Made by a program: the position numbers and the translations under genes. From the sequence record OR544955: a stretch of DNA of 64,000 nt. The stretch is one strand, 5' to 3'. This DNA is from Escherichia phage vB_EcoP_EP32B. Positions 1 through 64,000 of the stretch are shown here, piece after piece (position 1 is the first letter of the stretch; every line of letters begins with the position of its first letter). Under the pieces are notes generated by a model. That model searched no databases. It saw only the letters and a list, made by a program, of their open reading frames with translations, and was not told where the DNA came from.

Positions 1-774
1 TTTACGACCGTAAAATAATTTATCGTACCCAAGAACATACGTGGTATAATCTGTCTGGTAATACACTGTTCTTGATACAGGGTACCCTACACGGTCATTA
101 AACAATTTAACCGATTTCCAGGTTTGTCCCTTATCATTAGAGACTTTAACCACAGGCTGATACCGTTCAAACAAATAAAGAATTCCTTCGGATTCCATCA
201 AATAAACACGGTTTATATCATGACACACCTGTTGAATCGAACCTTGAATTTCATGATACTCATTTTCGCCAATAATGAAATTTTTAATAGATGAAATATC
301 TGCATAAGCAGGGCTAAATTGGAACGATTCATTCATTAGAGCTGCCATTATAGTGTCGTTATTAAAATCGACATAAGCCATGTTGTTATTTGTAAATTTT
401 TCTCTAATAAAAGTGTTAGCCAATTGCATTTCAATCATATGTTGAAATGTATACGCGTTAGTCTGAAATGATTCAAATATTTCGGTATATACCCAATCAG
501 ATCTCTCGAAGCCTTCGGCGGCAGTTGATACACGAATAATATAAGAAGTTAATGGGTCTAAGCTATTTTCGAACCAGTTGCTATTAGGAGTATATCCTAA
601 ATTTATCCATCTGTAGCTGGCAGGGGGAATTATTCCACCGTCTGCCGTTTTAGTCTCAGCGATTTCTACGAAATAGTAGAAATTAGCACCAACGTCATCC
701 CAGCGTATTTGAACTTGGTTAGCGGACAACTTGGATATTCTGAGACTTGTGACTGCTGGCGCTTTTACTGTCAT
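1..774 (-). CDS. 7: baseplate wedge protein gp7, N-terminal part only (gene continues past the left edge)
   Basis: minus-strand ATG at 772-774 overlapping gp6 stop (ATGA); translation begins MTVKAPAVTSLRISKLSANQVQIRWDD; T4 order 7-6-5.4-5.1-5-53. Confidence 0.7.
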   Translation of the reverse strand, partial: MTVKAPAVTSLRISKLSANQVQIRWDDVGANFYYFVEIAETKTADGGIIPPASYRWINLGYTPNSNWFENSLDPLTSYIIRVSTAAEGFERSDWVYTEIFESFQTNAYTFQHMIEMQLANTFIREKFTNNNMAYVDFNNDTIMAALMNESFQFSPAYADISSIKNFIIGENEYHEIQGSIQQVCHDINRVYLMESEGILYLFERYQPVVKVSNDKGQTWKSVKLFNDRVGYPVSRTVYYQTDYTTYVLGYDKLFYGRK

Positions 775-2744
775 TGTGAAATAGGCTCCAAATCTATAGT
801 TAAGTACTGAGGACGTAAGTCATTTTCGAATACGATTAAAGAACCATCCTTTGTAAAAATAATATCATCTGCAGGGTCGGAATAAAGTTCAATTGTTTGA
901 ACTTCAAAACGGTCTGAAGTGAGGTCAATTTTAGCAATGTTCCAATAAATCGAATCGGCAGGATAATTCACTTCACCAATTGAATAGTATTTGTTTCGTC
1001 CGTCAGTAACAGTAAGTTTATTAAAATCATTACCTGTATAAGGTTGTATATTTTCGTTTTCAACAACATCACCGTCTGCAAATGGACCAATAATAACTTG
1101 ACCTATGCCACGGTCATTACGGTCAGAAGATACTATGCGAACACCGTATTTAATAGTTTCGTTTGCATTTTCTGGATTAGGTCTGTGCGAATCAAACGAG
1201 AATATATTAGATTCCATCGATCTATCTTTAATCTGATTATTGTATTTAATACCGGCCTCAGGCGTTTTATAGAAGTTTTGTACTTCGCGAACCATTTGAA
1301 TAGTAGCTGAAGAACCAATAATAGAAATATCTGCATCATCGACATAAGTTAGCATTTTAGATTTTGCAAACGATGAGTTAAAAATTTCTACATCTTCGAT
1401 ATAATATCGGTCTATTTTATTAATAATCTGCCCTTCAAGATATTGTTCTGATTCTTGGAGTTTATTCAACGCGTATGTAACTTTGATATTCATTTTGATA
1501 AACAAATAATCAGGCGAAATAACAACAGGTGTAATAGTCCCTAAGTTATAATCATTTAAATAGTTTTTGATATCATCGCGTTGGACAGAAGTCAAATACA
1601 ATCCAGATTTAGGCTTAGCAGCAATATATGCGTACCCTGGTTTAGATGAATCTGTGAATGTTTGAACCGCTTGAATAATAGAACCAAACCGCTCAGAGAC
1701 GAATGTGTCATAGTCGGAAGCGGTTACACAACGTTGTTGAGTTTCGCGTTTAATTGTGCCTAATTCGCGGATACGTTCAATATCTTCAGGGTCACCGCCA
1801 CCGTCGGCCCCGACAAAGTCTGGGTTATTGCTAGGGTTCTCGTTAATATCGATTACCGTGATATTAGCTAATGTATCAGCATAAGAAAATCCTACAGCAC
1901 CGTTGGCATCTGCGCCATTAGTAGAAATATACTCAATTACGATTTTAGAACCCTGAACAGGTTTAAGGCCACCAATATAGTTAGATGTTAACGCACCTTC
2001 TGATGTGTTAATAGAGATTTCGCCTTCACCAAAATAAAATTCTGTGTTCCCATCAACTGTTTCACGCATATAATAGATTGTTGACGTAGAACCAGCGTGA
2101 ACCATCGACTTACGAGTCCAGTTAATCCATTCTGCTCCGTCAACATACAACTTAACCAAATTACGGTCAATATTCTTATCACGAATAATGATAGGTTTTA
2201 ATCTATCAAATGTTAATTCAGTGCGAACAATACGTCCTTGAGCTAATCGAAGACGTGGAAAATATTGGTTATTTTTGTCTTTAACTACAATGACATCTTC
2301 GGTAGAAACAAAGTTATATGGGTTAACAGAAGTATCTTTAGCGTATGCTAAGAAACGAGTGCCACGTGGAATGGTGATATAGTTTCTATTTAATGCATCC
2401 GTACATGTGAGCATAATTTCTGTTTGTGCTGCTGATTTAGATGAAGGCAGATATCCGTTATCTTGAGCCGCTTGTACAACAGAACTACGCAAGTTTGCAG
2501 TACGCATAAAACTTTCATACACCGCACTATTACTGAACTGTTGGATGTAAAGAGTGTTATATGCTAAAAGGTCGCACAATACGTTTAAGCGTGAACCTTC
2601 AAAATCATAATCAAGAAATTCATTCTGCCCATTAAGCCATTCGATAATGTTCTGTTTGATTTCGGCAAATGTGCCCCCGATAAAAATCTCGGGAATAGCA
2701 TTCGCTGTTCTGGTTAATTGATAATTTACAGGAGTGTTTGCCAT
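771..2744 (-). CDS. 6: baseplate wedge protein gp6
   Basis: ORF 771..2801; start placed at internal Met MANTPVNYQLTRTANAIPEIF (T4 gp6-like N-terminus) with AGGA upstream; 657 aa. Confidence 0.85.
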   Translation of the reverse strand: MANTPVNYQLTRTANAIPEIFIGGTFAEIKQNIIEWLNGQNEFLDYDFEGSRLNVLCDLLAYNTLYIQQFSNSAVYESFMRTANLRSSVVQAAQDNGYLPSSKSAAQTEIMLTCTDALNRNYITIPRGTRFLAYAKDTSVNPYNFVSTEDVIVVKDKNNQYFPRLRLAQGRIVRTELTFDRLKPIIIRDKNIDRNLVKLYVDGAEWINWTRKSMVHAGSTSTIYYMRETVDGNTEFYFGEGEISINTSEGALTSNYIGGLKPVQGSKIVIEYISTNGADANGAVGFSYADTLANITVIDINENPSNNPDFVGADGGGDPEDIERIRELGTIKRETQQRCVTASDYDTFVSERFGSIIQAVQTFTDSSKPGYAYIAAKPKSGLYLTSVQRDDIKNYLNDYNLGTITPVVISPDYLFIKMNIKVTYALNKLQESEQYLEGQIINKIDRYYIEDVEIFNSSFAKSKMLTYVDDADISIIGSSATIQMVREVQNFYKTPEAGIKYNNQIKDRSMESNIFSFDSHRPNPENANETIKYGVRIVSSDRNDRGIGQVIIGPFADGDVVENENIQPYTGNDFNKLTVTDGRNKYYSIGEVNYPADSIYWNIAKIDLTSDRFEVQTIELYSDPADDIIFTKDGSLIVFENDLRPQYLTIDLEPISQ

Positions 2745-2752
2745 TTTAATTC

Positions 2753-3046
2753 CTATTTTATAAAGACTTTTGACGAGGCCTGAGAAACAGTATCCCCGCA
2801 TGAAATTGGGTCGGCCATTTGAACGGCCTTTTTACCGGTGACGTATACTTTAGATGTACGAGGTTCAGTAACACCTCCATGAGTCTCGTATGGTTTTTTA
2901 ATTTCTGTATGAGGTGTTATTTGGTCTCCTGCCACTAGAACAGGAATACCGCCTGTGAACACTTTAGATTGGGAAGCATTTATTACAGTAGGAGGCCATG
3001 CTTCATGACCTGCTGTAACGCACTTGTCGTAACTTAAGCCAGACAT
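2753..3046 (-). CDS. 5.4: PAAR-repeat baseplate spike tip protein gp5.4
   Basis: 97 aa from Met [21 protein letters not shown]; matches recalled T4 gp5.4 almost along its length; position between 5.1 and 6. Confidence 0.85.
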
Positions 3047-3048
3047 TT

Positions 3049-3564
3049 TCACGGCCTCACATAAACATAGTTTCGTAATTGATGAGCCCATTTGCTCCAA
3101 TTTCCTACTATAGTTTTTGTATAAACCTTAGTAAGAGTTTTTTGTACTGGAGCCGGTGGAGGTTCTGTACCAGAGTCACTTCTAGAACCGCCTGATGAAC
3201 TTTCTTCTTGGTAGTTATAAATCATTTCAACCGTATAACTAAACACTTTACGAAGATTCTGAGGAGCTCTCCACAAATATAACTGTGTGGACTCATCTTT
3301 TGGTAAATCATCCCATGAAGATGCGGTTTCAAAATCATCATTTAATCGATATTTCAATGCGTCCGAAGAAAAGCTAAACACACTTTCATATGTTCCATAT
3401 AAACGATTACCGTCTACCGTAATGCCTTGTGTCGGTTCATAATCTGTTATATTTATTGACACTAAAGTTTCGGTTGTTTCTAACTGTGGAGTAAAAAGGA
3501 CGTCAATAGACGCCCCTTCCATGTCTTCTCCTAAGTCGGTATTTAAAGGAAGTATTTGTGCCAT
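3049..3564 (-). CDS. 5.1: hypothetical protein at gp5.1 position
   Basis: 171 aa ORF immediately downstream of gp5 on minus strand; assigned by synteny only. Confidence 0.55.
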
Positions 3565-3567
3565 ATA

Positions 3568-5301
3568 TTACCCAATATCAATACGAGATCCGTCAACAGT
3601 GTATTGTCCTGAAGCTACTGAGCTCATTGTAGACATTGTTTCGGCCCAATCCCCGGCAACAGTCATATCAACATTACCATTAACAGTCCATTTAACGTTT
3701 CCGTTGACGGTGTAATCATGATTCCCTTCGACCTGAGTTTTAGCATCACCTTTAACAAGAATATCTGCATTTCCGTCAACAACTATTTTGATATTACCCT
3801 TAACGTAAAGAGTTCCATCGCCTTCAACAGTTTTAGATTGGTTACCACGAATAAAGATTGTGTCATTGCCGTCTATTTGATGGAGGCGGTCTGCCATGTT
3901 ATAATATATTTCATTAGCACCAACGTTAACAAGCTTATCGCCAGAAATCAAGAAGTTCCCATCACCATTAGTGATGTCAAAAAGGTCTTCTACAGTTTTA
4001 CGAGTACGACGCCCAGATGGAGAAACTTCCTCATATGACCCTGTTGGATGAACTAAACGATAACGTTCATTACCTGGAGTGTCATCAAATTCTTGGATAT
4101 GACCGCTTTCTGTTTCCATAGCATGAACGTATGGATACTCACCACGATAACTTGATTCCGGTTCTTTAAAAAGGATGCGTGAATCTAATGGAACAGGAGG
4201 ACCAGCCGGGTCTTCTGAATCGGTATTTCTAGTAACTAAATCGGCACCAACTCCTGGTGAAGGCGGTGTTTTAACAGGAACACCGTATGATTCCATGTTA
4301 CCGGTTAAAATAATTGTTGTTACACGTGAAGCGCGTCCTTTAGTCTGTTGGAACCATAATGAATCGCGCCCAGATTTGTATGCAGTTTTCCAATCACCTT
4401 CGGCCATTGCTTTAAGCATAGTATTGAATTTTGCTACACCACCAACGCCCATTTGGAAGCACATGTTTTCTAATGCCATTTGGCGAGATCTGTTCATTTT
4501 AGCATAAACAGGACCTACTTTAGAATTAGAACGAATGTCTTTCTGCATCTTAGCAAGGTCCTTCTCAAATAACGCTGTTGCTTCTTCTAATGTAATAGTT
4601 CCCGGATTTCCTGTTACTTCACGCCCTACTTGATCAGATAACAATTTATTAATTCGAGACATATCTCGGGTCTTTTCCATTACGATAAGGTGTCCAATAC
4701 CTACGGTAGGATATCCGAGATGGTCCCAATACACTTTATCACGAAGACCTTCGTCACGACGTAACATTTCTGTTATTGTAAAATTAGGGTCGTCATCTTC
4801 TGGAATATTTGCTAAATCTGTATCGTCTGGGTTTATACCATAATCTAAGTTGTTATCTTGAATTACGTTAGAGTTCGAATAATAACCAGCTTCACCACCT
4901 TGGTTTAATACGTTCGTATCATTACCTAAACGTCGCGGATACTGACCTGTCGGGTCTGAAAAACCTTCAAGTCTATTAGGCTTTTCACGTACAATTCCGC
5001 CATACGTACCAAGTACAATCCCGTTTGTTTTCCATTTGTCTAAGAAATGACCATATACTCGAGTTCCTTCAACAGGACCTGTAACAGAACCACCAATACC
5101 TGACATTGATGCAGACGTAATAGGTTGAATAACAGTCATCCATGGAAGTTTTTCTGTAGGAATACCTTGTACATCACCTTGTGCTCTCTGTGCCGGATGA
5201 AGTCCAACTACTCGCACTCGAACTCGCCCTTGTTTTAATGGGTCCATTCTGTCCTCGACAACACCCACGAACCAATTAAGGCTACTACTAATCATTTCCA
5301 T
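3568..5301 (-). CDS. 5: baseplate hub subunit and tail lysozyme gp5
   Basis: 577 aa; N-terminus [33 protein letters not shown], central lysozyme-like region, C-terminal VxGxxxxx beta-helix repeats. Confidence 0.95.
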   Translation of the reverse strand: MEMISSSLNWFVGVVEDRMDPLKQGRVRVRVVGLHPAQRAQGDVQGIPTEKLPWMTVIQPITSASMSGIGGSVTGPVEGTRVYGHFLDKWKTNGIVLGTYGGIVREKPNRLEGFSDPTGQYPRRLGNDTNVLNQGGEAGYYSNSNVIQDNNLDYGINPDDTDLANIPEDDDPNFTITEMLRRDEGLRDKVYWDHLGYPTVGIGHLIVMEKTRDMSRINKLLSDQVGREVTGNPGTITLEEATALFEKDLAKMQKDIRSNSKVGPVYAKMNRSRQMALENMCFQMGVGGVAKFNTMLKAMAEGDWKTAYKSGRDSLWFQQTKGRASRVTTIILTGNMESYGVPVKTPPSPGVGADLVTRNTDSEDPAGPPVPLDSRILFKEPESSYRGEYPYVHAMETESGHIQEFDDTPGNERYRLVHPTGSYEEVSPSGRRTRKTVEDLFDITNGDGNFLISGDKLVNVGANEIYYNMADRLHQIDGNDTIFIRGNQSKTVEGDGTLYVKGNIKIVVDGNADILVKGDAKTQVEGNHDYTVNGNVKWTVNGNVDMTVAGDWAETMSTMSSVASGQYTVDGSRIDIG

Positions 5302-5876
5302 TATGCAATCTCCATCTCACGAATCAAATCAGTAATAAACGAGTTTATATCTTCTTTTGCAACAATTTTTATTTTACGAAGTTTTTCATTATCTAATACT
5401 GCCGCTTCGTAAGTATCTACTGCAGCTAAAGGTCCTTTATATTGCGGATACTTACGAGCTTCATCACCTTTATCGTACCACACTAAAGGCTCGTCCGGAT
5501 ATGAAACTAAATTGTAAAATTTCTCACGATTTTCATTGATATGATAAAGAACTTGGTCTCCACCGGCATTAGCATATTTCTGAATAGAAGCTTGATACGC
5601 TGCTTCCTGAGATGTAATCCAACCATAATACGGGTCGTAGTTATCGTTACACATCAAAAGAACCCAGTATAATTGAGGGTTGCCATAAATTATGTTTGCT
5701 AGTTCTTCAGGACGCGGAGAGCCTTTAATATAATAAGAACGTAATCTATAATTGGCAGCAACACGCTTAAAGTACTCTTTATAGTTACGAAATATGTCTG
5801 TCATAGGAATAGTAGGTGCATTCTTATTAACTGTTTTAGCACTATATCCTATTGGGTCGAAGAATGTAAATAACAA
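5301..5876 (-). CDS. 53: baseplate wedge protein gp53
   Basis: 191 aa, [33 protein letters not shown], matches recalled T4 gp53; upstream of gene 5. Confidence 0.9.
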
Positions 5877-5903
5877 GATAGTCTCCTTCCAATATGAAAT
5901 TGG

Positions 5904-5911
5904 TATAAATA
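5904..5911 (+). promoter_or_regulatory. T4-type late promoter TATAAATA upstream of gene 4/2 ORF
   Basis: exact TATAAATA about 27 bp before ATG 5938, followed by AGGAGG. Confidence 0.5.
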
Positions 5912-5918
5912 ATAATAC

Positions 5919-5926
5919 TATTTATA
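5919..5926 (-). promoter_or_regulatory. T4-type late promoter TATAAATA (minus strand) upstream of gene 53
   Basis: plus-strand TATTTATA reads TATAAATA on minus strand, about 43 bp upstream of gp53 start; divergent arrangement with the gene 4 promoter. Confidence 0.45.
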
Positions 5927-5937
5927 AGGAGGACAAC

Positions 5938-7134
5938 ATGGCCTACTCTGGTAAATGGGTCCCAAAAAATTTAAAAAAATACCGTGGAGACCATACCAAA
6001 ATAACGTATCGTTCAAACTGGGAAAAATTCTTTTTCGAATGGTTAGATAAAAATCCAGAAATTATTGCATGGGGTAGTGAAACAGCAGTAATTCCATATT
6101 TTTGTAATGCTGAAGGTAAAAAACGTCGATACTATATGGACATATGGATGAAAGATGCATCAGGTCAAGAGTTCTTTGTAGAAATAAAACCAAAGAAAGA
6201 AACTCAACCACCTATTAAGCCTGCAAATCTTACTACCGCAGCAAAGAAACGTTATATGAATGAAATATATACCTGGTCTGTGAACTGTGACAAATGGAAA
6301 GCTGCCTCAGCTATGAGCATATTCCAAATTATATCTGAAGGCGTACAAGCCCCTAAGATTGCTCAGTCTATGAATGAAAGAAAATGGATTGAGATAGGAT
6401 TAGAATACAAGAAAGCTAAAGAGAAAGGAATCACTGCAAAAGCATTTGCAGAATCAAAAGGAATAAAATACTCGTCGTTTACATCTGCAATGTCTAGATA
6501 TGCATCATCTATTAAGACCGCACAGAAAATTGAAACGCTTGAATCTAAACCTAAAAATAAACTCAATAAGCAAGAACGTCAACTTCTGATGATAAACTCG
6601 TTTCGCAGTTCAATACGAGAAAAGATTAGAAATGAAGGCGCAGCAGTAAACAACAAATCATCTAAGTGGTTTGTTGAAACAATTAAGAAAAGTGTAAAAG
6701 GTCATAAAGTAGTCAAGCCTACGCCAGGCAAAATTTATACTTACGTGTATGATGCTAAACATAAAGATACTCTGCCGTATTGGGACAGATATCCTTTGAT
6801 TATTTATTTAGGATTAGGTAAACATAATTTGATGTATGGATTAAACTTGCACTATATCCCACCTAAAGCACGACAACAGTTTCTTGAAGAATTGCTGAAG
6901 CAATATGCTAGCACAACTACTATTACTAATAACACAAAGTTGAAGATAGACTGGAGCAAGGTGAAAGGATTTCAAGGTGCTGACAAAATGATTAAAGCAT
7001 ACCTGCCTGGCCACATTAGAGGAACAATAACAGAAATAGCTCCTAAAGACTGGGCTAACATAATCATGTTACCTACTCAGCAGTTTATGTCAAAAGGAAA
7101 ACGTTTCTCTGCGAATACTGTTTGGAAATCTTAA
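5938..7134 (+). CDS. single 398-codon ORF combining a head completion (gp4-like) N-terminal region and a DNA end protector (gp2-like) C-terminal region
   Basis: ATG 5938 preceded by AGGAGG; [19 protein letters not shown]...; no in-frame stop until 7134; total length close to T4 gp4 (150 aa) plus gp2 (274 aa); internal Met at codon 126 (MSIFQII) leaves 273 codons. Confidence 0.55.
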
Positions 7135-7236
7135 TTCTATTCTCTTCCGTTCGTCTGATATTCTGTTGAACCGGATTAATGGAAGAGACCTAAAACCATT
7201 ATACTGTATTTTTATTAAAGCGTTTTTGAGGTGCTT

Positions 7237-7821
7237 ATGACTCGTCCAGCGAGACAGATTTTTAACCAAACAAATATAACAAACTTTGTTGTGGATATCC
7301 CAGATAGTACACGAACTTCGGGTTTTGTGCTCAATGCCCAAACGGCTCCATTGCCAGGTGTGAGAATTCCTGTTGTTGAAACCGTGACAGGCACAATGGG
7401 GTTAGGACGTGCAATGCGTGCAGGCACCACATTTGAATATGACCCTTTTATTGTACGATTTATAGTTGATGAAGACATGACGTCCTGGATGAACATGTAT
7501 AAATGGATGCTCAGCACTAATAACTATATAACCGGACATAATACGGCACACTCTGATGGTCCTGAGTTTGTTACTTTGCACATTTTAAACAACAATAAGA
7601 CCGAAGTAGTTTTGACGGCAAATTTCTATAAACCGTGGATTTCCGATCTGAGCGAAATTGAATTTAGTTACACTGAAGACTCTGACCCTGCCGTTACGTG
7701 CGTAGCAACTATTCACTACGCGTATATGACGATAGAAAAAGATGGCGAAGTCATTGTATCTCAACAACCACGTCAATCGGTCGAATCTAAATCCATTTCT
7801 AGACACCCTTCCTTGCGTTAA
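7237..7821 (+). CDS. 3: tail completion / sheath stabilizer protein gp3 (by synteny)
   Basis: 194 aa from MTRPARQIF; sits between 2 and 1 as in T4. Confidence 0.55.
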   Translation: MTRPARQIFNQTNITNFVVDIPDSTRTSGFVLNAQTAPLPGVRIPVVETVTGTMGLGRAMRAGTTFEYDPFIVRFIVDEDMTSWMNMYKWMLSTNNYITGHNTAHSDGPEFVTLHILNNNKTEVVLTANFYKPWISDLSEIEFSYTEDSDPAVTCVATIHYAYMTIEKDGEVIVSQQPRQSVESKSISRHPSLR

Positions 7822-7875
7822 TCGCTTCTAGCTCCGTATGTTATAATCACTCATAAATTATATGAGGAAAAACCT

Positions 7876-8610
7876 ATGGAGCTAATCTTTTTAAGTGGCA
7901 TCAAACGTAGCGGTAAAGACACTACTGCTGATTACATCAATTCAAACTTTAAATCCGTAAAATACCAATTGGCATATCCGATTAAAGACGCTCTAGCAAT
8001 AGCCTGGGGACGTAAACATGCTGAAAATCCTAATGTATTCACAGAGTTGAAATACGAATACTTTGAAGGCATTGGATACGACCGTGAAACACCATTAAAT
8101 CTCAATAAGTTGGATGTTATTGAATTATTGGAAGAAGCGCTAATTTATTTGCAAAGCCAATATTTACCAATTAATAATGTTAAAGTATTATCATCGTTAG
8201 AAGGTGGATATTCATATCTAGATATTAAACCGTATGAAGCCCTGCGTGAAGCTATAAATAATATCAACGACACATGGTCAATCCGCCGTCTTATGCAAGC
8301 CCTCGGTACGGATGTTGTCGTTAATTTATTTGACCGTATGTATTGGGTTAAACTTTTTGCATTAAACTATATGGATTATATTGGAAGTGATTTCGATTAC
8401 TATGTCGTAACCGATACACGCCAAGTCCATGAAATGGAAACCGCTAGAGCGATGGGTGCTACAGTTATTCATGTGGTTCGCTCTGGTACGGAATCCACCG
8501 ATAAACATATTACAGAAGCTGGGTTGCCTATTGAAGAAGGCGATTTAGTTATTACAAACGACGGCTCTTTAGAAGAGCTTTATTCTAAAATTGAAACAAT
8601 CTTAAGGTAA
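7876..8610 (+). CDS. 1: deoxynucleoside monophosphate kinase gp1
   Basis: 244 aa; MELIFLSGIKRSGKDTTADYI P-loop; C-terminal region matches recalled T4 gp1 closely. Confidence 0.9.
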   Translation: MELIFLSGIKRSGKDTTADYINSNFKSVKYQLAYPIKDALAIAWGRKHAENPNVFTELKYEYFEGIGYDRETPLNLNKLDVIELLEEALIYLQSQYLPINNVKVLSSLEGGYSYLDIKPYEALREAINNINDTWSIRRLMQALGTDVVVNLFDRMYWVKLFALNYMDYIGSDFDYYVVTDTRQVHEMETARAMGATVIHVVRSGTESTDKHITEAGLPIEEGDLVITNDGSLEELYSKIETILR

Positions 8611-8614
8611 TAAA

Positions 8615-9300
<686 letters not shown>

Positions 9301-9301
9301 T

Positions 9302-9360
9302 TTTCACAAAACAGTTTACATAAGGATGATGGTGTGATACTATCATCCTATCAAATAAAC
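9302..9360 (+). promoter_or_regulatory. early promoter in inverted repeat (PeSL-like)
   Basis: TTTTCACAAAACAGTTTAC upstream element and -35 GTTTAC at 9314-9319; inverted repeat GGATGATGG...CTATCATCC spanning a -10-like GATACT. Confidence 0.45.
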
Positions 9361-9440
9361 AACCTCAAGGAAATAAAATGAAAACATATCAAGAATTTAT
9401 ATATGTTATAGTAGTCCTATCAAAACAAGAGGATAATAAA

Positions 9441-9626
9441 ATGAAACGCGCTGAACTGATTCGTAATGTTGCTGTAGTAATTGCTTCAATGGCTTTTAGT
9501 TTTTCGATGTTTGTAGGATTCATTTGTGGACTACTGACAACAACTGAAAACTCTATCTCATTGGTAGTAGCATTTCTAATCGGCTTAATCGCTATCGTTA
9601 TGGATAAAATTGCAAAAGGTGAGTAA
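9441..9626 (+). CDS. small hydrophobic membrane protein (61 aa)
   Basis: track ORF 9378..9626 begins MKTYQEFI (internal-protein targeting-sequence-like) but a PeSL-like fragment lies inside; likely start MKRAELIR after GAGGA. Confidence 0.4.
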   Translation: MKRAELIRNVAVVIASMAFSFSMFVGFICGLLTTTENSISLVVAFLIGLIAIVMDKIAKGE

Positions 9627-9989
9627 ATGAAATATCATGTATATGCAGATTTTGAAGCAAATCCTTCTAAAGACCATGATTGTCGTTTGATACGCAGACC
9701 ATTTGATTCAGCAGCTCAAGCCTGGGCTTGGATTAAATCTAAATCGCCTGGTTATATGTTCTTTGAAGTAGTCGATGACAATGGTACACTGCATCCGGCC
9801 CCTACAGAAACTATTAATTTCCTTCTGTTTGCTGGTTATGACTGTTATCCTCTTGGTGGTATTGACGACCTTGTTGCTACAGGAAAAACTGTTGAGGCTC
9901 TTCGCGAAATTTATAAAAACGCAGAAGAAAATTTTGACTGGTATCATATTGTTGATGCTCATACCTTTGAAATAGTGGAACATTCATGA
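9627..9989 (+). CDS. hypothetical protein (120 aa)
   Basis: ORF abutting upstream gene, compact T4-style packing. Confidence 0.6.
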   Translation: MKYHVYADFEANPSKDHDCRLIRRPFDSAAQAWAWIKSKSPGYMFFEVVDDNGTLHPAPTETINFLLFAGYDCYPLGGIDDLVATGKTVEALREIYKNAEENFDWYHIVDAHTFEIVEHS

Positions 9990-10276
9990 TTCTTTATGCT
10001 AAGGTAAAATCCGTTGAGAATGGATATGAAAGCGACCGGGGTGCAGCTAAAGCACTAGTCGATGACTACGGTATTCTGACTAACTTTGAGGTTGAAAAGG
10101 TTTATATCGACCGTTCATCTTCACAGGTTAAATTACTCTGTGAAGACAATAAATTTAACACAGTTAATTTTGATTTCTTTATTGAAACTGAATCAGGTCC
10201 TCTTGAATATGATATTTTCAAGAATCCTTTGAAATTACGTTGCATTGAATATAATTACATTAATATGGTACGGTGA
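9986..10276 (+). CDS. hypothetical protein (96 aa)
   Basis: ATGA overlap with upstream ORF. Confidence 0.55.
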   Translation: MILYAKVKSVENGYESDRGAAKALVDDYGILTNFEVEKVYIDRSSSQVKLLCEDNKFNTVNFDFFIETESGPLEYDIFKNPLKLRCIEYNYINMVR

Positions 10277-10280
10277 GTAA

Positions 10281-10772
10281 ATGAATATTTGTTTAGGCAG
10301 TACAATTCCTAAGGGTTACGTAATTGATGTCACTACTTGGGAAAATGACGGTGACAACTATAAAACCAAAACATTATTTGGTGTAGAAGAGCATGAGCTC
10401 CAACAGTTTAAATATCTCTTGAAGAAATTTAAGAGTCGTCATTCTAGTACTAAAGCTGAACGTTACTGTGGTAATACACTATTCAGTGATTGCTCGCTTT
10501 TAATCTATGAATACTTGGTTGAAGGACTGTTCTCAGACCAGCTTTATCCAGAATTCATTAAAAAGGTCTTTGATATTGAAGTCGACCTTGGTAATAAATC
10601 TGAAGAAGACGAATCACGTGTATTTGACCTGTTCCAAGGTCTCATTGATATTCTTGGCCATGCTTCTGAATATTATGACTATGATTTCTTGCGTGTAGTT
10701 GAACGTGTTGAATTCGCTTATATTGAAGAAGAAATTGTTTTGCCGACTGTTAAAATGATTGATTTGCTTTAA
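10281..10772 (+). CDS. hypothetical protein (163 aa)
   Basis: ORF with upstream GTGAGTAA-ATG context. Confidence 0.6.
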   Translation: MNICLGSTIPKGYVIDVTTWENDGDNYKTKTLFGVEEHELQQFKYLLKKFKSRHSSTKAERYCGNTLFSDCSLLIYEYLVEGLFSDQLYPEFIKKVFDIEVDLGNKSEEDESRVFDLFQGLIDILGHASEYYDYDFLRVVERVEFAYIEEEIVLPTVKMIDLL

Positions 10773-11029
10773 GAATTATGTGTTATTATTAATTCATACC
10801 CTCTATTACCAAAGGTGCTCTAAAGTGCCTTTCATAATAGAAAGTTATTTAGGCCCTGTAGCTCAATGGTGCAGTAGCTGCTCTGGAAAACCTGTTCCAA
10901 ATTGCAACAGAAGAACGCGAAGAAGTTACATTATGGATTGAAGATAACGCAGGTCTGAATCTCCAGGACGCGATCTCATTATCCCACAATAGTATCACTG
11001 TTCAAGGCTGGGTATCATCTAGTTATTCT

Positions 11030-11080
11030 TGCTAAAACAGTTTACAACAAGATAGGGCTATGTTATAGTAGTCCTATCAA
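11030..11080 (+). promoter_or_regulatory. early promoter in inverted repeat (PeSL-like)
   Basis: AAAACAGTTTAC -35, inverted repeat GATAGG...CCTATC around TGTTATAGT, then AAATGGAG Shine-Dalgarno. Confidence 0.45.
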
Positions 11081-11097
11081 AACAAATGGAGTCCACA

Positions 11098-11337
11098 ATG
11101 ATTTATTACGAAAGTATCGGAACCAAAGTGGTTGGTAAAACCATTACTCGTGAAAAGTTTGCAAAGATATTCGATATGCGTTATAAAAAATCTGAACACA
11201 AAGGCATCCGATTCGAAGATGCGCACTGTACAATTTGCCCTTATAATGAAGACATAAACGGTACAATCGTTCCATTGGTAGAGGCTTCACATGATGACCT
11301 CTGGGATGAATATAATATCGCATGTCGTGAAATTTAA
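11098..11337 (+). CDS. hypothetical protein (79 aa)
   Basis: ORF 11086..11337, start taken at MIYYES after GGAG. Confidence 0.5.
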   Translation: MIYYESIGTKVVGKTITREKFAKIFDMRYKKSEHKGIRFEDAHCTICPYNEDINGTIVPLVEASHDDLWDEYNIACREI

Positions 11338-11365
11338 GTTAATGAATTAATCCGAGGAAAATATT

Positions 11366-12322
11366 ATGATGTTAGTTATTGGTTCTCGTGCACTTCACTA
11401 TCACGGTCTTATTGATTCTAGCGCTATTAAAAATAGTGATTGGGACTTTATTGCGGACCAAGGTTCTTGGAATGCATTCAAAAATCAAATGATGGGTGTA
11501 TATGTTCACCAAGATAACCCTGATGTCCAAGTTTTCAAATGCTTCCATAATGGACGCGAAACTCATTTTGAAGCATATATTGTTCCGGCAATCACTAGTG
11601 TCCGTGAATTAGTCGGTGAACTCACTCCTGAAGATTTCACGTCTTCTTATGACCTTTTAAAATACGCCAAGAAAAATTTGACTAAAGACCGTTTGAACGG
11701 GTTTTACTGGGCAACTCCTGAGATATGTCTTGCAATTAAGATGTCTCATCGTTTCAAGAAAAATAATCCATTCTTTTTAAAGACTATGAACCATATTCAG
11801 TATCTTCGTGGTAAAGGTGTTAAACTGAACGATGAACTTACTGAAATTATGCTGAAACGCCAGAAAGAAACCTTGAACTATGCTCACCCTGTTCTTGACA
11901 CTTCTAAAAGTGCGTTCTTTAAAGATGACATCTATACATATGACCATGATACTATTCACGAAGCTATTGCACTAACAGACCGTCCGGCTTATACATTTTA
12001 CATGAAAGATGGTTCTGAAGTCATGACCTCACGCGAGAAGTTTGAATCACTTCCGGAAATGGTCAAATTGGCCGGTGTATATGAAGAAACATGTGTACTA
12101 GCGTTAGAACGTTCTCAGATTCCTAATGGCTTTGAAATCCATCCTCGTGATAGTTTTATGATGGCATTAGAAAAGGTCTGTACTTCAATCACATCAGGCT
12201 GGTTCCGTGAGTTCGCTTGGGAAAATTATAGCAAAGTAGTAAGTATGTACCAAAGCTTAGGACACGACGATTACGTCAAGCGTTTCAAACAAAACTTTCA
12301 TATGGTAAAACCTTTCAAATAA
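11366..12322 (+). CDS. hypothetical protein with possible Pol-beta-type nucleotidyltransferase N-terminal motif
   Basis: 318 aa; LVIGSRALHYHGLIDSSAIKNSDWDFIAD resembles the GS...DxD nucleotidyltransferase signature. Confidence 0.6.
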   Translation: MMLVIGSRALHYHGLIDSSAIKNSDWDFIADQGSWNAFKNQMMGVYVHQDNPDVQVFKCFHNGRETHFEAYIVPAITSVRELVGELTPEDFTSSYDLLKYAKKNLTKDRLNGFYWATPEICLAIKMSHRFKKNNPFFLKTMNHIQYLRGKGVKLNDELTEIMLKRQKETLNYAHPVLDTSKSAFFKDDIYTYDHDTIHEAIALTDRPAYTFYMKDGSEVMTSREKFESLPEMVKLAGVYEETCVLALERSQIPNGFEIHPRDSFMMALEKVCTSITSGWFREFAWENYSKVVSMYQSLGHDDYVKRFKQNFHMVKPFK

Positions 12323-12372
12323 TTTCACAAAACAGTTTACAAGGTCTGTAGTTGTTGATACTATAGACCTAT
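12323..12372 (+). promoter_or_regulatory. early promoter in inverted repeat (PeSL-like)
   Basis: TTTCACAAAACAGTTTAC, inverted repeat AGGTCTGTAG...CTATAGACCT spanning GATACTATAG. Confidence 0.45.
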
Positions 12373-12402
12373 CAAAACAAATGAGTGAATGGAGATATCA
12401 AA

Positions 12403-12603
12403 ATGACTACTTTGAATAAACGTTTCGGTAAAGCTAAACCTGGTTGTGCAGCAGAACGTCGTTATGTTTTCGCTCAGTTAGAAGATGTAGAGTATCAGAT
12501 TAATCAAGTTCACATTACTGGTATCGAGCCTATGTGTGGCCTTGAAGCTCTTCGTGAAGTTCGTGATGGGTATCGTCGTGACATCGAAGAAATGTCAAAA
12601 TAA
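12403..12603 (+). CDS. hypothetical protein (66 aa)
   Basis: ORF 12385..12603, start at MTTLNKRFG. Confidence 0.5.
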   Translation: MTTLNKRFGKAKPGCAAERRYVFAQLEDVEYQINQVHITGIEPMCGLEALREVRDGYRRDIEEMSK

Positions 12604-12650
12604 GTGTACAAACTGATAGGACTATGTTATAGTAGTAGTCCTATTAAAAC
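12604..12650 (+). promoter_or_regulatory. early promoter in inverted repeat (PeSL-like)
   Basis: GTGTAC -35 variant, inverted repeat ATAGGACTATGTTATAGTAGTAGTCCTAT, then GAGGAG. Confidence 0.4.
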
Positions 12651-12664
12651 ATGAGGAGAATATT

Positions 12665-12970
12665 ATGAAATTAACAGAAACCAATCGAATTGGTCTTTTA
12701 ACAATACTTGCATCACCTTTTTACGCAACTCTTTCTGTTGCAGTATTACAAAAGGCTTACGATATGGATGGTGTTCCTGGTTTTGTATTCTTATCGCCGT
12801 TTTTGCTATTCGTTGGAGCATTGTTATTATATGCCACGACTGGTTTCGACCATAATGTCTGGGTCAATTATAAACGTAAATTGTCCGAAGAAGAACACGC
12901 AGAAGCTCGTAAAAAAGCTATTGAATCTACCAATCTAGAAAATTTCATTAAAGAATGTCGAGGAAAATAA
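12665..12970 (+). CDS. membrane protein (101 aa, two hydrophobic segments)
   Basis: hydrophobic stretches ILASPFYATLSVAVL and FVFLSPFLLFVGALLLY. Confidence 0.6.
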   Translation: MKLTETNRIGLLTILASPFYATLSVAVLQKAYDMDGVPGFVFLSPFLLFVGALLLYATTGFDHNVWVNYKRKLSEEEHAEARKKAIESTNLENFIKECRGK

Positions 12971-12971
12971 T

Positions 12972-13566
12972 ATGAATAGTTCTAAAGTGTTTAATAGTCA
13001 AGCTCGTGCAGTAGGTGGTTTTGCTCATGCGATTAAAAATGACCAGATTAAAAACGAGCCTATGTTCTTTTGTATTTGATTCACGAGTCCACATGCTGAT
13101 GCCTGGTTGGTATCCTGCTATCCCAGGTTATCACCATGATGACGTACCACGCCCGGATATTCCGGTTGGTCAACATTTTATTACTGCAGGACAACCTGAC
13201 TATGACAATCCTCGCTATTTGTCTGAACATATTCTTGGTCTTGTTAACGCTGATGTGTGTCCTACTCATTTTGCAACAGGAACTGCGGAGTTCAGTCAGA
13301 TTCCTGATGGCGAACTTATCTATCGCCAGTGGCACAAAGAAGTCCTCGAAAAAATCGAAAAAGGCGAACTAGAGAAATGGGAAGCTCCAGACCGTACTCT
13401 TCTTCAGTTTGATTGGCAAACATGGCACACTGGTTCTCGTGCAATTAGTAATGGATGGCGTTGGTTCGGACGTGTATCTCGTAATACAGACCGAGTTAAA
13501 AAGATTACCAATGAAATTCGCGTCAATGCCCAAGTTTATCTGGAATTCCCTATGGAAGGCTGGTAA
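12972..13566 (+). pseudogene. hypothetical gene apparently split by a frameshift
   Basis: ATG 12972 with GAGGAAAA Shine-Dalgarno opens a 34-codon ORF that stops about 13076; the 183-codon ORF 13015..13566 continues in the +1 frame across A5 runs. Confidence 0.4.
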
Positions 13567-13925
13567 TGATTAACAAAACATATTGGTCTAATATTGACGA
13601 CGGCAATGAAGGTATTTCGTACTATTCAGTGGATTGGACAGGATGTCCATCCTACTTAGTGAAACGTATTTGCCAAGAATTTAAAATCGACAAACCAGCA
13701 GGTATTATCGTGAACAGATACATTAATGGATATCAACCTATCGATGAAGTAATACGAACAACTCAAGCTGATCTTGAAAAGTTTTTCAATAAGTGCCAAT
13801 GGATAACAGGATGGATTATATTTGTACCGTCGGTATGGTTTTTTAGTACTAAGGTGAGTTCTTTCGGTTTTGTTGATATTATTGCTATCTTATTAGCATC
13901 TGCTATCATAAGTCATCATTATTAA
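13566..13925 (+). CDS. hypothetical protein with C-terminal transmembrane segment (119 aa)
   Basis: ATGA overlap with upstream ORF; hydrophobic C-terminus. Confidence 0.55.
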   Translation: MINKTYWSNIDDGNEGISYYSVDWTGCPSYLVKRICQEFKIDKPAGIIVNRYINGYQPIDEVIRTTQADLEKFFNKCQWITGWIIFVPSVWFFSTKVSSFGFVDIIAILLASAIISHHY

Positions 13926-14018
13926 TCTTGTTAAAAGTAGTTTACAGGAACGTAAAGACAAGATAAAGGCCAAGAATAACGAAGTTGAACGTTTTATTAC
14001 TGAATGCAGGAATTTGAG

Positions 14019-14255
14019 ATGAGTATAGCAATTTACATTAAATCAGAATCATGTGATAGTTATCTGTACACATACGATAAAGATGTGTCAGAAGAAAAAA
14101 TCAAAGACGACCTTAATACGGATCTTGATATGTTCTGTCCTATTGCAGATTACAAACTTGCGGTCTCTAATAGTGAAAGTCCATCTAAAGAAACGCGCAT
14201 TGAAGAATTTATGTCCGAATTAATGGCCAAATCATGGGACCGAGATGATGAGTAA
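14019..14255 (+). CDS. hypothetical acidic protein (78 aa)
   Basis: ORF 14004..14255; start MSIAIY preceded by AGGAA. Confidence 0.5.
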   Translation: MSIAIYIKSESCDSYLYTYDKDVSEEKIKDDLNTDLDMFCPIADYKLAVSNSESPSKETRIEEFMSELMAKSWDRDDE

Positions 14256-14703
14256 GAAAAATAAAGTGAAAGAACTATCAGCCGGTATTATTTTCCTTAC
14301 CGAAGATAAAGAATTATTCATGGGGCGTGTAACTGGTTCTCGTCCTAAAGGTTCTTTAGCTCATCGCTGGGATATTCCTAAAGGACGTGTCGAGCCCGGT
14401 GAATCTCCTATTGAAGCCGCTATTCGCGAATGCGAAGAAGAAACTGGGTTTACACAATATGACCCTGCCTTCCTGAAAGACCTAGGTGAACATCATTACT
14501 CAGACAATAAGAATATTCATCTGTTCCTATATACCATCCCTGTAGAGCACGAGCAATTCAGAAACAGTGCTTGTAATTCCTATCATACATTCCCAGACGG
14601 ACGACAGATTCCTGAATTTGATGCGTTCGCTTTAATTAAACCTTCTCAATGGGAATATGTGATGGGCAAATCATTATATAAGGTGCTCACTACTATCCTA
14701 TAA
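14245..14703 (+). CDS. nudE: Nudix hydrolase (NudE / e.1-like)
   Basis: Nudix box GRVEPGESPIEAAIRECEEETG; located just upstream of gene e as in T4. Confidence 0.85.
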   Translation: MMSKKNKVKELSAGIIFLTEDKELFMGRVTGSRPKGSLAHRWDIPKGRVEPGESPIEAAIRECEEETGFTQYDPAFLKDLGEHHYSDNKNIHLFLYTIPVEHEQFRNSACNSYHTFPDGRQIPEFDAFALIKPSQWEYVMGKSLYKVLTTIL

Positions 14704-14737
14704 GTAATAAATATCTCCTATAAACGTGGGAGGTATT

Positions 14738-15226
14738 ATGAATATATTTGAAATGCTTCGTAATGACGAAGGTCTTAGACTGACTTTATACAAAGACACT
14801 GAAGGCTTTTGGACGATTGGCATAGGCCACTTGGTAACAAAGAACCCGTCTTTAGCCGTAGCTAAAGCTGAACTTGACAGAATGATCGGTCGTAAATGCA
14901 ACGGTACAATTACCCTTGATGAGGCTGAAAAGCTATTTAATGAAGACGTCGATAAAGCCGTTCGCGGAATCTTGGGTAATGCTAAACTTAAACCGGTATA
15001 TGATTCTTTAGATGCAGTTCGTCGATGTGCATTGGTCAATATGGTCTTCCAAATGGGTGTAGCAGGCGTTGCTGGTTTTACTAATTCTCTTCGTATGCTT
15101 CAACAGAAGCGTTGGGATGAAGCGGCAGTAAATCTAGCCCAATCTAAATGGTACCGTCAGACACCTAATCGAGCGAAACGCGTAATCTCAACATTTAAAA
15201 CAGGAACTTGGAAAGCGTATATATGA
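14738..15226 (+). CDS. e: lysozyme (endolysin), gene e
   Basis: 162 aa [32 protein letters not shown]; about 80% identical to T4 lysozyme as recalled. Confidence 0.95.
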
Positions 15227-15504
15227 AAACATATAGTGAATTTTTATCAGAATCTATTCTTAACGAAGCTACTGACACATTTGCAACTAAGCTAGGTGCA
15301 GCTTTGGTTGAAGCTGAAAGTCTATTAGCACGTATTTCTGAACTTGCCAGTAAGATAGATACTCGCAAATTTGAGCGCACCAGTGATATCGTTAAGCTTG
15401 AAGCCTTGTTACGTATGTGCGATAAACCGGAAGAAATCGCTAAGAACGGCTCGCTGATGAAACAACGTCTTGAAAAATATATTTCAGGCGCTTCAGAAAA
15501 ATAG
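15223..15504 (+). CDS. internal protein (IP-like) with capsid targeting sequence
   Basis: begins [10 protein letters not shown], resembling the T4 IP targeting sequence MKTYQEFIAE with an LxE protease site; located between e and denV. Confidence 0.6.
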
Positions 15505-15505
15505 T

Positions 15506-15558
15506 GTTTACTTCCTCCAAGGACTTTGATACTATACATTCATCAACTACTTGGAGGA
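15506..15558 (+). promoter_or_regulatory. early promoter in inverted repeat (PeSL-like) upstream of denV
   Basis: GTTTAC -35, inverted repeat TCCTCCAAG...CTTGGAGGA whose 3-prime arm contains the Shine-Dalgarno sequence. Confidence 0.5.
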
Positions 15559-15562
15559 AATT

Positions 15563-15976
15563 ATGACTCGTATCAATTTAACACTTGTTTCTGAACTGAC
15601 TGACCAACATCTTATGGCTGAGTATCGTGAATTACCACGCGTATTTGGTGCAGTCCGTAAACATGTTCAAAACGGTAAACGTGTAAAGGATTTTAAAATC
15701 TCTCCAACATTTATCTTAGGCACAGGTCACGTAACATTCTTTTACGACAAACTTGAATTTTTACGTTTACGACAAATCGAGCTAATCGCCGAATGCTTGA
15801 AACGTGGTTTCAAAATCAAGGACACGACTGTCCAGGATATTTCCGACATCCCTGCAGAATTTCGTAATAATTATGTCCCATCCGAAGCGTCCATTGCGAT
15901 AAGTCAAGCACGCTTAGATGAAAAAATTGCTCAACGTCCGACTTGGTACAAATACTATGGTAAATCAATTTACTAA
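15563..15976 (+). CDS. denV: endonuclease V (pyrimidine dimer DNA glycosylase), denV
   Basis: [35 protein letters not shown], near identical to T4 endo V as recalled. Confidence 0.95.
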
Positions 15977-16068
15977 GGAACAAAATGAAAACTCCAACCT
16001 GTAATAATGTCGAGCCCAAGTGCGGTAATGGGTTGCCACGGAATGGCCCAACATAAAAGAGAAACTAA

Positions 16069-16590
16069 ATGAGAACATTTTTAACTGGACCTTATCTATC
16101 CCTGATGAATGCTTTTACACACCATTCTGATGCTAGAGTAGAAGAAATTTGTAAGAACGGTTATGTCCCACCATTTGAAGACGTACTCAAGCAGTACTGT
16201 ACACTTCGTTTAGACGGTGGCAGACAATCCGGTAAATCAATTGCTGTGACTAACTTTGCTGCTAATTGGCTGTATGATGGCGGAACAGTTATTGTTCTTT
16301 CTAATACTTCAGCTTATGCTAAAATTTCTGCTGGTAACATTGAAAAAGAATTTTCTCGATATTCTAGCGATGATATTCGATTCCGTTTATTTACTGATTC
16401 TGTTCGTAGTTTTATTGGCAATGAAGGTTCTAAATTCCGTGGATTAACGCTTTCTCGTATTCTGTATATAATTGACGAGCCTATTAAAGCTCCTGATATG
16501 GATAAGATTTACAATGTCCATATTAAAACAGTTACTGTTGCAAAAGCAAATATTGCATCGGCGGTAATGCTCGTCCTCAATTTTTTGTGA
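16069..16590 (+). CDS. small P-loop NTPase-like protein (173 aa)
   Basis: Walker A GGRQSGKS and Walker B-like LYIIDEP. Confidence 0.6.
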   Translation: MRTFLTGPYLSLMNAFTHHSDARVEEICKNGYVPPFEDVLKQYCTLRLDGGRQSGKSIAVTNFAANWLYDGGTVIVLSNTSAYAKISAGNIEKEFSRYSSDDIRFRLFTDSVRSFIGNEGSKFRGLTLSRILYIIDEPIKAPDMDKIYNVHIKTVTVAKANIASAVMLVLNFL

Positions 16591-16600
16591 TTGGAATGCA

Positions 16601-16909
16601 ATGATGACCACTATTGAAGTTTTTGAATATTGTTATAACAGTCCAGTATGCAATAAAAGGGCCCTTGTAGAAAATTACGAGATTTACCATTTTAAACCTA
16701 AACGATATCGTTTGACTAAAGGTCCGTTCGCAGGGCAGCAGGTTCTTTGTACTGCTCCTAATGCACGACTGATGACTAGTATTCCACATTTCAAAATGGA
16801 ATTTATTGATGGGCCATTTAAGGGATTAACCACTCAAAGTTTAATGGCGTTTAGTTCTGACCCATTTTTGATTAAAGAAAAAACTTGGATAAATTTATTT
16901 TCTAATTGA
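16601..16909 (+). CDS. hypothetical protein (102 aa)
   Basis: ORF following upstream gene. Confidence 0.5.
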   Translation: MMTTIEVFEYCYNSPVCNKRALVENYEIYHFKPKRYRLTKGPFAGQQVLCTAPNARLMTSIPHFKMEFIDGPFKGLTTQSLMAFSSDPFLIKEKTWINLFSN

Positions 16910-16915
16910 GGTTAT

Positions 16916-17278
16916 ATGAAAGCATATCAAATTCTTGAAGGTGCACATAAAGGCACTATTTATTTTGAAGACGGTACTCAAGCCCGGATTATTGTCTCTA
17001 AGACTTTTAAAGAAGACGCTATTGTAGACCCGGAAATTTTCTACGGTTTGAATGCCCGTGAAATTGAAATTGAACATCAACCTAAAGTTAAAATTGAAGG
17101 TGGTCAACACCTGAACGTTAACGTTCTGCGTCGCGAAACTCTGGAAGATGCAGTTAAGCATCCAGAAAAATATCCGCAGCTGACCATCCGTGTATCCGGT
17201 TATGCAGTTCGCTTTAACTCTCTAACTCCGGAACAGCAGCGCGACGTTATCGCTCGTACCTTTACTGAGAGTCTATAA
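16916..17278 (+). CDS. autonomous glycyl radical cofactor (GrcA/YfiD-like, T4 Y06I-like)
   Basis: C-terminal 60 residues [61 protein letters not shown] contain the RVSGY glycyl radical motif and match E. coli GrcA as recalled; local GC visibly higher. Confidence 0.85.
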
Positions 17279-17502
17279 TGGCTAAATTGATTATAGAAGG
17301 GTCTGAAGATGTTTTAAAATGTTTTGCCGCCTGGTTTAGTTGCTCAGGCGAGCAATCATTCATTGAAGCATTTAGAATGGGTGATATTACTGGAAACTAT
17401 CCGACAACTGATATCACTGTACGTGGATATGGTATTAATGAGCCTATCCAATTGGTCGAATATGACCTTGCCACCGATGAGGAAATTCCTTATGTCGATT
17501 GA
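17278..17502 (+). CDS. hypothetical protein (74 aa)
   Basis: ATAATG overlap with GrcA stop. Confidence 0.5.
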
Positions 17503-17890
17503 AGACATCAAAGGCTATAAGCCGCATACCGACGATAAAATCGGTAAAGTGAACGCTATTAAAGATGCAGAAGTTCGAGGAAAAATACTAATGGCTCAAA
17601 TCCTATCAGGCTTTGGAACTCATTATGAAGCATCTAGACGCATAACTGAAAGCAATCCTTTTGGCCTTGTTCCGAAGCACAAGAAAATTCAAAGCCTTGA
17701 TGACTTTGAGAACCGCCTATGGGCCCTCTTTAATGAGTACAAGGCATATCTGAAAGAAGACGCTGACGATTGTCTTGAAGAAGATGAGATTGCGTATTAC
17801 GAACAACGCCTTGAACAGCTCAAGAACTTCCATCAGGTTCGTGACGAAGTATCTAAAGCAGTTAAAAAGTTAATTCCTTTCAAAGAGTAG
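17492..17890 (+). CDS. hypothetical protein (132 aa)
   Basis: start at [12 protein letters not shown] overlapping upstream stop (ATGTCGATTGA); frame of track ORF 17324..17890. Confidence 0.5.
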
Positions 17891-17939
17891 TTTACTTCTC
17901 CTCTAGTTGTGTTACTATAGACATGTCAACTAGAGGAGA
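17890..17939 (+). promoter_or_regulatory. early promoter in inverted repeat (PeSL-like) upstream of regB
   Basis: GTTTAC, arms TCTCCTCTAGTTG / CAACTAGAGGAGA flanking GTTACTATAG. Confidence 0.5.
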
Positions 17940-17946
17940 AATCAAA

Positions 17947-18405
17947 ATGACTATCAATTCAGACGTTTTTATCCGCCGTAATAAACTCCGTCGAATCTTT
18001 GAAACGGAGTTCCGCAAAATAAATGCCGGTATAAAAGATGCTGCAAAGTCTCTTGGACTACCAGGCTTTCATATCAAGTATTCTCAACATCTCTTAGATC
18101 GTGCCATCCAGAGAGAAATAGATGAGAATTACGTTTTTGAATTATTTCATAAAGTAAAAAATCATGTTAAAGAAGTTGCAGAATTTTTATCAATGCCGGC
18201 ACGTCCAGATGTTGATGAAGATTTTGTCGAAGGTGTCGAGTATCGTCCAGGCCGTTTAGAAATAACTGATGGAAATCTTTGGTTAGGACTTACAGTCTGT
18301 CGCGAAAATCCAGCATTCAAAATGAAGACTCTTCAATGCAGAATGGCTATTATTAACAGTAAACGACTACCAGGAAAAGCTTCTAAAGCAGTGATTAAAA
18401 TCTAG
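17947..18405 (+). CDS. regB: endoribonuclease RegB
   Basis: MTINSDVFIRRNKLRRIFETEF...NSKRLPGKASKAVIKI, matches recalled T4 RegB. Confidence 0.9.
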   Translation: MTINSDVFIRRNKLRRIFETEFRKINAGIKDAAKSLGLPGFHIKYSQHLLDRAIQREIDENYVFELFHKVKNHVKEVAEFLSMPARPDVDEDFVEGVEYRPGRLEITDGNLWLGLTVCRENPAFKMKTLQCRMAIINSKRLPGKASKAVIKI

Positions 18406-18413
18406 AGGTAAAC

Positions 18414-18956
18414 ATGAGAAAAGCACTACTCGCTGGTCTATTTGCTCTTTCATTATCAGCACATAGCTCCGAGCATACTTTTAGTAATGTCCAACTCGAT
18501 AACTTGAATTATGCTTATCAGTTTGGGGAACAGTTTTCTAAGGACGGAAAATTTAAAACGCATGAAAATATGCATAAGAAAGGACTTGGATACATAATGG
18601 CCGCAATACTATGGCAGGAATCATCTGCCGGTATTAATCTTAAAGATAAGAAAGGTCACCATGCGTATGGAATGTTCCAAAATTATCTACCAACAATGAG
18701 GGTAAGAATTAACCAGCTTGGTTATAATATGACTGATGCCCAAATTAAGAAAATGCTATCTAAGCGGTCTAATTCAGCCAGATGGGCTTATATCGAATTT
18801 TCTTATTGGTTAAATATACATAACGGGGATATAAGAAAAGCTATATCCTCATATAATGCGGGATGGAAGACAAGTGCTGGAAGTAAATATGCTTCTGAAG
18901 TCCTAGAAAAGGCTAATTACCTTAAATCAAATAAACTACTGGAAATAAAAGAATGA
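18414..18956 (+). CDS. secreted lytic transglycosylase-like protein
   Basis: signal peptide MRKALLAGLFALSLSAHS; SLT-like motifs WQESSAG, GMFQ, SYNAGW. Confidence 0.6.
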   Translation: MRKALLAGLFALSLSAHSSEHTFSNVQLDNLNYAYQFGEQFSKDGKFKTHENMHKKGLGYIMAAILWQESSAGINLKDKKGHHAYGMFQNYLPTMRVRINQLGYNMTDAQIKKMLSKRSNSARWAYIEFSYWLNIHNGDIRKAISSYNAGWKTSAGSKYASEVLEKANYLKSNKLLEIKE

Positions 18957-19300
18957 CCAAAATGTTGGCTTTAATAGTTGGCTTGGTTTCATTTAGCGCT
19001 CTTGCTAATACTACATATACTGATGTAACGGAGTATACAAACAGAACGGCGTCTGATTATTGTGGTAAAAGTCAAGAGTGTAAAGTAGATTTTTCACAAA
19101 AATTGTTATATGCGTATAAAGACGGAGAAAAAGATGGGGCGTCTAGTAGGTTCAAGGCGTCTACCTTAATTAAAAGATACTATAAAAAATGGCAAATATT
19201 AGAATGCTCGGTGGCGGAACCTAAAGATAAGGCAGCATGCAATTCTATGGTGGACCGTCTAGTTGACTCTTATAATAGAGGACTTGCAGCAAGTGATTAA
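18953..19300 (+). CDS. secreted Cys-containing protein (115 aa)
   Basis: signal peptide MTKMLALIVGLVSFSALA. Confidence 0.55.
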   Translation: MTKMLALIVGLVSFSALANTTYTDVTEYTNRTASDYCGKSQECKVDFSQKLLYAYKDGEKDGASSRFKASTLIKRYYKKWQILECSVAEPKDKAACNSMVDRLVDSYNRGLAASD

Positions 19301-19760
19301 AAACTATATCAAGGGCGATATTGTCGCCCTGTTTTCTAAAGGTAATAATATTGCTCATGGGTGTAATTGTTTTCATACAATGGGCGCTGGTGTGGCAGGA
19401 CAATTAGCAAAGGCTTATCCAAAAATTTTAGAAGCCGATAAACTTCAAACCGAATTCGGAGACGAGTCTAAACTCGGGACTTATTCGGTTTATGAAAAAT
19501 ATTTTAAGACCCATAAAGCTTATTGCTTTAATCTTTATACACAGTTTGAGCCTGGACCTAATTTTGAGTACTATGCTTTAATGAATTGTATAATAGAATT
19601 AAATGAATTCGGAAAGAATAAGATAACAAAGCCTGTAATTTATATGCCAAGAATTGGTGCAGGTATCGGTGGCGGAAACTGGGATGTCATCGAAGAGATT
19701 TTAGACACATATTCCACTAAACTAGAAATTGTGATTGTTGATTGGGAACCATTATTATGA
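19293..19760 (+). CDS. macro domain protein (ADP-ribose binding/processing)
   Basis: NCFHTMGAGVAGQLAKAY and PRIGAGIGGGNWD resemble the two glycine-rich macro-domain motifs; start uncertain (GTG 19293 or TTG 19263). Confidence 0.6.
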   Translation: MIKNYIKGDIVALFSKGNNIAHGCNCFHTMGAGVAGQLAKAYPKILEADKLQTEFGDESKLGTYSVYEKYFKTHKAYCFNLYTQFEPGPNFEYYALMNCIIELNEFGKNKITKPVIYMPRIGAGIGGGNWDVIEEILDTYSTKLEIVIVDWEPLL

Positions 19761-19969
19761 ATATACATTATCCACATCCATATGACCCAAAGAATAAGGC
19801 AGTAATTATTCGTCAATGGGAACGCATTTGCCGTACTAAATGCCCAATTAATAGTCCACATGATGTAGATAAAGACTATATTGGAACATTCGTTGAATAT
19901 ACCTTTATTGATAAGAAAGGTCGTAAACAACATGTAGAAGAATATTGCTTAAAGGTTACATGGTTATGA
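19757..19969 (+). CDS. hypothetical protein (70 aa)
   Basis: ORF 19742..19969, start at MNIHYPHPYD. Confidence 0.45.
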   Translation: MNIHYPHPYDPKNKAVIIRQWERICRTKCPINSPHDVDKDYIGTFVEYTFIDKKGRKQHVEEYCLKVTWL

Positions 19970-20496
19970 GTCTTACTGCCGCCCATAACTATAAAGAACG
20001 TGGCATGGGTGTATTAGTTCTTAAACCGGCTATTGATACTCGCGATTCAAAAGGTGAAATAGTCTCTCGTATTGGTATTCGTCAGGACGCCAATATAATT
20101 ACAAAAGACATGGATATCTTTGAATTCTATAAATGGGCTGCAGCACAAAAGGATATTCATTGTGTATTTGTTGACGAAGCTCAGTTCTTAACTACTGAAA
20201 AGGTGTATCAACTTAGTCGTATTGTTGACGTATACAATGTGCCGGTAATGGCATATGGACTACGAACAGATTTTAAAGGTAATCTATTTGAAGGTTCTCA
20301 AGCATTAATGGCTATTGCCGATAAGCTTGTTGAACTTAAAGGTGTCTGTCATTGCGGTAAAAAGGCCACAATGGTAGCTAGAGTCACGGAAGACGGACTT
20401 CCAATTACAGATGGCAGTCAAATTGAAATTGGTGATACTGATAGATATGTGTCATTATGCCGGAAGCATTGGAATGATTTGACAGGGTTGTTATAA
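19960..20496 (+). CDS. tk: thymidine kinase homolog lacking the N-terminal P-loop (probable remnant)
   Basis: MVMSLTAAHNYKERGMGVLVLKPAIDTRD... aligns with TK1-family Tk from just after the GKS Walker A; in-frame stop 19924-19926 upstream. Confidence 0.7.
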   Translation: MVMSLTAAHNYKERGMGVLVLKPAIDTRDSKGEIVSRIGIRQDANIITKDMDIFEFYKWAAAQKDIHCVFVDEAQFLTTEKVYQLSRIVDVYNVPVMAYGLRTDFKGNLFEGSQALMAIADKLVELKGVCHCGKKATMVARVTEDGLPITDGSQIEIGDTDRYVSLCRKHWNDLTGLL

Positions 20497-20523
20497 ATAC
20501 TAATATCTAACCAAGAGGTATAT

Positions 20524-20736
20524 ATGCAGCAATTAAACGAAAGACAACTTCGTAATCTTACTGTAACCCAATTGGATGAAATCCGAAGAGAATTAGGACA
20601 TTCTATTTCTCATTTAAACGAGGATATCCGTCAAACTGGTTCTAAAGCTGATTATACACGCAAGCGCAAGCTGGAAAAATACCTCACAGATGTTAAGGCC
20701 GTCCAAAGGCGAAAAATAAATACTGGCCAAAATTAA
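20524..20736 (+). CDS. hypothetical basic protein (70 aa)
   Basis: ORF with Shine-Dalgarno GAGG. Confidence 0.5.
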
Positions 20737-20748
20737 CAGGAGGCCTAT

Positions 20749-21051
20749 ATGGCCTTAAGAGCGATAGCTGTCATGGCGATGCTGGGGTTTTTTGCAGCAA
20801 CAACTCCTATCGTTGGTACTGCATATACCGACCCATATTTTGACAACTTTATGGAATCAGGGATTAAAAACGTATATACTTTGTTTGAAATTCAAAATGT
20901 CGAGAATTCTGAAAAATTCTATAAGTATATGGCAAAGCATTACAAAAATAGCCCCTGTGATGATGCATTTGAATGTCATGAACAAGGCATAAAAACTGCC
21001 AGACAATTTGCCGAGTTCATGAAAATAAAATTAGAGCCTACATCTATCTAA
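20749..21051 (+). CDS. rI: lysis inhibition regulator rI
   Basis: MALRAIAVMAMLGFFAATTPIVGTAYTDPYFDNFMESGI...KIKLE matches recalled T4 RI; N-terminal signal-anchor. Confidence 0.85.
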   Translation: MALRAIAVMAMLGFFAATTPIVGTAYTDPYFDNFMESGIKNVYTLFEIQNVENSEKFYKYMAKHYKNSPCDDAFECHEQGIKTARQFAEFMKIKLEPTSI

Positions 21052-21058
21052 TTTACTA

Positions 21059-21085
21059 GCCCCTTCCTTACGGTTGGGGCTTTTT
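21059..21085 (+). terminator. rho-independent terminator after rI
   Basis: GCCCC-TTCCTTACGGTT-GGGGC stem-loop followed by TTTTT. Confidence 0.6.
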
Positions 21086-21096
21086 GGCATCTATCA

Positions 21097-21146
21097 GTTT
21101 ACTTCTCCTCAGGTTGTGTTATAGTAGACCTTACTTACTAGAGGAG
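21097..21146 (+). promoter_or_regulatory. early promoter in inverted repeat (PeSL-like)
   Basis: GTTTAC, arms CTCCTC / GAGGAG around GTTATAGTAG. Confidence 0.45.
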
Positions 21147-21152
21147 AACGTT

Positions 21153-21332
21153 ATGTCACGTAAAGAAAAAATTTCTAAGTTGATGTTTTTGATTGAAGAG
21201 TATGCTAATGCGGTGTCTGATTGGGAAAATGCTCATGGGTGCGAAGATGGAGACATCGACATTAACAGAGCTATGAAAAAGATGGCTGATACTCACACCG
21301 AATTGCAAATGTATGTTAACGAGATTATGTGA
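21153..21332 (+). CDS. hypothetical protein (59 aa)
   Basis: ORF 21084..21332, start MSRKEKISKL after the promoter hairpin. Confidence 0.5.
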   Translation: MSRKEKISKLMFLIEEYANAVSDWENAHGCEDGDIDINRAMKKMADTHTELQMYVNEIM

Positions 21333-21339
21333 GGACATT

Positions 21340-21546
21340 ATGCTTTACGATTATACTGGAAAATCTGAAGACGGTGTACTTGAACTTTTACCTGAAAGCG
21401 CTGAAGACGATGATATGGTGGTGATGTTTTGTAAAAATGGCCCTGGGGATAAGGGATGGATTTATCTTCGCCAAGAAAATGACTTAATTGTTTTGGACCC
21501 TAAACAAGTTGAAGAACTTTATCAACATTTAAAACACAATCGGTAG
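21340..21546 (+). CDS. hypothetical acidic protein (68 aa)
   Basis: ATG preceded by GAGGAC. Confidence 0.5.
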   Translation: MLYDYTGKSEDGVLELLPESAEDDDMVVMFCKNGPGDKGWIYLRQENDLIVLDPKQVEELYQHLKHNR

Positions 21547-21590
21547 TTTACGTCTTGGTAGGACTATGATATAGTAATCCTACCAAAACA
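21546..21590 (+). promoter_or_regulatory. early promoter in inverted repeat (PeSL-like)
   Basis: GTTTAC, inverted repeat TTGGTAGGA...TCCTACCAA around TGATATAGT, then AAATGGAG. Confidence 0.45.
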
Positions 21591-21603
21591 AATGGAGAAC
21601 AAA

Positions 21604-21714
21604 ATGAAACTTTTGCTTATCGCTTATGTTGTAGTACAATACAATTATCCGATGTTTACTTATAACATGGTAAACGGCATAGTGAATCTTATTGAAACGA
21701 GTATGGTAAAATGA
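21604..21714 (+). CDS. small hydrophobic peptide (36 aa)
   Basis: ATG right after the PeSL with GGAGA Shine-Dalgarno; below track length cutoff. Confidence 0.35.
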   Translation: MKLLLIAYVVVQYNYPMFTYNMVNGIVNLIETSMVK

Positions 21715-21891
21715 CCCGTGAACAAGCTAATAAATTGATGGACCTTATCCGTGACTTACGTGAAGCCGATTCAGATTTGAGTGATGTAGCTTATCATGCG
21801 GTAAATGATAACGGAGACTTTTATGAAAATCAGGTTGATGCTTGCCAGAATGCTTTGGTGAATTTTGTTGAAACTTTAATTGGTGAATAAT
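21712..21891 (+). CDS. hypothetical protein (59 aa)
   Basis: MTREQANKLMDLIRDLREADSDL...; ATGA overlap with previous small ORF. Confidence 0.4.
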
Positions 21892-22422
21892 ATGAAAACT
21901 GTAATTGAAACAACCGAGTTGTTTGGTGATTTATGTATCGAAAAACGTGGTTATGTGTATGTTCTGACACAAGAAGATGATGCTGCTACTATTCTTCCTA
22001 TGGAACTGGACAAGATTTTGAAACTCAATCCGCCAGGCCATGCATCTGTAATTAACATCGATGAAGACCTTCAAGTTCGTTTTTATCACGGTCTTTATAG
22101 TGGGGTTAATATCGAAACTGAAGACGAATGTTTTTCTATCAATAATTGGAAAACATTCGTCACTAAGGTGAAAGAATTAATGGAATCTGAAACAGCCAAA
22201 AAGGCCAAACTTCAATGGGCTAAATGCCGTAATGCTTTTATTACAAATCAGGACCGCCCTGACTATACAACGGTCCTAGGCGTTAATCCTTCTTATGAAG
22301 ATGGTGATGTCGTAGTTATTCGTCAAATTGATGACCTTCGTCAACATATCGTTACATTAGACAAAGATGAAGCAGTTGCTCTTAAAGCTTATCTTGATTC
22401 TATTATACCGACTTTGAAATAA
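21892..22422 (+). CDS. hypothetical protein (176 aa)
   Basis: ORF 21880..22422, start MKTVIETTELFG. Confidence 0.6.
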   Translation: MKTVIETTELFGDLCIEKRGYVYVLTQEDDAATILPMELDKILKLNPPGHASVINIDEDLQVRFYHGLYSGVNIETEDECFSINNWKTFVTKVKELMESETAKKAKLQWAKCRNAFITNQDRPDYTTVLGVNPSYEDGDVVVIRQIDDLRQHIVTLDKDEAVALKAYLDSIIPTLK

Positions 22423-22431
22423 GGAATTATT

Positions 22432-22905
22432 ATGATTATCAATGAAAACTCTTGGCACTTTAAAATTTATGCCGCGTTTAATAGTACATGGAATCGCCCG
22501 AAAACGTTGTGTGCTTATTTTTGGAAAACGTTAATCCCGGTATTGGCTGTTTCAATTATTGGATTTGCGATTTTAGCAGCAGTCGTAATCATTGGCCAGG
22601 AAATTTTAACTAAATTCTTTGTTTTTAGTAGTCTATGGACATTAGTTCCGGCCTCAATTGGCGTAGGCATTTTAATGGTAGCAGTCATGGCTTTTATTGC
22701 TACCGGGTTGGTAATTGGTCCGTCTTGGTTGTTAGACAAATATAACGACAGAAAATATTATAAAGAAATCGAGCTCATTGCACAAAACCAAGAACGAATT
22801 AAAAATGGACTTGAACCTATTGAACGTAAGAAATCATTAATAGGTGAATACCTTAAAGCTCGTAAAGAAAAAATCTGTCCTACTCTTGAATATAAGGCTA
22901 AATGA
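22432..22905 (+). CDS. membrane protein (157 aa)
   Basis: three hydrophobic segments followed by a basic C-terminal tail. Confidence 0.6.
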   Translation: MIINENSWHFKIYAAFNSTWNRPKTLCAYFWKTLIPVLAVSIIGFAILAAVVIIGQEILTKFFVFSSLWTLVPASIGVGILMVAVMAFIATGLVIGPSWLLDKYNDRKYYKEIELIAQNQERIKNGLEPIERKKSLIGEYLKARKEKICPTLEYKAK

Positions 22906-23891
22906 TGAAAACAATTATGAAAGGCTACTTTGGTAGCCACCTTTATGGAACGTCTACTCCTGAATCTGACGTCGATTTTAAAGAAATTTATGTCCCTCAT
23001 GCTCGTGATATCTTGACCGGTAACGTTAAAGAACACATGAGCAAGAACACGAATAACACATCTTCTAAGAACACAAAAGACGACGTGGACCATGAGTTGT
23101 ATAGTCTCAAATATTTCTTTAAACTAGCTGCGGATGGTGAAACCGTCGCATTAGATATGCTTCACACTCCACCAAGTTTAGTAGTTAAATCTGATTTGCC
23201 TGATGTATGGAAGTATATTCAAGATAACAGGTCTCGTTTCTATACCACTAACATGAAATCTTATTTAGGGTATGTCCGTAAGCAAGCTTCTAAATATGGT
23301 GTCAAGGGTTCTCGACTGGCTGTTCTTCGTCAAGCCCTTAAACGTTCTAATGAATGGGGACAATACTTTGATAATGGTGCAGTAATTCGTTTATCACATA
23401 TGAAGAATGTTCTGCCTGTAGGTGAATTTGCTTCGTGGGTTGAAACTGAAAACGAGAAAACAGGTAAGCAAACATTCTATAATCTGTTAGACCGTAAATT
23501 CCAAGACACATTAACTAATAAAGAGTTCAATGCCATCCTGGTTAAACTGGAAGAGAACTATGGTGAACGTGCTCGTAAGGCAGAAGCTAACGAAGGTATT
23601 GACTGGAAAGCATTGAGTCATGCATGTCGTGGTGGACTTCAATTATTAGAAATTTACAAAACAGGCGATCTGGTTTACCCACTTCAGGATGCTCCATTTA
23701 TTCTCGATGTTAAGCTTGGTAAACATACGTTTAAAACTGTACAAGAATTCCTAGAAGATATCGTTGACCAAGTTGAACATGCGTCAGAACAAGCTGCCAA
23801 GAACGGTATGCAACAAAAAGTAGATATGAGTTTCTGGGATGACTTCCTTGAACAAGTCTATCTCGAAAATCATAATTCTTACTATAAATAA
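22902..23891 (+). CDS. putative Pol-beta-type nucleotidyltransferase-fold protein
   Basis: N-terminus MKGYFGSHLYGTSTPESDVDFKEIYV fits the GS-x(n)-DxD minimal nucleotidyltransferase signature; 329 aa. Confidence 0.6.
   Translation: MMKTIMKGYFGSHLYGTSTPESDVDFKEIYVPHARDILTGNVKEHMSKNTNNTSSKNTKDDVDHELYSLKYFFKLAADGETVALDMLHTPPSLVVKSDLPDVWKYIQDNRSRFYTTNMKSYLGYVRKQASKYGVKGSRLAVLRQALKRSNEWGQYFDNGAVIRLSHMKNVLPVGEFASWVETENEKTGKQTFYNLLDRKFQDTLTNKEFNAILVKLEENYGERARKAEANEGIDWKALSHACRGGLQLLEIYKTGDLVYPLQDAPFILDVKLGKHTFKTVQEFLEDIVDQVEHASEQAAKNGMQQKVDMSFWDDFLEQVYLENHNSYYK
23884..23891 (+). promoter_or_regulatory. late promoter TATAAATA
   Basis: exact TATAAATA about 32 bp before ATG 23923. Confidence 0.4.
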
Positions 23892-23922
23892 GTAGATAAA
23901 TAACCATTAACTTGAGGTAAAT

Positions 23923-24204
23923 ATGAAAAAATTAGTAATTGGTTTATTCGCAGTAATGATGGCATTCTCTGTTGGTGCTACCACGGGTGCTGCTGGCGGT
24001 AGTGCAGGAGCTGGTGGTAACCAGTCTTCTGGGCCTTCTAATGGTTCGGTAAATGCATCACATTCTCAGGGTATTGAGAACATTAGATCAAGCTATATTA
24101 ATAGCACGGCCGGACAAGCAACTGAAGCATGGTCAAAGGGCCGAGTAGTTACTCGCTCCGTATTCTGTGATATGCCTAATTATGTTGCTAAGTGCGATAA
24201 GTAA
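23923..24204 (+). CDS. secreted Gly/Ser-rich protein (93 aa)
   Basis: signal peptide MKKLVIGLFAVMMAFSVGA, low-complexity Gly-rich region, two Cys near C-terminus. Confidence 0.6.
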   Translation: MKKLVIGLFAVMMAFSVGATTGAAGGSAGAGGNQSSGPSNGSVNASHSQGIENIRSSYINSTAGQATEAWSKGRVVTRSVFCDMPNYVAKCDK

Positions 24205-24207
24205 ATG

Positions 24208-24232
24208 TGGGGACCTTCGGGTCCCTTTAGGG
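24208..24232 (+). terminator. UUCG-tetraloop hairpin terminator
   Basis: GGGGACC-TTCG-GGTCCC followed by TTT. Confidence 0.55.
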
Positions 24233-24256
24233 GGTCAAAATATTTTTAAAAAGTAG

Positions 24257-24296
24257 TGTACATGCTTTTAGGATATGTTATTATAGACCTATCGAA
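24257..24296 (+). promoter_or_regulatory. early promoter (PeSL-like)
   Basis: GTGTAC -35 variant, -10-like TTATTATAGACCTATC. Confidence 0.4.
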
Positions 24297-24322
24297 ACGA
24301 AATGAGTAAATTGGAGAATAAA

Positions 24323-25303
24323 ATGTTCAACGTTCAAATCAAAAAAGGTATCTATCGTAATAACGAAATCTCTGGTTCTTATGTTGCCACAAAGACCTGG
24401 TTCCCGGCAAAGCTTAATCCTGAATGTTCCCACTTAGGTGATGGTAAAATTTTCGTTATGATTGATGGTTCTGAACGTGGAGTATGGGTCTTCAAATCAG
24501 ACATCGTAATGGAAGGAGTTGAGACATCACCGGTTGCAGTTGTTGAAAGCACTGAAGATATGAAAACTCGTATCAACAAACGCTTTAAAGTAATGAACAT
24601 GATGACGAATGGCATTATCGATGGTAAAATTCGTTCACTCATTATTTCAGGTGCAGCTGGTATTGGTAAGACGTATTCTCTGGATAAAGCACTTAATAAC
24701 GCTAATGATAATGGTTTCATCAAATACAAAAGCATTAATGGTAAAATCTCCGGTATTGGCCTTTACGAACAACTTTGGCTCAACCGTGATGCAGACAGCG
24801 TTCTCTTAATCGACGACGTTTACGTATTCTCGGATATGGACATCTTGAACCTTCTTAAAGCAGCATTAGATACTGGAGATAAACGCAAAGTTTGCTGGAG
24901 CACGGCGTCATCTTATCTCGATGATAAGGGTATTGATAAAGAATTTGAGTTTGAAGGTACTATCGTTTTCATTACAAACGTTGATATCGATAAAGAGTTA
25001 GAACGCGGTTCGAAACTTGCTCCGCACCTTCAAGCTTTAGTATCTCGTTCAGTGTATCTCGACCTTGGAGTACACTCTAATGAAGAGATTATGGTTCGAG
25101 TTGAAGATGTAATATTATCTACTGACATGATGCAGAAACGTGGTCTGACGGATGCAGAAACGTATAAAGCATTGTCCTGGATGAAGGCTAACGTATCTCG
25201 TCTTCGCAATGTATCATTACGTACGGCTCTTTATGTAGCAGATTTTATTTCAACTGATAAAGATGGTTGGGAGGAAATCTCCGAAGTAACTTTACTGAAA
25301 TAA
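24323..25303 (+). CDS. P-loop ATPase with N-terminal extra domain
   Basis: Walker A GAAGIGKT, Walker B VLLIDDV; ORF 24302..25303 with start MFNVQ after GGAGAATAAA. Confidence 0.65.
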   Translation: MFNVQIKKGIYRNNEISGSYVATKTWFPAKLNPECSHLGDGKIFVMIDGSERGVWVFKSDIVMEGVETSPVAVVESTEDMKTRINKRFKVMNMMTNGIIDGKIRSLIISGAAGIGKTYSLDKALNNANDNGFIKYKSINGKISGIGLYEQLWLNRDADSVLLIDDVYVFSDMDILNLLKAALDTGDKRKVCWSTASSYLDDKGIDKEFEFEGTIVFITNVDIDKELERGSKLAPHLQALVSRSVYLDLGVHSNEEIMVRVEDVILSTDMMQKRGLTDAETYKALSWMKANVSRLRNVSLRTALYVADFISTDKDGWEEISEVTLLK

Positions 25304-25441
25304 GCTTATAGGAAGTTCTGAGGTAACAAAAGCCATAAAGATGAATAATCATATGGCTTACCTCAAAGAAGGACACCAGGAACCTACTGAGGGCATAGAA
25401 ATATTTAAAAATAATGTTGTACAAATCAAAGAGGCTATGTT

Positions 25442-25729
25442 ATGGATTTTATGCAAAAAATTAAAGCCGCAGTCGAACTGTATGCTCATCGTATGGTTAG
25501 TTCTACAATGCAATATAGCGAGGAGGTTCGCCAGGACTCTTCCTTGAAAGGAAAAACTAAAGCCTTAATTACCTTAGACCGTTTGCAAAAGAATGTCATA
25601 GAGATGCTCCAGTACGACAAGGGTGTATATAAGAAAGAACAGGAAGAGAAACTTAAATCTGAAAAATTACAAAAAATCCCGAAGTCGGTTTGGTTCAGTG
25701 GAAAAAATACCGAAAAAAGTTTCTTTTAG
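25442..25729 (+). CDS. hypothetical protein (95 aa)
   Basis: ATG preceded by AAAGAGG; overlapping ORF 25341..25547 judged less likely. Confidence 0.45.
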   Translation: MDFMQKIKAAVELYAHRMVSSTMQYSEEVRQDSSLKGKTKALITLDRLQKNVIEMLQYDKGVYKKEQEEKLKSEKLQKIPKSVWFSGKNTEKSFF

Positions 25730-25731
25730 TT

Positions 25732-25780
25732 GTTTACAAGGTCTATGTTTATGTTATTATAGACCTATCAACTACTGGAG
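25732..25780 (+). promoter_or_regulatory. early promoter in inverted repeat (PeSL-like)
   Basis: GTTTAC, inverted repeat AGGTCTAT...ATAGACCT around GTTATTATAG, then ACTGGAGG. Confidence 0.45.
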
Positions 25781-25787
25781 GTAAAAC

Positions 25788-26315
25788 ATGAACGCTAAAG
25801 ATATTTTCAACCTGGTAAATTATAACGACGGTAAATTTAAATCCGAAGCACAAAGCAAGTTCTTTAATGACGTTGCTTATGGTAACGAGATTACTGTGGA
25901 CGGAGGTCAGATTTTCAAATCTCGCTGGAATTGGATTGTTATCATCGATTCAGTTGGAATTGTGGAAGTCTACAAAAACACTAACAAAAAACGTACATTA
26001 TTCTGGTCTCGTGAAACTAACGAGCAGTACAAAAAGGATAAAGCATCTCGTTTATCCAAAGTAACCCAGGAAGATATCGAGTTTATCAAGAAAGATATCG
26101 AGATGTACGAAAATTTAATCGCTGAAGACCAGGCAGTACTCGATAAGTTTGATGAAATTAAAGCTTCTCGTGAAATCCCTGACTTCATGAAAGAAACAGT
26201 AAACGAACGATACGCTCTCACTTCAGAACGTATTGCAAACTATACAAAACAGAAATCAGAACGTATTAGTACTCTTCGGAAATTTGAAGAACGTTTAAAG
26301 ACGGTTCACGCATAA
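25788..26315 (+). CDS. hypothetical protein (175 aa)
   Basis: ORF after promoter hairpin. Confidence 0.6.
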   Translation: MNAKDIFNLVNYNDGKFKSEAQSKFFNDVAYGNEITVDGGQIFKSRWNWIVIIDSVGIVEVYKNTNKKRTLFWSRETNEQYKKDKASRLSKVTQEDIEFIKKDIEMYENLIAEDQAVLDKFDEIKASREIPDFMKETVNERYALTSERIANYTKQKSERISTLRKFEERLKTVHA

Positions 26316-26377
26316 ACGCTTTACCCAAGGACGGGTTATAATGGTTTTGAGTTCCAATTCAATCTGAGGAAATAGTT

Positions 26378-27373
26378 ATGAGCATTACATCTGATGCTGT
26401 AAAACATGAAATTAACGGTTTATGTGCTTCACAGATTAAAGTGTGGTTTAAAGACCATAACGATCGCAGAGCACTTAATTATGAGCAAATTGCTATCCAA
26501 GTTCATCAATTACTGACTAGTAAATTTGATTTTCATATGCCGTCTGAAATCTATACTAATCTACCGCGAGCGCTTATTAAAGCGTGTAAAGGTTACGGAA
26601 AATCAATGGCTGATGGAATCTTCAGCGCGCTGAATAAACTTAACGTTCTGTCGATGATTAACTCTAACAACATCCTGCGTAATCTAGGACGTACTGATTT
26701 GTTCGGTCGTGAACAGTGTAAAATGCCTTTGAAATGGATTGTTGCTCATCTTAACGAGAACCAAACACGTTTTATGGCCGTATCAGCACGCTTACAAATG
26801 GGCCTAGATCGTCAGATGAACTTTAAAACTCATCCACGTTATTCAGGTTCAACAGACTTTTATAAATGTGAGCTTCAAAAGGTCGGTGGCAAAACCGTCT
26901 TAGTAGTTCGTGTAACGTTTGAAGGACGACGTCAAGGATATTTTGACCTAATCGGCTCTGGTCTTAAACATTGTGGATTTATTGACGAAGTTGATATCAA
27001 GCGAGACGGCATTGGATACCGTATTGGATATGTTTGTACTCTTAAAGAAGAGATTTCAGGACCAGCACCAGGACTAAAAGACGTTAGATATAAAGACGAG
27101 CTCATTGAAGAAATAAAAGAAGTTGAATATGATATCAACCAAGAAGATGCTCTTAAAGACCTTATTGATGAACTAAACCAAGACGTTATTCCGGTTCAGA
27201 AATTTGAATCAAAACACGCTGAGCAAATCAAATACTTTGAAGCTTTGATTAACGAACTTAATGTAACTATTCAACAAACTGATGATGAAATCTCACGATT
27301 AGCAGGCTTAAACGGTAAAAATAAAACAGAACGAGCTAATCTTATTCAGGTAGTAAAACTTCTTAAGGAATGA
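26378..27373 (+). CDS. hypothetical protein with C-terminal coiled coil (331 aa)
   Basis: preceded by GCTTTAC / GTTATAATG promoter-like pair and GAGG. Confidence 0.6.
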   Translation: MSITSDAVKHEINGLCASQIKVWFKDHNDRRALNYEQIAIQVHQLLTSKFDFHMPSEIYTNLPRALIKACKGYGKSMADGIFSALNKLNVLSMINSNNILRNLGRTDLFGREQCKMPLKWIVAHLNENQTRFMAVSARLQMGLDRQMNFKTHPRYSGSTDFYKCELQKVGGKTVLVVRVTFEGRRQGYFDLIGSGLKHCGFIDEVDIKRDGIGYRIGYVCTLKEEISGPAPGLKDVRYKDELIEEIKEVEYDINQEDALKDLIDELNQDVIPVQKFESKHAEQIKYFEALINELNVTIQQTDDEISRLAGLNGKNKTERANLIQVVKLLKE

Positions 27374-27402
27374 TGTACAACCAAGGATGGTTGGAGTATA
27401 AT
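27371..27402 (+). promoter_or_regulatory. early promoter; first copy of a 27-bp direct repeat
   Basis: TACAACCAAGGATGGTTGGAGTATAAT at 27376-27402, -10 TATAAT. Confidence 0.45.
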
Positions 27403-27428
27403 AAATTTTTCAACATGAGGAATATAAA

Positions 27429-28250
27429 ATGGCTTTTATTACACGTAGAGAACTTATCAAAGAATTTACCTCGAACGCATATACTCCAGGACCTAATCCT
27501 ATCCGTATGCCTGTAAAGACTCCTGAAGAGATTGAGGAAATCTGTTCATATTATGGGATTACTTCTCGTAAGTTTACTCAATTTGAATGCGTTACTAACA
27601 CACCCGTTAAAGAGTTCATTAAAAATGGTGAGTTCAGCCGTTTATTAGCCAAACAGAAACTTCGTAATTTTTGTATTGGCGGTGAAGGACAATATTTCGC
27701 TAAGCAGTTTCGGAATAACCTTAACAATCTGATGGCCATTGCTTCTCGTATTCGTCCTCAAGCAATTAATATGAAACATTTGAAATATACTTACGATAAG
27801 TTGGAAATCATGGTTATCAGTGAGAATGAGTTCACTCTCACGTATAAACCTAAGAATGATAACGTTGCTCGTGTATTCCACCAAGCGTTGGAAGTGTTAG
27901 GTGATAATATTCACCAGATTAAAGCAATTTATTCTCGTGAGCTTAATATTATCAACCCTATCAAGAATAAGGGCCATATCGCTATCCAGGCTCGTGTATC
28001 TATTGGTAAAAAGGTTCCTGCGCCATGGTGGCACAAAGACTCCGAATATTATCAAAATCTTAAAAAGGAAAATGCACTAATGACCTTCTTCCGGCCGAAG
28101 ATTACCATTACAATCAAATCAAGGCCACTATGGACCAACTGTCTGTTGAACTTGACAAAGCACAAGCTAAGCTTCGTGATGCTCAAAGTGTTGTAACGAA
28201 TCTCCAGTTGCAGTACTCTAAACTTTTTAACGCAATGAATGCATTAAAAT
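27429..28250 (+). CDS. hypothetical protein, apparently frameshifted near its 3-prime end
   Basis: 255-codon ORF 27429..28196 ends in an implausible hydrophobic tail while the +2 frame encodes a coiled-coil C-terminus MDQLSVELDKAQAKLRDAQSVV...NALKS ending about 28250. Confidence 0.5.
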
Positions 28251-28257
28251 CATAAAT

Positions 28258-28289
28258 CAGTTTACAACCAAGGATGGTTGGAGTATAAT
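28258..28289 (+). promoter_or_regulatory. early promoter; second copy of the 27-bp direct repeat
   Basis: GTTTAC plus identical TACAACCAAGGATGGTTGGAGTATAAT at 28263-28289. Confidence 0.45.
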
Positions 28290-28318
28290 GAAATCTATCT
28301 TAACGAGAGGAAAATATT

Positions 28319-29263
28319 ATGACACGTTCACATTACGTTGATTATTTTGCAGGTCTTATCGCTAACGTTCATGCCCAACGTGCTTCTGGTGCACTAGGAT
28401 TTGATGTTCCACACCGAGATGTAGTAAGTGGCATTCTTCGAGATTTTGGTACATACACAGGTCAAGAAAATCATATCTGTAAAGATACTCAGAATGCGTA
28501 TTCTCATTCATTAGGGACGCTGCTTCAATGGTTTAAACGTTCTCGTTTATTATCTTCTACTGTGGCTCGTGATAACATTAAAAACTTTATGAAGCCGAGC
28601 TTTATTAAATCTGTGACATCTAAAACCGATTTGGTTGAATTCACTATTGTTAATGATGTTAAAAAGGCTCATTTGGCTGATTGGTTCTCTACCATTCCTG
28701 AAACTAAATTTGCTGATAAATTTGCTTGTGAATTCAATAACCAAGTGAATATGCTTTTTAAACATTCACGTAAATTATTCACTGGCGGCGATGGCCGTAC
28801 AAATAAAGTTCATGTTAAAGATTGGGTTACTGCAGTATTCAAACCAACTGGTAATGGTAACGCATCGTTATCAATTGATATCCAGGTTCCTTATTATTAC
28901 TCACGTAATCTCGGTACCATGAAAGCCGAAGAAATTAATAAGCGCAACAAAACCATTCGTTCTCTGTCTTATAAACTTCGCATGATGTTACAGACTATGG
29001 ATGTTGTTGAAATGTTCGACGAAACCGAAGATAACGGTTCAATGTTATTCAGTTCTCGAATTAAAATTAAACTGAAGAACCCTAATGTGTTTAAGCCTAT
29101 TAAAGAACCTAAAGCAGAAAAGGTCGATATCATGGCCGAAGAACGCGAATATCTCAAATCTCGTCTGAAAGAAGTCGAAGCCCAGATTGCAGAACAAACT
29201 AAATCGTTAAAAGCTCTGAATGCGAAAGCGGACGGTTTACGAAATGCCATTGAGGTGTTATAA
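28319..29263 (+). CDS. hypothetical protein with C-terminal coiled coil (314 aa)
   Basis: ORF with GAGAGG Shine-Dalgarno. Confidence 0.6.
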   Translation: MTRSHYVDYFAGLIANVHAQRASGALGFDVPHRDVVSGILRDFGTYTGQENHICKDTQNAYSHSLGTLLQWFKRSRLLSSTVARDNIKNFMKPSFIKSVTSKTDLVEFTIVNDVKKAHLADWFSTIPETKFADKFACEFNNQVNMLFKHSRKLFTGGDGRTNKVHVKDWVTAVFKPTGNGNASLSIDIQVPYYYSRNLGTMKAEEINKRNKTIRSLSYKLRMMLQTMDVVEMFDETEDNGSMLFSSRIKIKLKNPNVFKPIKEPKAEKVDIMAEEREYLKSRLKEVEAQIAEQTKSLKALNAKADGLRNAIEVL

Positions 29264-29568
29264 TGAACCTACGTCTTCTAGAGGATATTGATATGAGCAC
29301 TAATCATGGCTTGGTTAAGTTTATTGACGATAGTTCAAAGATTGAATTTGTTCAGCGAGATAAAATCCACGGTGAAGAAGAGTTCGTTCCTCCGGCATGG
29401 AACGAAATAATGAAAATGGTTGAACGACGTGAAAATGCTGCCAAATCGGCAGCAAAACATCCATGTCCGGAATGTGGAACTATCCAAGTCCAACTGGTTA
29501 ACTGGACCACTGATAACTTGAAATTGAAATGCCGTAAATGCTTCCACAAATTTGAGAGAACATTATAA
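29263..29568 (+). CDS. zinc-ribbon protein (101 aa)
   Basis: CPECG...CRKC four-cysteine motif. Confidence 0.55.
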   Translation: MNLRLLEDIDMSTNHGLVKFIDDSSKIEFVQRDKIHGEEEFVPPAWNEIMKMVERRENAAKSAAKHPCPECGTIQVQLVNWTTDNLKLKCRKCFHKFERTL

Positions 29569-29981
29569 TGAGATATAGCCTTCGTTGTTTTATCGCAGCT
29601 TTAGTTTTTGCCATCATTCCATTCATTTGGAACAGCCAGAATACTTACATGGAAACTAAAGTAATTCCTGTGGAGGTAGTGGAATTAATTTCAGGTCAAT
29701 CTACAGGAAAATATTCTAAATTGGAATTTATTGCAGTTTATAAAGATGAACAAGGTCGAGTTTTTGACAGGCATGTATCACCATCGTTTTATACGCTTCT
29801 TAATAAAGGTGATACGATAGCTATAGAAATTCGTGAGATGGATATCAAACAAACTACTAAAGATAACCTGATTTGGTTCTTTGGTACAGTGTTGATGTTC
29901 TCTATCGGTATCACAGGTTTTATTACATGCATTGTATTTGGTGTTGCATATTTAATCGATGAAAGGAAAAATAATGTTTAA
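29568..29981 (+). CDS. membrane protein (137 aa)
   Basis: N- and C-terminal hydrophobic segments. Confidence 0.55.
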   Translation: MRYSLRCFIAALVFAIIPFIWNSQNTYMETKVIPVEVVELISGQSTGKYSKLEFIAVYKDEQGRVFDRHVSPSFYTLLNKGDTIAIEIREMDIKQTTKDNLIWFFGTVLMFSIGITGFITCIVFGVAYLIDERKNNV

Positions 29982-30237
29982 AGTGTACGGGTATGACTCT
30001 ACTATTCATAAATGCATTTATTGCGATAATGCGAAACGATTGCTGACTGTTAAGAAACAGCCATTCGAATTCATTAATGTTATGCCAGAAAAAGGTGTGT
30101 TCGATGATGAGAAAATTGCTGAGCTTCTGGTTAAGCTTGGCCGTGAATCACAAGTCGGATTGACTATGCCTCAAGTGTTTGCTCCTGATGGAACTTCGAT
30201 CGGTGGCTTTGACCAACTACGAGAATATTTTAAATGA
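29974..30237 (+). CDS. nrdC: thioredoxin/glutaredoxin NrdC
   Basis: MFKVYGYDSTIHKCIYCDNAKRLL...GGFDQLREYFK, CxxC motif, matches recalled T4 NrdC. Confidence 0.9.
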   Translation: MFKVYGYDSTIHKCIYCDNAKRLLTVKKQPFEFINVMPEKGVFDDEKIAELLVKLGRESQVGLTMPQVFAPDGTSIGGFDQLREYFK

Positions 30238-30377
30238 CAATGGTTACCATTACCGTTGAAGAATATAATCGCCTGCAAGCCATTGAAGAGCTTCTTTGGG
30301 AAATTGAATCTGATTTGCCATCTGGGCTAGAATCCTGGGTTGATTATGAAGAGATCAATAAGCTCCGCGGTTAAACC
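30237..30377 (+). CDS. small acidic protein (46 aa)
   Basis: ATGA overlap with nrdC stop; below track cutoff. Confidence 0.35.
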
Positions 30378-30502
30378 GTGGTATTCGGCTCGATGGGAGA
30401 CAGTCGAGCCAGACGTCGAAACGGTTTACAACTACGAAGAACCATGTTATGATGAACCTTCAATAAATGAATTAATTGATATGGAAATGGGAAGAGATTA
30501 TT

Positions 30503-30673
30503 ATGCAAGTTAAATTATTATACCGTTTATTAAAAAATGGCAAGCATGATTGGTATTTGCTTATTAAAACCGATCCGAATTTTTTCTCTGGACAACCATT
30601 TACAGTTCGTCCTACTAAACGTCAGCTTCGCAAAGCTAAACGTTCTCATCGTAACTTTTATAGAGAATATTGA
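30503..30673 (+). CDS. small basic protein (56 aa)
   Basis: frame of track ORF 30476..30673, start MQVKLLYRLL. Confidence 0.35.
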   Translation: MQVKLLYRLLKNGKHDWYLLIKTDPNFFSGQPFTVRPTKRQLRKAKRSHRNFYREY

Positions 30674-30674
30674 T

Positions 30675-31088
30675 ATGAATATTTCTGAAACTCGCGGTAA
30701 ATGGTTCAAGATTGTTAAAGAAGACGAAGAACTCCAAGATAAGTTTCCTGAATTAAAGAAAGATACGATCATCAAGGTAATTGGTACTACTACCGAAGAT
30801 GGTTATGGCGACCATGGCATTATCGAAGTGATGTTGAACACAGGTGAGAAACTTTGCATCTATGACCGTGATACTTCTCTTTGGTGCTTCTGGGAATCCC
30901 ATTCAATAGATGAACTCGAAGAAATTGACCAAGTAGTTTGTGATGGTGGTCTTGGCGAATTCGAAGGTGAACGTATTTCTTATGCTTTAGCTAAATTAGC
31001 CGGTCAAGAAAATAACGACGGTTATGAAGGTAATCTGATGCAAGCAGCCGCAGAATACATTGAATATTTAGAAAGACGTTTAAGTTAA
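30675..31088 (+). CDS. hypothetical acidic protein (137 aa)
   Basis: start MNISETRGKWF overlapping upstream stop (TGATATG). Confidence 0.55.
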   Translation: MNISETRGKWFKIVKEDEELQDKFPELKKDTIIKVIGTTTEDGYGDHGIIEVMLNTGEKLCIYDRDTSLWCFWESHSIDELEEIDQVVCDGGLGEFEGERISYALAKLAGQENNDGYEGNLMQAAAEYIEYLERRLS

Positions 31089-31127
31089 GTAATAAATACC
31101 CTTATCTATTTAAGGTAAGGGTTTATC

Positions 31128-31601
31128 ATGTTATTATCAGGCGCAAAATATAAAGAAGAAAAACAAAAATTTTATGATGCACAGAATGGTAAGTGTCCTA
31201 TTTGCCACCGTGAATTAGACCCTGATGTTCAAGGTAACCATCTTGACCACGACCATGAATTAAACGGGCCAAAAGCCGGTAGAGTTCGTGGGTTACTATG
31301 TAACCTGTGCAATGCAGCAGAAGGTCAAATGAAGCATAAGTTCAACCGTTCTGGTCTTAAAGGTCAAAACGTTGACTACCTCGAATGGCTTGAAGCTCTT
31401 CTTGCTTATTTGAAACAAGATTATTCTGATAATAATATCCATCCTAATTTTGTTCCAGACAAAACTAAAGAGTTCTCAAGACTAGGTAAAGAGGAAATGA
31501 TGGCCGAGATGCTTCAAAGAGGATTTGAATATAATGAATCTGATACTAAAACACAATTAATAGCTTCATTCAAAAAGCAGCTTAGAAAGAGTTTAAAATG
31601 A
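31128..31601 (+). CDS. 49: endonuclease VII (Holliday junction resolvase) gp49
   Basis: MLLSGAKYKEEKQKFYDAQNGKCPICHRELDPDVQGNHLDHDHELNGP..., matches recalled T4 endo VII. Confidence 0.95.
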   Translation: MLLSGAKYKEEKQKFYDAQNGKCPICHRELDPDVQGNHLDHDHELNGPKAGRVRGLLCNLCNAAEGQMKHKFNRSGLKGQNVDYLEWLEALLAYLKQDYSDNNIHPNFVPDKTKEFSRLGKEEMMAEMLQRGFEYNESDTKTQLIASFKKQLRKSLK

Positions 31602-33415
31602 AAATTGAAAAAGAAATTGAAGGATTAATTCGTAAAACTAATAAAGATCTTTTAAACGAGAATGCTAATAAAGATTCTCGTGTTTTTCCAACTCAACGGG
31701 ACCTTATGGCTGGTATTGTGTCTAAGCACATTGCCAAAAATATGGTCCCGTCTTTTATTATGAAAGCGCATGAAAGTGGAATTATCCACATGCATGATAT
31801 TGATTATTCTCCTGCTCTTCCGTTTACTAATTGTTGTTTAGTCGATTTAAAGGGGATGCTTGAGAACGGATTTAAATTAGGCAATGCTCAAATTGAAACG
31901 CCTAAATCGATTGGTGTTGCTACTGCAATTATGGCACAAATTACTGCACAAGTTGCTTCACATCAGTATGGCGGAACTACATTTGCAAATGTCGATAAAG
32001 TTCTTTCTCCTTATGTTAAACGCACATACGCTAAACATGTTGAAGATGCGGAAAAATGGCAAATCGCTGATGCGTTGAATTATGCTCAATCCAAAACAGA
32101 AAAAGATGTCTATGACGCGTTCCAAGCTTATGAATATGAAGTAAATACTCTCTTTAGTTCAAATGGGCAAACGCCTTTTGTAACAATTACATTTGGTACG
32201 GGAACCGACTGGACTGAACGAATGATTCAGAAGGCAATTCTTAAAAACCGCATTAAAGGTCTTGGTCGTGATGGAATAACTCCTATTTTCCCTAAGCTTG
32301 TTATGTTTGTTGAAGAAGGTGTTAATCTTTATAAAGATGATCCGAACTATGATATTAAGCAGCTTGCTCTAGAGTGTGCAAGTAAAAGGATGTATCCTGA
32401 CATTATTTCGGTTAAGAATAATAAAGCTATTACCGGTTCTTCAATTCCAGTTTCTCCAATGGGTTGCCGTAGTTTCTTGGGCGTATGGAAAGATTCGACT
32501 GGTAATGAAATTCTTGATGGACGTAATAATCTCGGTGTTGTAACGCTGAATCTTCCTCGAATTGCGTTAGATTCTTATATTGGAACACAATTTAACGAAC
32601 AGAAATTTGTTGAATTATTCAATGAACGAATGGATTTGTGTTTTGAAGCATTGATGTGTAGAATTAGTTCCTTAAAAGGAGTTAAAGCGACTGTTGCTCC
32701 TATTCTTTACCAAGAAGGTGCATTCGGGGTTCGTCTTAAACCCGATGACGATATAATTGAGTTATTTAAAAACGGTAGAAGTTCAGTGTCCTTAGGATAC
32801 ATTGGTATTCACGAATTGAATATTCTTGTTGGTCGTGATATTGGACAAGAAATTTTAACTAAAATGAATGCTCTTCTTAAACAATGGACTGAAAGAACTG
32901 GGTTTGCTTTTAGCTTGTATTCTACACCTGCTGAAAACCTTTGTTATCGTTTCTGTAAACTAGACACAGAAAAATATGGAAGTGTAAAGGATGTTACTGA
33001 TAAAGGATGGTATACTAACAGTTTCCACGTTTCAGTAGAAGAAAATATTACTCCGTTTGAAAAGATTTCTCGTGAAGCACCATATCATTTCATTGCGACA
33101 GGTGGTCACATTTCTTATGTTGAACTTCCTGATATGAAAAACAACCTAAAAGGACTTGAGGCTGTATGGGATTATGCTGCACAGCATTTAGATTATTTTG
33201 GTGTTAATATGCCAGTAGATAAATGTTTTACATGTGGAAGTACCCATGAAATGACTCCGACTGAAAATGGATTTGTTTGTTCTATTTGTGGAGAAACTGA
33301 TCCTAAAAAGATGAACACAATAAGAAGAACATGCGGCTATTTGGGGAATCCGAACGAACGAGGATTTAATCTCGGCAAAAATAAAGAAATCATGCATAGG
33401 GTTAAACACCAATGA
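31598..33415 (+). CDS. nrdD: anaerobic ribonucleoside-triphosphate reductase NrdD
   Basis: 605 aa contiguous ORF; C-terminal Cys cluster CFTCGSTHE...CSICG and glycine-radical region. Confidence 0.95.
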   Translation: MKIEKEIEGLIRKTNKDLLNENANKDSRVFPTQRDLMAGIVSKHIAKNMVPSFIMKAHESGIIHMHDIDYSPALPFTNCCLVDLKGMLENGFKLGNAQIETPKSIGVATAIMAQITAQVASHQYGGTTFANVDKVLSPYVKRTYAKHVEDAEKWQIADALNYAQSKTEKDVYDAFQAYEYEVNTLFSSNGQTPFVTITFGTGTDWTERMIQKAILKNRIKGLGRDGITPIFPKLVMFVEEGVNLYKDDPNYDIKQLALECASKRMYPDIISVKNNKAITGSSIPVSPMGCRSFLGVWKDSTGNEILDGRNNLGVVTLNLPRIALDSYIGTQFNEQKFVELFNERMDLCFEALMCRISSLKGVKATVAPILYQEGAFGVRLKPDDDIIELFKNGRSSVSLGYIGIHELNILVGRDIGQEILTKMNALLKQWTERTGFAFSLYSTPAENLCYRFCKLDTEKYGSVKDVTDKGWYTNSFHVSVEENITPFEKISREAPYHFIATGGHISYVELPDMKNNLKGLEAVWDYAAQHLDYFGVNMPVDKCFTCGSTHEMTPTENGFVCSICGETDPKKMNTIRRTCGYLGNPNERGFNLGKNKEIMHRVKHQ

Positions 33416-33882
33416 ATTATGATAGATTTTATCCTTGCGATTTTGTGAATGGCCCTGGTTGCAGGGTCGTTCTTTTCGTTACGGGTTGTTTGCATAAATG
33501 CGAAGGGTGTTATAATAAATCAACATGGAATGCTAGAAATGGTACTCCATTCACTGGAGAGACACTAGAACAATTAATTGAATGTTTGAATAATGATTAT
33601 ATAGAAGGATTGACTATAACCGGAGGAGACCCTCTCTATCCTGATAACCGAGATGTTATTCATCGCATTGCTCAAACAGTAAAAAATCTTTATCCTAATA
33701 AAAGCATTTGGTTGTGGACAGGATACAAGTTTGAAGATATTAAACAACTAGAAATGCTTAAATATGTTGATGTTATTATTGATGGGAAGTATGAGAAAAA
33801 TCTTCCGACTAAAAAGCTGTGGCGAGGATCAGATAATCAGCGACTTTGGTCAAATACCGATGGGGTGTGGAAACATGATTAA
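33412..33882 (+). CDS. nrdG: anaerobic RNR activating enzyme NrdG (radical SAM)
   Basis: CLHKCEGCYN radical-SAM cysteine motif. Confidence 0.9.
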   Translation: MNYDRFYPCDFVNGPGCRVVLFVTGCLHKCEGCYNKSTWNARNGTPFTGETLEQLIECLNNDYIEGLTITGGDPLYPDNRDVIHRIAQTVKNLYPNKSIWLWTGYKFEDIKQLEMLKYVDVIIDGKYEKNLPTKKLWRGSDNQRLWSNTDGVWKHD

Positions 33883-33992
33883 ATTGAATTACATTATGGA
33901 TACTATAAATGATATGATTTTTCGTTTTGGTCCAGAATTTTATTCGCAATATAGTTTAATGATTATCAATGCTTAGTTAATTAAGGGTAAAT

Positions 33993-34208
33993 ATGTACAA
34001 ATTTCGTAAAGGTTTAGCTGATTTTCTTACAACTGTAACGTTCTTTTTGTTTATGGCAGTTGGAGCTATTTTTCTTATTCCTTTTACTGCTGTATTTTTC
34101 GTGATTAGTTTAATTTCTCCGGAAAAGGGTTTATCCTCCAGCGAATTCAATGAACGTTTGGACAAAATTACTAATAAACTGAATTCTGTTCTTGATAAAA
34201 AGGCTTAA
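33993..34208 (+). CDS. membrane protein (71 aa)
   Basis: two hydrophobic helices. Confidence 0.5.
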   Translation: MYKFRKGLADFLTTVTFFLFMAVGAIFLIPFTAVFFVISLISPEKGLSSSEFNERLDKITNKLNSVLDKKA

Positions 34209-34210
34209 TT

Positions 34211-34519
34211 ATGATTAGTTTTGAGATTGAAATTTATGGCATCCCTGAAGAAGTAGGACGTTGTCCAGGATGTTATACTGTTACAAAACTTTTAAAGGAA
34301 CTCAATGCTCCTTATACATTTTATAAAGTCCTCACTAATAATGGTAAGATTGAATATGACCGTCCTTTAATCGTATCTCTTGCTAAACGTGCAGGATTCA
34401 CTTCACTTAATATTCGTTATCCTGTCATATTTTTAAATGGTAAGAAACAAAAGAATATTGCAGAGTTTAAAAAGTCCTTGATTTCATTAGGATACGACTC
34501 TGATATCATAGAAGATTGA
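34211..34519 (+). CDS. glutaredoxin-like protein (NrdH-like?)
   Basis: CPGC redox motif near N-terminus, about 100 aa, adjacent to nrdG. Confidence 0.5.
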   Translation: MISFEIEIYGIPEEVGRCPGCYTVTKLLKELNAPYTFYKVLTNNGKIEYDRPLIVSLAKRAGFTSLNIRYPVIFLNGKKQKNIAEFKKSLISLGYDSDIIED

Positions 34520-34545
34520 CCAGGTGCTGCCTGGTCTTCTTTATC
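34519..34545 (+). terminator. possible terminator hairpin
   Basis: ACCAGG-TGCTG-CCTGGT followed by a T-rich tract. Confidence 0.4.
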
Positions 34546-34685
34546 CCATTTCTAATATAATCCATTGGAATCTTCACTTCACTATCTCCTTGTGCCCCTC
34601 TCAAATCAAAAATATTTTCATAAAACAGTTTACATCCTCAATAGATATGTTAAGATTAACACCATCTACCACAGAGGAAAATAAA

Positions 34686-34868
34686 ATGACAATTGAAGAT
34701 AAAGAAATTAAGGCTGACCAGTACTATTCTGTCAACGGTAATGCAGTACAGATAACCAGAGTTTCAAGCCTGGATGTTTGGTACCGTTCAATCAAATATC
34801 CAGAAATTGGTGAAATGCTTTGTGACCGTGGTATCTTCTGTTCAATTGCGAAGGAAATTAAGCCATGA
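34686..34868 (+). CDS. hypothetical protein (60 aa)
   Basis: start MTIEDKEIK after GAGGAAAATAAA; upstream CAGTTTAC promoter. Confidence 0.5.
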   Translation: MTIEDKEIKADQYYSVNGNAVQITRVSSLDVWYRSIKYPEIGEMLCDRGIFCSIAKEIKP

Positions 34869-35092
34869 TTAGTTTAGATTCAAAGAAAGTTGTTCTAACC
34901 CTTAAAGTTAATGCGATTTGCATGTTGAAATTGCTAATGGCGTTCGTACTTATCAAGCAAATAAAACTCATTGGGATTATATCCCGATGTTGACGCTTAC
35001 TCAGCGTTTAGAATCAATCGGTCTTAAAGACCTTTCAGTAAGTGAAGTGAATTTTATCAAACGCGTTGTATCAATCAACCTCTGAGGTACTT

Positions 35093-35254
35093 ATGGGTAA
35101 AACGTATCGTCGTAAAGATTTGAAAGTTCGCGATTATGACTATTTTGGTAAACGTAAAGCTCCTGACGGTGTTAGCCACAAAGACATGGTTGAAAACATA
35201 TTCCGCTCTGATAAATGGAAGCGTATGAAAGGCGTTGATTCTGAAGTCAAATGA
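35093..35254 (+). CDS. hypothetical basic protein (53 aa)
   Basis: start MGKTYRRKDL after GAGGTA. Confidence 0.45.
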   Translation: MGKTYRRKDLKVRDYDYFGKRKAPDGVSHKDMVENIFRSDKWKRMKGVDSEVK

Positions 35255-35255
35255 A

Positions 35256-35384
35256 ATGAATCGACAACTCCGCAAAGAAGTTCGTAAGTTGAAAAAAGAT
35301 GTTTACAGTAAAGAAGAGTATGATTATAATACTTCTCATACTGAAGCCAAACGTAAAGCTAACGAATGTTATCGTTACAGTTGA
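35256..35384 (+). CDS. small basic protein (42 aa)
   Basis: MNRQLRKEVRKLKKD...; below track cutoff. Confidence 0.3.
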   Translation: MNRQLRKEVRKLKKDVYSKEEYDYNTSHTEAKRKANECYRYS

Positions 35385-35391
35385 GGAAATT

Positions 35392-35526
35392 ATGAATATC
35401 AAACGAATGCTTTTTAAGCAGGGATTATATACTTTAAATGTTAATCCAAAGGGTGATACAACTAAATGGTCTGTAAATGACTGGATTAAGTTCATCGATG
35501 AAAATGGGGCGTGGAACACAAAATGA
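35392..35526 (+). CDS. small protein (44 aa)
   Basis: MNIKRMLFKQG after GAGGAAATT. Confidence 0.35.
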   Translation: MNIKRMLFKQGLYTLNVNPKGDTTKWSVNDWIKFIDENGAWNTK

Positions 35527-35723
35527 ATCCTGAAAATATTGTGTCATGGCAACTTCGTGAAGAACGTGCCGAATTCTTTGCCAATATGAAACTCAACGGT
35601 GTTGAGGATGAAGACTTTTTACGTTGGTTCTGGATTTACAAATACAAAGAATGCCAACATGCTGTGCTATTGACTTGCGCAGTTATGTACGAAGGCTGGA
35701 AAGGCGCTAAAAAGTTCGGTTAA
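35523..35723 (+). CDS. hypothetical protein (66 aa)
   Basis: ATGA overlap; MNPENIVSWQL. Confidence 0.45.
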   Translation: MNPENIVSWQLREERAEFFANMKLNGVEDEDFLRWFWIYKYKECQHAVLLTCAVMYEGWKGAKKFG

Positions 35724-35786
35724 TAATATACAACGATAGGAAGATAATAACATGACTTCCTATCGTCTTAAAATGAGGAAAATATC

Positions 35787-36026
35787 ATGGCCCAAGAATT
35801 AGATTTTATCAAATTCAAAAAACACCTCGACGTTAAAATTGGGGATTCAATTGTTAGGATTGAGTATGACATTTTAACAGATGCTATTACTGTTAGTTGT
35901 GATGGAAATAGTTTCAGCTTCGATACAACCGAAAACAAATACCCAATATATAAAGGTATCTTTGATATGGGTGTCGATATCAGCCCACGCGATACAAATT
36001 ACTTGCTTTTCATGCTTAAAAAATAG
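35787..36026 (+). CDS. hypothetical protein (79 aa)
   Basis: ORF with GAGGAAAAT Shine-Dalgarno. Confidence 0.5.
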   Translation: MAQELDFIKFKKHLDVKIGDSIVRIEYDILTDAITVSCDGNSFSFDTTENKYPIYKGIFDMGVDISPRDTNYLLFMLKK

Positions 36027-36055
36027 TGTACAGACTCTTGAGAGCAGAGTATAAT
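36027..36055 (+). promoter_or_regulatory. early promoter
   Basis: GTGTAC -35 variant and GAGTATAATG -10. Confidence 0.4.
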
Positions 36056-36092
36056 GCCCTCGTTGGATAATAAAATAACCGAGGAAAATAAT

Positions 36093-36425
36093 ATGTCTAC
36101 TAAAATCAAAAACGTAGTTAATTCTTTCGCTTTCGATAAAGTTGTTGCTCTTCTGGAATCCGGCAATATTGTTACTCCTCAAGTTCTTGACGCGTGGGAA
36201 TTCCGTCTTTATGAAATCATGCAAAAACACGACCAGAAAATTGGACGTAATTCTATTCGTGAAATTCTAGTACAATATATTCTTTCTGAATTTGACGTTG
36301 CTGCATTTGGTGTTGAATCTAAAGCTTATCAGAAACATGAAATCTCTGAAAAGACTATCCGTCGTATGAAAAATCAACGTAAGAAAAAATTCGCTGACTT
36401 GAAAATTGTTAAGGCGGTAAAATGA
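36093..36425 (+). CDS. hypothetical protein (110 aa)
   Basis: start MSTKIKNVV after GAGGAAAATAAT. Confidence 0.55.
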   Translation: MSTKIKNVVNSFAFDKVVALLESGNIVTPQVLDAWEFRLYEIMQKHDQKIGRNSIREILVQYILSEFDVAAFGVESKAYQKHEISEKTIRRMKNQRKKKFADLKIVKAVK

Positions 36426-36649
36426 GCGTATTAACAGAAACTTTGATTAATGACCTGCGTCTAGCTGGTTACGAAGTTGGTACAAATAGCCTAGGTCTTC
36501 CTCAGATTGAAGGTCCTGGATTTATTTTGGAATATGAATTCAAACAATGGTGGTTATATGCTACGGTTGACGATGCGTTGAATATTGATTTCGTTGACCA
36601 ATTTGATTCGCTGGATGCTGCTCTTGAAGCAGCAAAGGAACTAGAATGA
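36422..36649 (+). CDS. hypothetical acidic protein (75 aa)
   Basis: ATGA overlap. Confidence 0.5.
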   Translation: MSVLTETLINDLRLAGYEVGTNSLGLPQIEGPGFILEYEFKQWWLYATVDDALNIDFVDQFDSLDAALEAAKELE

Positions 36650-36915
36650 AATTAACTCGAATCAGTATAACTGAAGAAAAGCTGGGCGAATTTTATGTTG
36701 ACGAATACATGAAAGTTACGTATTTTCCATTCGTTAAAGGTGTTGGTTTTTGGGAAACTCATGTATCTCAATTAAACGAAGGCGACTATAACGAAACACA
36801 TGAGAACTTTTTAGATTTTCTTTATAATGCCGGTCTTACTGAGCTTTATATCGATATCCATGAGTTCAAACGTTTAATGGAAAAAGTGTTTCAGGCTTAT
36901 TGTTTGCTCCGATAG
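36646..36915 (+). CDS. hypothetical protein (89 aa)
   Basis: ATGA overlap. Confidence 0.5.
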   Translation: MKLTRISITEEKLGEFYVDEYMKVTYFPFVKGVGFWETHVSQLNEGDYNETHENFLDFLYNAGLTELYIDIHEFKRLMEKVFQAYCLLR

Positions 36916-36922
36916 TATCTCG

Positions 36923-36958
36923 TGCTTTAAGATAGGTCTCTAAATATTATGATATAAT
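36923..36958 (+). promoter_or_regulatory. possible MotA-dependent middle promoter for gene 55
   Basis: TGCTTTA MotA-box-like element about 20 bp upstream of GATATAAT; inverted repeat AGGTCT...AGACCT. Confidence 0.4.
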
Positions 36959-36987
36959 AGACCTATGAATTGAGCCAAGAGGTACTT

Positions 36988-37545
36988 ATGACTGAACAAA
37001 AACCTAAAAATAACTATGTGAATAATAAAGAGCTTCTCGCCGCTATAATCGAGTGGAAAAAGGAGCTCTTAAATAATAAAGACCCAAACAAAATTATTCG
37101 TCAGAATGATACCATCGGTTTAGCAATTATGCTTATCGCCGAAGGCCTGTCCAAACGTTTCAACTTTTCAGGATATACCCAGTCTTGGAAGCAGGAGATG
37201 ATTGCAGATGGGATTGAAGCCTCTATTAAGGGACTTCATAATTTCGACGAAACTAAGTACAATAACCCACATGCATACATAACTCGAGCTTGTTTTAATG
37301 CTTTTGTCCAACGTATCAAAAAAGAACGTAAGGAAGTTGCAAAGAAATATAGTTACTTCGTTCATAATGTCTACGACAGTCATGACGATGATATGGTAGC
37401 GTTGGTAGATGAAACGTTTATTCAAGACATCTACGATAAAATGACGCATTATGAAGAATCCGCTTATAAAGCTCCTGGGGCTGAAAAGAAGGAAGTTGTT
37501 AGCGATTCGCCTAGTTTGGATTTTTTATATGAGGATGACAATTGA
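36988..37545 (+). CDS. 55: late transcription sigma factor gp55
   Basis: [63 protein letters not shown]..., matches recalled T4 gp55. Confidence 0.9.
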
Positions 37546-37744
37546 CATCTCTAACTACTTAGAAGAACCTTTTGACGAAGCAATCCCTTATTTGGTAAAA
37601 CTGTTGGGTCGTGAATTTAAAATTAATTTTGACATCGACCCTTTGAACCCACACGACGTGTCATTTTCGATAAATGGGACTCCAGTTGAGTACGAGTTCT
37701 GTATTGAAGAGGATGGACGTTTTTATTTTAATTTAATGAGATAA
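37529..37744 (+). CDS. hypothetical protein (71 aa)
   Basis: frame of ORF 37451..37744; start [10 protein letters not shown] overlapping gp55 end. Confidence 0.4.
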
Positions 37745-37745
37745 T

Positions 37746-38069
37746 ATGACTACCGAGATTATTGAAAATAAAGAAGCAGAAGATGCAGTAGCTAAAATGC
37801 TACAAGAAATCCAAAAGAAAAATGAAGCTGAAGCACGTAAAAAATCCGAAAAGATTCTTAAAAAGAATCGTTTTGAACTAAACCGTCTTTATGCTCACGC
37901 TCAAGAAGCAGCAATTCAAAACAACTTCGAAGCTTACGAATATGCTATTAAGAAATCTCGGGATATTCTACGACAACCATATAATGACAAGTTAATTAAA
38001 ATCCAGTGGGTTACTACTCGTCAGGCTATTGAGGACATTATTAATGGCGCTAGTTCAAACAAAGTTTAA
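37746..38069 (+). CDS. hypothetical protein (107 aa)
   Basis: charged helical ORF. Confidence 0.5.
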   Translation: MTTEIIENKEAEDAVAKMLQEIQKKNEAEARKKSEKILKKNRFELNRLYAHAQEAAIQNNFEAYEYAIKKSRDILRQPYNDKLIKIQWVTTRQAIEDIINGASSNKV

Positions 38070-38250
38070 ACGTCTGAAACTGAACGCAGGGTTCACCCTT
38101 AAATTGGGAGGTCCTCTTTGTGTTAAAATTTCTGAAAAGGAATATCACGACGGTTCTATTACAGAAATTTGTCCGCCTATTGTAAAGGCAGACCCAAAAC
38201 AACTCGTATGGGTCGATTCATTTCAAGTTAAGAAATGGTGGAAACGATGA
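38044..38250 (+). CDS. hypothetical protein (68 aa)
   Basis: frame of ORF 38029..38250, start MALVQTKFKRL. Confidence 0.4.
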   Translation: MALVQTKFKRLKLNAGFTLKLGGPLCVKISEKEYHDGSITEICPPIVKADPKQLVWVDSFQVKKWWKR

Positions 38251-38289
38251 GAGAAATTGATTTAGGCATTTTCTGAGAGGTGCTTATGC

Positions 38290-38463
38290 ATGACGAACAT
38301 CCCGACTTCTGAAAATTTCGATAAAATCCGTAAAGGCAAAGCAGAAAGAATGAGACGTTTTAAAGAGTCTTATGATAAAGCTAAAGCCGAAGGAACTATT
38401 ACATACAAGCCCATTCGATTTAAAAGTTCAAATGAGCCTCTGTACGGCGTACTATGTGGATAG
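38290..38463 (+). CDS. small basic protein (57 aa)
   Basis: MTNIPTSENFDKIRKGKAE...; GAGGTG upstream; ends at terminator. Confidence 0.35.
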   Translation: MTNIPTSENFDKIRKGKAERMRRFKESYDKAKAEGTITYKPIRFKSSNEPLYGVLCG

Positions 38464-38487
38464 GAACTCTTCGGAGTTCCTTTTTTT
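38463..38487 (+). terminator. UUCG-tetraloop hairpin terminator
   Basis: GGAACTC-TTCG-GAGTTCC followed by TTTTTTT. Confidence 0.6.
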
Positions 38488-38533
38488 GCTTTATAAACGG
38501 ATGATAGAATGAATTAATTAATGAGGAAATAAT

Positions 38534-39553
38534 ATGAAAATTTTGCACTTAGGCGACTTCCATATCGGAGTCAAACAAGACGACCCATGGGTTCAAGATA
38601 TTCAACGTGATGGTATTCGTCAAGCAATTGAATACTCTAAGAAACACGGGATTAAAACTTGGATTCAGTACGGTGATTGGTTTGACGTCCGTAAAGCAAT
38701 AACGCATCGTACAATGGAATTCAATCGTGAAATCGTTGATATGATTTCTAAAGCAGGCATTCACGTTCATGTCACGATAGGAAACCATGACATGGCGTTT
38801 AAGAATACAATAACACCTAACACTGTTTCTGAATTGTTAACTCAATTTGAAAACTTTACTATTTACGAACATCCAACTACTGTAGATTTTGACGGATGTC
38901 TGATTGATATCGTTCCATGGATGTGTGAAGAAAATACAGGTGAAATCTTAGAGCACATCAAGACTTCTTCTGCGGCGTATTGTGTTGGTCACTGGGAACT
39001 GAACGGCTTCTATTTCTATAAAGGAATGAAGTCTCATGGGCTTGAACCTGATTTCTTAAAGACCTATAAACAAGTTTGGTCCGGCCACTTCCACACAATC
39101 TCTGAAGCTGCTAACGTCAAATATATTGGAACACCGTGGACCCTTACTGCAGGCGATGAGAACGATCCTCGCGGATTCTGGGTATTTGACACTGATGTTG
39201 AACGTATGGAATTTATTCCTAATGAAACAACATGGCATCGACGAATCACTTATCCATTTAAAGGCAAAATCAATTATTCTGATTATACTAATCTAGCCGT
39301 ACGTGTTATAGTATCAGAAATTGATTCAGAGTTGACTAAGTTTGAATCTGAACTTGAAAAAGTAGTTCACTCTCTTCGTATGGTTTCTAAAGTTGATAAC
39401 AGTGTTGAATCTGATGACGACCAGGAAATCGAGATTAAATCACTTCAAGATATCATTAAAGAATATATTGACGCGATTCCGGATATCTCAGACGAAGACA
39501 GAGAAGCGCTGGTCAAATATTCAAACGAACTTTATATTGAGGCAACACAATGA
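38534..39553 (+). CDS. 47: recombination nuclease subunit gp47 (Mre11/SbcD-like)
   Basis: 339 aa; phosphoesterase motifs LGDFHIG, GDWFD, GNHDM. Confidence 0.9.
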   Translation: MKILHLGDFHIGVKQDDPWVQDIQRDGIRQAIEYSKKHGIKTWIQYGDWFDVRKAITHRTMEFNREIVDMISKAGIHVHVTIGNHDMAFKNTITPNTVSELLTQFENFTIYEHPTTVDFDGCLIDIVPWMCEENTGEILEHIKTSSAAYCVGHWELNGFYFYKGMKSHGLEPDFLKTYKQVWSGHFHTISEAANVKYIGTPWTLTAGDENDPRGFWVFDTDVERMEFIPNETTWHRRITYPFKGKINYSDYTNLAVRVIVSEIDSELTKFESELEKVVHSLRMVSKVDNSVESDDDQEIEIKSLQDIIKEYIDAIPDISDEDREALVKYSNELYIEATQ

Positions 39554-39807
39554 CTTTAGATGAATTTAACAATGCCGGGCTTGGGCTTGAAGTTGAAATA
39601 GACGTTAAAGATGATGATGGATTCGAGAACACTATTAAGTATTGGATTGAGCCATTACGCGTTGAAGGCAATGAAGTTAAAGCCGTTCATGTCTGTACCG
39701 ACTGGGCTATTGAATTTAGCTTTAATATAATGGACACTGATACTCCTGGCTCTATTCTTAAAATGGCTGAAGCGTGTATTGAGGATGCGTATAATGACGA
39801 AGACTGA
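39550..39807 (+). CDS. hypothetical acidic protein (85 aa)
   Basis: ATGA overlap with gp47. Confidence 0.5.
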   Translation: MTLDEFNNAGLGLEVEIDVKDDDGFENTIKYWIEPLRVEGNEVKAVHVCTDWAIEFSFNIMDTDTPGSILKMAEACIEDAYNDED

Positions 39808-40015
39808 TTATGAAATCCATCGTCATGAATTTAGTATTGGTGACGGTTATATTGGTATAGTTTTATGAGGAGACAACTCCTCGTTTCTTTGGAACCATGT
39901 ATGTTACTTGTGAGTACGCACCAGGTGTTGTTATGTATGCAGAACTAGATGAATATTTTGCTGATAGAGATGACATGTTAAAATATGTAGAGGACTTCAT
40001 TCGAAGAGAATACAT

Positions 40016-41578
40016 ATGAAATCATTTAAATTAAATCGTGTTCGTTATCAAAACATCATGTCAGTAGGTGGGAATCCTATTGATATCCAATTAGATAAAG
40101 TCCAAAAGACATTAATCACTGGTAAAAATGGCGGTGGTAAATCTACGATGTTAGAAGCCATTACTTTCGGACTTTTCGGTAAACCATTTCGTGATGTTAA
40201 GAAAGGACAAATCATTAATAGCATGAACAAGAAAGAGCTCTTAGTTGAGCTTTGGATGGAATTCGATGATAAAAAATACTTCATTAAACGTGGCCAAAAG
40301 CCCAATATTTTCGAAATCTCCGTTGACGGTGTTCGTCTCGATGAATCTGCCAGCAGTCGTGACTTCCAAGAAGAATTTGAACGTAGCATCGGAATGTCAT
40401 ACGCGTCTTTTAAACAAATCGTTGTGCTTGGGACGGCAGGGTATACCCCTTTCATGGCTCTTAGCACCCCTGCTCGTAGAAAGCTTGTTGAAGACTTATT
40501 AGAAGTTGGCACACTCGCTGAAATGGATAAAATCAATAAGTCTCAAGTTCGCGAACTTAATTCTCAGGGACAAGTTCTTGATGCCAAGAAAGATGGTATT
40601 ATCCAACAAATTAAGATTTATAACGAGAATATCGAACGTCAAAAGAAATTATCTGGTGATAATGTAGCGCGTCTACAGAATATGTATGACGACCTAGCCA
40701 AAGAAGCTCGGTCATTAAAAGCAGAAATCGAAGAAGCTAATGAGCGACTACTTAATATCGTTCTTGATGAAGACCCTACTGAGGCATTCAACAAGATAGG
40801 ACAAGAAGCATTCTTGATTAAATCTAAAATTGACTCATATAACAAAGTTATTAAGATGTATCATGATGGCGGTACATGTCCTACTTGTGCATCACAGTTG
40901 CACCAGGGTGACCCTATTGTCTCTAAGATTACCGATAAGCTTCATGAATGTAATCACTCATTCGAGCAACTTACATGTCACAGAGATAATCTGAGTGTCC
41001 TAGTGGACGAATATAGAGCTAATGTCAAGACTAAACAGGACCTTGCATCTGATATTCGTACCAAGAAACAAGCAATGATTGCCACTATTGATAAAGCTAA
41101 GAAAGTTAAAGCTGCAATAGAACAAGCCTCAGCAGAATTTATCGACCATGCCGATGAGATAGCTTTGCTTCAAAAAGAACTTGATAAAATCATTAAAACA
41201 AAATCGGATATCGTTCTTGAAAAATACCATCGTGGTATTATCACAGATATGTTAAAAGATTCTGGTATTAAAGGTGCTATCATTAAAAAATATGTGCCTC
41301 TGTTCAACAAGCAGATTAACCATTATCTTAAAATCATGGAAGCTGATTACGTGTTTTCTATTGACGAAGAATTCAATGAATCTATAAAATCACGTGGCCG
41401 TGAAGAGTTCAGTTATGCTTCATTTAGTCAAGGCGAAAAAGCGCGTATCGATATCGCATTGTTGTTTACATGGCGAGATATTGCTGAAAAGGTCTCTGGT
41501 GTTAAAATCAACACAACGTGTTCATTATTTCTCACAGAGACCATGACCCACAAGCTTATGGACAACATCTTCAAATGA
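40016..41578 (+). CDS. 46: recombination ATPase subunit gp46 (Rad50/SbcC-like)
   Basis: 520 aa; Walker A GKNGGGKST, long coiled-coil, CPTC zinc hook. Confidence 0.9.
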   Translation: MKSFKLNRVRYQNIMSVGGNPIDIQLDKVQKTLITGKNGGGKSTMLEAITFGLFGKPFRDVKKGQIINSMNKKELLVELWMEFDDKKYFIKRGQKPNIFEISVDGVRLDESASSRDFQEEFERSIGMSYASFKQIVVLGTAGYTPFMALSTPARRKLVEDLLEVGTLAEMDKINKSQVRELNSQGQVLDAKKDGIIQQIKIYNENIERQKKLSGDNVARLQNMYDDLAKEARSLKAEIEEANERLLNIVLDEDPTEAFNKIGQEAFLIKSKIDSYNKVIKMYHDGGTCPTCASQLHQGDPIVSKITDKLHECNHSFEQLTCHRDNLSVLVDEYRANVKTKQDLASDIRTKKQAMIATIDKAKKVKAAIEQASAEFIDHADEIALLQKELDKIIKTKSDIVLEKYHRGIITDMLKDSGIKGAIIKKYVPLFNKQINHYLKIMEADYVFSIDEEFNESIKSRGREEFSYASFSQGEKARIDIALLFTWRDIAEKVSGVKINTTCSLFLTETMTHKLMDNIFK

Positions 41579-41617
41579 GCAAAGTTGGACGATTTACGGT
41601 AATGACTGTTTCATAAA

Positions 41618-41651
41618 CGCTTTAACACGATGTGGTTATAATGACCACATC
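41618..41651 (+). promoter_or_regulatory. promoter in inverted repeat
   Basis: GCTTTAAC, inverted repeat GATGTGG-TTATAAT-GACCACATC with TATAAT in the loop. Confidence 0.4.
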
Positions 41652-41670
41652 AAATTAAATGGAGAACAAC

Positions 41671-41859
41671 ATGGAGTATTCAACCGGTCAACATCTTCTT
41701 GTTGTCCCTGAAATTAAAAAATATGTTTTGACCAATACGTTTTCAGGTGAAGAACATATTGTTACTGAACAAATGCTCAAATCTGCTTTTAAAGATGAGT
41801 ATAATAAAATAATGTCTAATCGCAATTCCGCATGGACAGTTACCGACTTCTACGAATAA
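41671..41859 (+). CDS. hypothetical protein (62 aa)
   Basis: start MEYSTGQHL after GGAGAACAAC. Confidence 0.45.
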   Translation: MEYSTGQHLLVVPEIKKYVLTNTFSGEEHIVTEQMLKSAFKDEYNKIMSNRNSAWTVTDFYE

Positions 41860-41871
41860 GAGAGAAATAAT

Positions 41872-42288
41872 ATGTTTACTACTGCTAAAGGTTTTACCGC
41901 TGCTGATCTGAAAGTTACTTCTATCCGTACTGACGCTAACCCGCATAACCATAATCGTGTTCGTAAAGCATGGGTCCTGCATTGTGATGACGCAAGTGCT
42001 AAAAAGCTTCAATCTTTGCCACAAGAAACTCGTTTTATGATTTATGGTTTTATTGATAACGATGTATCTGATATGTGGATTCATTTGATGCGTAAGCACT
42101 ATAAAGATTCTATCGAAGCAGGTGCTAAAATCGTTCTTGATAAAGATGGTTCTGAGCGTCTGGAAGATTTCTACTGTGTTGATGCCGATGAACAATTAAT
42201 TGCAGCTGGCGAAATTGTTGCTTCTAAAATTCCAGAATATATTGAATCACTGCCTGAAGCTATTAAAAAGCAGATGGTTGCTGCATAA
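41872..42288 (+). CDS. rpbA: RNA polymerase binding protein RpbA (by synteny)
   Basis: 138 aa between gene 46 and gene 45 as in T4. Confidence 0.6.
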   Translation: MFTTAKGFTAADLKVTSIRTDANPHNHNRVRKAWVLHCDDASAKKLQSLPQETRFMIYGFIDNDVSDMWIHLMRKHYKDSIEAGAKIVLDKDGSERLEDFYCVDADEQLIAAGEIVASKIPEYIESLPEAIKKQMVAA

Positions 42289-42330
42289 TAAATTTGTTAT
42301 AAACTTTGAATTGTCTTGAAAGGAAATAAA

Positions 42331-43017
42331 ATGAAACTGTCTAAAGATACTATCGCTATTCTGAAAAACTTTGCCTCTATTAACTCAGGCATTCTGCTGA
42401 GTCAAGGTAAATTTATTATGACTCGTGCAGTTAATGGCACCACTTATGCGGAAGCAAATATCTCTGATGAAATTGATTTTGACGTAGCACTTTATGATTT
42501 GAATAGCTTCTTAAGCATTTTGAGTCTAGTGTCTGATGATGCTGAAATTTCAATGCACACCGATGGCAATATTAAAATTGCAGACACACGTTCCACAGTT
42601 TATTGGCCTGCCGCTGACAAGAGCACCATTGTTTTTCCTAATAAGCCAATTCAATTCCCAGTGGCTTCTGTGATTACTGAAATTAAAGCTGAAGACCTTC
42701 AACAATTGCTTCGAGTTTCACGTGGTCTTCAGATTGATACAATTGCTATTACAAATAAAGATGGTAAAATTGTTATCAACGGCTATAATAAAGTTGAAGA
42801 TTCCGGACTAACTCGTCCTAAGTATTCTTTGACTCTTACCGATTATGATGGCTCTAATAACTTTAACTTTGTAATCAATATGGCTAATATGAAAATCCAG
42901 CCAGGTAACTATAAAGTAATGTTGTGGGGAGCTGGTGATAAAGTTGCAGCTAAGTTTGAAAGCTCTCAAGTAAGTTATGTTATTGCAATGGAAGCCGATT
43001 CTACTCACGACTTCTAA
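42331..43017 (+). CDS. 45: sliding clamp gp45
   Basis: 228 aa from MKLSKDTIAILKNFASINSGILL. Confidence 0.9.
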   Translation: MKLSKDTIAILKNFASINSGILLSQGKFIMTRAVNGTTYAEANISDEIDFDVALYDLNSFLSILSLVSDDAEISMHTDGNIKIADTRSTVYWPAADKSTIVFPNKPIQFPVASVITEIKAEDLQQLLRVSRGLQIDTIAITNKDGKIVINGYNKVEDSGLTRPKYSLTLTDYDGSNNFNFVINMANMKIQPGNYKVMLWGAGDKVAAKFESSQVSYVIAMEADSTHDF

Positions 43018-43092
43018 GACAAAGATTTACGTTTAATGTGATACGATTATGGAGGAGAAATCCTCCAGTTTAATGATAATGAGGAAAATTAC

Positions 43093-44055
43093 ATGATTAC
43101 TATCAATTCCAAAGAACACATTCTAGAACAGAAATATCGTCCTTCTTCCATTGACGAATGTATTCTGCCTGCGTATGACCATGAAACATTCAAGTCTTTA
43201 GTATCTAAAGGAAAACTTCCTCATATTATTTTACACTCTCCATCTCCTGGTACCGGTAAAACCACCGTGGCAAAAGCATTATGTAATGATATCAACGCTG
43301 AAATGATGTTTGTCAACGGTTCTGATTGTAAAATTGATTTTGTACGCGGTCCGTTAACTGCATTTGCTCGTTCAGTCTCAATGGAAGGCAAGCCTAAAGT
43401 TATTGTTATTGATGAATTTGACCGTAGTGGCCTCGCCGAATCACAACGTCACCTTCGTACGTTTATGGAAGAATTCTCTAGTAACTGCTCTATTGTTATT
43501 ACTGCTAACAACATTGATGGAATTATTGAACCATTACGTAGCCGTTGTCGAGTTATAGAATTCGGTCGTCCGACTGAAGAAGATAAAATCTCGATGATGA
43601 AGAAAATGATTCATCGTATGGTTGAAATCTGTAAGAATGAAAATATCGAAATCGCTGATATGAAAGTTGTTGCAGCTCTGGTTAAAAAGAACTTCCCGGA
43701 CTTTCGTCGTACAATTGGTCAATTAGACCAGTACTCGTCTAAAGGTGTTCTTGATGCAGGTATTTTGTCTATCGTAACTAATGACCGTGGCACAGTCTCT
43801 GATGTTATCGAAGCAATGAAGAACAAAGATATCAAACAACTTCGTGCATTAGCTCCAAAATATGCTGCAGATTATTCATGGTTCATCGATAAATTAGTTT
43901 CAGAATGTTATGACCAAGTTGCACCTGGTAAAAGTATTATTTCGCTTTATGAAATTGCAGGCGAAAATAATAAGTTTCATGGATTAGCAAGTAATATTGA
44001 ATTACATGTTATGTATATGCTTCTTCAACTGACCTGCGAACTGACTTGGAAATAA
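43093..44055 (+). CDS. 44: clamp loader large subunit gp44
   Basis: [22 protein letters not shown], Walker [11 protein letters not shown], motif VIVIDEFDR. Confidence 0.95.
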
Positions 44056-44056
44056 T

Positions 44057-44620
44057 ATGAACTTATTTGATGATGACGTCCGGCTTAACGAGCACCAAAT
44101 TGCATGGAAGTCTAATGACGCTGATGCGATTCAAAAATGTGCTGACATGTTTAAAGAAAAACCTGAGAATGAATTCTTTAAAATCATTAATGCTATTAAT
44201 GAAAAGAAATCTATGTCAATTGCTCAGGTCGACTACTCAAAATTTATGGTTGAGAACTCATTATCACAGTTCCCGGAATGTATGCCAGCTGTTTACATGA
44301 TGAACTTAGTCGGTTCTGAATTAAGTGATGAAGCGCACTTCAACTATATGATGGCGGCAATTCCGCATGGTCGTCGATTCTCTAAATGGGCTAAACTAGT
44401 CGAAGACACTTCAGAGTTACTAGTTATCAAACTGTTGATGAAACGTTACACAATCAACATGAATGATGCTACCGAGTATAAGCGGCTCCTTGAAAAAAAT
44501 AACAAGCTGCCAATAGTCCTTAAAGAACTGAAGGCCATGGTCACTGATGAGTTTCTCAAAGAAGTTACAAAAAATGTGAAAGAACAAAAACAATTTAAAA
44601 AATTAGCATTGGAATGGTAA
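44057..44620 (+). CDS. 62: clamp loader small subunit gp62
   Basis: 187 aa directly downstream of gene 44. Confidence 0.85.
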
Positions 44621-44622
44621 AA

Positions 44623-44991
44623 ATGATCGAAATTAAATTGAAGAACCCCGAAGATTTTCTTAAAGTCAAAGAGACTCTGACCCGTATGGGCATCGCTAAT
44701 AACAAGGATAAAGTTCTTTATCAGTCCTGTCATATCCTCCAAAAGCAAGGTAAATATTACATCGTCCACTTTAAAGAAATGTTGCGTATGGACGGGCGTC
44801 AAGTTGATATTGATGGTGAAGACTACCAACGACGTGATTCGATTGCCCAGTTGCTTGAAGACTGGGGATTGATTGCTATTGAAGACTCTGCTCGTGAAGA
44901 TCTGTTTGGCCTAACTAATAACTTCCGTGTTATCTCTTTTAAACAGAAAGATGACTGGACTTTGAAAGCAAAATATACAATTGGTAATTAA
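44623..44991 (+). CDS. regA: translational repressor RegA
   Basis: MIEIKLKNPEDFLKVKETLTRMGIANNKDKVLYQSCHILQKQGKYYIVHFKEM, matches recalled T4 RegA. Confidence 0.9.
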   Translation: MIEIKLKNPEDFLKVKETLTRMGIANNKDKVLYQSCHILQKQGKYYIVHFKEMLRMDGRQVDIDGEDYQRRDSIAQLLEDWGLIAIEDSAREDLFGLTNNFRVISFKQKDDWTLKAKYTIGN

Positions 44992-44997
44992 AGCAAT

Positions 44998-45011
44998 GGG
45001 ACTTCGGTCCC
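44998..45011 (+). other. UUCG-tetraloop RNA hairpin between regA and gene 43
   Basis: GGGAC-TTCG-GTCCC with no following T-run; possible gene 43 operator or RNA stability element. Confidence 0.4.
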
Positions 45012-45072
45012 ATTTGGAGTATAATAAGTTCATCAACAAACAAAAGACAATAACTCGTCTAAAGGAAATTAA

Positions 45073-47757
45073 ATGAAAGAATTTTACTTAACGGTTGAAC
45101 AGATTGGTGATTCAATTTTTGAACGTTACATCGATTCTAATGGCCGTGAACGTACTCGTGAAGTAGAATATAAACCATCACTGTTTGCTCATTGTCCAGA
45201 AAGTCAGGCTACGAAATATTTCGATATCTACGGTAAGCCGTGTACTCGTAAGTTGTTCGCTAATATGCGTGATGCCTCCCAATGGATTAAACGTATGGAA
45301 GATATCGGACTTGAAGCACTTGGCATGGACGATTTCAAATTGGCGTATTTGTCTGACACTTATAACTATGAAATCAAATACGACCATACAAAAATTCGTG
45401 TGGCTAACTTCGACATCGAAGTAACATCTCCGGACGGGTTCCCTGAGCCGTCACAAGCAAAACATCCGATTGATGCTATCACCCATTATGACTCAATTGA
45501 CGACAGGTTCTACGTATTTGATCTATTGAATTCTCCATATGGTAATGTAGAAGAATGGTCTATCGAAATTGCAGCTAAGCTTCAAGAACAAGGTGGTGAT
45601 GAAGTTCCATCCGAAATTATCGATAAAATCATTTATATGCCGTTCGATAACGAAAAAGAATTGTTGATGGAATATCTCAACTTCTGGCAACAGAAAACTC
45701 CTGTCATTTTGACTGGATGGAACGTTGAGTCATTTGATATTCCATATGTGTATAACCGAATCAAGAATATTTTTGGCGAATCTACTGCGAAACGTTTATC
45801 ACCACATCGTAAAACTCGTGTTAAAGTTATCGAAAACATGTATGGTTCTCGTGAAATCATTACATTGTTCGGTATCTCTGTTCTTGATTATATTGACCTT
45901 TACAAAAAATTCTCTTTTACCAATCAACCGTCGTATTCTCTGGATTACATTTCAGAATTTGAATTGAACGTTGGTAAACTGAAATACGACGGTCCTATTT
46001 CTAAACTTCGTTATAACATCATCGACGTATATCGTGTATTGCAAATTGATGCTAAACGCCAGTTCATTAACTTGAGTTTGGACATGGGTTATTATGCTAA
46101 GATACAGATTCAATCTGTGTTTAGCCCAATTAAAACATGGGATGCTATTATTTTTAATAGCCTTAAAGAACAAAACAAGGTGATTCCACAAGGTCGTTCG
46201 CATCCAGTTCAACCTTACCCGGGTGCTTTTGTTAAGGAACCTATTCCAAATCGATACAAATATGTAATGAGTTTCGACCTTACATCTCTGTATCCAAGTA
46301 TTATTCGCCAAGTGAATATTAGCCCGGAAACAATAGCAGGAACGTTTAAAGTAGCTCCACTGCATGATTATATTAACGCAATCGCTGAACGTCCTTCAGA
46401 TGTGTACAGTTGCTCTCCTAACGGCATGATGTATTATAAAGACCGTGACGGTGTTGTTCCAACTGAAATCACTAAGGTCTTTAATCAACGTAAAGAACAT
46501 AAAGGTTATATGCTTGCAGCTCAACGTAATGGTGAAATAATTAAAGAGGCATTGCATAATCCTAATCTTTCTGTTGACGAACCATTAGATGTTGATTATC
46601 GTTTCGACTTCAGCGATGAGATTAAAGAAAAGATTAAAAAGTTGTCTGCTAAATCTCTTAATGAAATGTTGTTTAGAGCTCAACGTACTGAAGTTGCAGG
46701 TATGACTGCACAGATTAACCGTAAATTGCTTATCAACTCACTTTATGGTGCACTTGGAAACGTTTGGTTCCGTTATTATGATTTGCGTAATGCTACTGCA
46801 ATCACAACATTCGGACAAATGGCTTTACAGTGGATTGAACGTAAAGTTAATGAATATCTGAATGAAGTTTGCGGTACAGAAGGTGAAGCTTTCGTTCTTT
46901 ATGGTGATACAGACTCTATTTACGTATCTGCTGATAAAATTATCGATAAGGTTGGTGAATCTAAATTCCGTGATACCAACCATTGGGTAGACTTCTTAGA
47001 TAAGTTCGCTCGTGAACGTATGGAACCTGCTATTGATAGAGGTTTCCGTGAAATGTGCGAATACATGAATAATAAGCAACATTTGATGTTCATGGACCGA
47101 GAAGCTATCGCTGGTCCTCCGCTCGGTTCTAAAGGTATTGGTGGATTTTGGACTGGTAAGAAACGTTATGCATTAAACGTGTGGGATATGGAAGGTACTC
47201 GTTACGCTGAGCCTAAACTCAAAATCATGGGTCTAGAGACTCAGAAATCTTCGACACCTAAAGCAGTACAGAAAGCTCTTAAAGAATGTATTCGTCGTAT
47301 GCTTCAAGAAGGTGAAGAATCATTACAAGAATATTTTAAAGAGTTTGAAAAAGAATTCCGTCAATTGAATTATATTAGCATCGCGTCGGTATCTTCTGCG
47401 AATAACATTGCTAAATATGATGTCGGTGGATTCCCTGGCCCCAAATGTCCGTTCCATATTCGTGGAATTCTGACATATAACCGAGCTATCAAAGGTAATA
47501 TCGATGCACCGCAAGTTGTAGAAGGTGAAAAAGTATATGTTCTGCCTTTACGTGAAGGAAACCCATTCGGTGATAAATGTATCGCATGGCCTTCTGGTAC
47601 GGAAATCACTGATTTAATCAAAGATGATGTACTTCATTGGATGGACTACACGGTTCTCCTTGAGAAGACATTTATTAAACCACTTGAAGGATTCACATCA
47701 GCAGCTAAACTCGATTACGAGAAGAAAGCATCTCTGTTCGATATGTTTGATTTTTGA
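45073..47757 (+). CDS. 43: DNA polymerase gp43 (family B)
   Basis: 894 aa; exonuclease motif FDIEV, polymerase motifs DxxSLYPS and YGDTDS. Confidence 0.95.
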   Translation: MKEFYLTVEQIGDSIFERYIDSNGRERTREVEYKPSLFAHCPESQATKYFDIYGKPCTRKLFANMRDASQWIKRMEDIGLEALGMDDFKLAYLSDTYNYEIKYDHTKIRVANFDIEVTSPDGFPEPSQAKHPIDAITHYDSIDDRFYVFDLLNSPYGNVEEWSIEIAAKLQEQGGDEVPSEIIDKIIYMPFDNEKELLMEYLNFWQQKTPVILTGWNVESFDIPYVYNRIKNIFGESTAKRLSPHRKTRVKVIENMYGSREIITLFGISVLDYIDLYKKFSFTNQPSYSLDYISEFELNVGKLKYDGPISKLRYNIIDVYRVLQIDAKRQFINLSLDMGYYAKIQIQSVFSPIKTWDAIIFNSLKEQNKVIPQGRSHPVQPYPGAFVKEPIPNRYKYVMSFDLTSLYPSIIRQVNISPETIAGTFKVAPLHDYINAIAERPSDVYSCSPNGMMYYKDRDGVVPTEITKVFNQRKEHKGYMLAAQRNGEIIKEALHNPNLSVDEPLDVDYRFDFSDEIKEKIKKLSAKSLNEMLFRAQRTEVAGMTAQINRKLLINSLYGALGNVWFRYYDLRNATAITTFGQMALQWIERKVNEYLNEVCGTEGEAFVLYGDTDSIYVSADKIIDKVGESKFRDTNHWVDFLDKFARERMEPAIDRGFREMCEYMNNKQHLMFMDREAIAGPPLGSKGIGGFWTGKKRYALNVWDMEGTRYAEPKLKIMGLETQKSSTPKAVQKALKECIRRMLQEGEESLQEYFKEFEKEFRQLNYISIASVSSANNIAKYDVGGFPGPKCPFHIRGILTYNRAIKGNIDAPQVVEGEKVYVLPLREGNPFGDKCIAWPSGTEITDLIKDDVLHWMDYTVLLEKTFIKPLEGFTSAAKLDYEKKASLFDMFDF

Positions 47758-47797
47758 TATAATGCCAAGGACGGCCAACTAATTAAATGAGAGAAAT

Positions 47798-48273
47798 ATG
47801 AAAACTACTCCTATTACTATCGCTATTGACGCAATCATAAAACAAGCTTCTTCTTTGGCCGCTATGGCCAAAGTAATTAGTCAAAACCCTGCTCGTTATA
47901 ATGCTATTCTAGAAACTCTTCGACGCCCTGGACTGAGTAATTATGAAAGTCGTGTAATTATTACAGGTGTTGGTAAGAACGCTAATATCGCAACTAAAGC
48001 TTCCGAGACATTTGCTTCACTCGGTATCCCGAGTATGTACTTGAACACTGGGCATTATTCTCACGGTGATGCAGGATTCATTGCGCCTAATGAGGCATCG
48101 CGGTAGAGGTTGATGAGAATTCTCTGGCTCCGACAATGTCTACTACATTGTTGTTAGCGCTTATCGATACGTTCGCTATCAACCTTTCGTCTGAACGTGG
48201 ATTTACCTCTAATGATTTCCTTAAGTTCCATCCAGGCGGTGCACTAGGTGCCATGTTACGAGGCGAACAATGA
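47798..48273 (+). pseudogene. SIS-domain sugar-phosphate isomerase (arabinose-5-phosphate isomerase KdsD/GutQ-like), disrupted
   Basis: N-terminal fragment RVIITGVGKNANIATKASETFASLGIPSMYLNTGHYSHGDAGFI stops at 48106; a different frame encodes the SIS C-terminus LAPTMSTTLLLALIDTFAINL...FHPGGALGAMLRG; central segment missing. Confidence 0.6.
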
Positions 48274-48413
48274 AAGCAATAACAATAGGACTTTTACTAT
48301 TGATGCTTGTCATGACTATCTACTGGAGCTTAACGGCTCCGGTAATGATTCCAACACTTGTAATTGGATGGATTATGATTGGACTACAAGCAAAGTATGA
48401 ATGCTTTAACTAG
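48270..48413 (+). CDS. small hydrophobic membrane peptide (47 aa)
   Basis: MKAITIGLLLLMLVMTIYWSLTAPVMIPTLVIGWIMIGL; ATGA overlap; below track cutoff. Confidence 0.35.
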   Translation: MKAITIGLLLLMLVMTIYWSLTAPVMIPTLVIGWIMIGLQAKYECFN

Positions 48414-48454
48414 AATAGTGTACAATACACCTACTTACCAATGAGGACTTCAAC

Positions 48455-50140
48455 ATGAAAAAAGCTGTTATTCTTGGTGCTGGACTGGCAACTCGTTTGT
48501 ATCCAATAACGCATCATATTCCAAAAGTTCTTGTGAACTATAAACAAGACACTATTCTGAGCAATTTGTATACAATTTATTCTGACCTTGGCGCAGATGA
48601 AATTATTGTAGTAGTTCATTCAAAATTTGCTGAAACTGTTCGAGCTTATTGTGAGCAAGAAGGGTTCAATGTGACTATTCGTACAGTTGATGAAGCGTAT
48701 GGTTCTGCTTATGCTCTTGCTAAATTACACAAAGATTTAGATGGCCATAACGTAATTGTTAACTGGTGTGATATTATTCCTGATTTTGGTTCATGGTCTT
48801 GGAATGTTAATGCAATCTATGTTAAGGGTGACGAATGTCGATATAATTTTGACGGTGAAAATATCACTAACGTAGGTTCAACAGGTGGTAATGTTGTAGG
48901 AATTTATCAGTTCAAAGACTGGGAATTCTACATGGGTTCTACTGATGAGGAAATTCACGAATACTGCAAAGGTCGTGATTTCGTAGAATTCCTTTACGGC
49001 AGCGCATTCAATAAATCAGAGCTTATGAATCTAATTGATTTAGGTGATATGCCTAAACTTGAAAAAGCTCATGAAGTTCGTGAACTTAATCGTAGTTTTA
49101 ATGCAGTTGAAATTGGTGAAGAAACTGTAACTAAATTCGCATTAACCGAACAAGGTCGAGCTCTTCAAAAAGATGAGATTTCATGGTATTTGAAAGTGAA
49201 ATCAGATTCAGTTCCTCAGTTAGTTTCGGTAAATGAAAATAATTTTGAAATGGAACGCATTAAAGGTAAGCCGGCATTTGAATATATTAAATCCAAATCA
49301 AGTCTTGCTCGTCCACAAATTGTTGATGCAATTTTAGATGCACTGAAATTCAGCACAGACACTTATTTTGTAAGTCCTGAAACTGTTCGTCGTGATTTCA
49401 CTAAAGAATTCTATACGAAAGTTATTGATCGTTGTGAAAGCATTCAGCCATTGATTGATTCATTTGGTAAAATCACACACGTGAACTACACTAAGATTGG
49501 ACGTCTGAAGCCAATGCTGAAGCAAGCTTTAGAACATCTTATTCGTTATCATACCCGTTCTCAGGGACAGTACTCTGTTATTCATGGTGACCCGAACTTC
49601 AGTAATACTATGATTACTGATAATGGCGAAGTCAAGTTTATCGACCCTCGTGGATATTTTGGCGAAACCAAGATTTACGGGCCAAAATTGTACGATGAAG
49701 CTAAAGTGCTTTATGCTGTTTCAGGTTATGATGAATTCAACGCTAATCCGACCTGGGGACAGTTTACTATTGACGAAACAACTTGTAATGTGACTATTAA
49801 CATCAATCCATTAGTTTACAAATATGGAAAGATGAGTTCGTTTAACGAGTATCATCATTTGGCTGTAGCAATTATCTGGATTGCATTAGGTGGTTATTTC
49901 AAGAATAATCCACTTAAAGCGGTAGCCGCATATTATAAAGGTATGGAACTTCTGACTAAGCAATTACGTAACATGGGCCGTGTACTTCAAGACGGCTCTA
50001 TTAGTTATGACGTAGCAGAACCTGTAACGGCTACTCTGATTACAAAAAATCCTGGTAAATGGGTACTAACTGATAAAGAAACTGGTGTTTCTTATCGTCC
50101 AATCGGTGGCGATATCACTCATCAATGGGAACGAATCTAA
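48455..50140 (+). CDS. bifunctional sugar-phosphate nucleotidyltransferase / sugar kinase
   Basis: N-terminus VILGAGLATRLYP (NTP-transferase G-x-G-x-R signature); C-terminal kinase motifs HGDPNFSNTMI and FIDPRGYFG (aminoglycoside/choline kinase-like fold); 561 aa. Confidence 0.75.
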   Translation: MKKAVILGAGLATRLYPITHHIPKVLVNYKQDTILSNLYTIYSDLGADEIIVVVHSKFAETVRAYCEQEGFNVTIRTVDEAYGSAYALAKLHKDLDGHNVIVNWCDIIPDFGSWSWNVNAIYVKGDECRYNFDGENITNVGSTGGNVVGIYQFKDWEFYMGSTDEEIHEYCKGRDFVEFLYGSAFNKSELMNLIDLGDMPKLEKAHEVRELNRSFNAVEIGEETVTKFALTEQGRALQKDEISWYLKVKSDSVPQLVSVNENNFEMERIKGKPAFEYIKSKSSLARPQIVDAILDALKFSTDTYFVSPETVRRDFTKEFYTKVIDRCESIQPLIDSFGKITHVNYTKIGRLKPMLKQALEHLIRYHTRSQGQYSVIHGDPNFSNTMITDNGEVKFIDPRGYFGETKIYGPKLYDEAKVLYAVSGYDEFNANPTWGQFTIDETTCNVTININPLVYKYGKMSSFNEYHHLAVAIIWIALGGYFKNNPLKAVAAYYKGMELLTKQLRNMGRVLQDGSISYDVAEPVTATLITKNPGKWVLTDKETGVSYRPIGGDITHQWERI

Positions 50141-50526
50141 TGCACCGTGTAGAAAACATGCTTAATCTTTGTTTTGATGTCGATGATTGTATAACAGAGT
50201 GGAATAACAATCGTGATTACGTGAACTTCAAACCAGACGTCGAAATGGTGACTGCTATTAATGCCCTGTATGATGCAGGGCATACCATAACGCTTTACAC
50301 TGCTCGTGGTATGAAGTCAGTAGGTCCTGGTCGTATAGCAATTGACATTCTCCCAAGTCTGATTCAGAACTTGGAAAACATTGGTTTGAAGTACCATAAT
50401 TTGCTAACACATAAACCAGTATATGATTGGATTATCGACGACAAAGCTATGCGTCCCGACGAATTCAAAGCTCTTATGAATAAAGGCGAATTCGAAACAT
50501 TTAAATCATATAAACCGAATCTATAA
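50140..50526 (+). CDS. HAD-superfamily phosphatase
   Basis: motif I FDVDDCIT, later DWIIDDK; start MHRVEN overlapping upstream stop. Confidence 0.6.
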   Translation: MHRVENMLNLCFDVDDCITEWNNNRDYVNFKPDVEMVTAINALYDAGHTITLYTARGMKSVGPGRIAIDILPSLIQNLENIGLKYHNLLTHKPVYDWIIDDKAMRPDEFKALMNKGEFETFKSYKPNL

Positions 50527-50582
50527 TAATTTAAGTAAGACCTGCAAAAACCATCGCATAAATTAACGTGAGATGCAAAAAA

Positions 50583-51743
50583 ATGAATACTTTTAAAATT
50601 GGAACGAATTTTGATTTAGCTCTTCTTGATAAAATCGTAGAGCTCAATAAAACTTATCCTAATAGCTTGATAAACGAAGTATACGGCTCTACAAGAGAAA
50701 TGGCTTTTGTAGCAGCCAGACCTGATTTTAGGCTTCCTGACGTTGACAAAAAGATGTTAGAAGATTACGTTAAACGTTGTAACGAATTAGGTATTTGCTT
50801 TAACTATACACTCAACACGATAAATCCTGGTTCAAAAAGAGAACTAGTCGAGTGGAAGAAGAAAGCTATTCAGGATTATGTTCAGTATCTTTGGTCAATA
50901 GGCGTATGGCGTATTACTATCGCTAACCCTGTTGTTATGGAAATTGTTCGTGAAGTCAATAAAGACATTGAGATTGAAGTTTCAACAATTCTACATGTCG
51001 ATGCTGTAACTCAAATAAAATACTTGCATGACCAATATAATATCAAAAAGGTCTGCTGTGGAATTCATAAGAACCGTTCAGTTTCTTTCCTGAAGCGTGC
51101 AGCAGAGTTTTGCAATAAGAACAATATAATATTTGAAGTTCTTGTAAATGAGTTCTGTTCTAATGCTGGTAAAGGGTATACAACACATTGTAGCTATCGT
51201 GACTCTTGCTATATTTTCCATAGTACTGATGTTACAGCCGATGATGCTAAATCCTTAAACGGGTATCCTATGCAGCACTGTATTAAAGCTCGTGATACAG
51301 ACCCATTTAACTGGTTGAGAACTCGTTTTGTTCGTCCTCAAGATTTGAAACTTTATAATGATATTGGTATCACTCAATTCAAAGTTTCAGGACGTACAGG
51401 TAGCACAGACTACATTTTGAAAGTTCTTGAAGCATACGCTTCTGAAAAGTTTGAAGGTAATTTGTTAGAACTGTGGAAGCCTTTAGAGACTATTTTCACT
51501 CTTGAAAATGAAACTGAGTTTTCACATACAGTAAATATTGAAACCTCTTTGTTAGATGGCTTTTTAGAAAAAAGGTGGTTCAGACATCCAGATTTTGATT
51601 GTGCTAATGAAATCTGTGGATCAACGTGTACATATTGTGAAAGATATTATAAACGTCAATTATCTAAAAACGGGTTAGCAGAAAACTCTATATCTATTAT
51701 TGATATAACTAACTCTGATGACGCTTTGAGGTACCCGGAATGA
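50583..51743 (+). CDS. Cys-rich enzyme-like protein of unknown function (386 aa)
   Basis: large ORF inside the modification cluster; cysteine clusters CCGIHKN, EFCSNAGKGYTTHCSYRDSC and CANEICGSTCTYCE. Confidence 0.6.
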   Translation: MNTFKIGTNFDLALLDKIVELNKTYPNSLINEVYGSTREMAFVAARPDFRLPDVDKKMLEDYVKRCNELGICFNYTLNTINPGSKRELVEWKKKAIQDYVQYLWSIGVWRITIANPVVMEIVREVNKDIEIEVSTILHVDAVTQIKYLHDQYNIKKVCCGIHKNRSVSFLKRAAEFCNKNNIIFEVLVNEFCSNAGKGYTTHCSYRDSCYIFHSTDVTADDAKSLNGYPMQHCIKARDTDPFNWLRTRFVRPQDLKLYNDIGITQFKVSGRTGSTDYILKVLEAYASEKFEGNLLELWKPLETIFTLENETEFSHTVNIETSLLDGFLEKRWFRHPDFDCANEICGSTCTYCERYYKRQLSKNGLAENSISIIDITNSDDALRYPE

Positions 51744-51979
51744 TTTCTAGAAAAACTTTTAATCACCAACTTAATGAAGAGATTTTGACTATTAAAATTA
51801 ACACTAACGAACAAATTCTTAAAAAGGCCCTTATGGGCCTGTTTGAAACTAAAGCGGCTAAAGTGATTAAAGAACCTGTTCAATTGGAATACTACGCTGA
51901 TGCATTTCTTCATAGTGTTCTTGGAAGTATCGATGCTGAAGCTTTACGTTATATCAACATTGTCAAGAAATTCAAATAA
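51740..51979 (+). CDS. hypothetical protein (79 aa)
   Basis: ATGA overlap. Confidence 0.5.
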   Translation: MISRKTFNHQLNEEILTIKINTNEQILKKALMGLFETKAAKVIKEPVQLEYYADAFLHSVLGSIDAEALRYINIVKKFK

Positions 51980-52003
51980 GCTTTACGAATTGAGTATATA
52001 ATA
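51980..52003 (+). promoter_or_regulatory. promoter upstream of the hydroxymethylase-like gene
   Basis: GCTTTAC then GTATATAAT at about 17 bp spacing. Confidence 0.4.
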
Positions 52004-52021
52004 AATTGTATTGAGGTAAAC

Positions 52022-52738
52022 ATGGGAAAACATAACACAATGAAATATATCAAAGCCGCAGATTTTCAAACCGCATTTAAAGCAGTCAATCGTGAAATTT
52101 TAGAAAACCCGGAATTCGTAACTGATTCTCGTATTGGACGTTGTAATGAAATTGGGTCTATGACAGTAGTTGTTGACACTCCATCATCATTCAAAATGAC
52201 CGACCCGCGTATTAACCGCATCTCTTATGAATATGCCGAAGACTTCTGGAAGTTTATGATTTCTGGTGGTACTGACGCAGAAGAAGCGTTTAAGGCATAT
52301 CCTAATGTCGCTAAATTTATTTCTAAACCAAAATCAGATGCTTTGCCTGCAAACTTCAACACTTTCTATGGTCCTCGCATTGCGGCCCAATTACCAGCTC
52401 TTCTAAAAGAACTTAAAGAGAAGCCTAACTCCAGAAGAGTTGTGTTCCAAATTCTAGAAAGTTCTGATCAGGCTTTGCTTGATTCGGACGAAACGCTTGA
52501 ATATCCATGTACTGACTCAGTGACTTATTATATTCGTGACGGTAAGCTTTATACCCACTGTCATATGCGTTCCCAGAACTGTGCTGTTGTTATGCAGTTG
52601 GATTTTTATCTCCAAGGAAAATTACTTCATTATATCGCTAACGAATGCGGTGTAGAAGTTGGTGATTATACTCATACCATGGTAAGTGCCCATGTGTTTG
52701 AACGTGATTTTGATTATGTTAAAGGATTCCTTGACTAA
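52022..52738 (+). CDS. thymidylate synthase-fold enzyme, divergent deoxypyrimidine nucleotide hydroxymethylase (gene 42 position)
   Basis: YPCTDSVTYYIRDGKLYTHCHMRSQNCAVVMQLDFYLQ aligns with the catalytic Cys and MRSxD region of TS / dCMP hydroxymethylase; rest of protein unlike T4 gp42 as recalled. Confidence 0.7.
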   Translation: MGKHNTMKYIKAADFQTAFKAVNREILENPEFVTDSRIGRCNEIGSMTVVVDTPSSFKMTDPRINRISYEYAEDFWKFMISGGTDAEEAFKAYPNVAKFISKPKSDALPANFNTFYGPRIAAQLPALLKELKEKPNSRRVVFQILESSDQALLDSDETLEYPCTDSVTYYIRDGKLYTHCHMRSQNCAVVMQLDFYLQGKLLHYIANECGVEVGDYTHTMVSAHVFERDFDYVKGFLD

Positions 52739-53637
52739 TGGCTATTTTCCGCGTACCAATCTTGAGTATGCGGTCTTATGAAACTGGTCAGTATGCTATC
52801 CTTAAGGATGGCAACTTCCAACTTCATTTGCACCGTGCTAATCCGGGTGATGTGATTACATATCCACGTAATGCATCTGATATTAAAGAATGCGAACGTC
52901 TTTTTCCGGAATTTAAGTTTGTTCCATTATGGTATAAAGATAACGCGTATAACACTCGTAAATATTTCTGGTCTGAAAATGAATTTGTGGTTGATTCATT
53001 AATTGCTTATTATGATTGTGATTTTCTAATCACAGATATCACTGGTTATGATGGCGCTTTTGACGTAGAATTCAATTTCAATATCACTGCAGACCCTAAT
53101 AAACCACGTTTTTATATTGATGAATTCTTAAAAACTGATATGTTGTCGGTTAATCGTTCACTTCAAACTACTGTGTTGAATGAACGTCAAAAAGAAGTGC
53201 TGGTTAACGCAGGTGCAGATGGTAATAAGATTATCGTAACGCAGAAAGTTATACGTCCTTCCGTCATGCAGCGTCTTGTAGGTGATTTGGCTCCTATTCA
53301 TCTAGATGGTATTTTTCATCCATTTCGAATTAGTGACCCATGCTATCGTTTTGAACAAGTGGTTGAATGCGCAATTCAATTAGGTCAACCGCTTTATATA
53401 ACTGATCCAAATAATAGTTTCGACAGAAATAAGTATCCTGAAGAAGCGCTGATTCGAATTTTTAATCCAACTAAAACTGAGTACTATCAAATTCTTAAAG
53501 GACGTCCGAAGATTCAATATTTCGAAAATCCTGAAGAAGTATTCCATCCAGGTCTTGGTGAGTTCATCTACTTTAATGCTTTAATTTCTTCACCGTATAA
53601 TATACCTAAATACGAAGATGTCGTAATCGAGGAATAA
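52738..53637 (+). CDS. hypothetical protein (299 aa), candidate DNA sugar transferase by position
   Basis: occupies the slot after the hydroxymethylase where T4 carries beta-glucosyltransferase; no recognised motif. Confidence 0.5.
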   Translation: MAIFRVPILSMRSYETGQYAILKDGNFQLHLHRANPGDVITYPRNASDIKECERLFPEFKFVPLWYKDNAYNTRKYFWSENEFVVDSLIAYYDCDFLITDITGYDGAFDVEFNFNITADPNKPRFYIDEFLKTDMLSVNRSLQTTVLNERQKEVLVNAGADGNKIIVTQKVIRPSVMQRLVGDLAPIHLDGIFHPFRISDPCYRFEQVVECAIQLGQPLYITDPNNSFDRNKYPEEALIRIFNPTKTEYYQILKGRPKIQYFENPEEVFHPGLGEFIYFNALISSPYNIPKYEDVVIEE

Positions 53638-53638
53638 A

Positions 53639-54187
53639 ATGGCTAAAATTATTTTAGTAGACGGGCCGGATAATGCTGGTAAAACAACTTTCATTAATGA
53701 CATAATGGAAATTAGTGAAAGATATGTAAAGATTGATTTCCCTAAACGAACAGTTGATGGGCGTTTCGATGTTAAGTCTCGAAATGAAGTCGGCTGTTTC
53801 GAAACGATGTTGAATTATTTGGACCCTACTAAGATTTATCTGTTAGACCGTGGATATATTAGTAACTGGGTTTATGGACGTATTCGACAAGATGTGGACT
53901 CGGTTCTTGACGTTTATGAACAGGATTATGTTCGTCTTTGCCAAAACCATGATGTGTTCACAATTATTTTAACACGTAACGAAATGACTGAAAGTTTTGA
54001 AGACGACCTTATTACTTTGTCTTCATTCGGTTTTAATACAGTCATTTCATATTTTGAAGAGTTTGCAATTCATAACAAAATCCAAACGTATCAATTACTT
54101 AATCATGATGGTGCTAATAAAGTTATAGGATTTAACGCAAGCGAACGTAATAATTTGATTACAGAAATCATCAAATGGGCTCGTTAA
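53639..54187 (+). CDS. P-loop nucleoside/nucleotide kinase-like protein
   Basis: Walker A GPDNAGKTT at N-terminus, LLDRGY region; 182 aa. Confidence 0.65.
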   Translation: MAKIILVDGPDNAGKTTFINDIMEISERYVKIDFPKRTVDGRFDVKSRNEVGCFETMLNYLDPTKIYLLDRGYISNWVYGRIRQDVDSVLDVYEQDYVRLCQNHDVFTIILTRNEMTESFEDDLITLSSFGFNTVISYFEEFAIHNKIQTYQLLNHDGANKVIGFNASERNNLITEIIKWAR

Positions 54188-54204
54188 GAGCCATTTAAAG
54201 TTTT

Positions 54205-54232
54205 AAATGCTGTATAACCCTTAGTATATAAT
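54205..54232 (+). promoter_or_regulatory. possible MotA-dependent middle promoter for uvsX
   Basis: AAATGCTGTA element about 20 bp upstream of GTATATAAT. Confidence 0.3.
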
Positions 54233-54285
54233 CATCTTATCTTTTAAACATGAGTAAAATATAATGATGCCTATGGAAAAATACA

Positions 54286-55458
54286 ATGTCTGATTTAAAA
54301 TCTCGTCTGATTAAAGCTTCTACTTCTAAAATGACTGCAGACTTGACTAAGTCTAAGCTGTTTAATAATCGTGATGAAGTCCCTACTCGTATTCCGATGT
54401 TGAATATTGCATTAGGTGGTGCACTGAATGCCGGGTTGCAATCAGGCTTAACTATTTTTGCTGCTCCTTCTAAACACTTTAAAACGTTGTTTGGACTAAC
54501 TATGGTTGCAGCGTATATGAAGAAATATAAAGATGCAATCTGTTTGTTTTATGACTCAGAATTCGGTGCTTCGGAATCTTATTTTCGTTCAATGGGTGTT
54601 GATTTAGACCGTGTAGTTCATACTCCGATTCAATCTGTCGAACAACTTAAGGTTGATATGACTAATCAGCTTGACGCGATTGAACGCGGTGATAAAGTTA
54701 TTATCTTTATCGATTCAATCGGTAATACTGCATCTAAGAAAGAAACCGAAGATGCGTTGAACGAGAAAGTTGTAGGTGATATGTCTCGTGCTAAGGCACT
54801 TAAATCTCTGTTCCGCATTGTGACTCCTTATCTGACTATTAAAGATATTCCGTGTGTTGCAATTAACCATACTGCAATGGAAATTGGCGGACTATATCCT
54901 AAAGAGATTATGGGCGGTGGTACAGGTATTCTTTATTCTGCCAACACGGTATTTTTTATCTCTAAACGTCAGGTTAAAGAAGGTACAGAATTGACCGGTT
55001 ATGACTTTACGTTGAAAGCGGAAAAATCTCGTACAGTTAAAGAGAAATCTACTTTCCCGATCACGGTTAATTTTGATGGCGGTATTGACCCATTCAGTGG
55101 CTTGTTAGAAATGGCAACTGAAATTGGATTTGTTGTTAAGCCTAAAGCCGGGTGGTATGCTCGTGAATTCCTTGACGAAGAAACAGGTGAAATGATTCGT
55201 GAAGAAAAATCATGGCGTGCTAAAGCTACTGATTGTGTAGAATTCTGGGGACCTTTGTTTAAACACAAACCTTTCCGAGATGCAATTGAAACTAAATATA
55301 AACTAGGTGCTATCTCTTCTATTAAAGAAGTTGATGACGCTGTTAACGACCTTATTAATTGCAAAGCAACAACTAAAGTTCCGGTTAAAACTTCTGATGC
55401 TCCGTCTGCAGCAGATATAGAAAACGACCTTGACGAAATGGAAGATTTCGATGAATAA
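54286..55458 (+). CDS. uvsX: RecA-like recombinase UvsX
   Basis: 390 aa; MSDLKSRLIKASTSKMTADLTKSKLF, RecA-fold ATPase with acidic C-terminus. Confidence 0.95.
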   Translation: MSDLKSRLIKASTSKMTADLTKSKLFNNRDEVPTRIPMLNIALGGALNAGLQSGLTIFAAPSKHFKTLFGLTMVAAYMKKYKDAICLFYDSEFGASESYFRSMGVDLDRVVHTPIQSVEQLKVDMTNQLDAIERGDKVIIFIDSIGNTASKKETEDALNEKVVGDMSRAKALKSLFRIVTPYLTIKDIPCVAINHTAMEIGGLYPKEIMGGGTGILYSANTVFFISKRQVKEGTELTGYDFTLKAEKSRTVKEKSTFPITVNFDGGIDPFSGLLEMATEIGFVVKPKAGWYAREFLDEETGEMIREEKSWRAKATDCVEFWGPLFKHKPFRDAIETKYKLGAISSIKEVDDAVNDLINCKATTKVPVKTSDAPSAADIENDLDEMEDFDE

Positions 55459-55792
55459 TCTCGATGATTTAAATCTAGAAATCGTTGATGAATCCCCTTC
55501 TTTGGAAGGGGAGGACATTCGCAAAGAACGAGTGTTTAATGAATCTCTTAAAATTGTCCGTTCAGCAATGGAAAATGTCATTCAAGAGATTCTGATTACA
55601 CTTGAAGACGGTTCCCATCATATAGTCTATATTACAAAACTAGACTGGGTTGATGGTAAAATCGTAATGGACTTTGCAGTTCTTGACCAGGACAGAAAAG
55701 CAGAACTTGCGCCACATGTTGAAAAATGTGTTACAATGCAAGTACAACAAGCTTTTAATGAACGGACCAAGAAAAAATTTAAATTCTTTTAA
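55451..55792 (+). CDS. 40: gp40-like protein (by synteny between uvsX and 41)
   Basis: start MNNLDDLN overlapping uvsX stop. Confidence 0.55.
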   Translation: MNNLDDLNLEIVDESPSLEGEDIRKERVFNESLKIVRSAMENVIQEILITLEDGSHHIVYITKLDWVDGKIVMDFAVLDQDRKAELAPHVEKCVTMQVQQAFNERTKKKFKFF

Positions 55793-55801
55793 GGAGTTAT
55801 C

Positions 55802-57244
55802 GTGGTAGAAATTATTTTGTCTCATCTCGTATATGACCAGGCTTATTTTTCTAAGGTCTGGCCTTATATGGATTCTGAGTATTTTGAGCGTGGACCGGCA
55901 AAAAACGTCTTTAAAATTATAAAGAGCCACGTTAACGAATATAATGCAATGCCATCTATCAATGCATTAAAGGTGGCTTTAGATAACAGTTCTTTAACTG
56001 AAGCCGAATATAAAGGAACTTCAGACCTAATTGAAAAATTGGCTGATACTCCTGAAGACCATGAATGGTTGGTTAAAGAAACTGAGAAATATGTCCAGCA
56101 AAAAGCGATGTATAATGCTACATCCAAAATTATTGAGATTCAGTCTAATGCTGAACTACCTCCAGAACAACGTAACAAGAAAATGCCTGATGTAGGAGCT
56201 ATTCCTGATATTATGCGTCAAGCACTTTCAATTTCGTTCGATAGTTATGTTGGGCATGACTGGATGGAAGACTATGAAGCACGTTGGCTTTCTTATCTAA
56301 ATAAAGCACGTAAGGTCCCGTTCAAATTAAACATTTTGAATAAAATCACCAAAGGCGGCGCAGAAACAGGTACACTAAACGTTTTAATGGCTGGTGTTAA
56401 CGTCGGTAAATCTTTAGGCCTTTGTTCACTTGCTGCAGATTATCTTCAAACAGGTCATAATGTTCTTTATATTTCCATGGAAATGGCTGAAGAAGTTTGT
56501 GCTAAGCGTATAGATGCAAACATGCTTGACGTATCACTTGATGATATTGATGATGGTAACGTATCTTATGCTGAATATAAAGCCAAGATGGAAAAATGGC
56601 GTTCAAAAACAACATTAGGACGTTTAGTAGTTAAACAGTATCCTACTGGTGGAGCTAATGCTAATACATTTCGTGCATTGCTTAATGAGTTAAAACTTAA
56701 GAAGAACTTTGTGCCATCTGTAATCATGGTTGATTACTTAGGTATTTGTGGGTCTTGTCGTATCAGAGTTTACACTGAAAATAGCTACACATTAGTTAAA
56801 GCTATCGCAGAAGAACTTCGTGCATTAGCAGTAGAATCTGAAACAGTTCTATGGACTGCAGCTCAAGTAGGACGTGCAGCATGGGATGCTTCGGATATGA
56901 ACATGAGCGATATTGCAGAATCAGCAGGTTTACCAGCAACGGCAGATTTCATGTTGGCCGTAATTGAAACCGAAGAACTTGCACAAGCTGAACAACAACT
57001 TATCAAACAAATCAAATCACGATACGGTGATAAGAATAAGTGGAACAAGTTCTTGATGGGTGTACGTAAAGGCAACCAGAAATGGATTGAGATTGAGCAA
57101 GAAGGCATGAACACACCTAACACAGTAAATGAAAACGCAGGTGCTCAGATGCGTCAGGCAGAGGTGAATCGTACGGAACGCGTAGGTAAAGCCAAAGCAA
57201 CACGTGCTGACCTAGATAGCTTAGCCAATGAGTTAAAATTTTAA
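55802..57244 (+). CDS. 41: replicative DNA helicase gp41
   Basis: 480 aa; GTG start; MVEIILSHLVYDQAYFSKVWPYMDSEYFE, Walker A MAGVNVGKSLG. Confidence 0.95.
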   Translation: MVEIILSHLVYDQAYFSKVWPYMDSEYFERGPAKNVFKIIKSHVNEYNAMPSINALKVALDNSSLTEAEYKGTSDLIEKLADTPEDHEWLVKETEKYVQQKAMYNATSKIIEIQSNAELPPEQRNKKMPDVGAIPDIMRQALSISFDSYVGHDWMEDYEARWLSYLNKARKVPFKLNILNKITKGGAETGTLNVLMAGVNVGKSLGLCSLAADYLQTGHNVLYISMEMAEEVCAKRIDANMLDVSLDDIDDGNVSYAEYKAKMEKWRSKTTLGRLVVKQYPTGGANANTFRALLNELKLKKNFVPSVIMVDYLGICGSCRIRVYTENSYTLVKAIAEELRALAVESETVLWTAAQVGRAAWDASDMNMSDIAESAGLPATADFMLAVIETEELAQAEQQLIKQIKSRYGDKNKWNKFLMGVRKGNQKWIEIEQEGMNTPNTVNENAGAQMRQAEVNRTERVGKAKATRADLDSLANELKF

Positions 57245-57250
57245 TAAAAA

Positions 57251-57270
57251 GGAGACTTCGGTCTCCTTTC
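57251..57270 (+). terminator. UUCG-tetraloop hairpin terminator after gene 41
   Basis: GGAGAC-TTCG-GTCTCC followed by TTTC. Confidence 0.5.
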
Positions 57271-57273
57271 GGG

Positions 57274-57305
57274 GTTTACATCTTCCTCTAGGCATGATAT
57301 GATGT
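57274..57305 (+). promoter_or_regulatory. early promoter
   Basis: GTTTAC then GATATGATG -10-like. Confidence 0.4.
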
Positions 57306-57332
57306 ACTTACACAAACCAAGAGGAAAACATT

Positions 57333-57707
57333 ATGAATATGTCTCAAGCAATTTTTACTGCAATCACCGAAAACACAACTGTTGAAGTAGTTTCTCCGCT
57401 GGCAACCTACGTTATTCTTGCTCCTAAAACTATTGTATCTCGTATGGAAAACATGGGCAAACGTATCGTACAAATAGTTGGAGCTGGAAATCAAAAACTT
57501 GATTATCTACGAACCATCAAAGCTTATGAACATTTCCAACTCGAAAAAGGTTCTCCTATCCAGGTAGAACTCGTAAATGGTGATATCGTTCGAGCAATGT
57601 TCCATCATTTCTATGCATTGAATGACCCATCTAAAGCGGTTCGTTTAATTGCATACGACGCAAACCAAAACGAAATCAACGCAGACATATCTAAATTACG
57701 TTTTTAA
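57333..57707 (+). CDS. hypothetical protein (124 aa)
   Basis: ORF with GAGGAAAAC Shine-Dalgarno. Confidence 0.6.
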   Translation: MNMSQAIFTAITENTTVEVVSPLATYVILAPKTIVSRMENMGKRIVQIVGAGNQKLDYLRTIKAYEHFQLEKGSPIQVELVNGDIVRAMFHHFYALNDPSKAVRLIAYDANQNEINADISKLRF

Positions 57708-57756
57708 GTTTACTTCTCCAGTAGTTGTGTTATTATAGACCTATCAACTACTGGAG
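57708..57756 (+). promoter_or_regulatory. early promoter in inverted repeat (PeSL-like)
   Basis: GTTTAC, arms CTCCAGTAGTTG / CAACTACTGGAG around GTTATTATAGACC. Confidence 0.5.
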
Positions 57757-57762
57757 AACAAA

Positions 57763-58080
57763 ATGAAAACCATCGATTGTAAAGCAGAATTTAAGATTTT
57801 TTATCACGGTTCAAGTAGTTCAGCTAACATCGAAAACATGCTTTGTCCTCCTGAGGAAACAGGAGTTCTGTCTGAAACTGGACGTAAGAAAAACTTGGAT
57901 CGTGTATTCTTTACTGAAGATATCGGTTTAGCAAAGATTTATGCAGGACGAGCAGCACGCTCTTATGGAGGTGAACCACGTCTCTATCGAGTAATTTCTC
58001 CGGTAGATGTAGTTCAAATGAATGATACTAAAGGTGCTACAGTTTATCACGCTGAATGGGCATTTTGCGAGGAAATATGA
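57763..58080 (+). CDS. hypothetical protein (105 aa)
   Basis: ORF after PeSL. Confidence 0.55.
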   Translation: MKTIDCKAEFKIFYHGSSSSANIENMLCPPEETGVLSETGRKKNLDRVFFTEDIGLAKIYAGRAARSYGGEPRLYRVISPVDVVQMNDTKGATVYHAEWAFCEEI

Positions 58081-58331
58081 GCAAATTAACTAAGGTTACT
58101 TTTATCGGTTGGTTTAAAAGCGGTGAGATGTTCACTAAAGATATCATGTTATCAGGTGATCGCGAAGAAATCGAGTGGGTTACGGTACAACTTGCTGAAG
58201 TGAACAAAGCATTAGTTAAAGCGTTTGTTAATGACGAGAAAGTTTTTGAAGCTGATTTCAAGTTTAAAATAGCTGTTTACAAGCCCCACATATTGTGTTA
58301 CTATCTTTCTATCAACTACAGAGGAAATTGA
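58077..58331 (+). CDS. hypothetical protein (84 aa)
   Basis: start MSKLTKVTFIGW after GAGGAAAT; ATGA overlap. Confidence 0.45.
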   Translation: MSKLTKVTFIGWFKSGEMFTKDIMLSGDREEIEWVTVQLAEVNKALVKAFVNDEKVFEADFKFKIAVYKPHILCYYLSINYRGN

Positions 58332-58332
58332 A

Positions 58333-58701
58333 ATGAAAAAATTAATCGCTTTAGCAATGGTATTTGGATTAACCGGATGTGGTGCCCATGGCTTTATCCC
58401 TAATAACGTTGGCCAATTGATTTACAATCCGAATGTTAAACAGTATGACCAACCTAAAGTTGAAGTGGAAGACCCGGTTACTGTAGGTAATCGAATGATT
58501 CAAGCTGATGCCCATGCTCAACGTTATCGTGACTCTGATACTGTAGCATTGTCAAAAGAACAACGCGTTAAAGAACATTGTCTACAGGCTACTGAAATCG
58601 CATTCATTCGCTATGTTGAAACAACTGGTAAAGAGCCTACCCAGAAACAAATAGCGAATAACTACGTCCAGTGTATTGAACGTTTAAACAAATTTAATTA
58701 A
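58333..58701 (+). CDS. lipoprotein (122 aa)
   Basis: signal peptide with lipobox LTGC. Confidence 0.6.
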   Translation: MKKLIALAMVFGLTGCGAHGFIPNNVGQLIYNPNVKQYDQPKVEVEDPVTVGNRMIQADAHAQRYRDSDTVALSKEQRVKEHCLQATEIAFIRYVETTGKEPTQKQIANNYVQCIERLNKFN

Positions 58702-58762
58702 TTGGTTTACACCAAAGTTAAAACAAGATACTATAAACATAACAAATCAAGAGGAAATTAAC

Positions 58763-59011
58763 ATGGAATTATTCGTGGCTAGTTCAGTAGCAGTTTTAAT
58801 CGCAGGTATTGGTTCAATCATCATTTACATGTTGCCTTGGGTAATCGCACTTATTCGTGGCACAAAAAGCACAACAGCAATCTTCTTTGTATCTTTACTC
58901 TTTAACTGGACGATGGTTGGTTGGATTGGAACTTTAATTTGGTCTATCGTTGCCGAAAAGAAATCTGCTCAGCAGCCTCAACAAGTAATTATTATTCGCG
59001 AAAAAGAATAA
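58763..59011 (+). CDS. membrane protein (82 aa)
   Basis: two hydrophobic helices. Confidence 0.55.
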   Translation: MELFVASSVAVLIAGIGSIIIYMLPWVIALIRGTKSTTAIFFVSLLFNWTMVGWIGTLIWSIVAEKKSAQQPQQVIIIREKE

Positions 59012-59015
59012 ACTT

Positions 59016-59055
59016 GTTTACATTATAGATGGACTATAGTATAGTAGTCCTATCA
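59016..59055 (+). promoter_or_regulatory. early promoter in inverted repeat (PeSL-like)
   Basis: GTTTAC, inverted repeat GGACTATAGTATAGTAGTCC, then AAGGAG. Confidence 0.45.
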
Positions 59056-59074
59056 AATCAACTAAGGAGTTAAA

Positions 59075-59368
59075 ATGAAAAAGTTATCATTGGCAGCAAT
59101 CTTACTTGCAGTATCATGTGCACCGGCTCCAGTTACGGCAGGTTATGATAAAGACCTCTGTGAGTGGTCAATGACTGCAAATCAAGAAGATGTTGAACAA
59201 CAAATCTTCTCTGATATCATGAACATCACTAAACGAGACCGTCCTAATATGGTTAATAAAGTTGTTGAACAACTTAAGTCTGGCGGTATCATGCAGTACA
59301 ACTATGTTTTGTATTGTGACCCTAATTTCGATAACAAAGATATCGTAACCGAAATCACAGGTGAATAA
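59075..59368 (+). CDS. sp: Spackle (sp) periplasmic protein
   Basis: signal peptide then AGYDKDLCEWSMTANQ...LKSGGIMQYNYVLYCDPNF, matches recalled T4 Sp. Confidence 0.8.
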   Translation: MKKLSLAAILLAVSCAPAPVTAGYDKDLCEWSMTANQEDVEQQIFSDIMNITKRDRPNMVNKVVEQLKSGGIMQYNYVLYCDPNFDNKDIVTEITGE

Positions 59369-59369
59369 T

Positions 59370-59786
59370 ATGATTTATTATATGCACAAAAATGCGCCAT
59401 TTAAATATGGTAAATTTCCTAATGCACAATGTTATAATATAACGCCTAATGAAAATAATAACGGATACCATCTCGGTGTAATTTTTGTAATTGTTAAAGA
59501 TAACGAAATCGTTGCCTGGGCAGATTTTAAAGGTACAACATATGATGTTAATCCTGTGCCTTTCACATATTATAATTTAATGGATTTGGCATATGATTAT
59601 AATTGGTTTAATCATGAAGGATTTGACATCTCTTATTCTAGCTATTCATTATGTCCTATGAGCCGAGCTCACGGTAAAGATGTATCATATCTTTCAATTC
59701 GGAAACGTGTAAACTTCAAACGTAGTACAGAGTATGTTGGTGGACTCTTTGTTAAAGATAATAAAATAACATTAGTTATCCTCTAA
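59370..59786 (+). CDS. hypothetical protein (138 aa)
   Basis: ORF 59361..59786, start MIYYMHKN. Confidence 0.5.
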   Translation: MIYYMHKNAPFKYGKFPNAQCYNITPNENNNGYHLGVIFVIVKDNEIVAWADFKGTTYDVNPVPFTYYNLMDLAYDYNWFNHEGFDISYSSYSLCPMSRAHGKDVSYLSIRKRVNFKRSTEYVGGLFVKDNKITLVIL

Positions 59787-59993
59787 GTGTAGGCCAAAAA
59801 GATGTTGATGTTGATTTGGACTTAACTGAAAATAACATTAATCGTATTGCTTCTGTATATTTTGATATCGATGAAAAAATTGTAGTGTGTGGATACGAAT
59901 TACCACCTGAAGAAAAGGCCGAAACAATTGAAGTCGAATTAGAAATTTCTGTTGATGACCAAATATTTAATGCATTTATGAATCGAGGTTAAA

Positions 59994-60179
59994 ATGACTA
60001 CTGCAATTTGCACTGGTTCTAAAATTAGTGTTTTTACAAGTTTTGAAGATTATGAAGTTGTTTCAAAACACCAATGCCATATTAGCGTAAAAGCTAATGA
60101 CGGTGTAATTTGGAATATTCCACAGTATGAAGGCACTACATATGAAGTCACAGATAAAGCAATCTTTGTAATTGATTAA
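59994..60179 (+). CDS. hypothetical protein (61 aa)
   Basis: short ORF. Confidence 0.45.
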   Translation: MTTAICTGSKISVFTSFEDYEVVSKHQCHISVKANDGVIWNIPQYEGTTYEVTDKAIFVID

Positions 60180-60198
60180 ATATACTCAGGAGGTACCT

Positions 60199-60666
60199 AT
60201 GGGTATTATTAACACTGCAATAGATTCTGTTTACGCATATAAGTTTATTCGACTAATGCAAAAACCTTTTACCGAATGGAAAGCGTACGAAGCCAAAATA
60301 ATCGATGAACGTGGAAGTGTTCTTAAACGTCCTTCTACTCCTGAAGAGAAAGCGGCTTATACACCTTTTCATGCTTCAGTTCGTTCAATGAAGCGAATGA
60401 TGAGTACTGTTCCAGGTCTTAATGGAATGGCCTCAATGATGTCTGCCTGGAGTGCTGTAGCTTCACGCTATAACATTACTGAAGAACAACAGAAAGAAAT
60501 ATTTAAAGAACTCCCTTTATTTGAGGATATGGTTGCTGGTGATTCAGGCGGCAGTCCTCAAGCTATTGCATCAGGAACAACTACAGGTGCAGTCGTAAAT
60601 AAAGGTCCAGAACAAATTCCTTCCAAGAAAAGAAAGCGAATTAAAGTAAATATTAATAAGTTGTGA
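60199..60666 (+). CDS. hypothetical protein (155 aa)
   Basis: start MGIINTAIDS after AGGAGGTACCT. Confidence 0.55.
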   Translation: MGIINTAIDSVYAYKFIRLMQKPFTEWKAYEAKIIDERGSVLKRPSTPEEKAAYTPFHASVRSMKRMMSTVPGLNGMASMMSAWSAVASRYNITEEQQKEIFKELPLFEDMVAGDSGGSPQAIASGTTTGAVVNKGPEQIPSKKRKRIKVNINKL

Positions 60667-60705
60667 TAAGATGGCCTTATTAATTTAAGGCCTCTGGAGA
60701 ATACT

Positions 60706-61728
60706 ATGGCTGAATGGATAGATAATGAATTTGCTTATCGTGCGTTTTCTCACCTACCTCGTTTTAGACAAATCAATAATTCAAGTACATTTAAATTAAC
60801 ATTTCGATGTCCAGTTTGTGGCGACTCCCAGACAGATGCAATGAAAGCTCGCGGATGGTATTATGGCGGTACTCCTGGTAATGTACATTGCTATAACTGT
60901 CAATACCACAATACAATTTCAGGATACTTAAAAGAGTATGATGAAGAGCTTTATCGCGAATATCTAATGGAAGTTCGTAAAGAAAAAGCTAGAATGGAAC
61001 CAAAGATTGAAAAGGTTCCTGAACATAAACCAGAACCGGAGAAAAAGACTATAAATTCTTTGCCGTCTTGTTCTCGTCTAGACAAGTTGCCTGAAGAGCA
61101 TCCTATTGTGAAATATGTTAAGTCTCGGTGTATTCCTAAAGAATCGTGGAATAGATTATGGTTCACATTAGAATGGCCTAAATTGGTCAACAAGATTCAA
61201 CCTGGTACGTATAAGAAAGAGATTCCCGAGCCACGTTTAGTGATTCCTATTTTTAATAAAGACGGGAAGGCCGAGTCATTCCAAGGACGTGCACTTCGTA
61301 AAGATGCTCCTCAGAAATATATCACTATTAAAGCGTTTGAGTCTGCAACAAAAATTTATGGCGTTGAACGTGTTAAGGAAGGAGACGTCTGGGTAATGGA
61401 AGGCCCTATTGATAGTTTATTCATACCCAATGCAATCGCTATTACAGGCGGCTCGATAGATTTAGATGTGGTACCATTTAAAGAACGACGGGTATGGGTA
61501 ATGGATAATGAACCTAGGCATCCGGATACTATAGCTCGCATGAAGCGATTAGTTGATGCAGGCGAACGTGTCATGTTCTGGGATAGAGCTCCATGGAGTT
61601 CAAAGGATGTGAATGATATGGTAATGAAAGAAAATGCAACACCACAAGAAATTTTAGAATATATGAAACAGAATATTTCAAGTGGGTTGCATGCTAAAAT
61701 GAGATTATCTCGTTATTCGAAGATTTAA
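60706..61728 (+). CDS. 61: DNA primase gp61
   Basis: zinc ribbon CPVCGDS...CYNCQ and TOPRIM region VWVMEGPIDS / VMDNEPRH. Confidence 0.9.
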   Translation: MAEWIDNEFAYRAFSHLPRFRQINNSSTFKLTFRCPVCGDSQTDAMKARGWYYGGTPGNVHCYNCQYHNTISGYLKEYDEELYREYLMEVRKEKARMEPKIEKVPEHKPEPEKKTINSLPSCSRLDKLPEEHPIVKYVKSRCIPKESWNRLWFTLEWPKLVNKIQPGTYKKEIPEPRLVIPIFNKDGKAESFQGRALRKDAPQKYITIKAFESATKIYGVERVKEGDVWVMEGPIDSLFIPNAIAITGGSIDLDVVPFKERRVWVMDNEPRHPDTIARMKRLVDAGERVMFWDRAPWSSKDVNDMVMKENATPQEILEYMKQNISSGLHAKMRLSRYSKI

Positions 61729-61922
61729 ACAAGCCCTATAATAGCAAAGGCCAAATCAACTACAGTATCCAATGGAACAGAAGGAACTATAATACCATGG
61801 GCAACTAACAATGGTGCAATCCCGAAGTTCCATGAAATAATGCCACCTACAACTATTGCAGCGATAGCATTTTTCTTTTTATTGCCTTTAATAGCGTTGA
61901 TTAACGATGGAAGTTTAAACAT
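61725..61922 (-). CDS. small membrane protein (65 aa)
   Basis: only ORF in the 61729-61996 gap; minus-strand AAGGAG Shine-Dalgarno about 6 nt before ATG; two hydrophobic segments. Confidence 0.5.
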   Translation of the reverse strand: MFKLPSLINAIKGNKKKNAIAAIVVGGIISWNFGIAPLLVAHGIIVPSVPLDTVVDLAFAIIGLV

Positions 61923-62011
61923 AATATCTCCTTAGTTACCTATTATTTATTACGCTTTATAAAATTAATGTTAGAATTAACTCACTTATTACTGAATTGA
62001 AAGGAAAAATA

Positions 62012-62326
62012 ATGGCGCACTTTAATGAATGTTCACAACTTATTTCTGGTGTTGATAAAGCAGAAGAAGCTTATTTTAATGCTCTGATTCACGAAGATAA
62101 AGACCCACTTCAGGTAATGCTTGATATGCAGAAATCTTTACAGGTTCGTCTGGCAAATGACAAGCCTGAACATAACAAACATCCTGATGAATTGGCTACT
62201 GCCGGTGATGTTGTTGATTGGCTGCGTAATCAGAAAGATTATATTGATGATGAATTCCGTGAACTGTTGACTTCACTTGGTGGTATGATTATAAATACAC
62301 CTGTAATTAAACAACAAAGGAGTTAA
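62012..62326 (+). CDS. 56: dCTP pyrophosphatase gp56-like (MazG-type), short form
   Basis: MAHFNECSQLISGVDKAEEAYF...ATAGDVVDWLRNQKDYIDDEFRELLTSLG; 104 aa, shorter than T4 gp56 as recalled. Confidence 0.65.
   Translation: MAHFNECSQLISGVDKAEEAYFNALIHEDKDPLQVMLDMQKSLQVRLANDKPEHNKHPDELATAGDVVDWLRNQKDYIDDEFRELLTSLGGMIINTPVIKQQRS
62290..62297 (+). promoter_or_regulatory. late promoter TATAAATA upstream of soc
   Basis: exact TATAAATA about 32 bp before soc ATG, within the 3-prime end of gene 56. Confidence 0.5.
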
Positions 62327-62328
62327 TT

Positions 62329-62472
62329 ATGGGTGGTTATGTAAACATCAAAACCTTTACGCATCCTGCTGGTGAAGGCAAAGAAGTTAAAGGTATGGAA
62401 GTTTCTGTACCGTTTGAGATTTATTCAAACGAACATCGGATTGCTGATTCTCATTACCAAGTAAGTGGTTAA
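62329..62472 (+). CDS. soc: Soc-like small outer capsid protein, shortened (47 aa)
   Basis: GYVNIKTF...HYQVSG resembles Soc N-terminus and extreme C-terminus; AAGGAG Shine-Dalgarno; terminator immediately downstream. Confidence 0.55.
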   Translation: MGGYVNIKTFTHPAGEGKEVKGMEVSVPFEIYSNEHRIADSHYQVSG

Positions 62473-62481
62473 ATAATTTAA

Positions 62482-62506
62482 GGAATCCTTCGGGATTCCT
62501 TTTTTT
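62482..62506 (+). terminator. UUCG-tetraloop hairpin terminator after soc
   Basis: GGAATCC-TTCG-GGATTCC followed by TTTTTTT. Confidence 0.65.
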
Positions 62507-62573
62507 GTTTCTACAGTTTACAACCACTAAAAACTGTGTTAAGATATTTTTACTTACTCAAGAGGAGAACAAT

Positions 62574-62801
62574 ATGTTAAATCGTTGGATTAAACCTAAT
62601 AACACATTAGGTGCTTTGATTGCTCAAGAAGTTTCATTAAAGTACGGTCTTGGATATTACGATGATGTAGTCGTACACTCATTCATGATGGATGGTGAAG
62701 ACGTCAAATTTAATGCCGAAATCCGCTGGGATGACGGTGGTGTTCGTTTTGTTCGAGGAACAATTAATGCTTACGATACTGAAGAAGTTGTTTGCTGTTA
62801 A
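62574..62801 (+). CDS. hypothetical protein (75 aa)
   Basis: start MLNRWIKPNN after GAGGAGAAC; upstream CAGTTTAC promoter. Confidence 0.5.
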   Translation: MLNRWIKPNNTLGALIAQEVSLKYGLGYYDDVVVHSFMMDGEDVKFNAEIRWDDGGVRFVRGTINAYDTEEVVCC

Positions 62802-62814
62802 ACCAGGCGAAGGT

Positions 62815-63015
62815 ATGATGCCTATTCCTGATACACACGAAAAAAGTTGGGAATATATCGGTGACGGCATGATGGAAGAAGTTGTTCGTCCAAAAACAAA
62901 ACAGGTTAATGCTTCAAGCTCTTCAAGTTATAATCATTCATACGTATCGTCTTGGCCTGGTGATTCTGGGTCAAGTTATTCTGATTGTGGTTCAAACTCA
63001 GGGAGCTGCGAATGA
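62815..63015 (+). CDS. Ser-rich hypothetical protein (66 aa)
   Basis: frame of ORF 62692..63015, start MMPIPDTHEK. Confidence 0.4.
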   Translation: MMPIPDTHEKSWEYIGDGMMEEVVRPKTKQVNASSSSSYNHSYVSSWPGDSGSSYSDCGSNSGSCE

Positions 63016-63191
63016 ACAAGATAGTTAAATGGTTTAAAAGCTGGGACGATGGTGTCGGTCCAGAAGATTGGCTGGATGTTCTTGAAGAGAATATGGCTAA
63101 AGAATTCCAAAAACATGAAGAGAAGCTCGTCGAAGATGAAGGCGAACGTATTGTAAAACTTTATATGGGTGAACCATCGAGGAAATTATAA
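63012..63191 (+). CDS. hypothetical protein (59 aa)
   Basis: ATGA overlap; MNKIVKWFKSW. Confidence 0.45.
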   Translation: MNKIVKWFKSWDDGVGPEDWLDVLEENMAKEFQKHEEKLVEDEGERIVKLYMGEPSRKL

Positions 63192-63655
63192 TGGATGCTA
63201 TGTTATTTAAAATGTATTTGCTTGAAGCCAAGTCGTTTAAACATATACCAGTAGAAGATAAGACTCCACTAGAAATAGCTATTCTCATTAACAAAAGTCT
63301 AAATAATCCGCAATATATCGTAGAAGAATTCTGCAAATTGCAGATTCCTAAAGGTTACAAAATTCGTGTAGAGCGAGTTGGAGCTATTACTCGTTCTAAA
63401 AATTCTCCGTTTAGTCTTGAAGAAGGCATAAAGGACTTAGGTTATGAATCTACGGAAAATGCCGTTTATGCGAATCCTGAAAAGCGTTTAGACTTGTTTG
63501 AAAAGCGAGACCACAAATATTTTGCCAAAAAATACTTTATTACATCATTAGCAGATTTAATCCATTTGCAACGAGCTATTTGGAAATTTTTTAAGACAAA
63601 AGGTGTAGCGCTAGAAACATTTTCTGAACCGGCTAGTTTTTATCTCGGTGAATAA
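63191..63655 (+). CDS. hypothetical protein (154 aa)
   Basis: ATAATG overlap with upstream stop. Confidence 0.55.
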   Translation: MDAMLFKMYLLEAKSFKHIPVEDKTPLEIAILINKSLNNPQYIVEEFCKLQIPKGYKIRVERVGAITRSKNSPFSLEEGIKDLGYESTENAVYANPEKRLDLFEKRDHKYFAKKYFITSLADLIHLQRAIWKFFKTKGVALETFSEPASFYLGE

Positions 63656-63656
63656 T

Positions 63657-63836
63657 ATGGACTTGATGAGTATGTTTGATGAGCCTGAAGTTGAGGCTCC
63701 TAAAGTTCATCGTAGTGAACTTGTCGATGAACTAGATAGTATTATACAACGTCACGGCTTTAGTTTACCATTAGAAGTCCTGAAAGACCTTGCCTCTTAT
63801 TATGATGACCCTCCACCATGGAGTCCTTGGAAATGA
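63657..63836 (+). CDS. hypothetical acidic protein (59 aa)
   Basis: frame of ORF 63648..63836, start MDLMSMF. Confidence 0.45.
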   Translation: MDLMSMFDEPEVEAPKVHRSELVDELDSIIQRHGFSLPLEVLKDLASYYDDPPPWSPWK

Positions 63837-63997
63837 AAGAGAAATTGAAAGAGAAATTCTTACTAGAAATCAAGGAAAAAGACTTTGAGACATGGTATCG
63901 AATGGTGAAAGGGTTGACATTGCTTTTTAAAGCATCGTTATTCATGTTAGAACAACCTGGTCCTGATGGTCCTTTAGTAGGAAAGCTTAAAAAGTAG
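63833..63997 (+). CDS. hypothetical protein (54 aa)
   Basis: ATGA overlap; MKEKLKEKFLLEIKEKDFETWY; below track cutoff. Confidence 0.3.
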   Translation: MKEKLKEKFLLEIKEKDFETWYRMVKGLTLLFKASLFMLEQPGPDGPLVGKLKK

Positions 63998-64000
63998 TTT

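Follow-up and report, generated by a model that had tools for sequence, protein, structure and literature searches.

UUCG tetraloop hairpins at gene ends of an RB69-like T4-type coliphage and their relation to terminators, promoters and the gp43 operator

Several genes of Escherichia phage vB_EcoP_EP32B (sequence record OR544955) are followed by short GC-rich hairpins with a UUCG loop, and one of them lies between regA and gene 43, the gene of a protein that binds a hairpin in its own mRNA. Are these elements terminators, stabilisers of mRNA ends, or in the last case a protein-binding operator? The window, which means the whole stretch of 64,000 nucleotides analysed here, comes from a T4-type coliphage of the RB69 kind, with about 97% identity to RB69, and its gene order agrees with the annotations of RB69 and T4. 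We regard the five hairpins as a genuine, functional and previously known feature of T4-like phages.

The five elements belong to the C(UUCG)G class of extra-stable tetraloop hairpins, which became known from T4 mRNA and was reportedly first described by Tuerk et al. in PNAS in 1988. Since the T4 "CUUCGG" hairpins were described in 1988, the finding itself is ordinary and leaves the knowledge of T4-type gene expression unchanged. Its value is for annotation, as the hairpins would show where transcription units end and, taken together with the promoters behind them, would delimit insulating modules in an RB69-type genome.

Five hairpins and their counterparts in T4-like phages

All five hairpins listed in the earlier note exist, 1-3 nt away from where it had placed them. 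The first one (24210-24225, + strand) is GGGACC-ttcg-GGTCCC, with a stem of 6 bp, or 7 bp with a G.U pair. The second (38462-38481, AGGAACTC-ttcg-GAGTTCCT) and the third, between regA and gene 43 (44995-45014, AATGGGAC-ttcg-GTCCCATT), have 8-bp stems, and the fourth (57248-57269, AAAGGAGAC-ttcg-GTCTCCTTT) and fifth (62480-62501, AAGGAATCC-ttcg-GGATTCCTT) have 9-bp stems. All of them carry the TTCG loop on the + (mRNA-sense) strand with a C-G closing pair, and each starts 0-7 nt past a stop codon. On the - strand of the window, TTCG hairpins with a stem of at least 4 bp were not found.

Presence, non-randomness, strand specificity, T4 orthology and compensatory evolution of the stems could be observed directly. 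TTCG hairpins with stems of at least 6 bp were observed five times, both strands together, against 0.19 expected from 200 first-order Markov simulations, in which the maximum was 2. Among stems of at least 6 bp in the window, TTCG was the sole tetraloop sequence recurring more than three times. RNA folding, which the earlier note had proposed as a check, returned the hairpin as the predicted minimum-free-energy structure at all five sites (z-scores -0.7 to -5.8), and the trimmed hairpins reached -8.7 to -10.8 kcal/mol by nearest-neighbour prediction of stability. No Rfam family was matched anywhere in the window when gathering thresholds were applied. Position 21059, with which the earlier note began, belongs to another hairpin (21058-21081), with TTAC as its loop, two U.U mismatches and TTTTT directly behind it.

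Four of the five sites also bear a UUCG hairpin in T4: the nrdC.11/nrdC.10 junction, after a-gt.2, regA/43 and after soc. These T4 hairpins share the loop, the C-G closing pair and the intercistronic place on the sense strand, but their stems differ from those of the window through compensatory changes, and the hairpin after gene 41 has no T4 counterpart. The stems at the nrdC.11/nrdC.10 junction are different in RB69 and T4, and the hairpin after soc has an orthologue in both phages with a compensatory stem change. T4 also has UUCG hairpins between genes 45 and 44 and inside gene 40, where the window phage has GAAA and UUUG loops. Sites 2, 3 and 5 stand in conserved contexts, and sites 1 and 4 differ between relatives.

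The same pattern was found across the family. In 43 T4-like loci (about 0.86 Mb), 98 TTCG hairpins with a stem of at least 6 bp and at least 3 GC pairs were counted on the sense strand and 0 on the antisense strand, and the runner-up loop was GAAA, with 13. The closing pair was C-G in 80 of 83 distinct family hairpins (stem of at least 5 bp), many of which are directly followed by a MotA-box-like TGCT(T/A) motif and TATAAT. The T4 C(UUCG)G extra-stable tetraloop hairpins are summarised in PMC4371310, and the UUCG tetraloop is frequent in T4 intergenic stem-loops such as terminators (PMC1702504).

Tails, terminator scores and downstream promoters

A long T-run is present at only two of the five hairpins, 38462 (TTTTTTT) and 62480 (TTTTTTT, including the last two T of the stem), and not at four as had been claimed, since 24210 and 57248 have only TTT. 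The hairpin at 24210 is followed by TTTAGGGGG, and its tail UUUAGGGGG is a short U-tract. That at 57248 ends with TTT, whose three U within the stem are the whole U-tract, followed by a CGGGG tail, and that at 44995 ends with ATTT followed by GGAG (tail UGGAG). The regA/43 hairpin had been set apart for its missing T-run; in fact it is no T-poorer than two of the four so-called terminators.

Terminator scores were above zero at 38462 and 62480, likewise for the trpL attenuator control, and below zero at 24210, 44995 and 57248, with an approximate d'Aubenton-Carafa score that was combined with modern energy parameters, so that the values are indicative only. The U-tract scores were about 2.5 at the latter three sites versus about 5 at canonical sites, and a U-rich tract, taken as at least about 5 U among 8 nt, was found at 38462 and 62480 and missing at 24210, 44995 and 57248. 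The hairpin at 62480 has a canonical intrinsic terminator score together with the z-score of -5.8. Like the rho-independent terminators of E. coli and its phages, the elements are GC-rich stem-loops directly after a gene, two of them (38462, 62480) with 7 U; unlike them, three of the five have 3 U and sub-threshold scores. Because the canonical U-tract is missing at three of five sites, the terminator label is weak for these three. The suggestion that the gene-end hairpins are terminators or stability elements is supported by position, strand, compensatory conservation and identity with the T4 CUUCGG hairpins, but only two of the five score as canonical intrinsic terminators. The U-tract is labile in evolution (at site 1 T4 has U6 versus UUUA in the window, and at site 2 it is the opposite), therefore the common denominator is the hairpin and not termination.

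Every hairpin (5/5) has a promoter-like element not more than 36 nt downstream, these sites being consensus matches only. Hairpin 1, which lies upstream of nrdC.10, begins 5 nt past the stop codon that ends a 93-aa ORF, and is followed by an early-type promoter-like site (24257-24284, +; TGTACA, 16 nt, TATTAT, with TG). The two form one cassette that RB69 shares: the same unit precedes ORF102c in RB69 and nrdC.10 in the window, where the 93-aa ORF, which is unrelated, has been inserted on its upstream side. Hairpin 2 overlaps the TAG codon with which the a-gt.2 homologue ends; behind it come U7 and a predicted middle promoter of gene 47 (38487-38510, +), with MotA-box-like TGCTTTA (38487-38493), 11 bp and TAGAAT (38505-38510); the gene 47 ATG is at 38534. 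RB69 encodes both MotA and AsiA. Hairpin 3 begins 3 nt past the regA stop codon. Hairpin 4 begins 3 nt past the gene 41 stop codon; it is found in RB69 but is absent from this place in T4 and the other relatives examined, and an early-type promoter-like site (57275-57303, +; TTTACA, 17 nt, TATGAT, with TG) begins 5 nt past it. Hairpin 5 begins 7 nt past the stop of a truncated soc gene and is followed by another early-type site (62517-62545, +; TTTACA, 17 nt, TAAGAT, with TG). The GenBank records of T4 and RB69 contain CDS features only, with no promoter or terminator annotation, and a literature search for T4 transcriptome or RNA 3'-end mapping found nothing relevant.

Termination, protection of mRNA ends or cassette junctions

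We infer real termination or stabilisation, and use of the promoters, along the following lines, and put the probability of this reading at roughly 85%. The C(UUCG)G hairpins would close early and middle transcription units at their 3' ends and would fold immediately when the transcript emerges. At the long U-tract sites (38462, 62480) the hairpin would work as a rho-independent terminator. At the sites with about 3 U (24210, 44995, 57248) it would stop transcription only leakily or attenuate it, if at all, and is more likely a stable 3' cap against 3'-to-5' exonucleases on transcripts ended or cut nearby, which would still let read-through reach the next gene. The coupled promoters would be of the sigma70 early type at 24257, 57275 and 62517, and of the MotA middle type at 38487 and over or after 44995. 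As each hairpin is coupled to a close downstream promoter, the pair would therefore be an insulating terminator/promoter module of the PeSL/PmSL kind, and such modules double as junctions for the exchange of gene cassettes.

PeSL and PmSL combine a stem-loop with a promoter, and such modules both terminate transcription and provide junctions for recombination (Arbiol et al. 2010, PMC2839356; Comeau et al. 2014, PMC4122927). They consist of a stem-loop, an early sigma70-like or MotA-box/-10 promoter, a Shine-Dalgarno sequence and ATG, and are linked to indels of gene cassettes; in the window, the stem-loop and the promoter likewise lie in one intergenic unit, by consensus matches only, with a swap at site 1 and presence/absence at site 4. 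The PeSLs differ in that they were defined in RB49/phi1, PST/T4 and nt-1/KVP40 and have G-run/C-run or AGNA stems. The UUCG loop was not highlighted in these papers, and RB69-type phages were not analysed (PMC2839356, PMC4122927).

It is quite possible, though in our estimate somewhat short of even odds, that the three short-tail hairpins cause no termination at all, so that RNA polymerase passes through them, and that their role is purely post-transcriptional: they would block 3' exonucleases, or nucleate folding after endonucleolytic cuts and so set stable 3' ends of the mRNA. Their low U-tract scores and negative terminator scores agree with this, and so does the hairpin that is kept between T4 and the window phage as the U-tract comes and goes. 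Moreover, full termination would be harmful where UUCG/UUUG hairpins lie inside gene 40 and where UUCG/GAAA hairpins lie between the co-transcribed genes 45 and 44, and T4 genes past such hairpins are also reached by read-through (PMC2988021). Such a role is, however, compatible with some termination as well; in T4 the regA/43 hairpin has a tail that is better (UUAUUUGG) and scores just above zero, and PeSL stem-loops tested in reporters gave strong termination (PMC2839356). Mixed use, with terminators at the long U-tract sites and leaky ends or caps at the short ones, is still the reading which we prefer.

A role at the DNA level is improbable. The elements would then be PeSL-type linkers for recombination and cassette shuffling, or parts of promoter architecture, with the RNA hairpin incidental. 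The cassette exchange around the hairpin/promoter unit of site 1, the gene 41 hairpin that RB69 has and T4 and the other examined relatives lack, the overlap of the regA/43 hairpin with the -30 region of P43 and the PeSL literature (PMC2839356, PMC4122927) all speak for it. But a DNA palindrome is symmetrical, yet UUCG was on the sense strand in 98 of 98 cases, and the stems covary with loops drawn from extra-stable RNA tetraloop families. The sense-strand loops and the stem covariation both indicate selection at the RNA level.

The regA/43 hairpin, the gene 43 promoter and the gp43 operator

Transcripts of the 45-44-62-regA-43 cluster were reportedly mapped by Hsu and Karam in 1990. The regA-43 intergenic sequence of the window is identical to that of RB69. 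A predicted P43 -10 element, TATAAT (45020-45025, +), is the same element as at T4 P43, and by homology with T4 P43 the gene 43 start in the window is predicted at about 45030-45033. The mapped P43 start of T4 is 29933 (PMC2988021 Table 1), and the T4 regA/43 hairpin occupies -19 to -36 relative to it. The T4 hairpin is thus upstream of the mapped start, and P43-initiated transcripts therefore do not contain it. In the window, too, the UUCG hairpin is predicted to lie upstream of the gene 43 start, over the -30 region of the promoter. The T4 middle promoters P47 and PmobB start 31 and 33 nt past T4 UUCG hairpins, and P43 starts 19 nt past its own (PMC2988021).

MotA-dependent middle promoters have a TAnnnT -10 element and, 12 +/- 1 bp upstream and with its centre at -30, the MotA box (a/t)(a/t)(a/t)TGCTTtA. 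Window P43 shows GACTTCG (45000-45006), 13 bp and TATAAT, with the centre ACTT as in T4 P46; at T4 P43, GCTT falls between -31 and -28 as counted from the mapped start, and the spacing to the -10 is 15 bp. A sigma70 -35 element for this promoter was considered and rejected, as hexamers 16-18 bp upstream of TATAAT matched TTGACA at 3 of 6 positions or fewer. Cleavage by RegB at the GGAG behind the regA/43 hairpin was considered as well, but GGAG beside TATAAT is likewise found at a pair of early promoters (27378, 28265). In relatives with a UACG or GAAA loop, the MotA-box-like motif is missing at regA/43. We tentatively suggest, as a rather doubtful possibility, that the apex is dual-coded, the six bases (G/A)CTTCG being at once the UUCG loop of read-through regA transcripts and the MotA-box core, and that the short-tail UUCG hairpins are 3' stabilisers and not terminators. 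If the dual coding is true, upstream termination or capping and activator-dependent initiation of gene 43 would be physically coupled in one 20-bp element. In the reading that we prefer, the hairpin lies at the 3' terminus of read-through transcripts that contain regA, the DNA of the hairpin overlaps the -30 (MotA box) region of the predicted gene 43 middle promoter, and gp43 autoregulation goes through a separate hairpin (45045-45060).

The earlier note had suggested that the regA/43 hairpin could be a protein-binding operator. That it is the gp43 operator or a part of it, through which gp43 would repress its own translation, is very improbable. Its place between regA and 43 and the missing long T-run favour this idea, and gp43 does bind a hairpin that precedes the start codon in its mRNA (PMC3014915). 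However, the operator characterised in RB69 is a hairpin of 16 nt whose loop contains UAAC and which adjoins the ribosome-binding site (Wang et al. 1997; Petrov & Karam 2002; both summarised in PMC3014915), and this matches 45045-45060 exactly. There the gp43 translational operator region (45045-45075, +) contains the hairpin AGAC-AAUAACUC-GUCU (45045-45060), a Shine-Dalgarno sequence and the AUG at 45073. On sequence grounds, this hairpin is the operator and the UUCG hairpin is not. Both lie in the same intercistronic region, with 31 nt from the end of the UUCG hairpin to the start of the operator hairpin and 58 nt to the gene 43 AUG. The operator of T4 and RB69 has a weak 4-5-bp stem and an 8-nt loop with UAAC contiguous with the ribosome-binding site, as found at 45045-45060, whereas the loop of the UUCG hairpin is only 4 nt long; the predicted free energies are about -3 kcal/mol for the operator hairpin and -11.7 kcal/mol for the much more stable UUCG hairpin. 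The check thus prevents a mis-assignment of the operator from the weak UAAC-loop hairpin to the conspicuous UUCG one.

Comparison with relatives separates the two hairpins further. The operator hairpin keeps its loop, AAU[A/C/U]ACUC, and varies its stem, but the regA/43 UUCG loop is changed to UACG, UCCG, GAAA or UUAC. Among 12 distinct regA/43 sequences, 94.8% of cells were paired and both-side changes occurred in 7 of 8 pairs, in an alignment hand-anchored on the loop, which favours pairing; 0 of 500 shuffles reached the observed score and slid controls collapsed. Loop swaps among extra-stable tetraloops with compensatory stems speak for selection on stability rather than protein recognition, since a site read by a sequence-specific protein would not bear such swaps. 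In the literature, proteins are said not to bind the CUUCGG loop. Taken with the T4 orthologue upstream of the mapped P43 start, this leaves the operator at 45045-45060.

That the hairpins are inverted repeats which arose by chance in AT-rich DNA has only the small size of each element in its favour; this explanation has a negligible probability and was rejected on the simulations (5 against 0.19), the placement of all five right after stop codons, the T4 orthologues, the 98:0 strand count and the regA/43 covariation.

Position and tails of the five UUCG hairpins

We identified five GC-rich hairpins with TTCG loop on the + strand of the window, at 24210-24225 (6-bp stem; after a 93-aa ORF, with nrdC.10 downstream), 38462-38481 (8-bp stem; after the a-gt.2 homologue), 44995-45014 (8-bp stem; after regA), 57248-57269 (9-bp stem; after gene 41) and 62480-62501 (9-bp stem; after soc). 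Gene names were transferred from the RB69 and T4 records. The earlier note had claimed at least five such hairpins, four after genes and one between regA and gene 43, and all five are present within 1-3 nt of where it placed them: each starts 0-5 nt after a stop codon, and in the systematic scan all five stems were perfect and closed by a C-G pair. RNA folding, which that note proposed as a check, predicted the hairpin as the minimum-free-energy fold of the surrounding RNA in 5/5 cases. The 5 kb around regA and gene 43 shows 97% identity to RB69 and about 150 other Mosigvirus genomes, and the + strand of the window, equivalent to the minus strand of RB69, runs in the direction of early and middle transcription.

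The tails differ among the hairpins. About 7 T follow those at 38462 and 62480, TTTAGGGGG follows the one at 24210, a terminal TTT and then CGGGG the one at 57248, and a terminal ATTT and then GGAG the one at 44995. The terminator score was +29 for 38462 and +35 for 62480, compared with +31 for the trpL attenuator control, and from -7 to -17 for 24210, 44995 and 57248; it is an approximate d'Aubenton-Carafa type score, and the values are indicative only. Four hairpins had been described as followed by T-runs and read as terminators. The T-run description is right for 38462 and 62480, which also score positive, and not for 24210 and 57248, which have short tails and negative scores.

The best-supported view is that all five would be RNA 3'-end elements. 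Two of them would act as strong intrinsic terminators, the other three as leaky attenuators or as purely protective 3' caps allowing read-through, and the paired promoter would restart transcription for the next unit in all five cases. Between T4 and the window phage the U-tract has been gained or lost and the hairpin stays; because the U-tract comes and goes in this way, the hairpin is the conserved functional part. The same turnover favours the idea that the short-tailed hairpins are mainly stability elements, which is compatible with the 3'-end view and to which we give somewhat less than even odds.

A promoter-like element, found by consensus match only, lies close downstream of each hairpin: TGTACA, 16 nt and TATTAT at 24257-24284; TATAAT at 45020-45025; TTTACA, 17 nt and TATGAT at 57275-57303; TTTACA, 17 nt and TAAGAT at 62517-62545; and, with canonical MotA-type geometry, TGCTTTA, 11 bp and TAGAAT at 38487-38510, upstream of gene 47. 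RB69 encodes MotA and AsiA. In T4, the mapped starts of the middle promoters P47 and PmobB are 31 and 33 nt past the two orthologous/paralogous UUCG hairpins (PMC2988021 and our T4 scan), and many UUCG hairpins across the family have TGCT(T/A) and TATAAT immediately after them. Judged from these motifs, hairpin plus promoter is the composite PeSL/PmSL module (stem-loop with early or middle promoter) known from other T4-like phages, in which the stem-loop acted as a terminator in a reporter test and the whole unit is a cassette-exchange junction (PMC2839356; PMC4122927).

The regA/43 hairpin and the gp43 operator

In every lineage with gene 43 directly after regA, a hairpin lies 2-11 nt past the regA stop. 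It is followed by a short U-rich stretch, (G)GAGTATAAT or GGGTATAAT, a second hairpin with the loop AAU(A/C/U)ACUC, and the Shine-Dalgarno sequence just downstream. Among 12 distinct versions, in an alignment anchored on the loop by hand and so favouring pairing, the first hairpin was 94.8% paired with both-side changes in 7 of 8 pairs. None of 500 shuffles gave covariation as high, and sliding the partners abolished the signal. Its loop is mostly UUCG, with UACG, UCCG, GAAA or UUAC in some lineages, a pattern that would be expected if selection acts on stability, and not if the site is recognised by a protein. The reverse holds for the second hairpin: the loop is kept and the stem is variable.

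The earlier note suggested that the regA/43 hairpin might be a protein-binding operator or a stability element. The gp43 operator of RB69 is described as a hairpin of 16 nt whose loop contains UAAC and which adjoins the ribosome-binding site (PMC3014915). The second hairpin of the window, AGAC-AAUAACUC-GUCU at 45045-45060, fits this description, and the whole regA-43 intergenic sequence is identical to that of RB69. In T4 the P43 start is position 29933 in Hinton's table of mapped middle promoters (PMC2988021); the T4 sequence has TATAAT at 29943-29938 and the UUCG hairpin at 29952-29969. This puts the T4 hairpin at -19 to -36 relative to the P43 start, upstream of the point where P43 transcripts begin. 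P43 of the window would, by homology, start near 45030-45033, so the UUCG hairpin would be present only on read-through transcripts from regA. We consider the 44995 hairpin to be most probably a regA-distal 3' element and not the gp43 operator; the operator idea is disfavoured also by the swapping of its UUCG loop between lineages, unlike the kept loop of the second hairpin.

The DNA of this hairpin may have a second role. The T4 loop-region GCTT is exactly at -31 to -28 of P43, the centre of a MotA box, and the corresponding ACTT of the window lies 13 bp plus 2 ahead of TATAAT. The MotA box of T4 P46 has the same unusual centre, ACTT (PMC2988021). It is suggestive that the hairpin DNA doubles as a P43 activator site; the motif is absent from relatives with other loops at regA/43.

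UUCG hairpins in T4 and relatives

UUCG tetraloops of T4 mRNA were reportedly first described by Tuerk et al. in 1988. C-G-closed UUCG tetraloops, first found in T4 mRNA, rank as the most stable of the known small RNA hairpins (PMC4371310), and Durand et al. noted that this stabilising loop is frequent in intergenic stem-loops of T4 such as transcription terminators (PMC1702504). A scan of the homologous 49 kb of T4 showed UUCG hairpins at nrdC.11/nrdC.10 (AGGGAGCC), after a-gt.2 (ATAGGAGC), at regA/43 (AAGGGGC) and after soc (AAGGACTCC). At these four orthologous positions the loop is identical in T4 and the window, but the stem differs each time. RB69 has the gene 41-distal hairpin like the window, whereas T4 and the other relatives examined have none after gene 41, and an early promoter lies directly 3' of the stop codon.

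UUCG hairpins also occur in T4 in the gap between genes 45 and 44 and within gene 40; the window has the same two hairpins, but with GAAA and UUUG loops respectively. The former, at 43050-43067, is the sole GNRA hairpin on the + strand, and extra-stable loop families appear interchangeable at a given site. The latter, TCCCCTTC-uuug-GAAGGGGA at 55493-55512, lies within the gene 40 CDS just past the uvsX/40 overlap; it is very stable (-18.4 kcal/mol local fold, z = -3.4) with no U-tract after it. The gene 40 hairpin has a UUCG loop in RB69 and T4, with a compensatory change in the T4 stem.

In 43 T4-like loci from IMG/VR (~0.86 Mb around regA), GC-containing TTCG hairpins with stem of at least 6 bp numbered 98 sense and 0 antisense, and GAAA was the second commonest loop (13 cases). 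A purely DNA-level role is disfavoured by this count: the bias is complete although the DNA palindrome is symmetrical, so the loop is selected in RNA. Chance is likewise disfavoured and the five hairpins are real, since all stand right after stop codons and 5 with stem of at least 6 bp were observed against a mean of 0.19 and a maximum of 2 in 200 first-order Markov simulations (both strands together). The systematic scan found zero TTCG hairpins with stem of at least 4 bp on the - strand of the window. Its + strand has no further UNCG hairpins, and among hairpins with stem of at least 6 bp no other tetraloop was seen more than 3 times in the window.

As an observation the finding is right, but it is ordinary: the literature already covers UUCG hairpins, their biophysics, their occurrence at these positions in T4, the stem-loop/promoter module and the gp43 operator as a separate element. 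No Rfam family exists for these elements, a consequence of how small they are and not of novelty.

Cassette exchange and neighbouring observations

At the 24210 site RB69 has the order nrdC.11, hairpin, promoter, ORF102c and nrdC.10. In the window the hairpin-plus-promoter unit stands directly before nrdC.10, and an unrelated 93-aa ORF (23923-24204), glycine-rich with a signal-peptide-like N-terminus, lies between nrdC.11 and the hairpin. A gene cassette has thus been replaced beside this unit (window 23890-24262 versus RB69 54996-55331).

At ~48093, ~58260, ~62288 and ~62459 the window is without segments found in all ~150 sequenced relatives. The missing stretches are ~160 bp in a kpsF-like gene, ~210 bp around 61.4/dmd, ~340-440 bp at 62288, where gene 56 (dCTPase) is without its 3' half (109-aa ORF versus 173 aa), and 93 bp in frame in soc (47 aa versus 78). 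This could mean mis-assembly, edited sequence or a defective genome. The window is also ~90-300 bp shorter than RB69 at the junctions 28070, 30238, 31076, 34224 and 41515, one of them in gene 46 (520 aa versus 562 aa) and one in nrdC.5.

The earlier note began the UUCG set at 21059, but the hairpin there, AGCCCCUUCC-uuac-GGUUGGGGCU, has a uuac loop. It carries two U.U mismatches; UUUUU and then an early-type promoter (TTTACT, 16 nt, TATAGT) come after it, so that 21058-21125 is another stem-loop/promoter module. The early-type promoters at 27374-27402 and 28261-28289 have in common a small spacer hairpin, CAACCA-agga-TGGTTG, and then GAGTATAAT; GGAGTATAAT after the regA/43 hairpin is the same as at these two promoters, which may be repeated promoter cassettes.

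Follow-up and report, generated by a model that had tools for sequence, protein, structure and literature searches.

Two RlaP enzymes from Pseudomonas, PfRlaP and PaRlaP, extend RNA at its 3'-OH by one or two NMPs (or dNMPs), with a cleaved-tRNA mimic as the preferred substrate and Mn2+ as the best metal ion, and modify neither DNA nor E. coli proteins (10.64898/2025.12.29.696909). They also improve the aminoacylation of tRNA that is repaired after the loss of one nucleotide, and the RlaP crystal structure consists of a nucleotidyltransferase (NTase) domain and a helical domain (10.64898/2025.12.29.696909). RlaP had earlier been predicted to replace, prior to ligation, nucleotides that RloC-type nucleases have removed, and its distribution was stated to follow that of RNA ligases in jumbo phages (PMC7824862); RloC itself excises the wobble nucleotide (PMC2610378, PMC3458546). 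The same preprint of December 2025 assigned PfRlaP and PaRlaP to SSN cluster 1a and put NrdC.11 of phage T4 in a separate cluster, 5, calling its function unknown (10.64898/2025.12.29.696909). A COG3541 nucleotidyltransferase match of nrdC.11 was recorded already in 2006 (PMC1524935).

An nrdC.11 orthologue in a Mosigvirus

Here, we analyzed a 64,000-nucleotide stretch of DNA from Escherichia phage vB_EcoP_EP32B (record OR544955), referred to as the window in its entirety. The DNA around the gene of interest is 98% identical to that of Mosigvirus phages, e.g., ST0 and AV112, which identifies the window as a T4-like Mosigvirus. The gene, at 22902..23891 on the + strand, was taken from a program-made list of open reading frames (ORFs) and encodes 329 amino acids from an ATG start codon. 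In the sequence ATGA (22902-22905), this start codon overlaps the stop of the preceding ORF. Most database entries begin at a second ATG at 22905, which yields 328 amino acids, and the true start may therefore be either the first ATG (22902) or the second. A reading made earlier from the sequence only had pointed to a minimal nucleotidyltransferase signature at the extreme N terminus of this protein. The signature is real: the motif FGSHLYGTSTPESDVDF occupies residues 10 to 26 (22929..22979, + strand), with G11-S12 at 22932-22937 and D23-V-D25 at 22968-22976, and direct reading of the sequence together with its conservation predicts a role in metal and NTP binding.

Comparison of the protein with T4 NrdC.11 (NP_049709, 336 amino acids, labeled "nucleotidyltransferase" in RefSeq) revealed 78% identity over the full length of 336 columns. 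The + strand of the window runs in the direction of the T4 early genes, with vs.1, tk.4 (macro domain), tk, rI, ..., the nrdC.11 orthologue, nrdC.10 (AAA ATPase), ..., nrdC and gene 49, and the order tk, rI, ..., nrdC.11, nrdC.10, ..., nrdC, gene 49 is common to the window, T4 and ST0. Both the T4 gene and its counterpart in the window thus precede nrdC.10 within the tk-rI-nrdC early region, and the two proteins share their catalytic and C-terminal motifs. They differ in residues 146 to 215, which are only 43% identical, and in what precedes the gene: in T4, the HNH homing endonuclease gene mobD overlaps the nrdC.11 start, whereas in the window an ORF for a predicted membrane protein of 157 amino acids (22432-22905) takes this place. 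Judged by protein identity to T4, the Pfam and PHROG matches described below and the synteny with nrdC.10, the gene at 22902..23891 is the Mosigvirus orthologue of T4 nrdC.11 and encodes an RlaP-family nucleotidyltransferase of the Pol-beta type. The name nrdC.11 is used outright in some database records, and databases and literature already contain the gene, the family to which it is assigned and the role predicted for it, none of which is new.

Homology searches placed the protein in the RlaP family. The Pfam RlaP model (PF10127) matched with an E value of 7.7e-13 and 49.1 bits (gathering cutoff, 23 bits), with an alignment restricted to residues 7 to 152 (profile positions 23 to 148 of 249), and precomputed PF10127 assignments are present in all close homologues. 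Furthermore, phrog_388, annotated as "nucleotidyltransferase," matched over the full length (E=2.6e-126). Homologues are present in 1542 phage records, and an exhaustive search of a representative library gave a family of 3214 clusters at 50% identity (742 of them at E<=1e-30), nearly all with proteins of 310 to 350 amino acids that are matched end to end. Given the Pfam and PHROG E values and these homologue counts, the match to RlaP goes far beyond chance, and membership in the RlaP family and in the nrdC.11 orthologous group is secure. A sequence search of the PDB found no relative, the PfRlaP structure was not among the hits from the PDB copy used, NCBIfam (ANT models included) and PADLOC gave no match to the protein, and a Pfam scan detected neither PF01743 nor PF12627 in it.

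A six-frame hmmsearch of the window with both profiles detected neither a second nucleotidyltransferase nor a canonical RlaP partner (best E=0.44). One candidate for a second nucleotidyltransferase, the ORF at 26378-27373, carries the look-alike string IGSGLKHCGFIDEVDI at residue 192 and was rejected for lack of Pfam or HMM support. The window contains no tRNA genes and no gene for an RNA ligase, Pnkp, RtcB or a CCA enzyme, and no HEPN domain is encoded by the genes neighboring nrdC.11. Scans for promoters and terminators gave counts no higher than the shuffled expectation.

Active site, fold and C-terminal region

An AlphaFold2 model of the protein, calculated from an alignment with 72 homologues, reached a mean pLDDT of 85.8 and a pTM of 0.74. 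Residues 1 to 100 form a Pol-beta-type core (b-a-b-a-b-b-a-a-b) that is followed by helices, a three-stranded beta element (residues 177 to 201) and five helices up to the C terminus. Based on the modeled secondary structure, the Pfam alignment and the comparison with T4, we delimited an N-terminal unit of nucleotidyltransferase core and first helices (b1-a-b2-a-b3-b4-a-a-b5-a; residues 1 to 145, 22902..23336, + strand), which shows ~90% identity to T4 and a dN/dS of 0.03 to 0.08. The sequence-only reading had named fold prediction as its check beforehand, and it withstood this check: in a Foldseek search against the PDB, the top structural neighbors were all nucleotidyltransferases, although the matches are weak (E ~7e-3, TM ~0.3). 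These best solved-structure neighbors, i.e., kanamycin nucleotidyltransferase (KNTase)/ANT(4'), the NTase-like protein 3c18, Hailong HalB and MNT antitoxins, share with the window protein an NTase core and a helical second domain. A structural search of BFVD returned many nucleotidyltransferases of phages and giant viruses.

Conservation was assessed with 146 diverse representatives that are 35 to 56% identical. G11 is present in 146/146 of them, S12, D23 and D25 each in 145/146, and residue 63 is acidic throughout (D in 141, E in 5). In the model, D63 lies on a strand comprising residues 63 to 68, within the motif V62-D63-H64 (23085..23093, + strand; D63 at 23088-23090), and its counterpart in PfRlaP is the aspartate in DEL-D-VSGW, which is marked as catalytic in Fig. 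S3 of the preprint (10.64898/2025.12.29.696909). D63 is therefore probably the third catalytic carboxylate. E65 had been considered for this position and was dropped in favor of D63, since in the wider alignment it is found in only 105/146 representatives. Hence, all RlaP motifs as defined in the same figure (10.64898/2025.12.29.696909), [GS], DhD and hDh with their three aspartates, are present as G11-S12, D23-V-D25 and V62-D63-H64. The nucleotidyltransferase-like nature claimed by the sequence-only reading is supported by the RlaP and phrog_388 matches, the invariant catalytic residues and the predicted fold alike, and the best explanation of the protein is a stand-alone, Pol-beta-superfamily nucleotidyltransferase of the RlaP family PF10127 that is predicted to be catalytically competent.

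The same reading had called the C-terminal two thirds of the protein uncharacterized. This is correct insofar as the Pfam alignment stops at residue 152, but the whole unit of 310 to 350 amino acids is conserved and the C-terminal part has near-invariant residues of its own. It consists of a conserved helical domain and a fast-evolving insert of ~70 residues. The insert (residues 146 to 215, 23337..23546, + strand), which is specific to the clade, comprises a short helix and the three-stranded beta element at 177 to 201 and was recognized by its divergence from T4, by gaps in the family alignment and in the fusion model described below. It is the least conserved and most gapped segment among the 146 representatives. 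Identity to T4 drops to 43% here, compared to ~90% in the flanks, and dN is ~8-fold higher, with a dN/dS of ~0.3 versus 0.03 to 0.08 elsewhere; these ratios are rough since dS is close to saturation. The C-terminal helical domain (residues 216 to 329, 23547..23888, + strand) was defined by modeled helices and conservation. Its helix 235-254 (23604-23663, + strand) harbors the near-invariant K236-x3-H240-x2-R243 and follows the likewise near-invariant D234; the other near-invariant positions among the 146 representatives are Y132, R223, P260 and K271.

The resemblance to characterized bacterial RlaP extends over the Pfam family, the [GS]/DhD/hDh motifs, a predicted N-terminal NTase domain with a predicted C-terminal helical domain, the K-x3-[H/Y]-x2-R helix spacing and a secondary-structure order as in the canonical module of a bacterial fusion protein. 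At the sequence level, the distance is considerable. BLASTP aligned only 30 residues with PfRlaP, in the G-S...D-x-D stretch (E=0.015), and a profile-profile comparison with 18 canonical RlaPs covered only 56 N-terminal columns (E=4.9e-4, probability 32%). Alignments this short speak against a simple transfer of RlaP function to the phage protein. The C-terminal halves of the NrdC.11 type and canonical RlaP showed no significant similarity in hhalign (E=0.4), and C-terminal homology was rejected on this ground: the best path brings K236-x3-H240-x2-R243 together with the K-x3-Y-x2-R helix of canonical RlaP, and agreement is limited to this spacing and the order of secondary-structure elements. 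The architecture expected of RlaP is an NTase fold and a helical C-terminal domain that enclose a cleft, with the last helix packed back onto the NTase domain; the model predicts an NTase fold and an all-helical C-terminal region, with an order of elements that matches the canonical module, and the sequence homology of the C-terminal domains is not significant. As far as their sequences tell, NrdC.11-type proteins are a deeply diverged clade, which is first noted here. They are also ~65 residues longer than canonical RlaP and carry the variable alpha+beta insert.

Genomic context in phages and bacteria

In T4-like phages, nrdC.11 is syntenic in the nrdC region and unlinked to the RNA-repair genes pseT, rnlA and rnlB. 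In ST0, the closest reference genome, the genes for Rnl1, Pnkp and Rnl2 lie 87 to 115 kb away from nrdC.11. This missing linkage in phage speaks against a role in RNA repair. No canonical RlaP was found within 6 kb in any of 82 viral loci (0/82); within this range, phages carry the NrdC.11 type alone. An RNA-ligase gene lies within a few kilobases of the NrdC.11-type gene in three phage contigs (L063, L078 and L141), and a CCA-type gene directly upstream recurs in a clade of Slicko01-like phages. A Pfam scan of the two neighbors on either side in diverse phage loci revealed nothing recurrent and no recurrent RNA-repair genes (HD three times, PolyA_pol once). Linkage to tRNA genes was considered as a general feature and rejected, with tRNA clusters near 3/49 loci scanned and none in the window. 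The association of the clade with RNA repair (RtcB; RtcR/RtcA/RtcB with Thg1 and a kinase; RNA ligase) is seen elsewhere and not in the window.

We also examined 48 loci from bacteria and MAGs that were found with the family profile. A canonical RlaP partner is present in 27/48, either encoded directly downstream (alphaproteobacteria) or fused in frame (Desulfovibrio, Synergistaceae and others); a CCA-type enzyme is encoded upstream in 6/48, and RtcB nearby in 4/48. RtcB adjoins the NrdC.11-type gene in loci L099 and L101. The canonical partner genes are of the characterized type: their products match PfRlaP from end to end at 33% identity (E=1e-40). Fusions of the NrdC.11 type with canonical RlaP are widespread (dozens of clusters, 600 to 660 amino acids), and complete catalytic motifs are kept in both halves. 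In the AlphaFold2 model of a bacterial fusion, both halves share the order of secondary-structure elements, and the NrdC.11-type half is expanded, ahead of the K/H/R helix, by one alpha+3-beta insert that is missing from the canonical module. This insert accounts for the length difference of ~65 residues and coincides with the hypervariable segment. A fixed pseudo-heterodimer of the fused modules was considered and rejected: the 633-amino-acid fusion reached a pLDDT of 88.6 but a pTM of 0.50, and hence shows no confident packing between the modules. In a Desulfovibrio-type island (L134-136), the fusion gene is followed by genes for an AAA_33 kinase and a Thg1-family polymerase, next to RtcR-RtcA-RtcB. 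Campylobacterota loci encode a CCA-like enzyme, an NrdC.11-like protein and RtcB, one after the other, without a canonical RlaP.

The pairing and fusion of NrdC.11-type proteins with canonical RlaP in bacteria are apparently new here. Since the two types co-occur or are fused in 27/48 loci with both active sites intact and do not replace each other, this argues that they are not redundant and may catalyze different steps.

A putative role in RNA repair and its alternatives

Judging from the activity of a distant paralogue and from the bacterial gene context, we consider it fairly probable that NrdC.11 adds nucleotides to RNA 3' ends, in tRNA repair or counter-defense. The three aspartates would hold two metal ions, which by analogy with bacterial RlaP are probably Mn2+, and the NTP would occupy a predicted cleft that separates the core from the C-terminal domain with its K236, H240 and R243. 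The enzyme would then extend the 3'-OH of a broken RNA, with a tRNA as the likeliest substrate, by one or two NMPs in a template-independent reaction. In the scenario we favor for a T4-like infection, a host anticodon nuclease would cut the tRNA and remove a nucleotide, as RloC-type enzymes do; phage Pnkp would next heal the tRNA ends, NrdC.11 would put the excised nucleotide(s) back on the 5' half, before Rnl1 would finally seal the break. T4 deletions spanning nrdC.11-mobD.3 are viable (PMC9825161), and dispensability in laboratory hosts is as expected for a conditional counter-defense function.

The broken end need not lie in the anticodon loop. NrdC.11-type enzymes could instead act at the tRNA acceptor 3' end together with a CCA-adding enzyme and rebuild nucleotides lost upstream of or within CCA after exonuclease or toxin attack, which we regard as unlikely. 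Class II CCA-adding enzymes (PF01743 PolyA_pol head) belong to the same superfamily, extend tRNA 3' ends without a template and are often encoded directly upstream of NrdC.11-like genes. Such a gene, with or without an HD domain, holds this position in phage Slicko01 and contigs L141/L142 and L143, the two genes are split only by an IS605 insertion in L137, and loci of Campylobacterota and Synergistaceae have a CCA-type gene in this position as well. A location of the Rhodobacter phage RcXuper gene inside an array of ~20 tRNA genes and the presence of Thg1, a tRNA 5'-end repair polymerase, in the Desulfovibrio-type island are also in line with an acceptor-end role. However, T4-like phages, the window included, encode no CCA enzyme beside nrdC.11, the window is devoid of tRNA genes with tRNA adjacency limited to the 3/49 loci mentioned above, and the phage cases next to a CCA-type gene are not independent because they largely belong to one clade. 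Moreover, 3'-end healing in repair operons could simply come from the HD domain that the CCA-like enzyme carries. The window protein itself differs from class II CCA-adding enzymes in lacking a PolyA_pol head or RNA-binding domain and in its C-terminal architecture; elsewhere, PF01743 and PF12627 occur in separate neighboring genes.

Substrates other than RNA ends seem less probable still. Nucleotidylation (e.g., AMPylation) of a protein or small molecule, be it a host defense toxin (in the manner of MNT antitoxins, which modify HEPN toxins) or a compound resembling an antibiotic (in the manner of KNTase/ANT(4')), is improbable in our assessment, and synthesis of a free oligonucleotide or signaling nucleotide, like oligo-dA by Hailong HalB or the products of CD-NTases, e.g., as a decoy for host defense, is very improbable. 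Both ideas have weak fold-level support. For the former, the weak fold matches reflect the shared superfamily fold, no NCBIfam model (including those for ANT) or PADLOC entry matches, and no HEPN gene adjoins nrdC.11. MNT antitoxins of HEPN-MNT pairs comprise ~100 to 150 amino acids and are encoded beside a HEPN gene, whereas the window protein has 329 amino acids, a conserved C-terminal domain of its own and no HEPN neighbor. In addition, bacterial RlaPs left E. coli proteins unlabeled (10.64898/2025.12.29.696909), and clade members in bacteria are neighbored by RNA-repair genes. Against a free oligonucleotide stand the absence of a sequence-level relation to HalB or CD-NTase families and of a PADLOC match, a gene context that points to RNA repair rather than signaling, and the finding that bacterial RlaP halts after one or two additions on an RNA primer (10.64898/2025.12.29.696909).

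Returning to nucleotide addition at RNA 3' ends, we tentatively propose a more specific reading that is possible but rather doubtful at present: with the NrdC.11 type, RNA-repair cassettes may contain a second nucleotidyltransferase that has a function of its own and, in bacteria, works beside the characterized RlaP and often next to a CCA-type enzyme. In T4-like phages, it may be the missing third enzyme of Pnkp-Rnl1 tRNA repair, reversing the action of nucleotide-excising anticodon nucleases, such as RloC, that were thought to be repair-proof. Possible distinctions from RlaP are nucleotide specificity, the use of a different RNA end or recognition via the fast-evolving insert, and the pairing and fusion in bacteria warn against carrying the published RlaP biochemistry straight over to the phage enzyme. 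RNA repair as a means of viral counter-defense was first exemplified by the Pnkp-Rnl1 pathway of T4, and RloC-type nucleases, which also remove a nucleotide, have been proposed to defeat it. If NrdC.11 restores the lost nucleotide, this would close the loop of the arms race and give a function to a gene of more than 1500 sequenced phages.

Pairing of NrdC.11-type modules with other nucleotidyltransferases

Canonical RlaP of the PfRlaP type, the characterised bacterial RNA 3'-end nucleotidyltransferase, was found either directly downstream of an NrdC.11-type module or fused to it in-frame in 27 of the 48 bacterial loci, and the catalytic sites are complete in both partners of these pairs and fusions. 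The arrangement is represented in bacterial loci L085-L128, with examples at L095:6004-7757, L113:5911-7809 and L134:8001-15598 (locus-internal coordinates). One of the fusions is located in the same island as an AAA_33 kinase, Thg1 and RtcR-RtcA-RtcB. No description of this pairing was found in the literature searched.

Furthermore, a class II CCA-type nucleotidyltransferase gene (PolyA_pol, with or without HD) recurs directly upstream of NrdC.11-like genes in one phage clade, in Campylobacterota and in Synergistaceae. The pair was located in phage Slicko01 (L003:4652-6888), in the phage contigs L141:6748-9002, L143:6716-9008 and L137:4815-8984, and at L099:464-4302. In L137, an IS605/TnpB element sits between the two genes, and the 17-kb locus carries two further OrfB copies.

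Analysis with ARAGORN called zero tRNA genes in the whole 64-kb window (1-64000). In Rhodobacter phage RcXuper, the same tool called a tmRNA-like gene (L002:2273-2695) with the tag peptide ANENFAPMEMRLAA* among the many tRNA genes of its large array. This call, which is absent from the annotation of the record, lies 3.3 kb upstream of the NrdC.11-like gene of that phage.

The window NrdC.11 protein and its flanking genes

Many GenBank and UniRef entries of the exact NrdC.11 protein encoded at window 22902-23891 (+) bear the name "thioredoxin", a label that appears to be an annotation error spread from the nrdC gene-name prefix. Within this otherwise strongly conserved enzyme, residues 146 to 215 (window 23337-23546) are hypervariable, with 43% identity to T4 compared to ~90% in the rest of the protein and a dN/dS of ~0.3 compared to ~0.03 to 0.08 elsewhere. 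It may form a surface for substrate recognition or host interaction that evolves under an arms race, or it may just be under relaxed constraint.

The immediate surroundings of the gene differ from those in T4. While in T4 the HNH homing endonuclease gene mobD overlaps the start of nrdC.11, the window phage carries a 157-aa ORF at this position (22432-22905), whose stop overlaps the nrdC.11 start codon (ATGA). Its product harbors hydrophobic stretches and is named "membrane protein" in the closest reference genome, ST0; it had no Pfam or PADLOC match. Between nrdC.11 and nrdC.10, the segment 23923-24236 comprises a 93-aa ORF, which encodes a signal-peptide-like N terminus and a Gly/Ala/Ser-rich stretch and has no annotated counterpart at this place in T4, and, behind it, a hairpin resembling a terminator (24220-24236).

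Other ORFs and macro-domain genes

A 331-aa ORF (window 26378-27373) contains IGSGLKHCGFIDEVDI at residue 192, which resembles the G-S...D-x-D nucleotidyltransferase motif, but neither Pfam nor either of the two RlaP profiles matched it. This ORF may be the "first" nucleotidyltransferase-like candidate implied by the title of the sequence-only reading, in which case that candidate is not supported. Downstream, a DUF7235 paralogue (nrdC.4/.5-like; window 27429-28255) has probably become a pseudogene in the window phage. Compared with ST0 gp023 (320 aa), it has a deletion of 133 bp, and the resulting frameshift leaves an ORF of 255 aa that stops at 28196, with the former C terminus retained in a separate 41-aa ORF (28130-28255).

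A macro-domain gene homologous to tk.4 (window 19263-19760) is located 3 kb upstream of nrdC.11, and phage Slicko01 carries a macro-domain gene (L003:8035-8523) 1.1 kb downstream of its NrdC.11-like gene. Since macro domains act on the ADP-ribose phosphate by-products that arise when an RNA 2'-phosphate is removed, a loose connection of these neighboring genes to RNA repair is possible.

Follow-up and report, generated by a model that had tools for sequence, protein, structure and literature searches.

The closest described counterparts of the locus reported here are the promoter-early stem-loops (PeSLs), which were defined by Arbiol et al. 2010 (PMC2839356) and Comeau et al. 2014 (PMC4122927). 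PeSLs come after the stop codon of one gene and before the Shine-Dalgarno sequence and ATG of the next, are concentrated in hyperplastic regions and fall into five subclasses, a stem-loop placed between -35 and -10 being among the commonest (PMC2839356, PMC4122927). In the published cases, which come from the phage pairs RB49/phi1, T4/PST and KVP40/nt-1, one phage has an ORF enclosed by two PeSLs, and its sister phage has one chimeric PeSL in the place of the ORF (PMC2839356, PMC4122927). Excised PeSL mini-circles were detected by inverse PCR (PMC2839356); for one of them, in RB49/phi1, the estimated frequency is about 1e-5 per virion. RB69-like phages and nrdC genes are mentioned in neither of the two papers. 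The nrdC.5 gene of T4 overcomes the protection that the sirtuin defence gene dsr1 gives to host cells (Srikant, Guegler & Laub, eLife 2022, PMC9391042), and in laboratory-evolved T4 it was lost via deletion (PMC9391042). Here we describe a pair of identical repeats in an RB69-like phage that are very probably PeSL-type promoter repeats at which a cassette holding nrdC.5 is lost or gained.

In this region the window, i.e. the whole stretch of 64,000 nt of DNA that was analysed, shares 96-98% identity with many genomes of Mosigvirus (RB69-like, T4-type phages; Straboviridae, Tevenvirinae). The locus belongs to the early genes of the nrdC region, a hyperplastic stretch of non-essential nrdC.x genes whose order, following the annotation of RB69, is nrdC.6, nrdC.5 (the cassette), nrdC.3, nrdC.2, nrdC.7 and nrdC. 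All features lie on the + strand. The upstream gene (26378..27373, 331 aa), a homologue of nrdC.6 according to the ORF list and the annotation of the RB69 orthologue, falls into phrog_2257 of unknown function and ends with a TGA stop at 27371-27373; repeat copy 1 (27376-27402) begins 2 nt later, within the predicted nrdC.5 promoter (27374..27402). The nrdC.5 leader (27403..27428), with the Shine-Dalgarno sequence GAGGAA at 27417-27422, then leads to the ATG at 27429 of nrdC.5 itself (DUF7235; 27429..28255), which is a pseudogene here. The same order of elements recurs after the ancestral TAA of this gene (28253-28255), where the predicted nrdC.3 promoter (28261..28289) contains copy 2 (28263-28289) and is followed by the nrdC.3 leader (28290..28318), with AGAGGAA at 28306-28312, and by the ATG at 28319 of the nrdC.3 homologue (28319..29263, 314 aa), the gene that stands directly behind the sole repeat in deletion-type relatives.

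The repeat itself is the 27-mer TACAACCAAGGATGGTTGGAGTATAAT, which occurs at exactly two sites in the window. Our recount gave full identity of the two copies on the + strand, in agreement with an earlier note on this DNA, and showed none of the 1-2 bp difference that the note had considered as a refuting case. No further site was found in the 64,000 nt at up to 3 mismatches, and 100 dinucleotide-preserving shuffles gave a chance expectation of 0.00 matches. The match reaches 30 nt if one mismatch is allowed (repeat finder, family D15), and the leaders of nrdC.5 and nrdC.3, taken from the repeat to the ATG, share 69% identity, exceeding 500 of 500 shuffles. The homologous unit therefore opens with the -35 box and closes with the start codon, covering approximately 57-60 nt around the identical core of 27 nt. 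Early-promoter-like elements elsewhere in the window show a mutual identity of only 60-87%, and the identity of the repeats therefore exceeds what a shared promoter consensus provides. The direct copies are 887 bp apart in the window; in relatives whose gene is intact the distance is roughly 1,020 bp. In the loci compared base by base (see below), the 27-mer is nearly invariant between genomes and the bases immediately outside are polymorphic; both copies are kept in RB69, O157tp3, moskry, AV111, PhAPEC2, S143_2 and others.

Copy 1 is part of a promoter with TGTACA (27374-27379) as -35 box, a 17-bp spacer and TATAAT (27397-27402) as -10 box, matching 10 of 12 sigma70-type positions, and copy 2 of one with TTTACA (28261-28266), the same spacer length and TATAAT (28284-28289), matching 11 of 12. 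Both rank among the best sigma70-type matches of the 8-kb neighbourhood. Similar to PeSLs, both fit the T4/PST early-promoter consensus TTTACW-N17-TAYWAT (PMC4122927), copy 2 being the closer, and copy 2 carries a ‘promoter’ annotation by the depositors of phage NBG1. The suggestion that each repeat forms the promoter of the gene behind it is consistent with this sigma70 geometry, with the stop codon upstream and with the Shine-Dalgarno sequence and ATG downstream, and both repeats are probably active promoters. PeSLs have an AT-rich tract ahead of their -35 box; here the sequence upstream of the -35 box is AT-rich at copy 2 (TTAAAATCATAAATCAG), while copy 1 adjoins coding sequence (AAGGAATGATG).

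Within the spacer both copies hold a hairpin, CAACCA-AGGA-TGGTTG, with a 6-bp stem and a folding energy of -6.9 kcal/mol. It occupies 27378..27393 in copy 1 (CAACCA 27378-27383, loop AGGA 27384-27387, TGGTTG 27388-27393) and, with the same sequence, 28265..28280 in copy 2. The fold of the 27-mer alone was equalled by one of 200 shuffles; within 61 nt of context the fold was not significant compared to shuffles. A function as an intrinsic (Rho-independent) terminator is unsupported, as the fold is weak in context, the stem has 3 G-C pairs followed by GAGTATAAT, a U-tract is absent and the hairpin is not among the sites listed by the terminator scan; the terminator half of the PeSL concept therefore finds no support in this element. 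A known structured RNA was ruled out by zero matches to Rfam families at the gathering threshold in the entire window.

Comparable hairpin spacers occur in RB14 and T4, where TTTACTTT(A/G)CCACAAGGATGTGGTATAAT stands 5' of nrdC.4 and TTTAAAGCCAAGGATGGCTCGGAG(C/T)ATAAA stands 5' of nrdC.3; the two stems differ in sequence and retain their complementarity, and the two hairpin promoters bracket nrdC.4, a gene that is absent from Mosigvirus. A motif scan located the stem-AGGA-stem arrangement also 5' of nrdC.7 in T4 and RB14, as well as in a second promoter in the dexA/motB region of Mosigvirus (stem CATCCA/TGGATG). Among 9 distinct variants, 81% of cells were paired, compared to 57% in shuffles, and two-sided changes were seen in 4 of 7 pairs. 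The sample is small, and the count is partly circular because some of the set was gathered by hairpin scanning. Three natural variants (ESCO47, IMGVR_UViG_3300030021 copy 1 and L027) break the stem without compensation. Overall, there is moderate evidence that the stem-loop may be under selection. Outside the window, some Mosigvirus contigs carry a third exact 27-mer with flanks of the copy-2 type between two ORFs, the upstream one with a 3'-5' exonuclease domain and probably DexA, the downstream one motB-like. Given this copy at a dexA/motB-type locus, the repeat element appears to be a dispersed promoter cassette. Homologues of NrdC.3, sought in order to trace the promoter further, were not found outside Tequatrovirus and Mosigvirus.

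For the gene between the repeats, the ORF given previously (27429..28250) had to be corrected, as the frame from the ATG at 27429 stops at 28196 (255 aa). It stops early because of a frameshift caused by a 133-bp deletion, which alignment with two relatives places between 28076 and 28077; of the ancestral C-terminal frame a 41-codon ORF remains, ending with the TAA at 28253-28255. Intact nrdC.5 has 960 bp (319 aa) in relatives. When the interior of the gene was used as query, each of the 12 best records matched in two pieces that together span 133 bp more than the query, and none of the matches listed shares the deletion. On inspection of the alignment its ends share a microhomology of at most about 1 nt, and the deletion is therefore illegitimate and unrelated to the repeat. 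An intact orthologue matches the Pfam family DUF7235 along profile positions 1-307 (E = 7e-124; 413.7 bits at a cut-off of 30) and belongs to phrog_2351, function unknown, whereas the truncated product of the window reaches 279.6 bits and covers profile positions 1-209 of 307 only.

Full-length membership of DUF7235 also applies to the T4-type NrdC.5 of RB14, which shares 24% identity (E = 6e-9) with the Mosigvirus protein; NrdC.4 gave no alignment with the latter. In intact relatives, the Mosigvirus gene resembles its T4 counterpart in being an early gene of the same region, in the same position after nrdC.6 and with a full-length family member as its product; it differs in that anti-Dsr1 activity has been shown for the T4 protein only, and the copy in the window is frameshifted. 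Whether the Mosigvirus protein would share the anti-Dsr1 function is uncertain, because its identity to NrdC.5 of RB14 is only 24%. Similarity of NrdC.5 to NrdC.6 or NrdC.3 was not detected; as neither flanking protein is a paralogue of NrdC.5, the repeat is no leftover of a tandem gene duplication.

A collection of 50,697 phage records was searched with synthetic queries consisting of the upstream flank, one repeat and the downstream flank, i.e. the expected deletion junction ...CTTAAGGAATGATG-TACAACCAAGGATGGTTGGAGTATAAT-GAATCTATCTTAAC... With a 2-kb query, most Mosigvirus genomes matched as two pieces around the cassette and FL18 and AV114 as one, their junction consisting of the nrdC.6 stop, a single 27-mer and the nrdC.3 leader. 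A 168-nt query matched 153 records, 21 of them end to end (19 distinct genomes, as two GenBank/RefSeq duplicate pairs are included). The interior of nrdC.5 was found in 132 records, once in each, and since 132 and 21 add up to 153, the junction-type genomes lack nrdC.5 altogether. About one in seven sequenced relatives is thus without exactly the stretch between the repeats, and the precise deletion of the cassette that the earlier note had predicted is found in natural relatives. The note had also proposed a comparison with relatives lacking the cassette, and we made it base by base for 12 junction-type and 9 gene-bearing loci alongside the window, a set in which junction types were deliberately enriched. 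The junctions were exact: all 12 joined the upstream flank of copy 1 to a downstream flank of the copy-2 type with the breakpoint within the repeat, the flank haplotypes being GAATCT, CTTTCT, GAACCT, GAATTT and CATTCT.

The deletion-type genomes, which are of Danish, German, Chinese and French origin, differ in their flank haplotypes, among them TATAATGAATCT and TATAATCTTTCT. An assembly artefact is an unlikely source of the deletions, because 27 bp is shorter than the usual assembly k-mers and the genomes come from many laboratories with differing flank haplotypes. Sampling of IMG/VR yielded 4 stretches with the 27-mer and 4 loci with NrdC.3 relatives, and this small yield is the reason why the comparative work was based on GenBank phages.

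The two states of the locus do not follow the relationships of the flanking genes. In neighbour-joining trees of nrdC.6 and nrdC.3, gene-present and gene-absent genomes are interspersed, and Fitch parsimony required 9 (nrdC.6), 6 (nrdC.3) and 7 (concatenated) steps, with random labels giving approximately 7.5. Presence or absence of the gene therefore carries no phylogenetic signal on these trees. Over the two flanking genes, approximately 1.9 kb, only 14 differences separate moskry, which has the gene, from AV110, which lacks it. With the states so interspersed and parsimony behaving like random labelling, the nrdC.5 module appears to segregate freely, via recurrent events or via recombination of the flanks. 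Recombining flank alleles can erase the signal without any need for many independent events; in the parsimony result, which equals random labelling, recurrence and recombination are inseparable.

The reciprocal product was sought with a second synthetic query, composed of the nrdC.5 3' end, the repeat and the nrdC.5 leader (...GCATTAAAATCATAAA(N)CAGTT-27-mer-AAATTTTTCAACATGAGG...), which corresponds to the junction of a tandem duplication or a circle. None of the 147 matching records covered at least 80% of this query. Phage moha covers 76%: immediately upstream of its copy 1 lie 29 nt of the nrdC.5 3' end (AATGAATGCATTAAAATCATAAAACAGTT), preceded by a divergent nrdC.6 and an additional 66-aa ORF, an arrangement that is unique in the phage collection and whose insertion is unique at the DNA level. 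As a single case this suggests, and does not prove, a relic of an unequal exchange or tandem duplication, or of a circular cassette junction. The earlier expectation that the repeats would allow deletion or duplication of the cassette was therefore borne out for the deletion (21 of 153) and not for the tandem duplication (0 of 147), of which the moha relic is the only trace.

In the explanation that we consider very probable, the two repeats would be the cores of two PeSL-type cassettes, each consisting of an early sigma70 promoter, a spacer stem-loop, a leader, a Shine-Dalgarno sequence and an ATG, with copy 1 driving nrdC.5 and copy 2 driving nrdC.3. Recombination between the identical direct copies would cleanly excise nrdC.5 and leave the nrdC.6 stop, one unaltered promoter and an intact nrdC.3. 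Because these three would be preserved, the deletion would carry no regulatory cost, the surviving hybrid promoter keeping nrdC.3 expressed. In the reverse reaction, the circular by-product or a donor genome would recombine with the resident single copy and re-insert nrdC.5, which would thus segregate as a module that some Mosigviruses have and others lack. The exchange may proceed by homologous recombination of the phage, by annealing or by slippage; the enzymatic route and the direction of any single event are much less certain than the exchange itself.

As the event is reversible, some of the cases may be gains and not losses. We regard as possible, although rather unlikely, that the order nrdC.6-promoter-nrdC.3 is ancestral in Mosigvirus and that a promoter was inserted together with nrdC.5 when a circular or donor copy recombined with the resident promoter, creating the repeat. 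ESCO47, the most divergent genome sampled, is single-copy with a variant core, and the T4-type nrdC.6 and nrdC.5 are 8 nt apart with a promoterless gap, which would make copy 1 an acquisition specific to Mosigvirus; copy 1 moreover starts 2 nt past the nrdC.6 stop, and homology stops exactly there. The moha relic has the junction that a circular cassette would have, and integration of mini-circles is part of the published PeSL model (PMC4122927, PMC2839356). However, nrdC.5 comes after nrdC.6 in Tequatrovirus as well as in Mosigvirus, a position that looks old, it is present in 132 of the 153 records, the nearly identical flanks of moskry and AV110 fit a recent loss as well as a recent gain, and the decaying nrdC.5 of the window itself points to loss. 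A different route is likewise conceivable, if doubtful: replication slippage (copy-choice) or single-strand annealing at the 27-bp repeats, with neither UvsX-type recombination nor circles, would leave the same junction. The duplication product was not found in any of the 147 records, as such a route would have it. A length of 27 bp is short for efficient homologous recombination in T4, which Singer et al. in 1982 reportedly found to fall sharply under ~50 bp. T4 also deletes and amplifies between microhomologies of 2-10 bp (PMC9391042). Against this stand the circular PeSL-PeSL products demonstrated in RB49 and phi1 (PMC2839356) and the moha relic, which suggests a past product of the reciprocal or duplication type.

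It is improbable that the AGGA-loop hairpin is a recognition or cleavage site of a phage protein and that the exchange is site-specific, similar to that at integron attC. The recurrence of stem-AGGA-stem in spacers 5' of nrdC.3, nrdC.4 and nrdC.7 (T4, RB14) and at dexA/motB of Mosigvirus, as well as the paired stem changes described above, would be expected of such a site, and the PeSL authors left site-specific recombination open. However, no recombinase is implicated, the covariation count is partly circular, the three uncompensated variants break the stem, and the crossovers mapped in RB49 and phi1 are scattered across the PeSL (PMC2839356), which is typical of homology-driven exchange. We also give little credit to the more far-reaching idea that promoters with an AGGA hairpin would be attC-like docking sites at which co-infecting T4-type phages swap anti-defence cassettes such as nrdC.5 site-specifically. 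Hardly credible is the reading in which the identity of the repeats is a mere by-product of selection for one optimal promoter, unrelated to gene loss. Both copies are good promoter matches with a core conserved between genomes; yet sigma70 spacers are normally unconstrained, other early promoters in the window reach only 60-87% identity, and every gene-less junction inspected (12 of 12) lies within the repeat, with all 21 records matching the synthetic junction end to end.

Overall, the repeat pair shows at the sequence level what characterises PeSLs, namely an early promoter, a spacer stem-loop, an intergenic position and an association with indels, the latter seen in the hyperplastic nrdC.x region as single-copy junctions in 21 of 153 records. 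Similar to the published cases, two direct copies flank one ORF and relatives with a single copy lack the ORF. In contrast to them, the phages are RB69-like, the 27-bp core shows no difference between the copies, and a short, A/T-rich stem takes the place of one with a G-run and a C-run, with no sign of termination; furthermore, the evidence is population-wide (153 genomes) instead of coming from one phage pair, while mini-circles are known from the published cases alone. The short-repeat deletions of T4 (PMC9391042) are comparable in that accessory genes including nrdC.5 are lost, one copy of the homology remains and a host-range trade-off is involved. They differ in using unique microhomologies of 2-10 bp under laboratory selection on genome size, whereas here a 27-bp promoter repeat bounds a clean single-gene module that recurs in natural isolates. 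Integron cassettes (attC x attI) offer a functional analogy only, in that a single promoter-proximal ORF leaves as a circle and re-enters at a site that is short and structured. Here the site is a promoter and not an attC, the repeat brings along a promoter, which integron cassettes usually lack, and the exchange is most simply explained as homology-driven.

The repeat pair is a clear new example of the gene-shuffling already described in T4-type phages, and its mechanism is not new. With it, the PeSL concept comes to include the RB69-like genus, and the defined junction sequences offer a simple test system for the rate and the genetics of promoter-mediated cassette exchange. The pair also provides an unusually clean, population-scale case of T4-type phages gaining and losing single accessory genes with the neighbours undisturbed: the boundary of the module would be the promoter itself, so that the excision product would retain a promoter for the next gene. 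The gene concerned exists in three forms, present, cleanly absent and, in the window, frameshifted. Since nrdC.5 belongs to a counter-defence family, this polymorphism is likely to be one of host range, acting via Dsr1-like defences.

In the window, nrdC.5 (27429-28255) was found to lack 133 bp at 28076|28077 compared to its relatives, and the resulting frameshift ends the ORF at 28196. The deletion was absent from all best-matching records and no obvious microhomology was seen at its ends, suggesting that nrdC.5 is being lost through a second, independent route in this phage. Alternatively, the 133-bp gap could be a sequencing or assembly error rather than a genuine loss.

Other differences in content and order were found in this region among the relatives. 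Mosigvirus has nrdC.7 located between nrdC.2 and nrdC, but in T4-type phages this gene is found upstream of nrdC.6. Phage moha (MN850590) carries an insert at 2781-3056 of locus L006, between a divergent nrdC.6 and repeat copy 1, which contains an extra hydrophobic ORF of 66 aa (phrog_7899) together with 29 nt of relic sequence from the 3' end of nrdC.5, an arrangement that was unique in the phage collection searched. In FL18 (locus L003, 6954-7997) and AV114 (locus L004, 7121-7942), two single-repeat relatives without nrdC.5, gene 49 (endonuclease VII) is separated from nrdD by homing-endonuclease genes; in the window counterpart (31128-33415), gene 49 (31128-31601) overlaps nrdD (31598-33415) with nothing intervening.

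The hairpin promoters are also found elsewhere. In some Mosigvirus contigs, the 27-mer is present a third time as an exact copy (L010, 601-627, minus strand; L009, 1326-1352, plus strand), between a gene with a 3'-5' exonuclease domain, probably dexA, and a motB-like gene. Approximately 560 bp downstream of this copy, the next promoter carries a compensated stem, CATCCA/TGGATG, which starts at position 1885 in L009 and at position 2237 in the reverse-complemented L010. In T4-type phages, a promoter of the stem-AGGA-stem family is present on each side of nrdC.4 (RB14, locus L005, 3763-3800 and 4829-4860; T4, locus L029, 2480-2520 and 3540-3580), a gene that is missing from Mosigvirus. In both repeat copies of the window, GGAG is found directly 3' of the hairpin (27393-27396 and 28280-28283), and it likewise occurs upstream of nrdC.3 in T4 and RB14. 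Because the T4 endoribonuclease RegB has GGAG as its cleavage motif, we speculate that read-through transcripts might be cut next to the repeat hairpins.

The window also contains two similar G+C-rich hairpins (38462-38491 and 62481-62510; repeat family D19). Both have a T-run behind the hairpin (AGGAACTCTTCGGAGTTCCTTTTTTTG / AGGAATCCTTCGGGATTCCTTTTTTTG) and resemble ordinary intrinsic terminators.

Early-promoter cassettes with the pattern GTTTAC...TATAGT/TATTAT occur at many other places in the window (9308-9444, 11034-11101, 12329-12376, 12603-12667, 17871-17940, 21096-21147, 21545-21607, 24237-24293, 25713-25782, 57707-57758, 58269-58316 and 59015-59077), forming repeat families that are 60-87% alike. 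Their stem-loop either overlaps the -10 box (e.g., GATAGGGCTA...TAGTCCTATC) or pairs with the leader, and judged by sequence they look like classic promoter-early stem-loops (PeSLs). Other modules could potentially be exchanged at these cassettes.

Follow-up and report, generated by a model that had tools for sequence, protein, structure and literature searches.

Within 64,000 nt of the genome record of Escherichia phage vB_EcoP_EP32b (OR544955), the stretch of DNA analysed here and called the window below, a gene of 255 codons ends in a hydrophobic tail, and a shifted frame over its 3' end encodes a helix. The locus raises the question whether this gene has suffered a frameshift, as the first-pass annotation had proposed, and whether the break belongs to the phage or to the record of its genome. 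Part of the proposal held, as the frame is broken near the 3' end and the downstream helix is the true C-terminus of the protein. A simple frameshift was not found, however; 133 nt are missing.

A DUF7235 gene in two frames

The genome is that of an RB69-like T4-type phage of the genus Mosigvirus, and the 20 kb around the flagged gene are 97.8% identical to E. coli O157 typing phages 3, 6 and 13. The genes on the + strand follow the order nrdC.10, nrdC.9, nrdC.8, nrdC.6, nrdC.5, nrdC.3, nrdC.2, nrdC.7, nrdC, pin, 49 and nrdD, as in RB69. By RB69 naming the flagged gene is nrdC.5. It lies between nrdC.6 and nrdC.3, as in RB69 and other Mosigvirus records, and its product affiliates with the Pfam family DUF7235 and with PHROG 2351 (E 3.9e-68).

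The DUF7235 profile matched the 255-aa ORF over residues 15-213 only (profile positions 1-209, 279.6 bits). The final 39 residues, LMTFFRPKITITIKSRPLWTNCLLNLTKHKLSFVMLKVL, are 51% hydrophobic and gave no family match, which bears out the earlier description of a hydrophobic tail on the annotated frame. The alternative frame, offset by -1 (equivalently +2), is open from 28064 to 28255. Its peptide from 28079, NDLLPAEDYHYNQIKATMDQLSVELDKAQAKLRDAQSVVTNLQLQYSKLFNAMNALKS, matched DUF7235 at profile positions 249-307 (E 3.5e-23, 83 bits), and both parts of nrdC.5 exceed the curated cut-off of 30 bits that served as membership threshold. No continuous ORF covers the whole profile, since positions 210-248 have no counterpart and the C-terminus falls into the other frame. 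The switch between the frames falls where it had first been placed, directly after ...CTTAAAAAGGAAAATGCA. Judged from its sequence, the locus belongs to the DUF7235 family, but the copy, or the record of it, is broken. Chance is far from explaining this pattern, because about 130 relatives have a single conserved gene whose two ends correspond to the halves.

The alternative-frame peptide exhibited the strongest heptad periodicity among the proteins tested, with a crude score of 0.95; the C-termini of NrdC.3 and NrdC.6 scored 0.88 and 0.78. The helix of this peptide is conserved as far as T4 NrdC.5. The likeness to the C-termini of the two flanking genes, which had been part of the original argument, is confined to the presence of an amphipathic helix at each C-terminus; homology was undetectable. 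Alignment of the three neighbouring proteins yielded a BLASTP E value of about 0.3 and an hhalign probability below 1%, and no paralogy of NrdC.6, NrdC.5 and NrdC.3 was detectable.

The gene downstream, nrdC.3, has its own promoter-like site, and a polar effect of the nrdC.5 break on nrdC.3 is therefore not expected. A 30-nt repeat, GTTTACAACCAAGGATGGTTGGAGTATAAT, occurs at 27373-27402 and 28260-28289 with 28 of 30 positions identical and holds the promoter-like hexamers of both nrdC.5 and nrdC.3; in sequence it resembles an early promoter cassette of the T4 type that recurs between genes. The coordinates of the features are collected in the table.

Features of the nrdC.5 locus and gaps of the window (positions in the window; lengths in EP32a, the vB_EcoM_EP32a record, where available)
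Feature	Position	Strand	Remarks
Sigma-70/T4-early-type promoter-like site, TGTACA-17-TATAAT	27374..27402	+	5' of nrdC.5
Shine-Dalgarno-like GAGGA	27417..27421	+	7 nt 5' of ATG 27429, read off the sequence
nrdC.5 ORF in the record	27429..28196	+	255 codons, ATG at 27429
nrdC.5 codons 1-216, conserved N-terminal domain	27429..28076	+	Intact, ~99% identical to relatives
U_AAA_AAG, possible -1 slip site	28061..28067	+	-1 frame open to 28255; rejected as insignificant
Junction of missing nrdC.5 block	28076/28077	+	133 nt of relatives absent, microhomology none; EP32a gap 129 nt, in frame, 276 aa
Out-of-frame read-through	28077..28196	+	39-codon aberrant hydrophobic tail and stop; non-family sequence
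True nrdC.5 C-terminus, 58 codons and stop	28079..28255	+	-1/+2 frame; amphipathic heptad-rich helix
Mechanical 41-aa ORF in C-terminal segment	28130..28255	+	ATG is an internal Met, Val in most relatives
Promoter-like site of nrdC.3, TTTACA-17-TATAAT	28260..28289	+	Next gene downstream
Window-specific gap	6312		77 nt
Window-specific gap	9402		614 nt
tRNA gap	10870/10871		~4.9 kb vs O157 typing phage 3; tRNA-Met, tRNA-Arg and ~12 small ORFs gone
Window-specific gap	13070		92 nt; EP32a ~86 nt
Window-specific gap	13913		35 nt
Window-specific gap	15992-16034		~419 nt
Window-specific gap	16533		4 nt
Window-specific gap	17577		146 nt; EP32a left border identical to the window's
Thymidine kinase gene with gap	19963-20496, junction 19971/19972		446 nt absent; codons 1-19 with P-loop and two small upstream ORFs lost
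Window-specific gap	30237		216 nt
Window-specific gap	31089		~190 nt (EP32a 185 nt, window 190 nt)
Window-specific gap	34223		298 nt
Window-specific gap	34913		28 nt
Window-specific gap	35249		2 nt
Window-specific gap	39863		14 nt
gp46 gene with gap	40016-41613, junction 41514/41515		88 nt absent including Walker B LILDEVFDG; frame shifted; EP32a 89 nt
Window-specific gap	46019-46030		27 nt
Window-specific gap	48093		160 nt
Window-specific gaps	59618-60156		24, 4 and 12 nt
gp56 dCTPase gap	Junction 62287/62288, within the gp56-soc stretch 62012-62463		Residues 1-92 of 173 kept; relatives have 250-594 nt more
soc gap	near 62460		~94 nt absent; residues 1-45 of 78 kept

One-base slips, recoding and a separate small gene

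The frame does change by -1 at the junction, and the ECCR664 record exhibits 1-nt losses in nrdC.5 A-runs, the AAAAA run at this place included. A single-base frameshift in or near CTTAAAAAGGAAAATGC, by mutation or by homopolymer sequencing error, is nevertheless highly improbable, for the 18-nt string CTTAAAAAGGAAAATGCA is unchanged in comparison to intact relatives and the missing block starts directly after it. A slip in any of the A-runs was refuted by the alignments, in which the runs are the same in intact relatives.

Recoding was considered as a second explanation. A -1 slip at U_AAA_AAG, purposeful or as a 'savior' frameshift, would give the linker-less fusion ...YQNLKK-GKCTNDLLPAEDY... 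and restore the C-terminal helix: with the -1 frame open between 28064 and 28255, ribosomes slipping at AAA_AAG would translate the conserved helix in full, and no tetramer is more prone to shifting in E. coli than A_AAG (PMC4066793). The site does not form an X_XXZ_ZZN heptamer, though (C_UUA... / U_AAA_AAG), and only the A_AAG tetramer fits. Such a tetramer without a stimulator shifts barely above background in E. coli (about 0.15% frameshifting against a background of 0.11%; PMC4066793), and no significant RNA structure was predicted downstream, the fold of 28068-28150 reaching -11.6 kcal/mol (z = -0.30 against shuffles). Intact relatives carry the same motif, but there a slip ends after 5 codons, which leaves no conserved signal, and the two-frame layout was present in no relative examined. 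Programmed -1 sites of the dnaX, IS911 and IS3 type share with this locus the AAA_AAG pair of lysine codons and a -1 frame open downstream, but the heptamer, the stimulatory structure, the upstream Shine-Dalgarno-like element and a conserved two-frame layout are all lacking here. On these grounds recoding is hardly credible.

Least probable of all is that the helix is encoded by an independent small gene, the 41-aa ORF of the table. This ORF does start with an ATG, preceded at 5 nt by a weak AAGG, but its Met is internal and replaced by Val in most family members, and the Pfam match begins 5' of the ATG at 28130. The segment is moreover the in-frame end of nrdC.5 in the relatives examined: had the short helix-coding ORF been a separate gene there, the reading of a broken frame would have fallen, and in those genomes the helix instead terminates a protein of 309-319 aa. 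Programmed frameshifting and a separate small gene are thus essentially excluded.

Missing sequence at nrdC.5 and across the window

The block that is missing from nrdC.5 comprises codons 217-260, which form a hypervariable linker, and the first base of codon 261. This loss of 44 codons plus 1 nt accounts for the -1 change of frame. Record and intact relatives are the same up to the end of the 18-nt string; after the loss of 133 nt the sequence restarts at CTAATGACC, and the junction in the record reads AAAATGCA/CTAATGACC. In a megablast search with 27300-28330, the best 40 of 132 records (at least 80% query cover) all matched in two pieces and spanned 1163 nt per 1031-nt query, with the draft OQ031495 as sole exception to that span; this draft carries a run of Ns within the nrdC.5 linker segment. 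The extra sequence was present in every relative checked at the nucleotide level and in every row listed in the searches. In intact relatives nrdC.5 is a single ORF of 960 nt that encodes 319 aa. A protein alignment of 17 cluster representatives was near-invariant up to ...KKENA216, continued into an indel-rich linker and ended in a near-invariant C-terminal helix, and the missing block coincides exactly with the hypervariable linker of this family alignment.

The junction itself had no match in the phage collection, in IMG/VR, in metagenome contigs or in GTDB genome contigs, and exact copies of the 255-aa ORF and of the NrdC.6 and NrdC.3 proteins were absent from public assemblies. Neither microhomology nor direct repeats were present at the junction. 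Slipped-strand deletion or a collapse by the assembler via repeats was rejected, as the nearby AAATG repeats would have led to a different junction.

One reading of the gap is a real deletion of 133 bp by illegitimate recombination, which would leave the phage with a truncated counter-defence protein. The product would consist of 255 aa expressed from its own early promoter, that is 216 native residues followed by a nonsense tail of 39 residues, without linker and C-terminal helix. Such an allele would probably be null or crippled, and neutral on hosts that lack the matching defence. Several observations are consistent with this possibility: the junction is clean; promoter, Shine-Dalgarno sequence and N-terminal domain are all intact; substitutions against relatives look natural, with protein identity at or above DNA identity; and nrdC.5 is also frame-broken in the records of RB69, in the linker, and of ECCR664, upstream of it. 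The surroundings of nrdC are plastic and made up of accessory and anti-defence genes. The T4 nrdC.5 is a dispensable, non-essential accessory gene that was lost in deletion clones (PMC9391042), and a real deletion at this locus would hence be tolerated.

Against a real deletion stand the other gaps of the same window. In comparison to O157 typing phage 3 the window contains at least 20 gaps of 12-4925 nt, and nearly all of them are sequence absent from the window; window-specific sequence reached at most 15 nt inside aligned blocks and 41 nt between them. Gap lengths were multiples of three in about 6 of 22 cases, near the one third expected by chance and with no sign of frame selection. The gaps are therefore one-directional and indifferent to frame. 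GC bias was rejected as their cause, since the missing segments are of ordinary GC content (0.34-0.47, with one exception, against 0.37 overall). The thymidine kinase remnant is an in-frame fusion, ATG AGT/CTT ACT, whose junction was not found in the listed records among 120 relatives spanning the site, and the gap or indel junctions in tk, gene 55.5 and gene 56 were unmatched among the 120-170 relatives spanning them. ARAGORN detected no tRNA in the whole window because the gap of about 4.9 kb starts inside tRNA-Met. Further gaps truncate or frame-shift a RegB-like gene, gp55.5 and gp61.2 (an AdfA homolog; both of the latter frame-shifted), a GutQ-like gene, an nrdH-like fusion and several small ORFs, and 9 residues are absent from the DNA polymerase gp43.

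The frame-breaking gaps in gp46, a Rad50-like recombination nuclease subunit, and in gp56 are not expected in a viable T-even-type phage. The gp46, gp56 dCTPase and gp43 proteins are products of essential genes in T4, and from T4 genetics a plaque-forming T-even-type phage should need the gp46 ATPase and the dCTPase function. EP32b does form plaques, with an efficiency of plating of 0.3-1 (PMC11657129). A plaque-forming phage cannot plausibly lack the functions of both gp46 and gp56, and the record is thus unlikely to be faithful. EP32b was described as a sister phage of EP32a, a Mosigvirus of 156,698 bp with 0 tRNAs (PMC11657129); its relatives have genomes of about 169 kb, so that EP32b is about 12 kb shorter.

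The second record from the same study, vB_EcoM_EP32a (OR544954), is an independently deposited Mosigvirus and contains near-coincident but non-identical gaps at no fewer than five of the gap loci of the window. It provides the only near-match to the gene 46 junction, where two CDS are annotated. Such borders fit neither shared ancestry nor independent random deletions; shared ancestry is unfit because common descent would give identical borders in both records. The EP32a record also has gaps that are absent from the window, for example of 306 and 219 nt. Two of the recurring gaps lie on divergent patches: between O157 typing phage 3 and RB69, identity drops from about 96% in the flanks to 78% at the nrdC.5 gap and 66% at the gene 46 gap. 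One-directional, frame-blind gaps that recur near-identically in a second assembly, two of them on divergent patches, fit missing data better than evolution.

We infer that the nrdC.5 gap is rather likely an assembly artefact, the 133 nt being missing from the assembly and not from the phage. With about 20 gaps of this kind, essential genes included, the evidence points to an assembly fault and away from mutation or a recoding signal. Plausibly, a short stretch of local divergence dropped out as contigs were built or joined; for instance, a short 'bubble' contig from a mixed or heterogeneous sample may have been thrown out and its neighbours joined end to end with no Ns between them. The real phage would then make a normal NrdC.5 of about 310-319 aa with N-terminal domain, variable linker and C-terminal helix. 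NextSeq reads of EP32b were assembled de novo with SPAdes (PMC11657129), and a standard SPAdes run alone does not yield clean gaps of 77-600 nt; an unreported joining or consensus step must be assumed. Moreover, O157 typing phage 3 and RB69 show no variability in the segments that hold the gaps of 216, 298 and 160 nt, and the loss of divergent segments does not account for all gaps. A real deletion at nrdC.5 is, in view of both sides of the evidence, a doubtful alternative. More doubtful still is its wider implication, a natural truncation of the homolog of the T4 anti-Dsr1 protein, which, taken together with EP32a, would make the linker a recurrent deletion hot spot in a lineage that sheds counter-defence genes and thereby narrows its host range.

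The break carries little biological weight and gains more as quality control of a genome record. At best it represents an accessory gene, of a family already known, that has decayed to a pseudogene; most likely it is no biological feature at all. Some 20 gaps appear to lie unmarked in the genome record behind the window, and they give rise to false pseudogenes, those of gp46, gp56, tk, soc and nrdC.5 among them. Until the assembly has been verified, any frameshift, split gene or missing gene observed in this window ought to be discounted.

NrdC.5 in related phages

The Mosigvirus NrdC.5 family is narrow. A word-seeded search of 5.8 billion proteins returned 19 clusters, all at least 79% identical, of which the 17 full-length ones comprise proteins of 309-319 aa. 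An exhaustive HMMER profile search of 1.84 billion representatives returned 2 representatives and did not reach the T4-type members. An AlphaFold model of the full-length protein had a mean pLDDT of 39.9, in which the helix 267-318 reached 54-62 and the linker was lowest; this helix is the sole part predicted with moderate confidence.

Most public records label nrdC.5 as 'thioredoxin' or 'hypothetical'. The 'thioredoxin' label is given in many records to the whole block from nrdC.2 to nrdC.10 (24302-30237), in which only nrdC (29959-30237) is of the glutaredoxin/thioredoxin type, and was apparently transferred from the name of nrdC. As a useful by-product of this analysis, the Mosigvirus gene can be annotated as 'NrdC.5 homolog (DUF7235; the T4 homolog counteracts Dsr1)'.

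The NrdC.5 proteins of mobillu (QHR72720), O157 typing phage 3 (AKE45193) and other Mosigvirus phages have 309-319 aa. They share with the copy in the window 99% identity over codons 1-216 and 98% over the last 59, as well as the flanking genes and promoters. They differ in a variable linker of 27-44 codons, which is in frame; in the window the linker and one further base are absent. An almost identical linker segment is absent from the nrdC.5 of EP32a (WPK28821, 276 aa), but there the gap is in frame and both of its borders are offset by about 10 nt. The stretch of EP32a examined (29804-30634) encodes a linker-less, in-frame NrdC.5 that reads ...ENALFEA/LLPAEDY... across the gap; if true, it would mean that the linker is dispensable for folding.

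The record of RB69 (AAP75999, 300 aa; AY303349) likewise has a frame break in the linker and an identical out-of-frame tail, FFRPKITIT...MLKVL, yet its break consists of several indels of 1-4 nt and not of a block gap. The conserved helix is found in another frame of the RB69 gene (2501-3462 of the stretch examined). This break is either a sequence error from 2003 or a real lesion. In ECCR664 (OL631257) two 1-nt losses in A-runs break nrdC.5 upstream of the linker, and no CDS is annotated.

The only reported role within the DUF7235 family is that of T4 nrdC.5, the product of which counteracts the Dsr1 defence, a SIR2-domain system of E. coli ECOR17 (Srikant, Guegler & Laub, eLife 2022, PMC9391042). 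Supplied in trans, nrdC.5 allowed a T4 deletion clone to grow again on cells with the ECOR17 dsr1 (PMC9391042). Other anti-defence genes are located near nrdC.5: NrdC.1 inhibits Septu, and Gp49.2 inhibits OLD. The T4 protein (NP_049703, 340 aa) was linked to the Mosigvirus protein only through Pfam, BLASTP and hhalign. Both match DUF7235 over its full length (E 5e-126 for T4, E 1.6e-124 for the Mosigvirus protein), and their direct comparison gave a BLASTP E value of 2e-11 and an hhalign probability of 95.9%. The two genes also share their position in the early gene block from nrdC.10 to nrdC, their products have the same architecture, and the C-terminal helix is the best-conserved part of the proteins. 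By homology to T4, the Mosigvirus NrdC.5 is probably an early-expressed counter-defence protein against a Dsr1-type SIR2 system. The two proteins differ in that they are only 25% identical, the copy in this record is broken and the anti-Dsr1 activity is known for the T4 protein alone.
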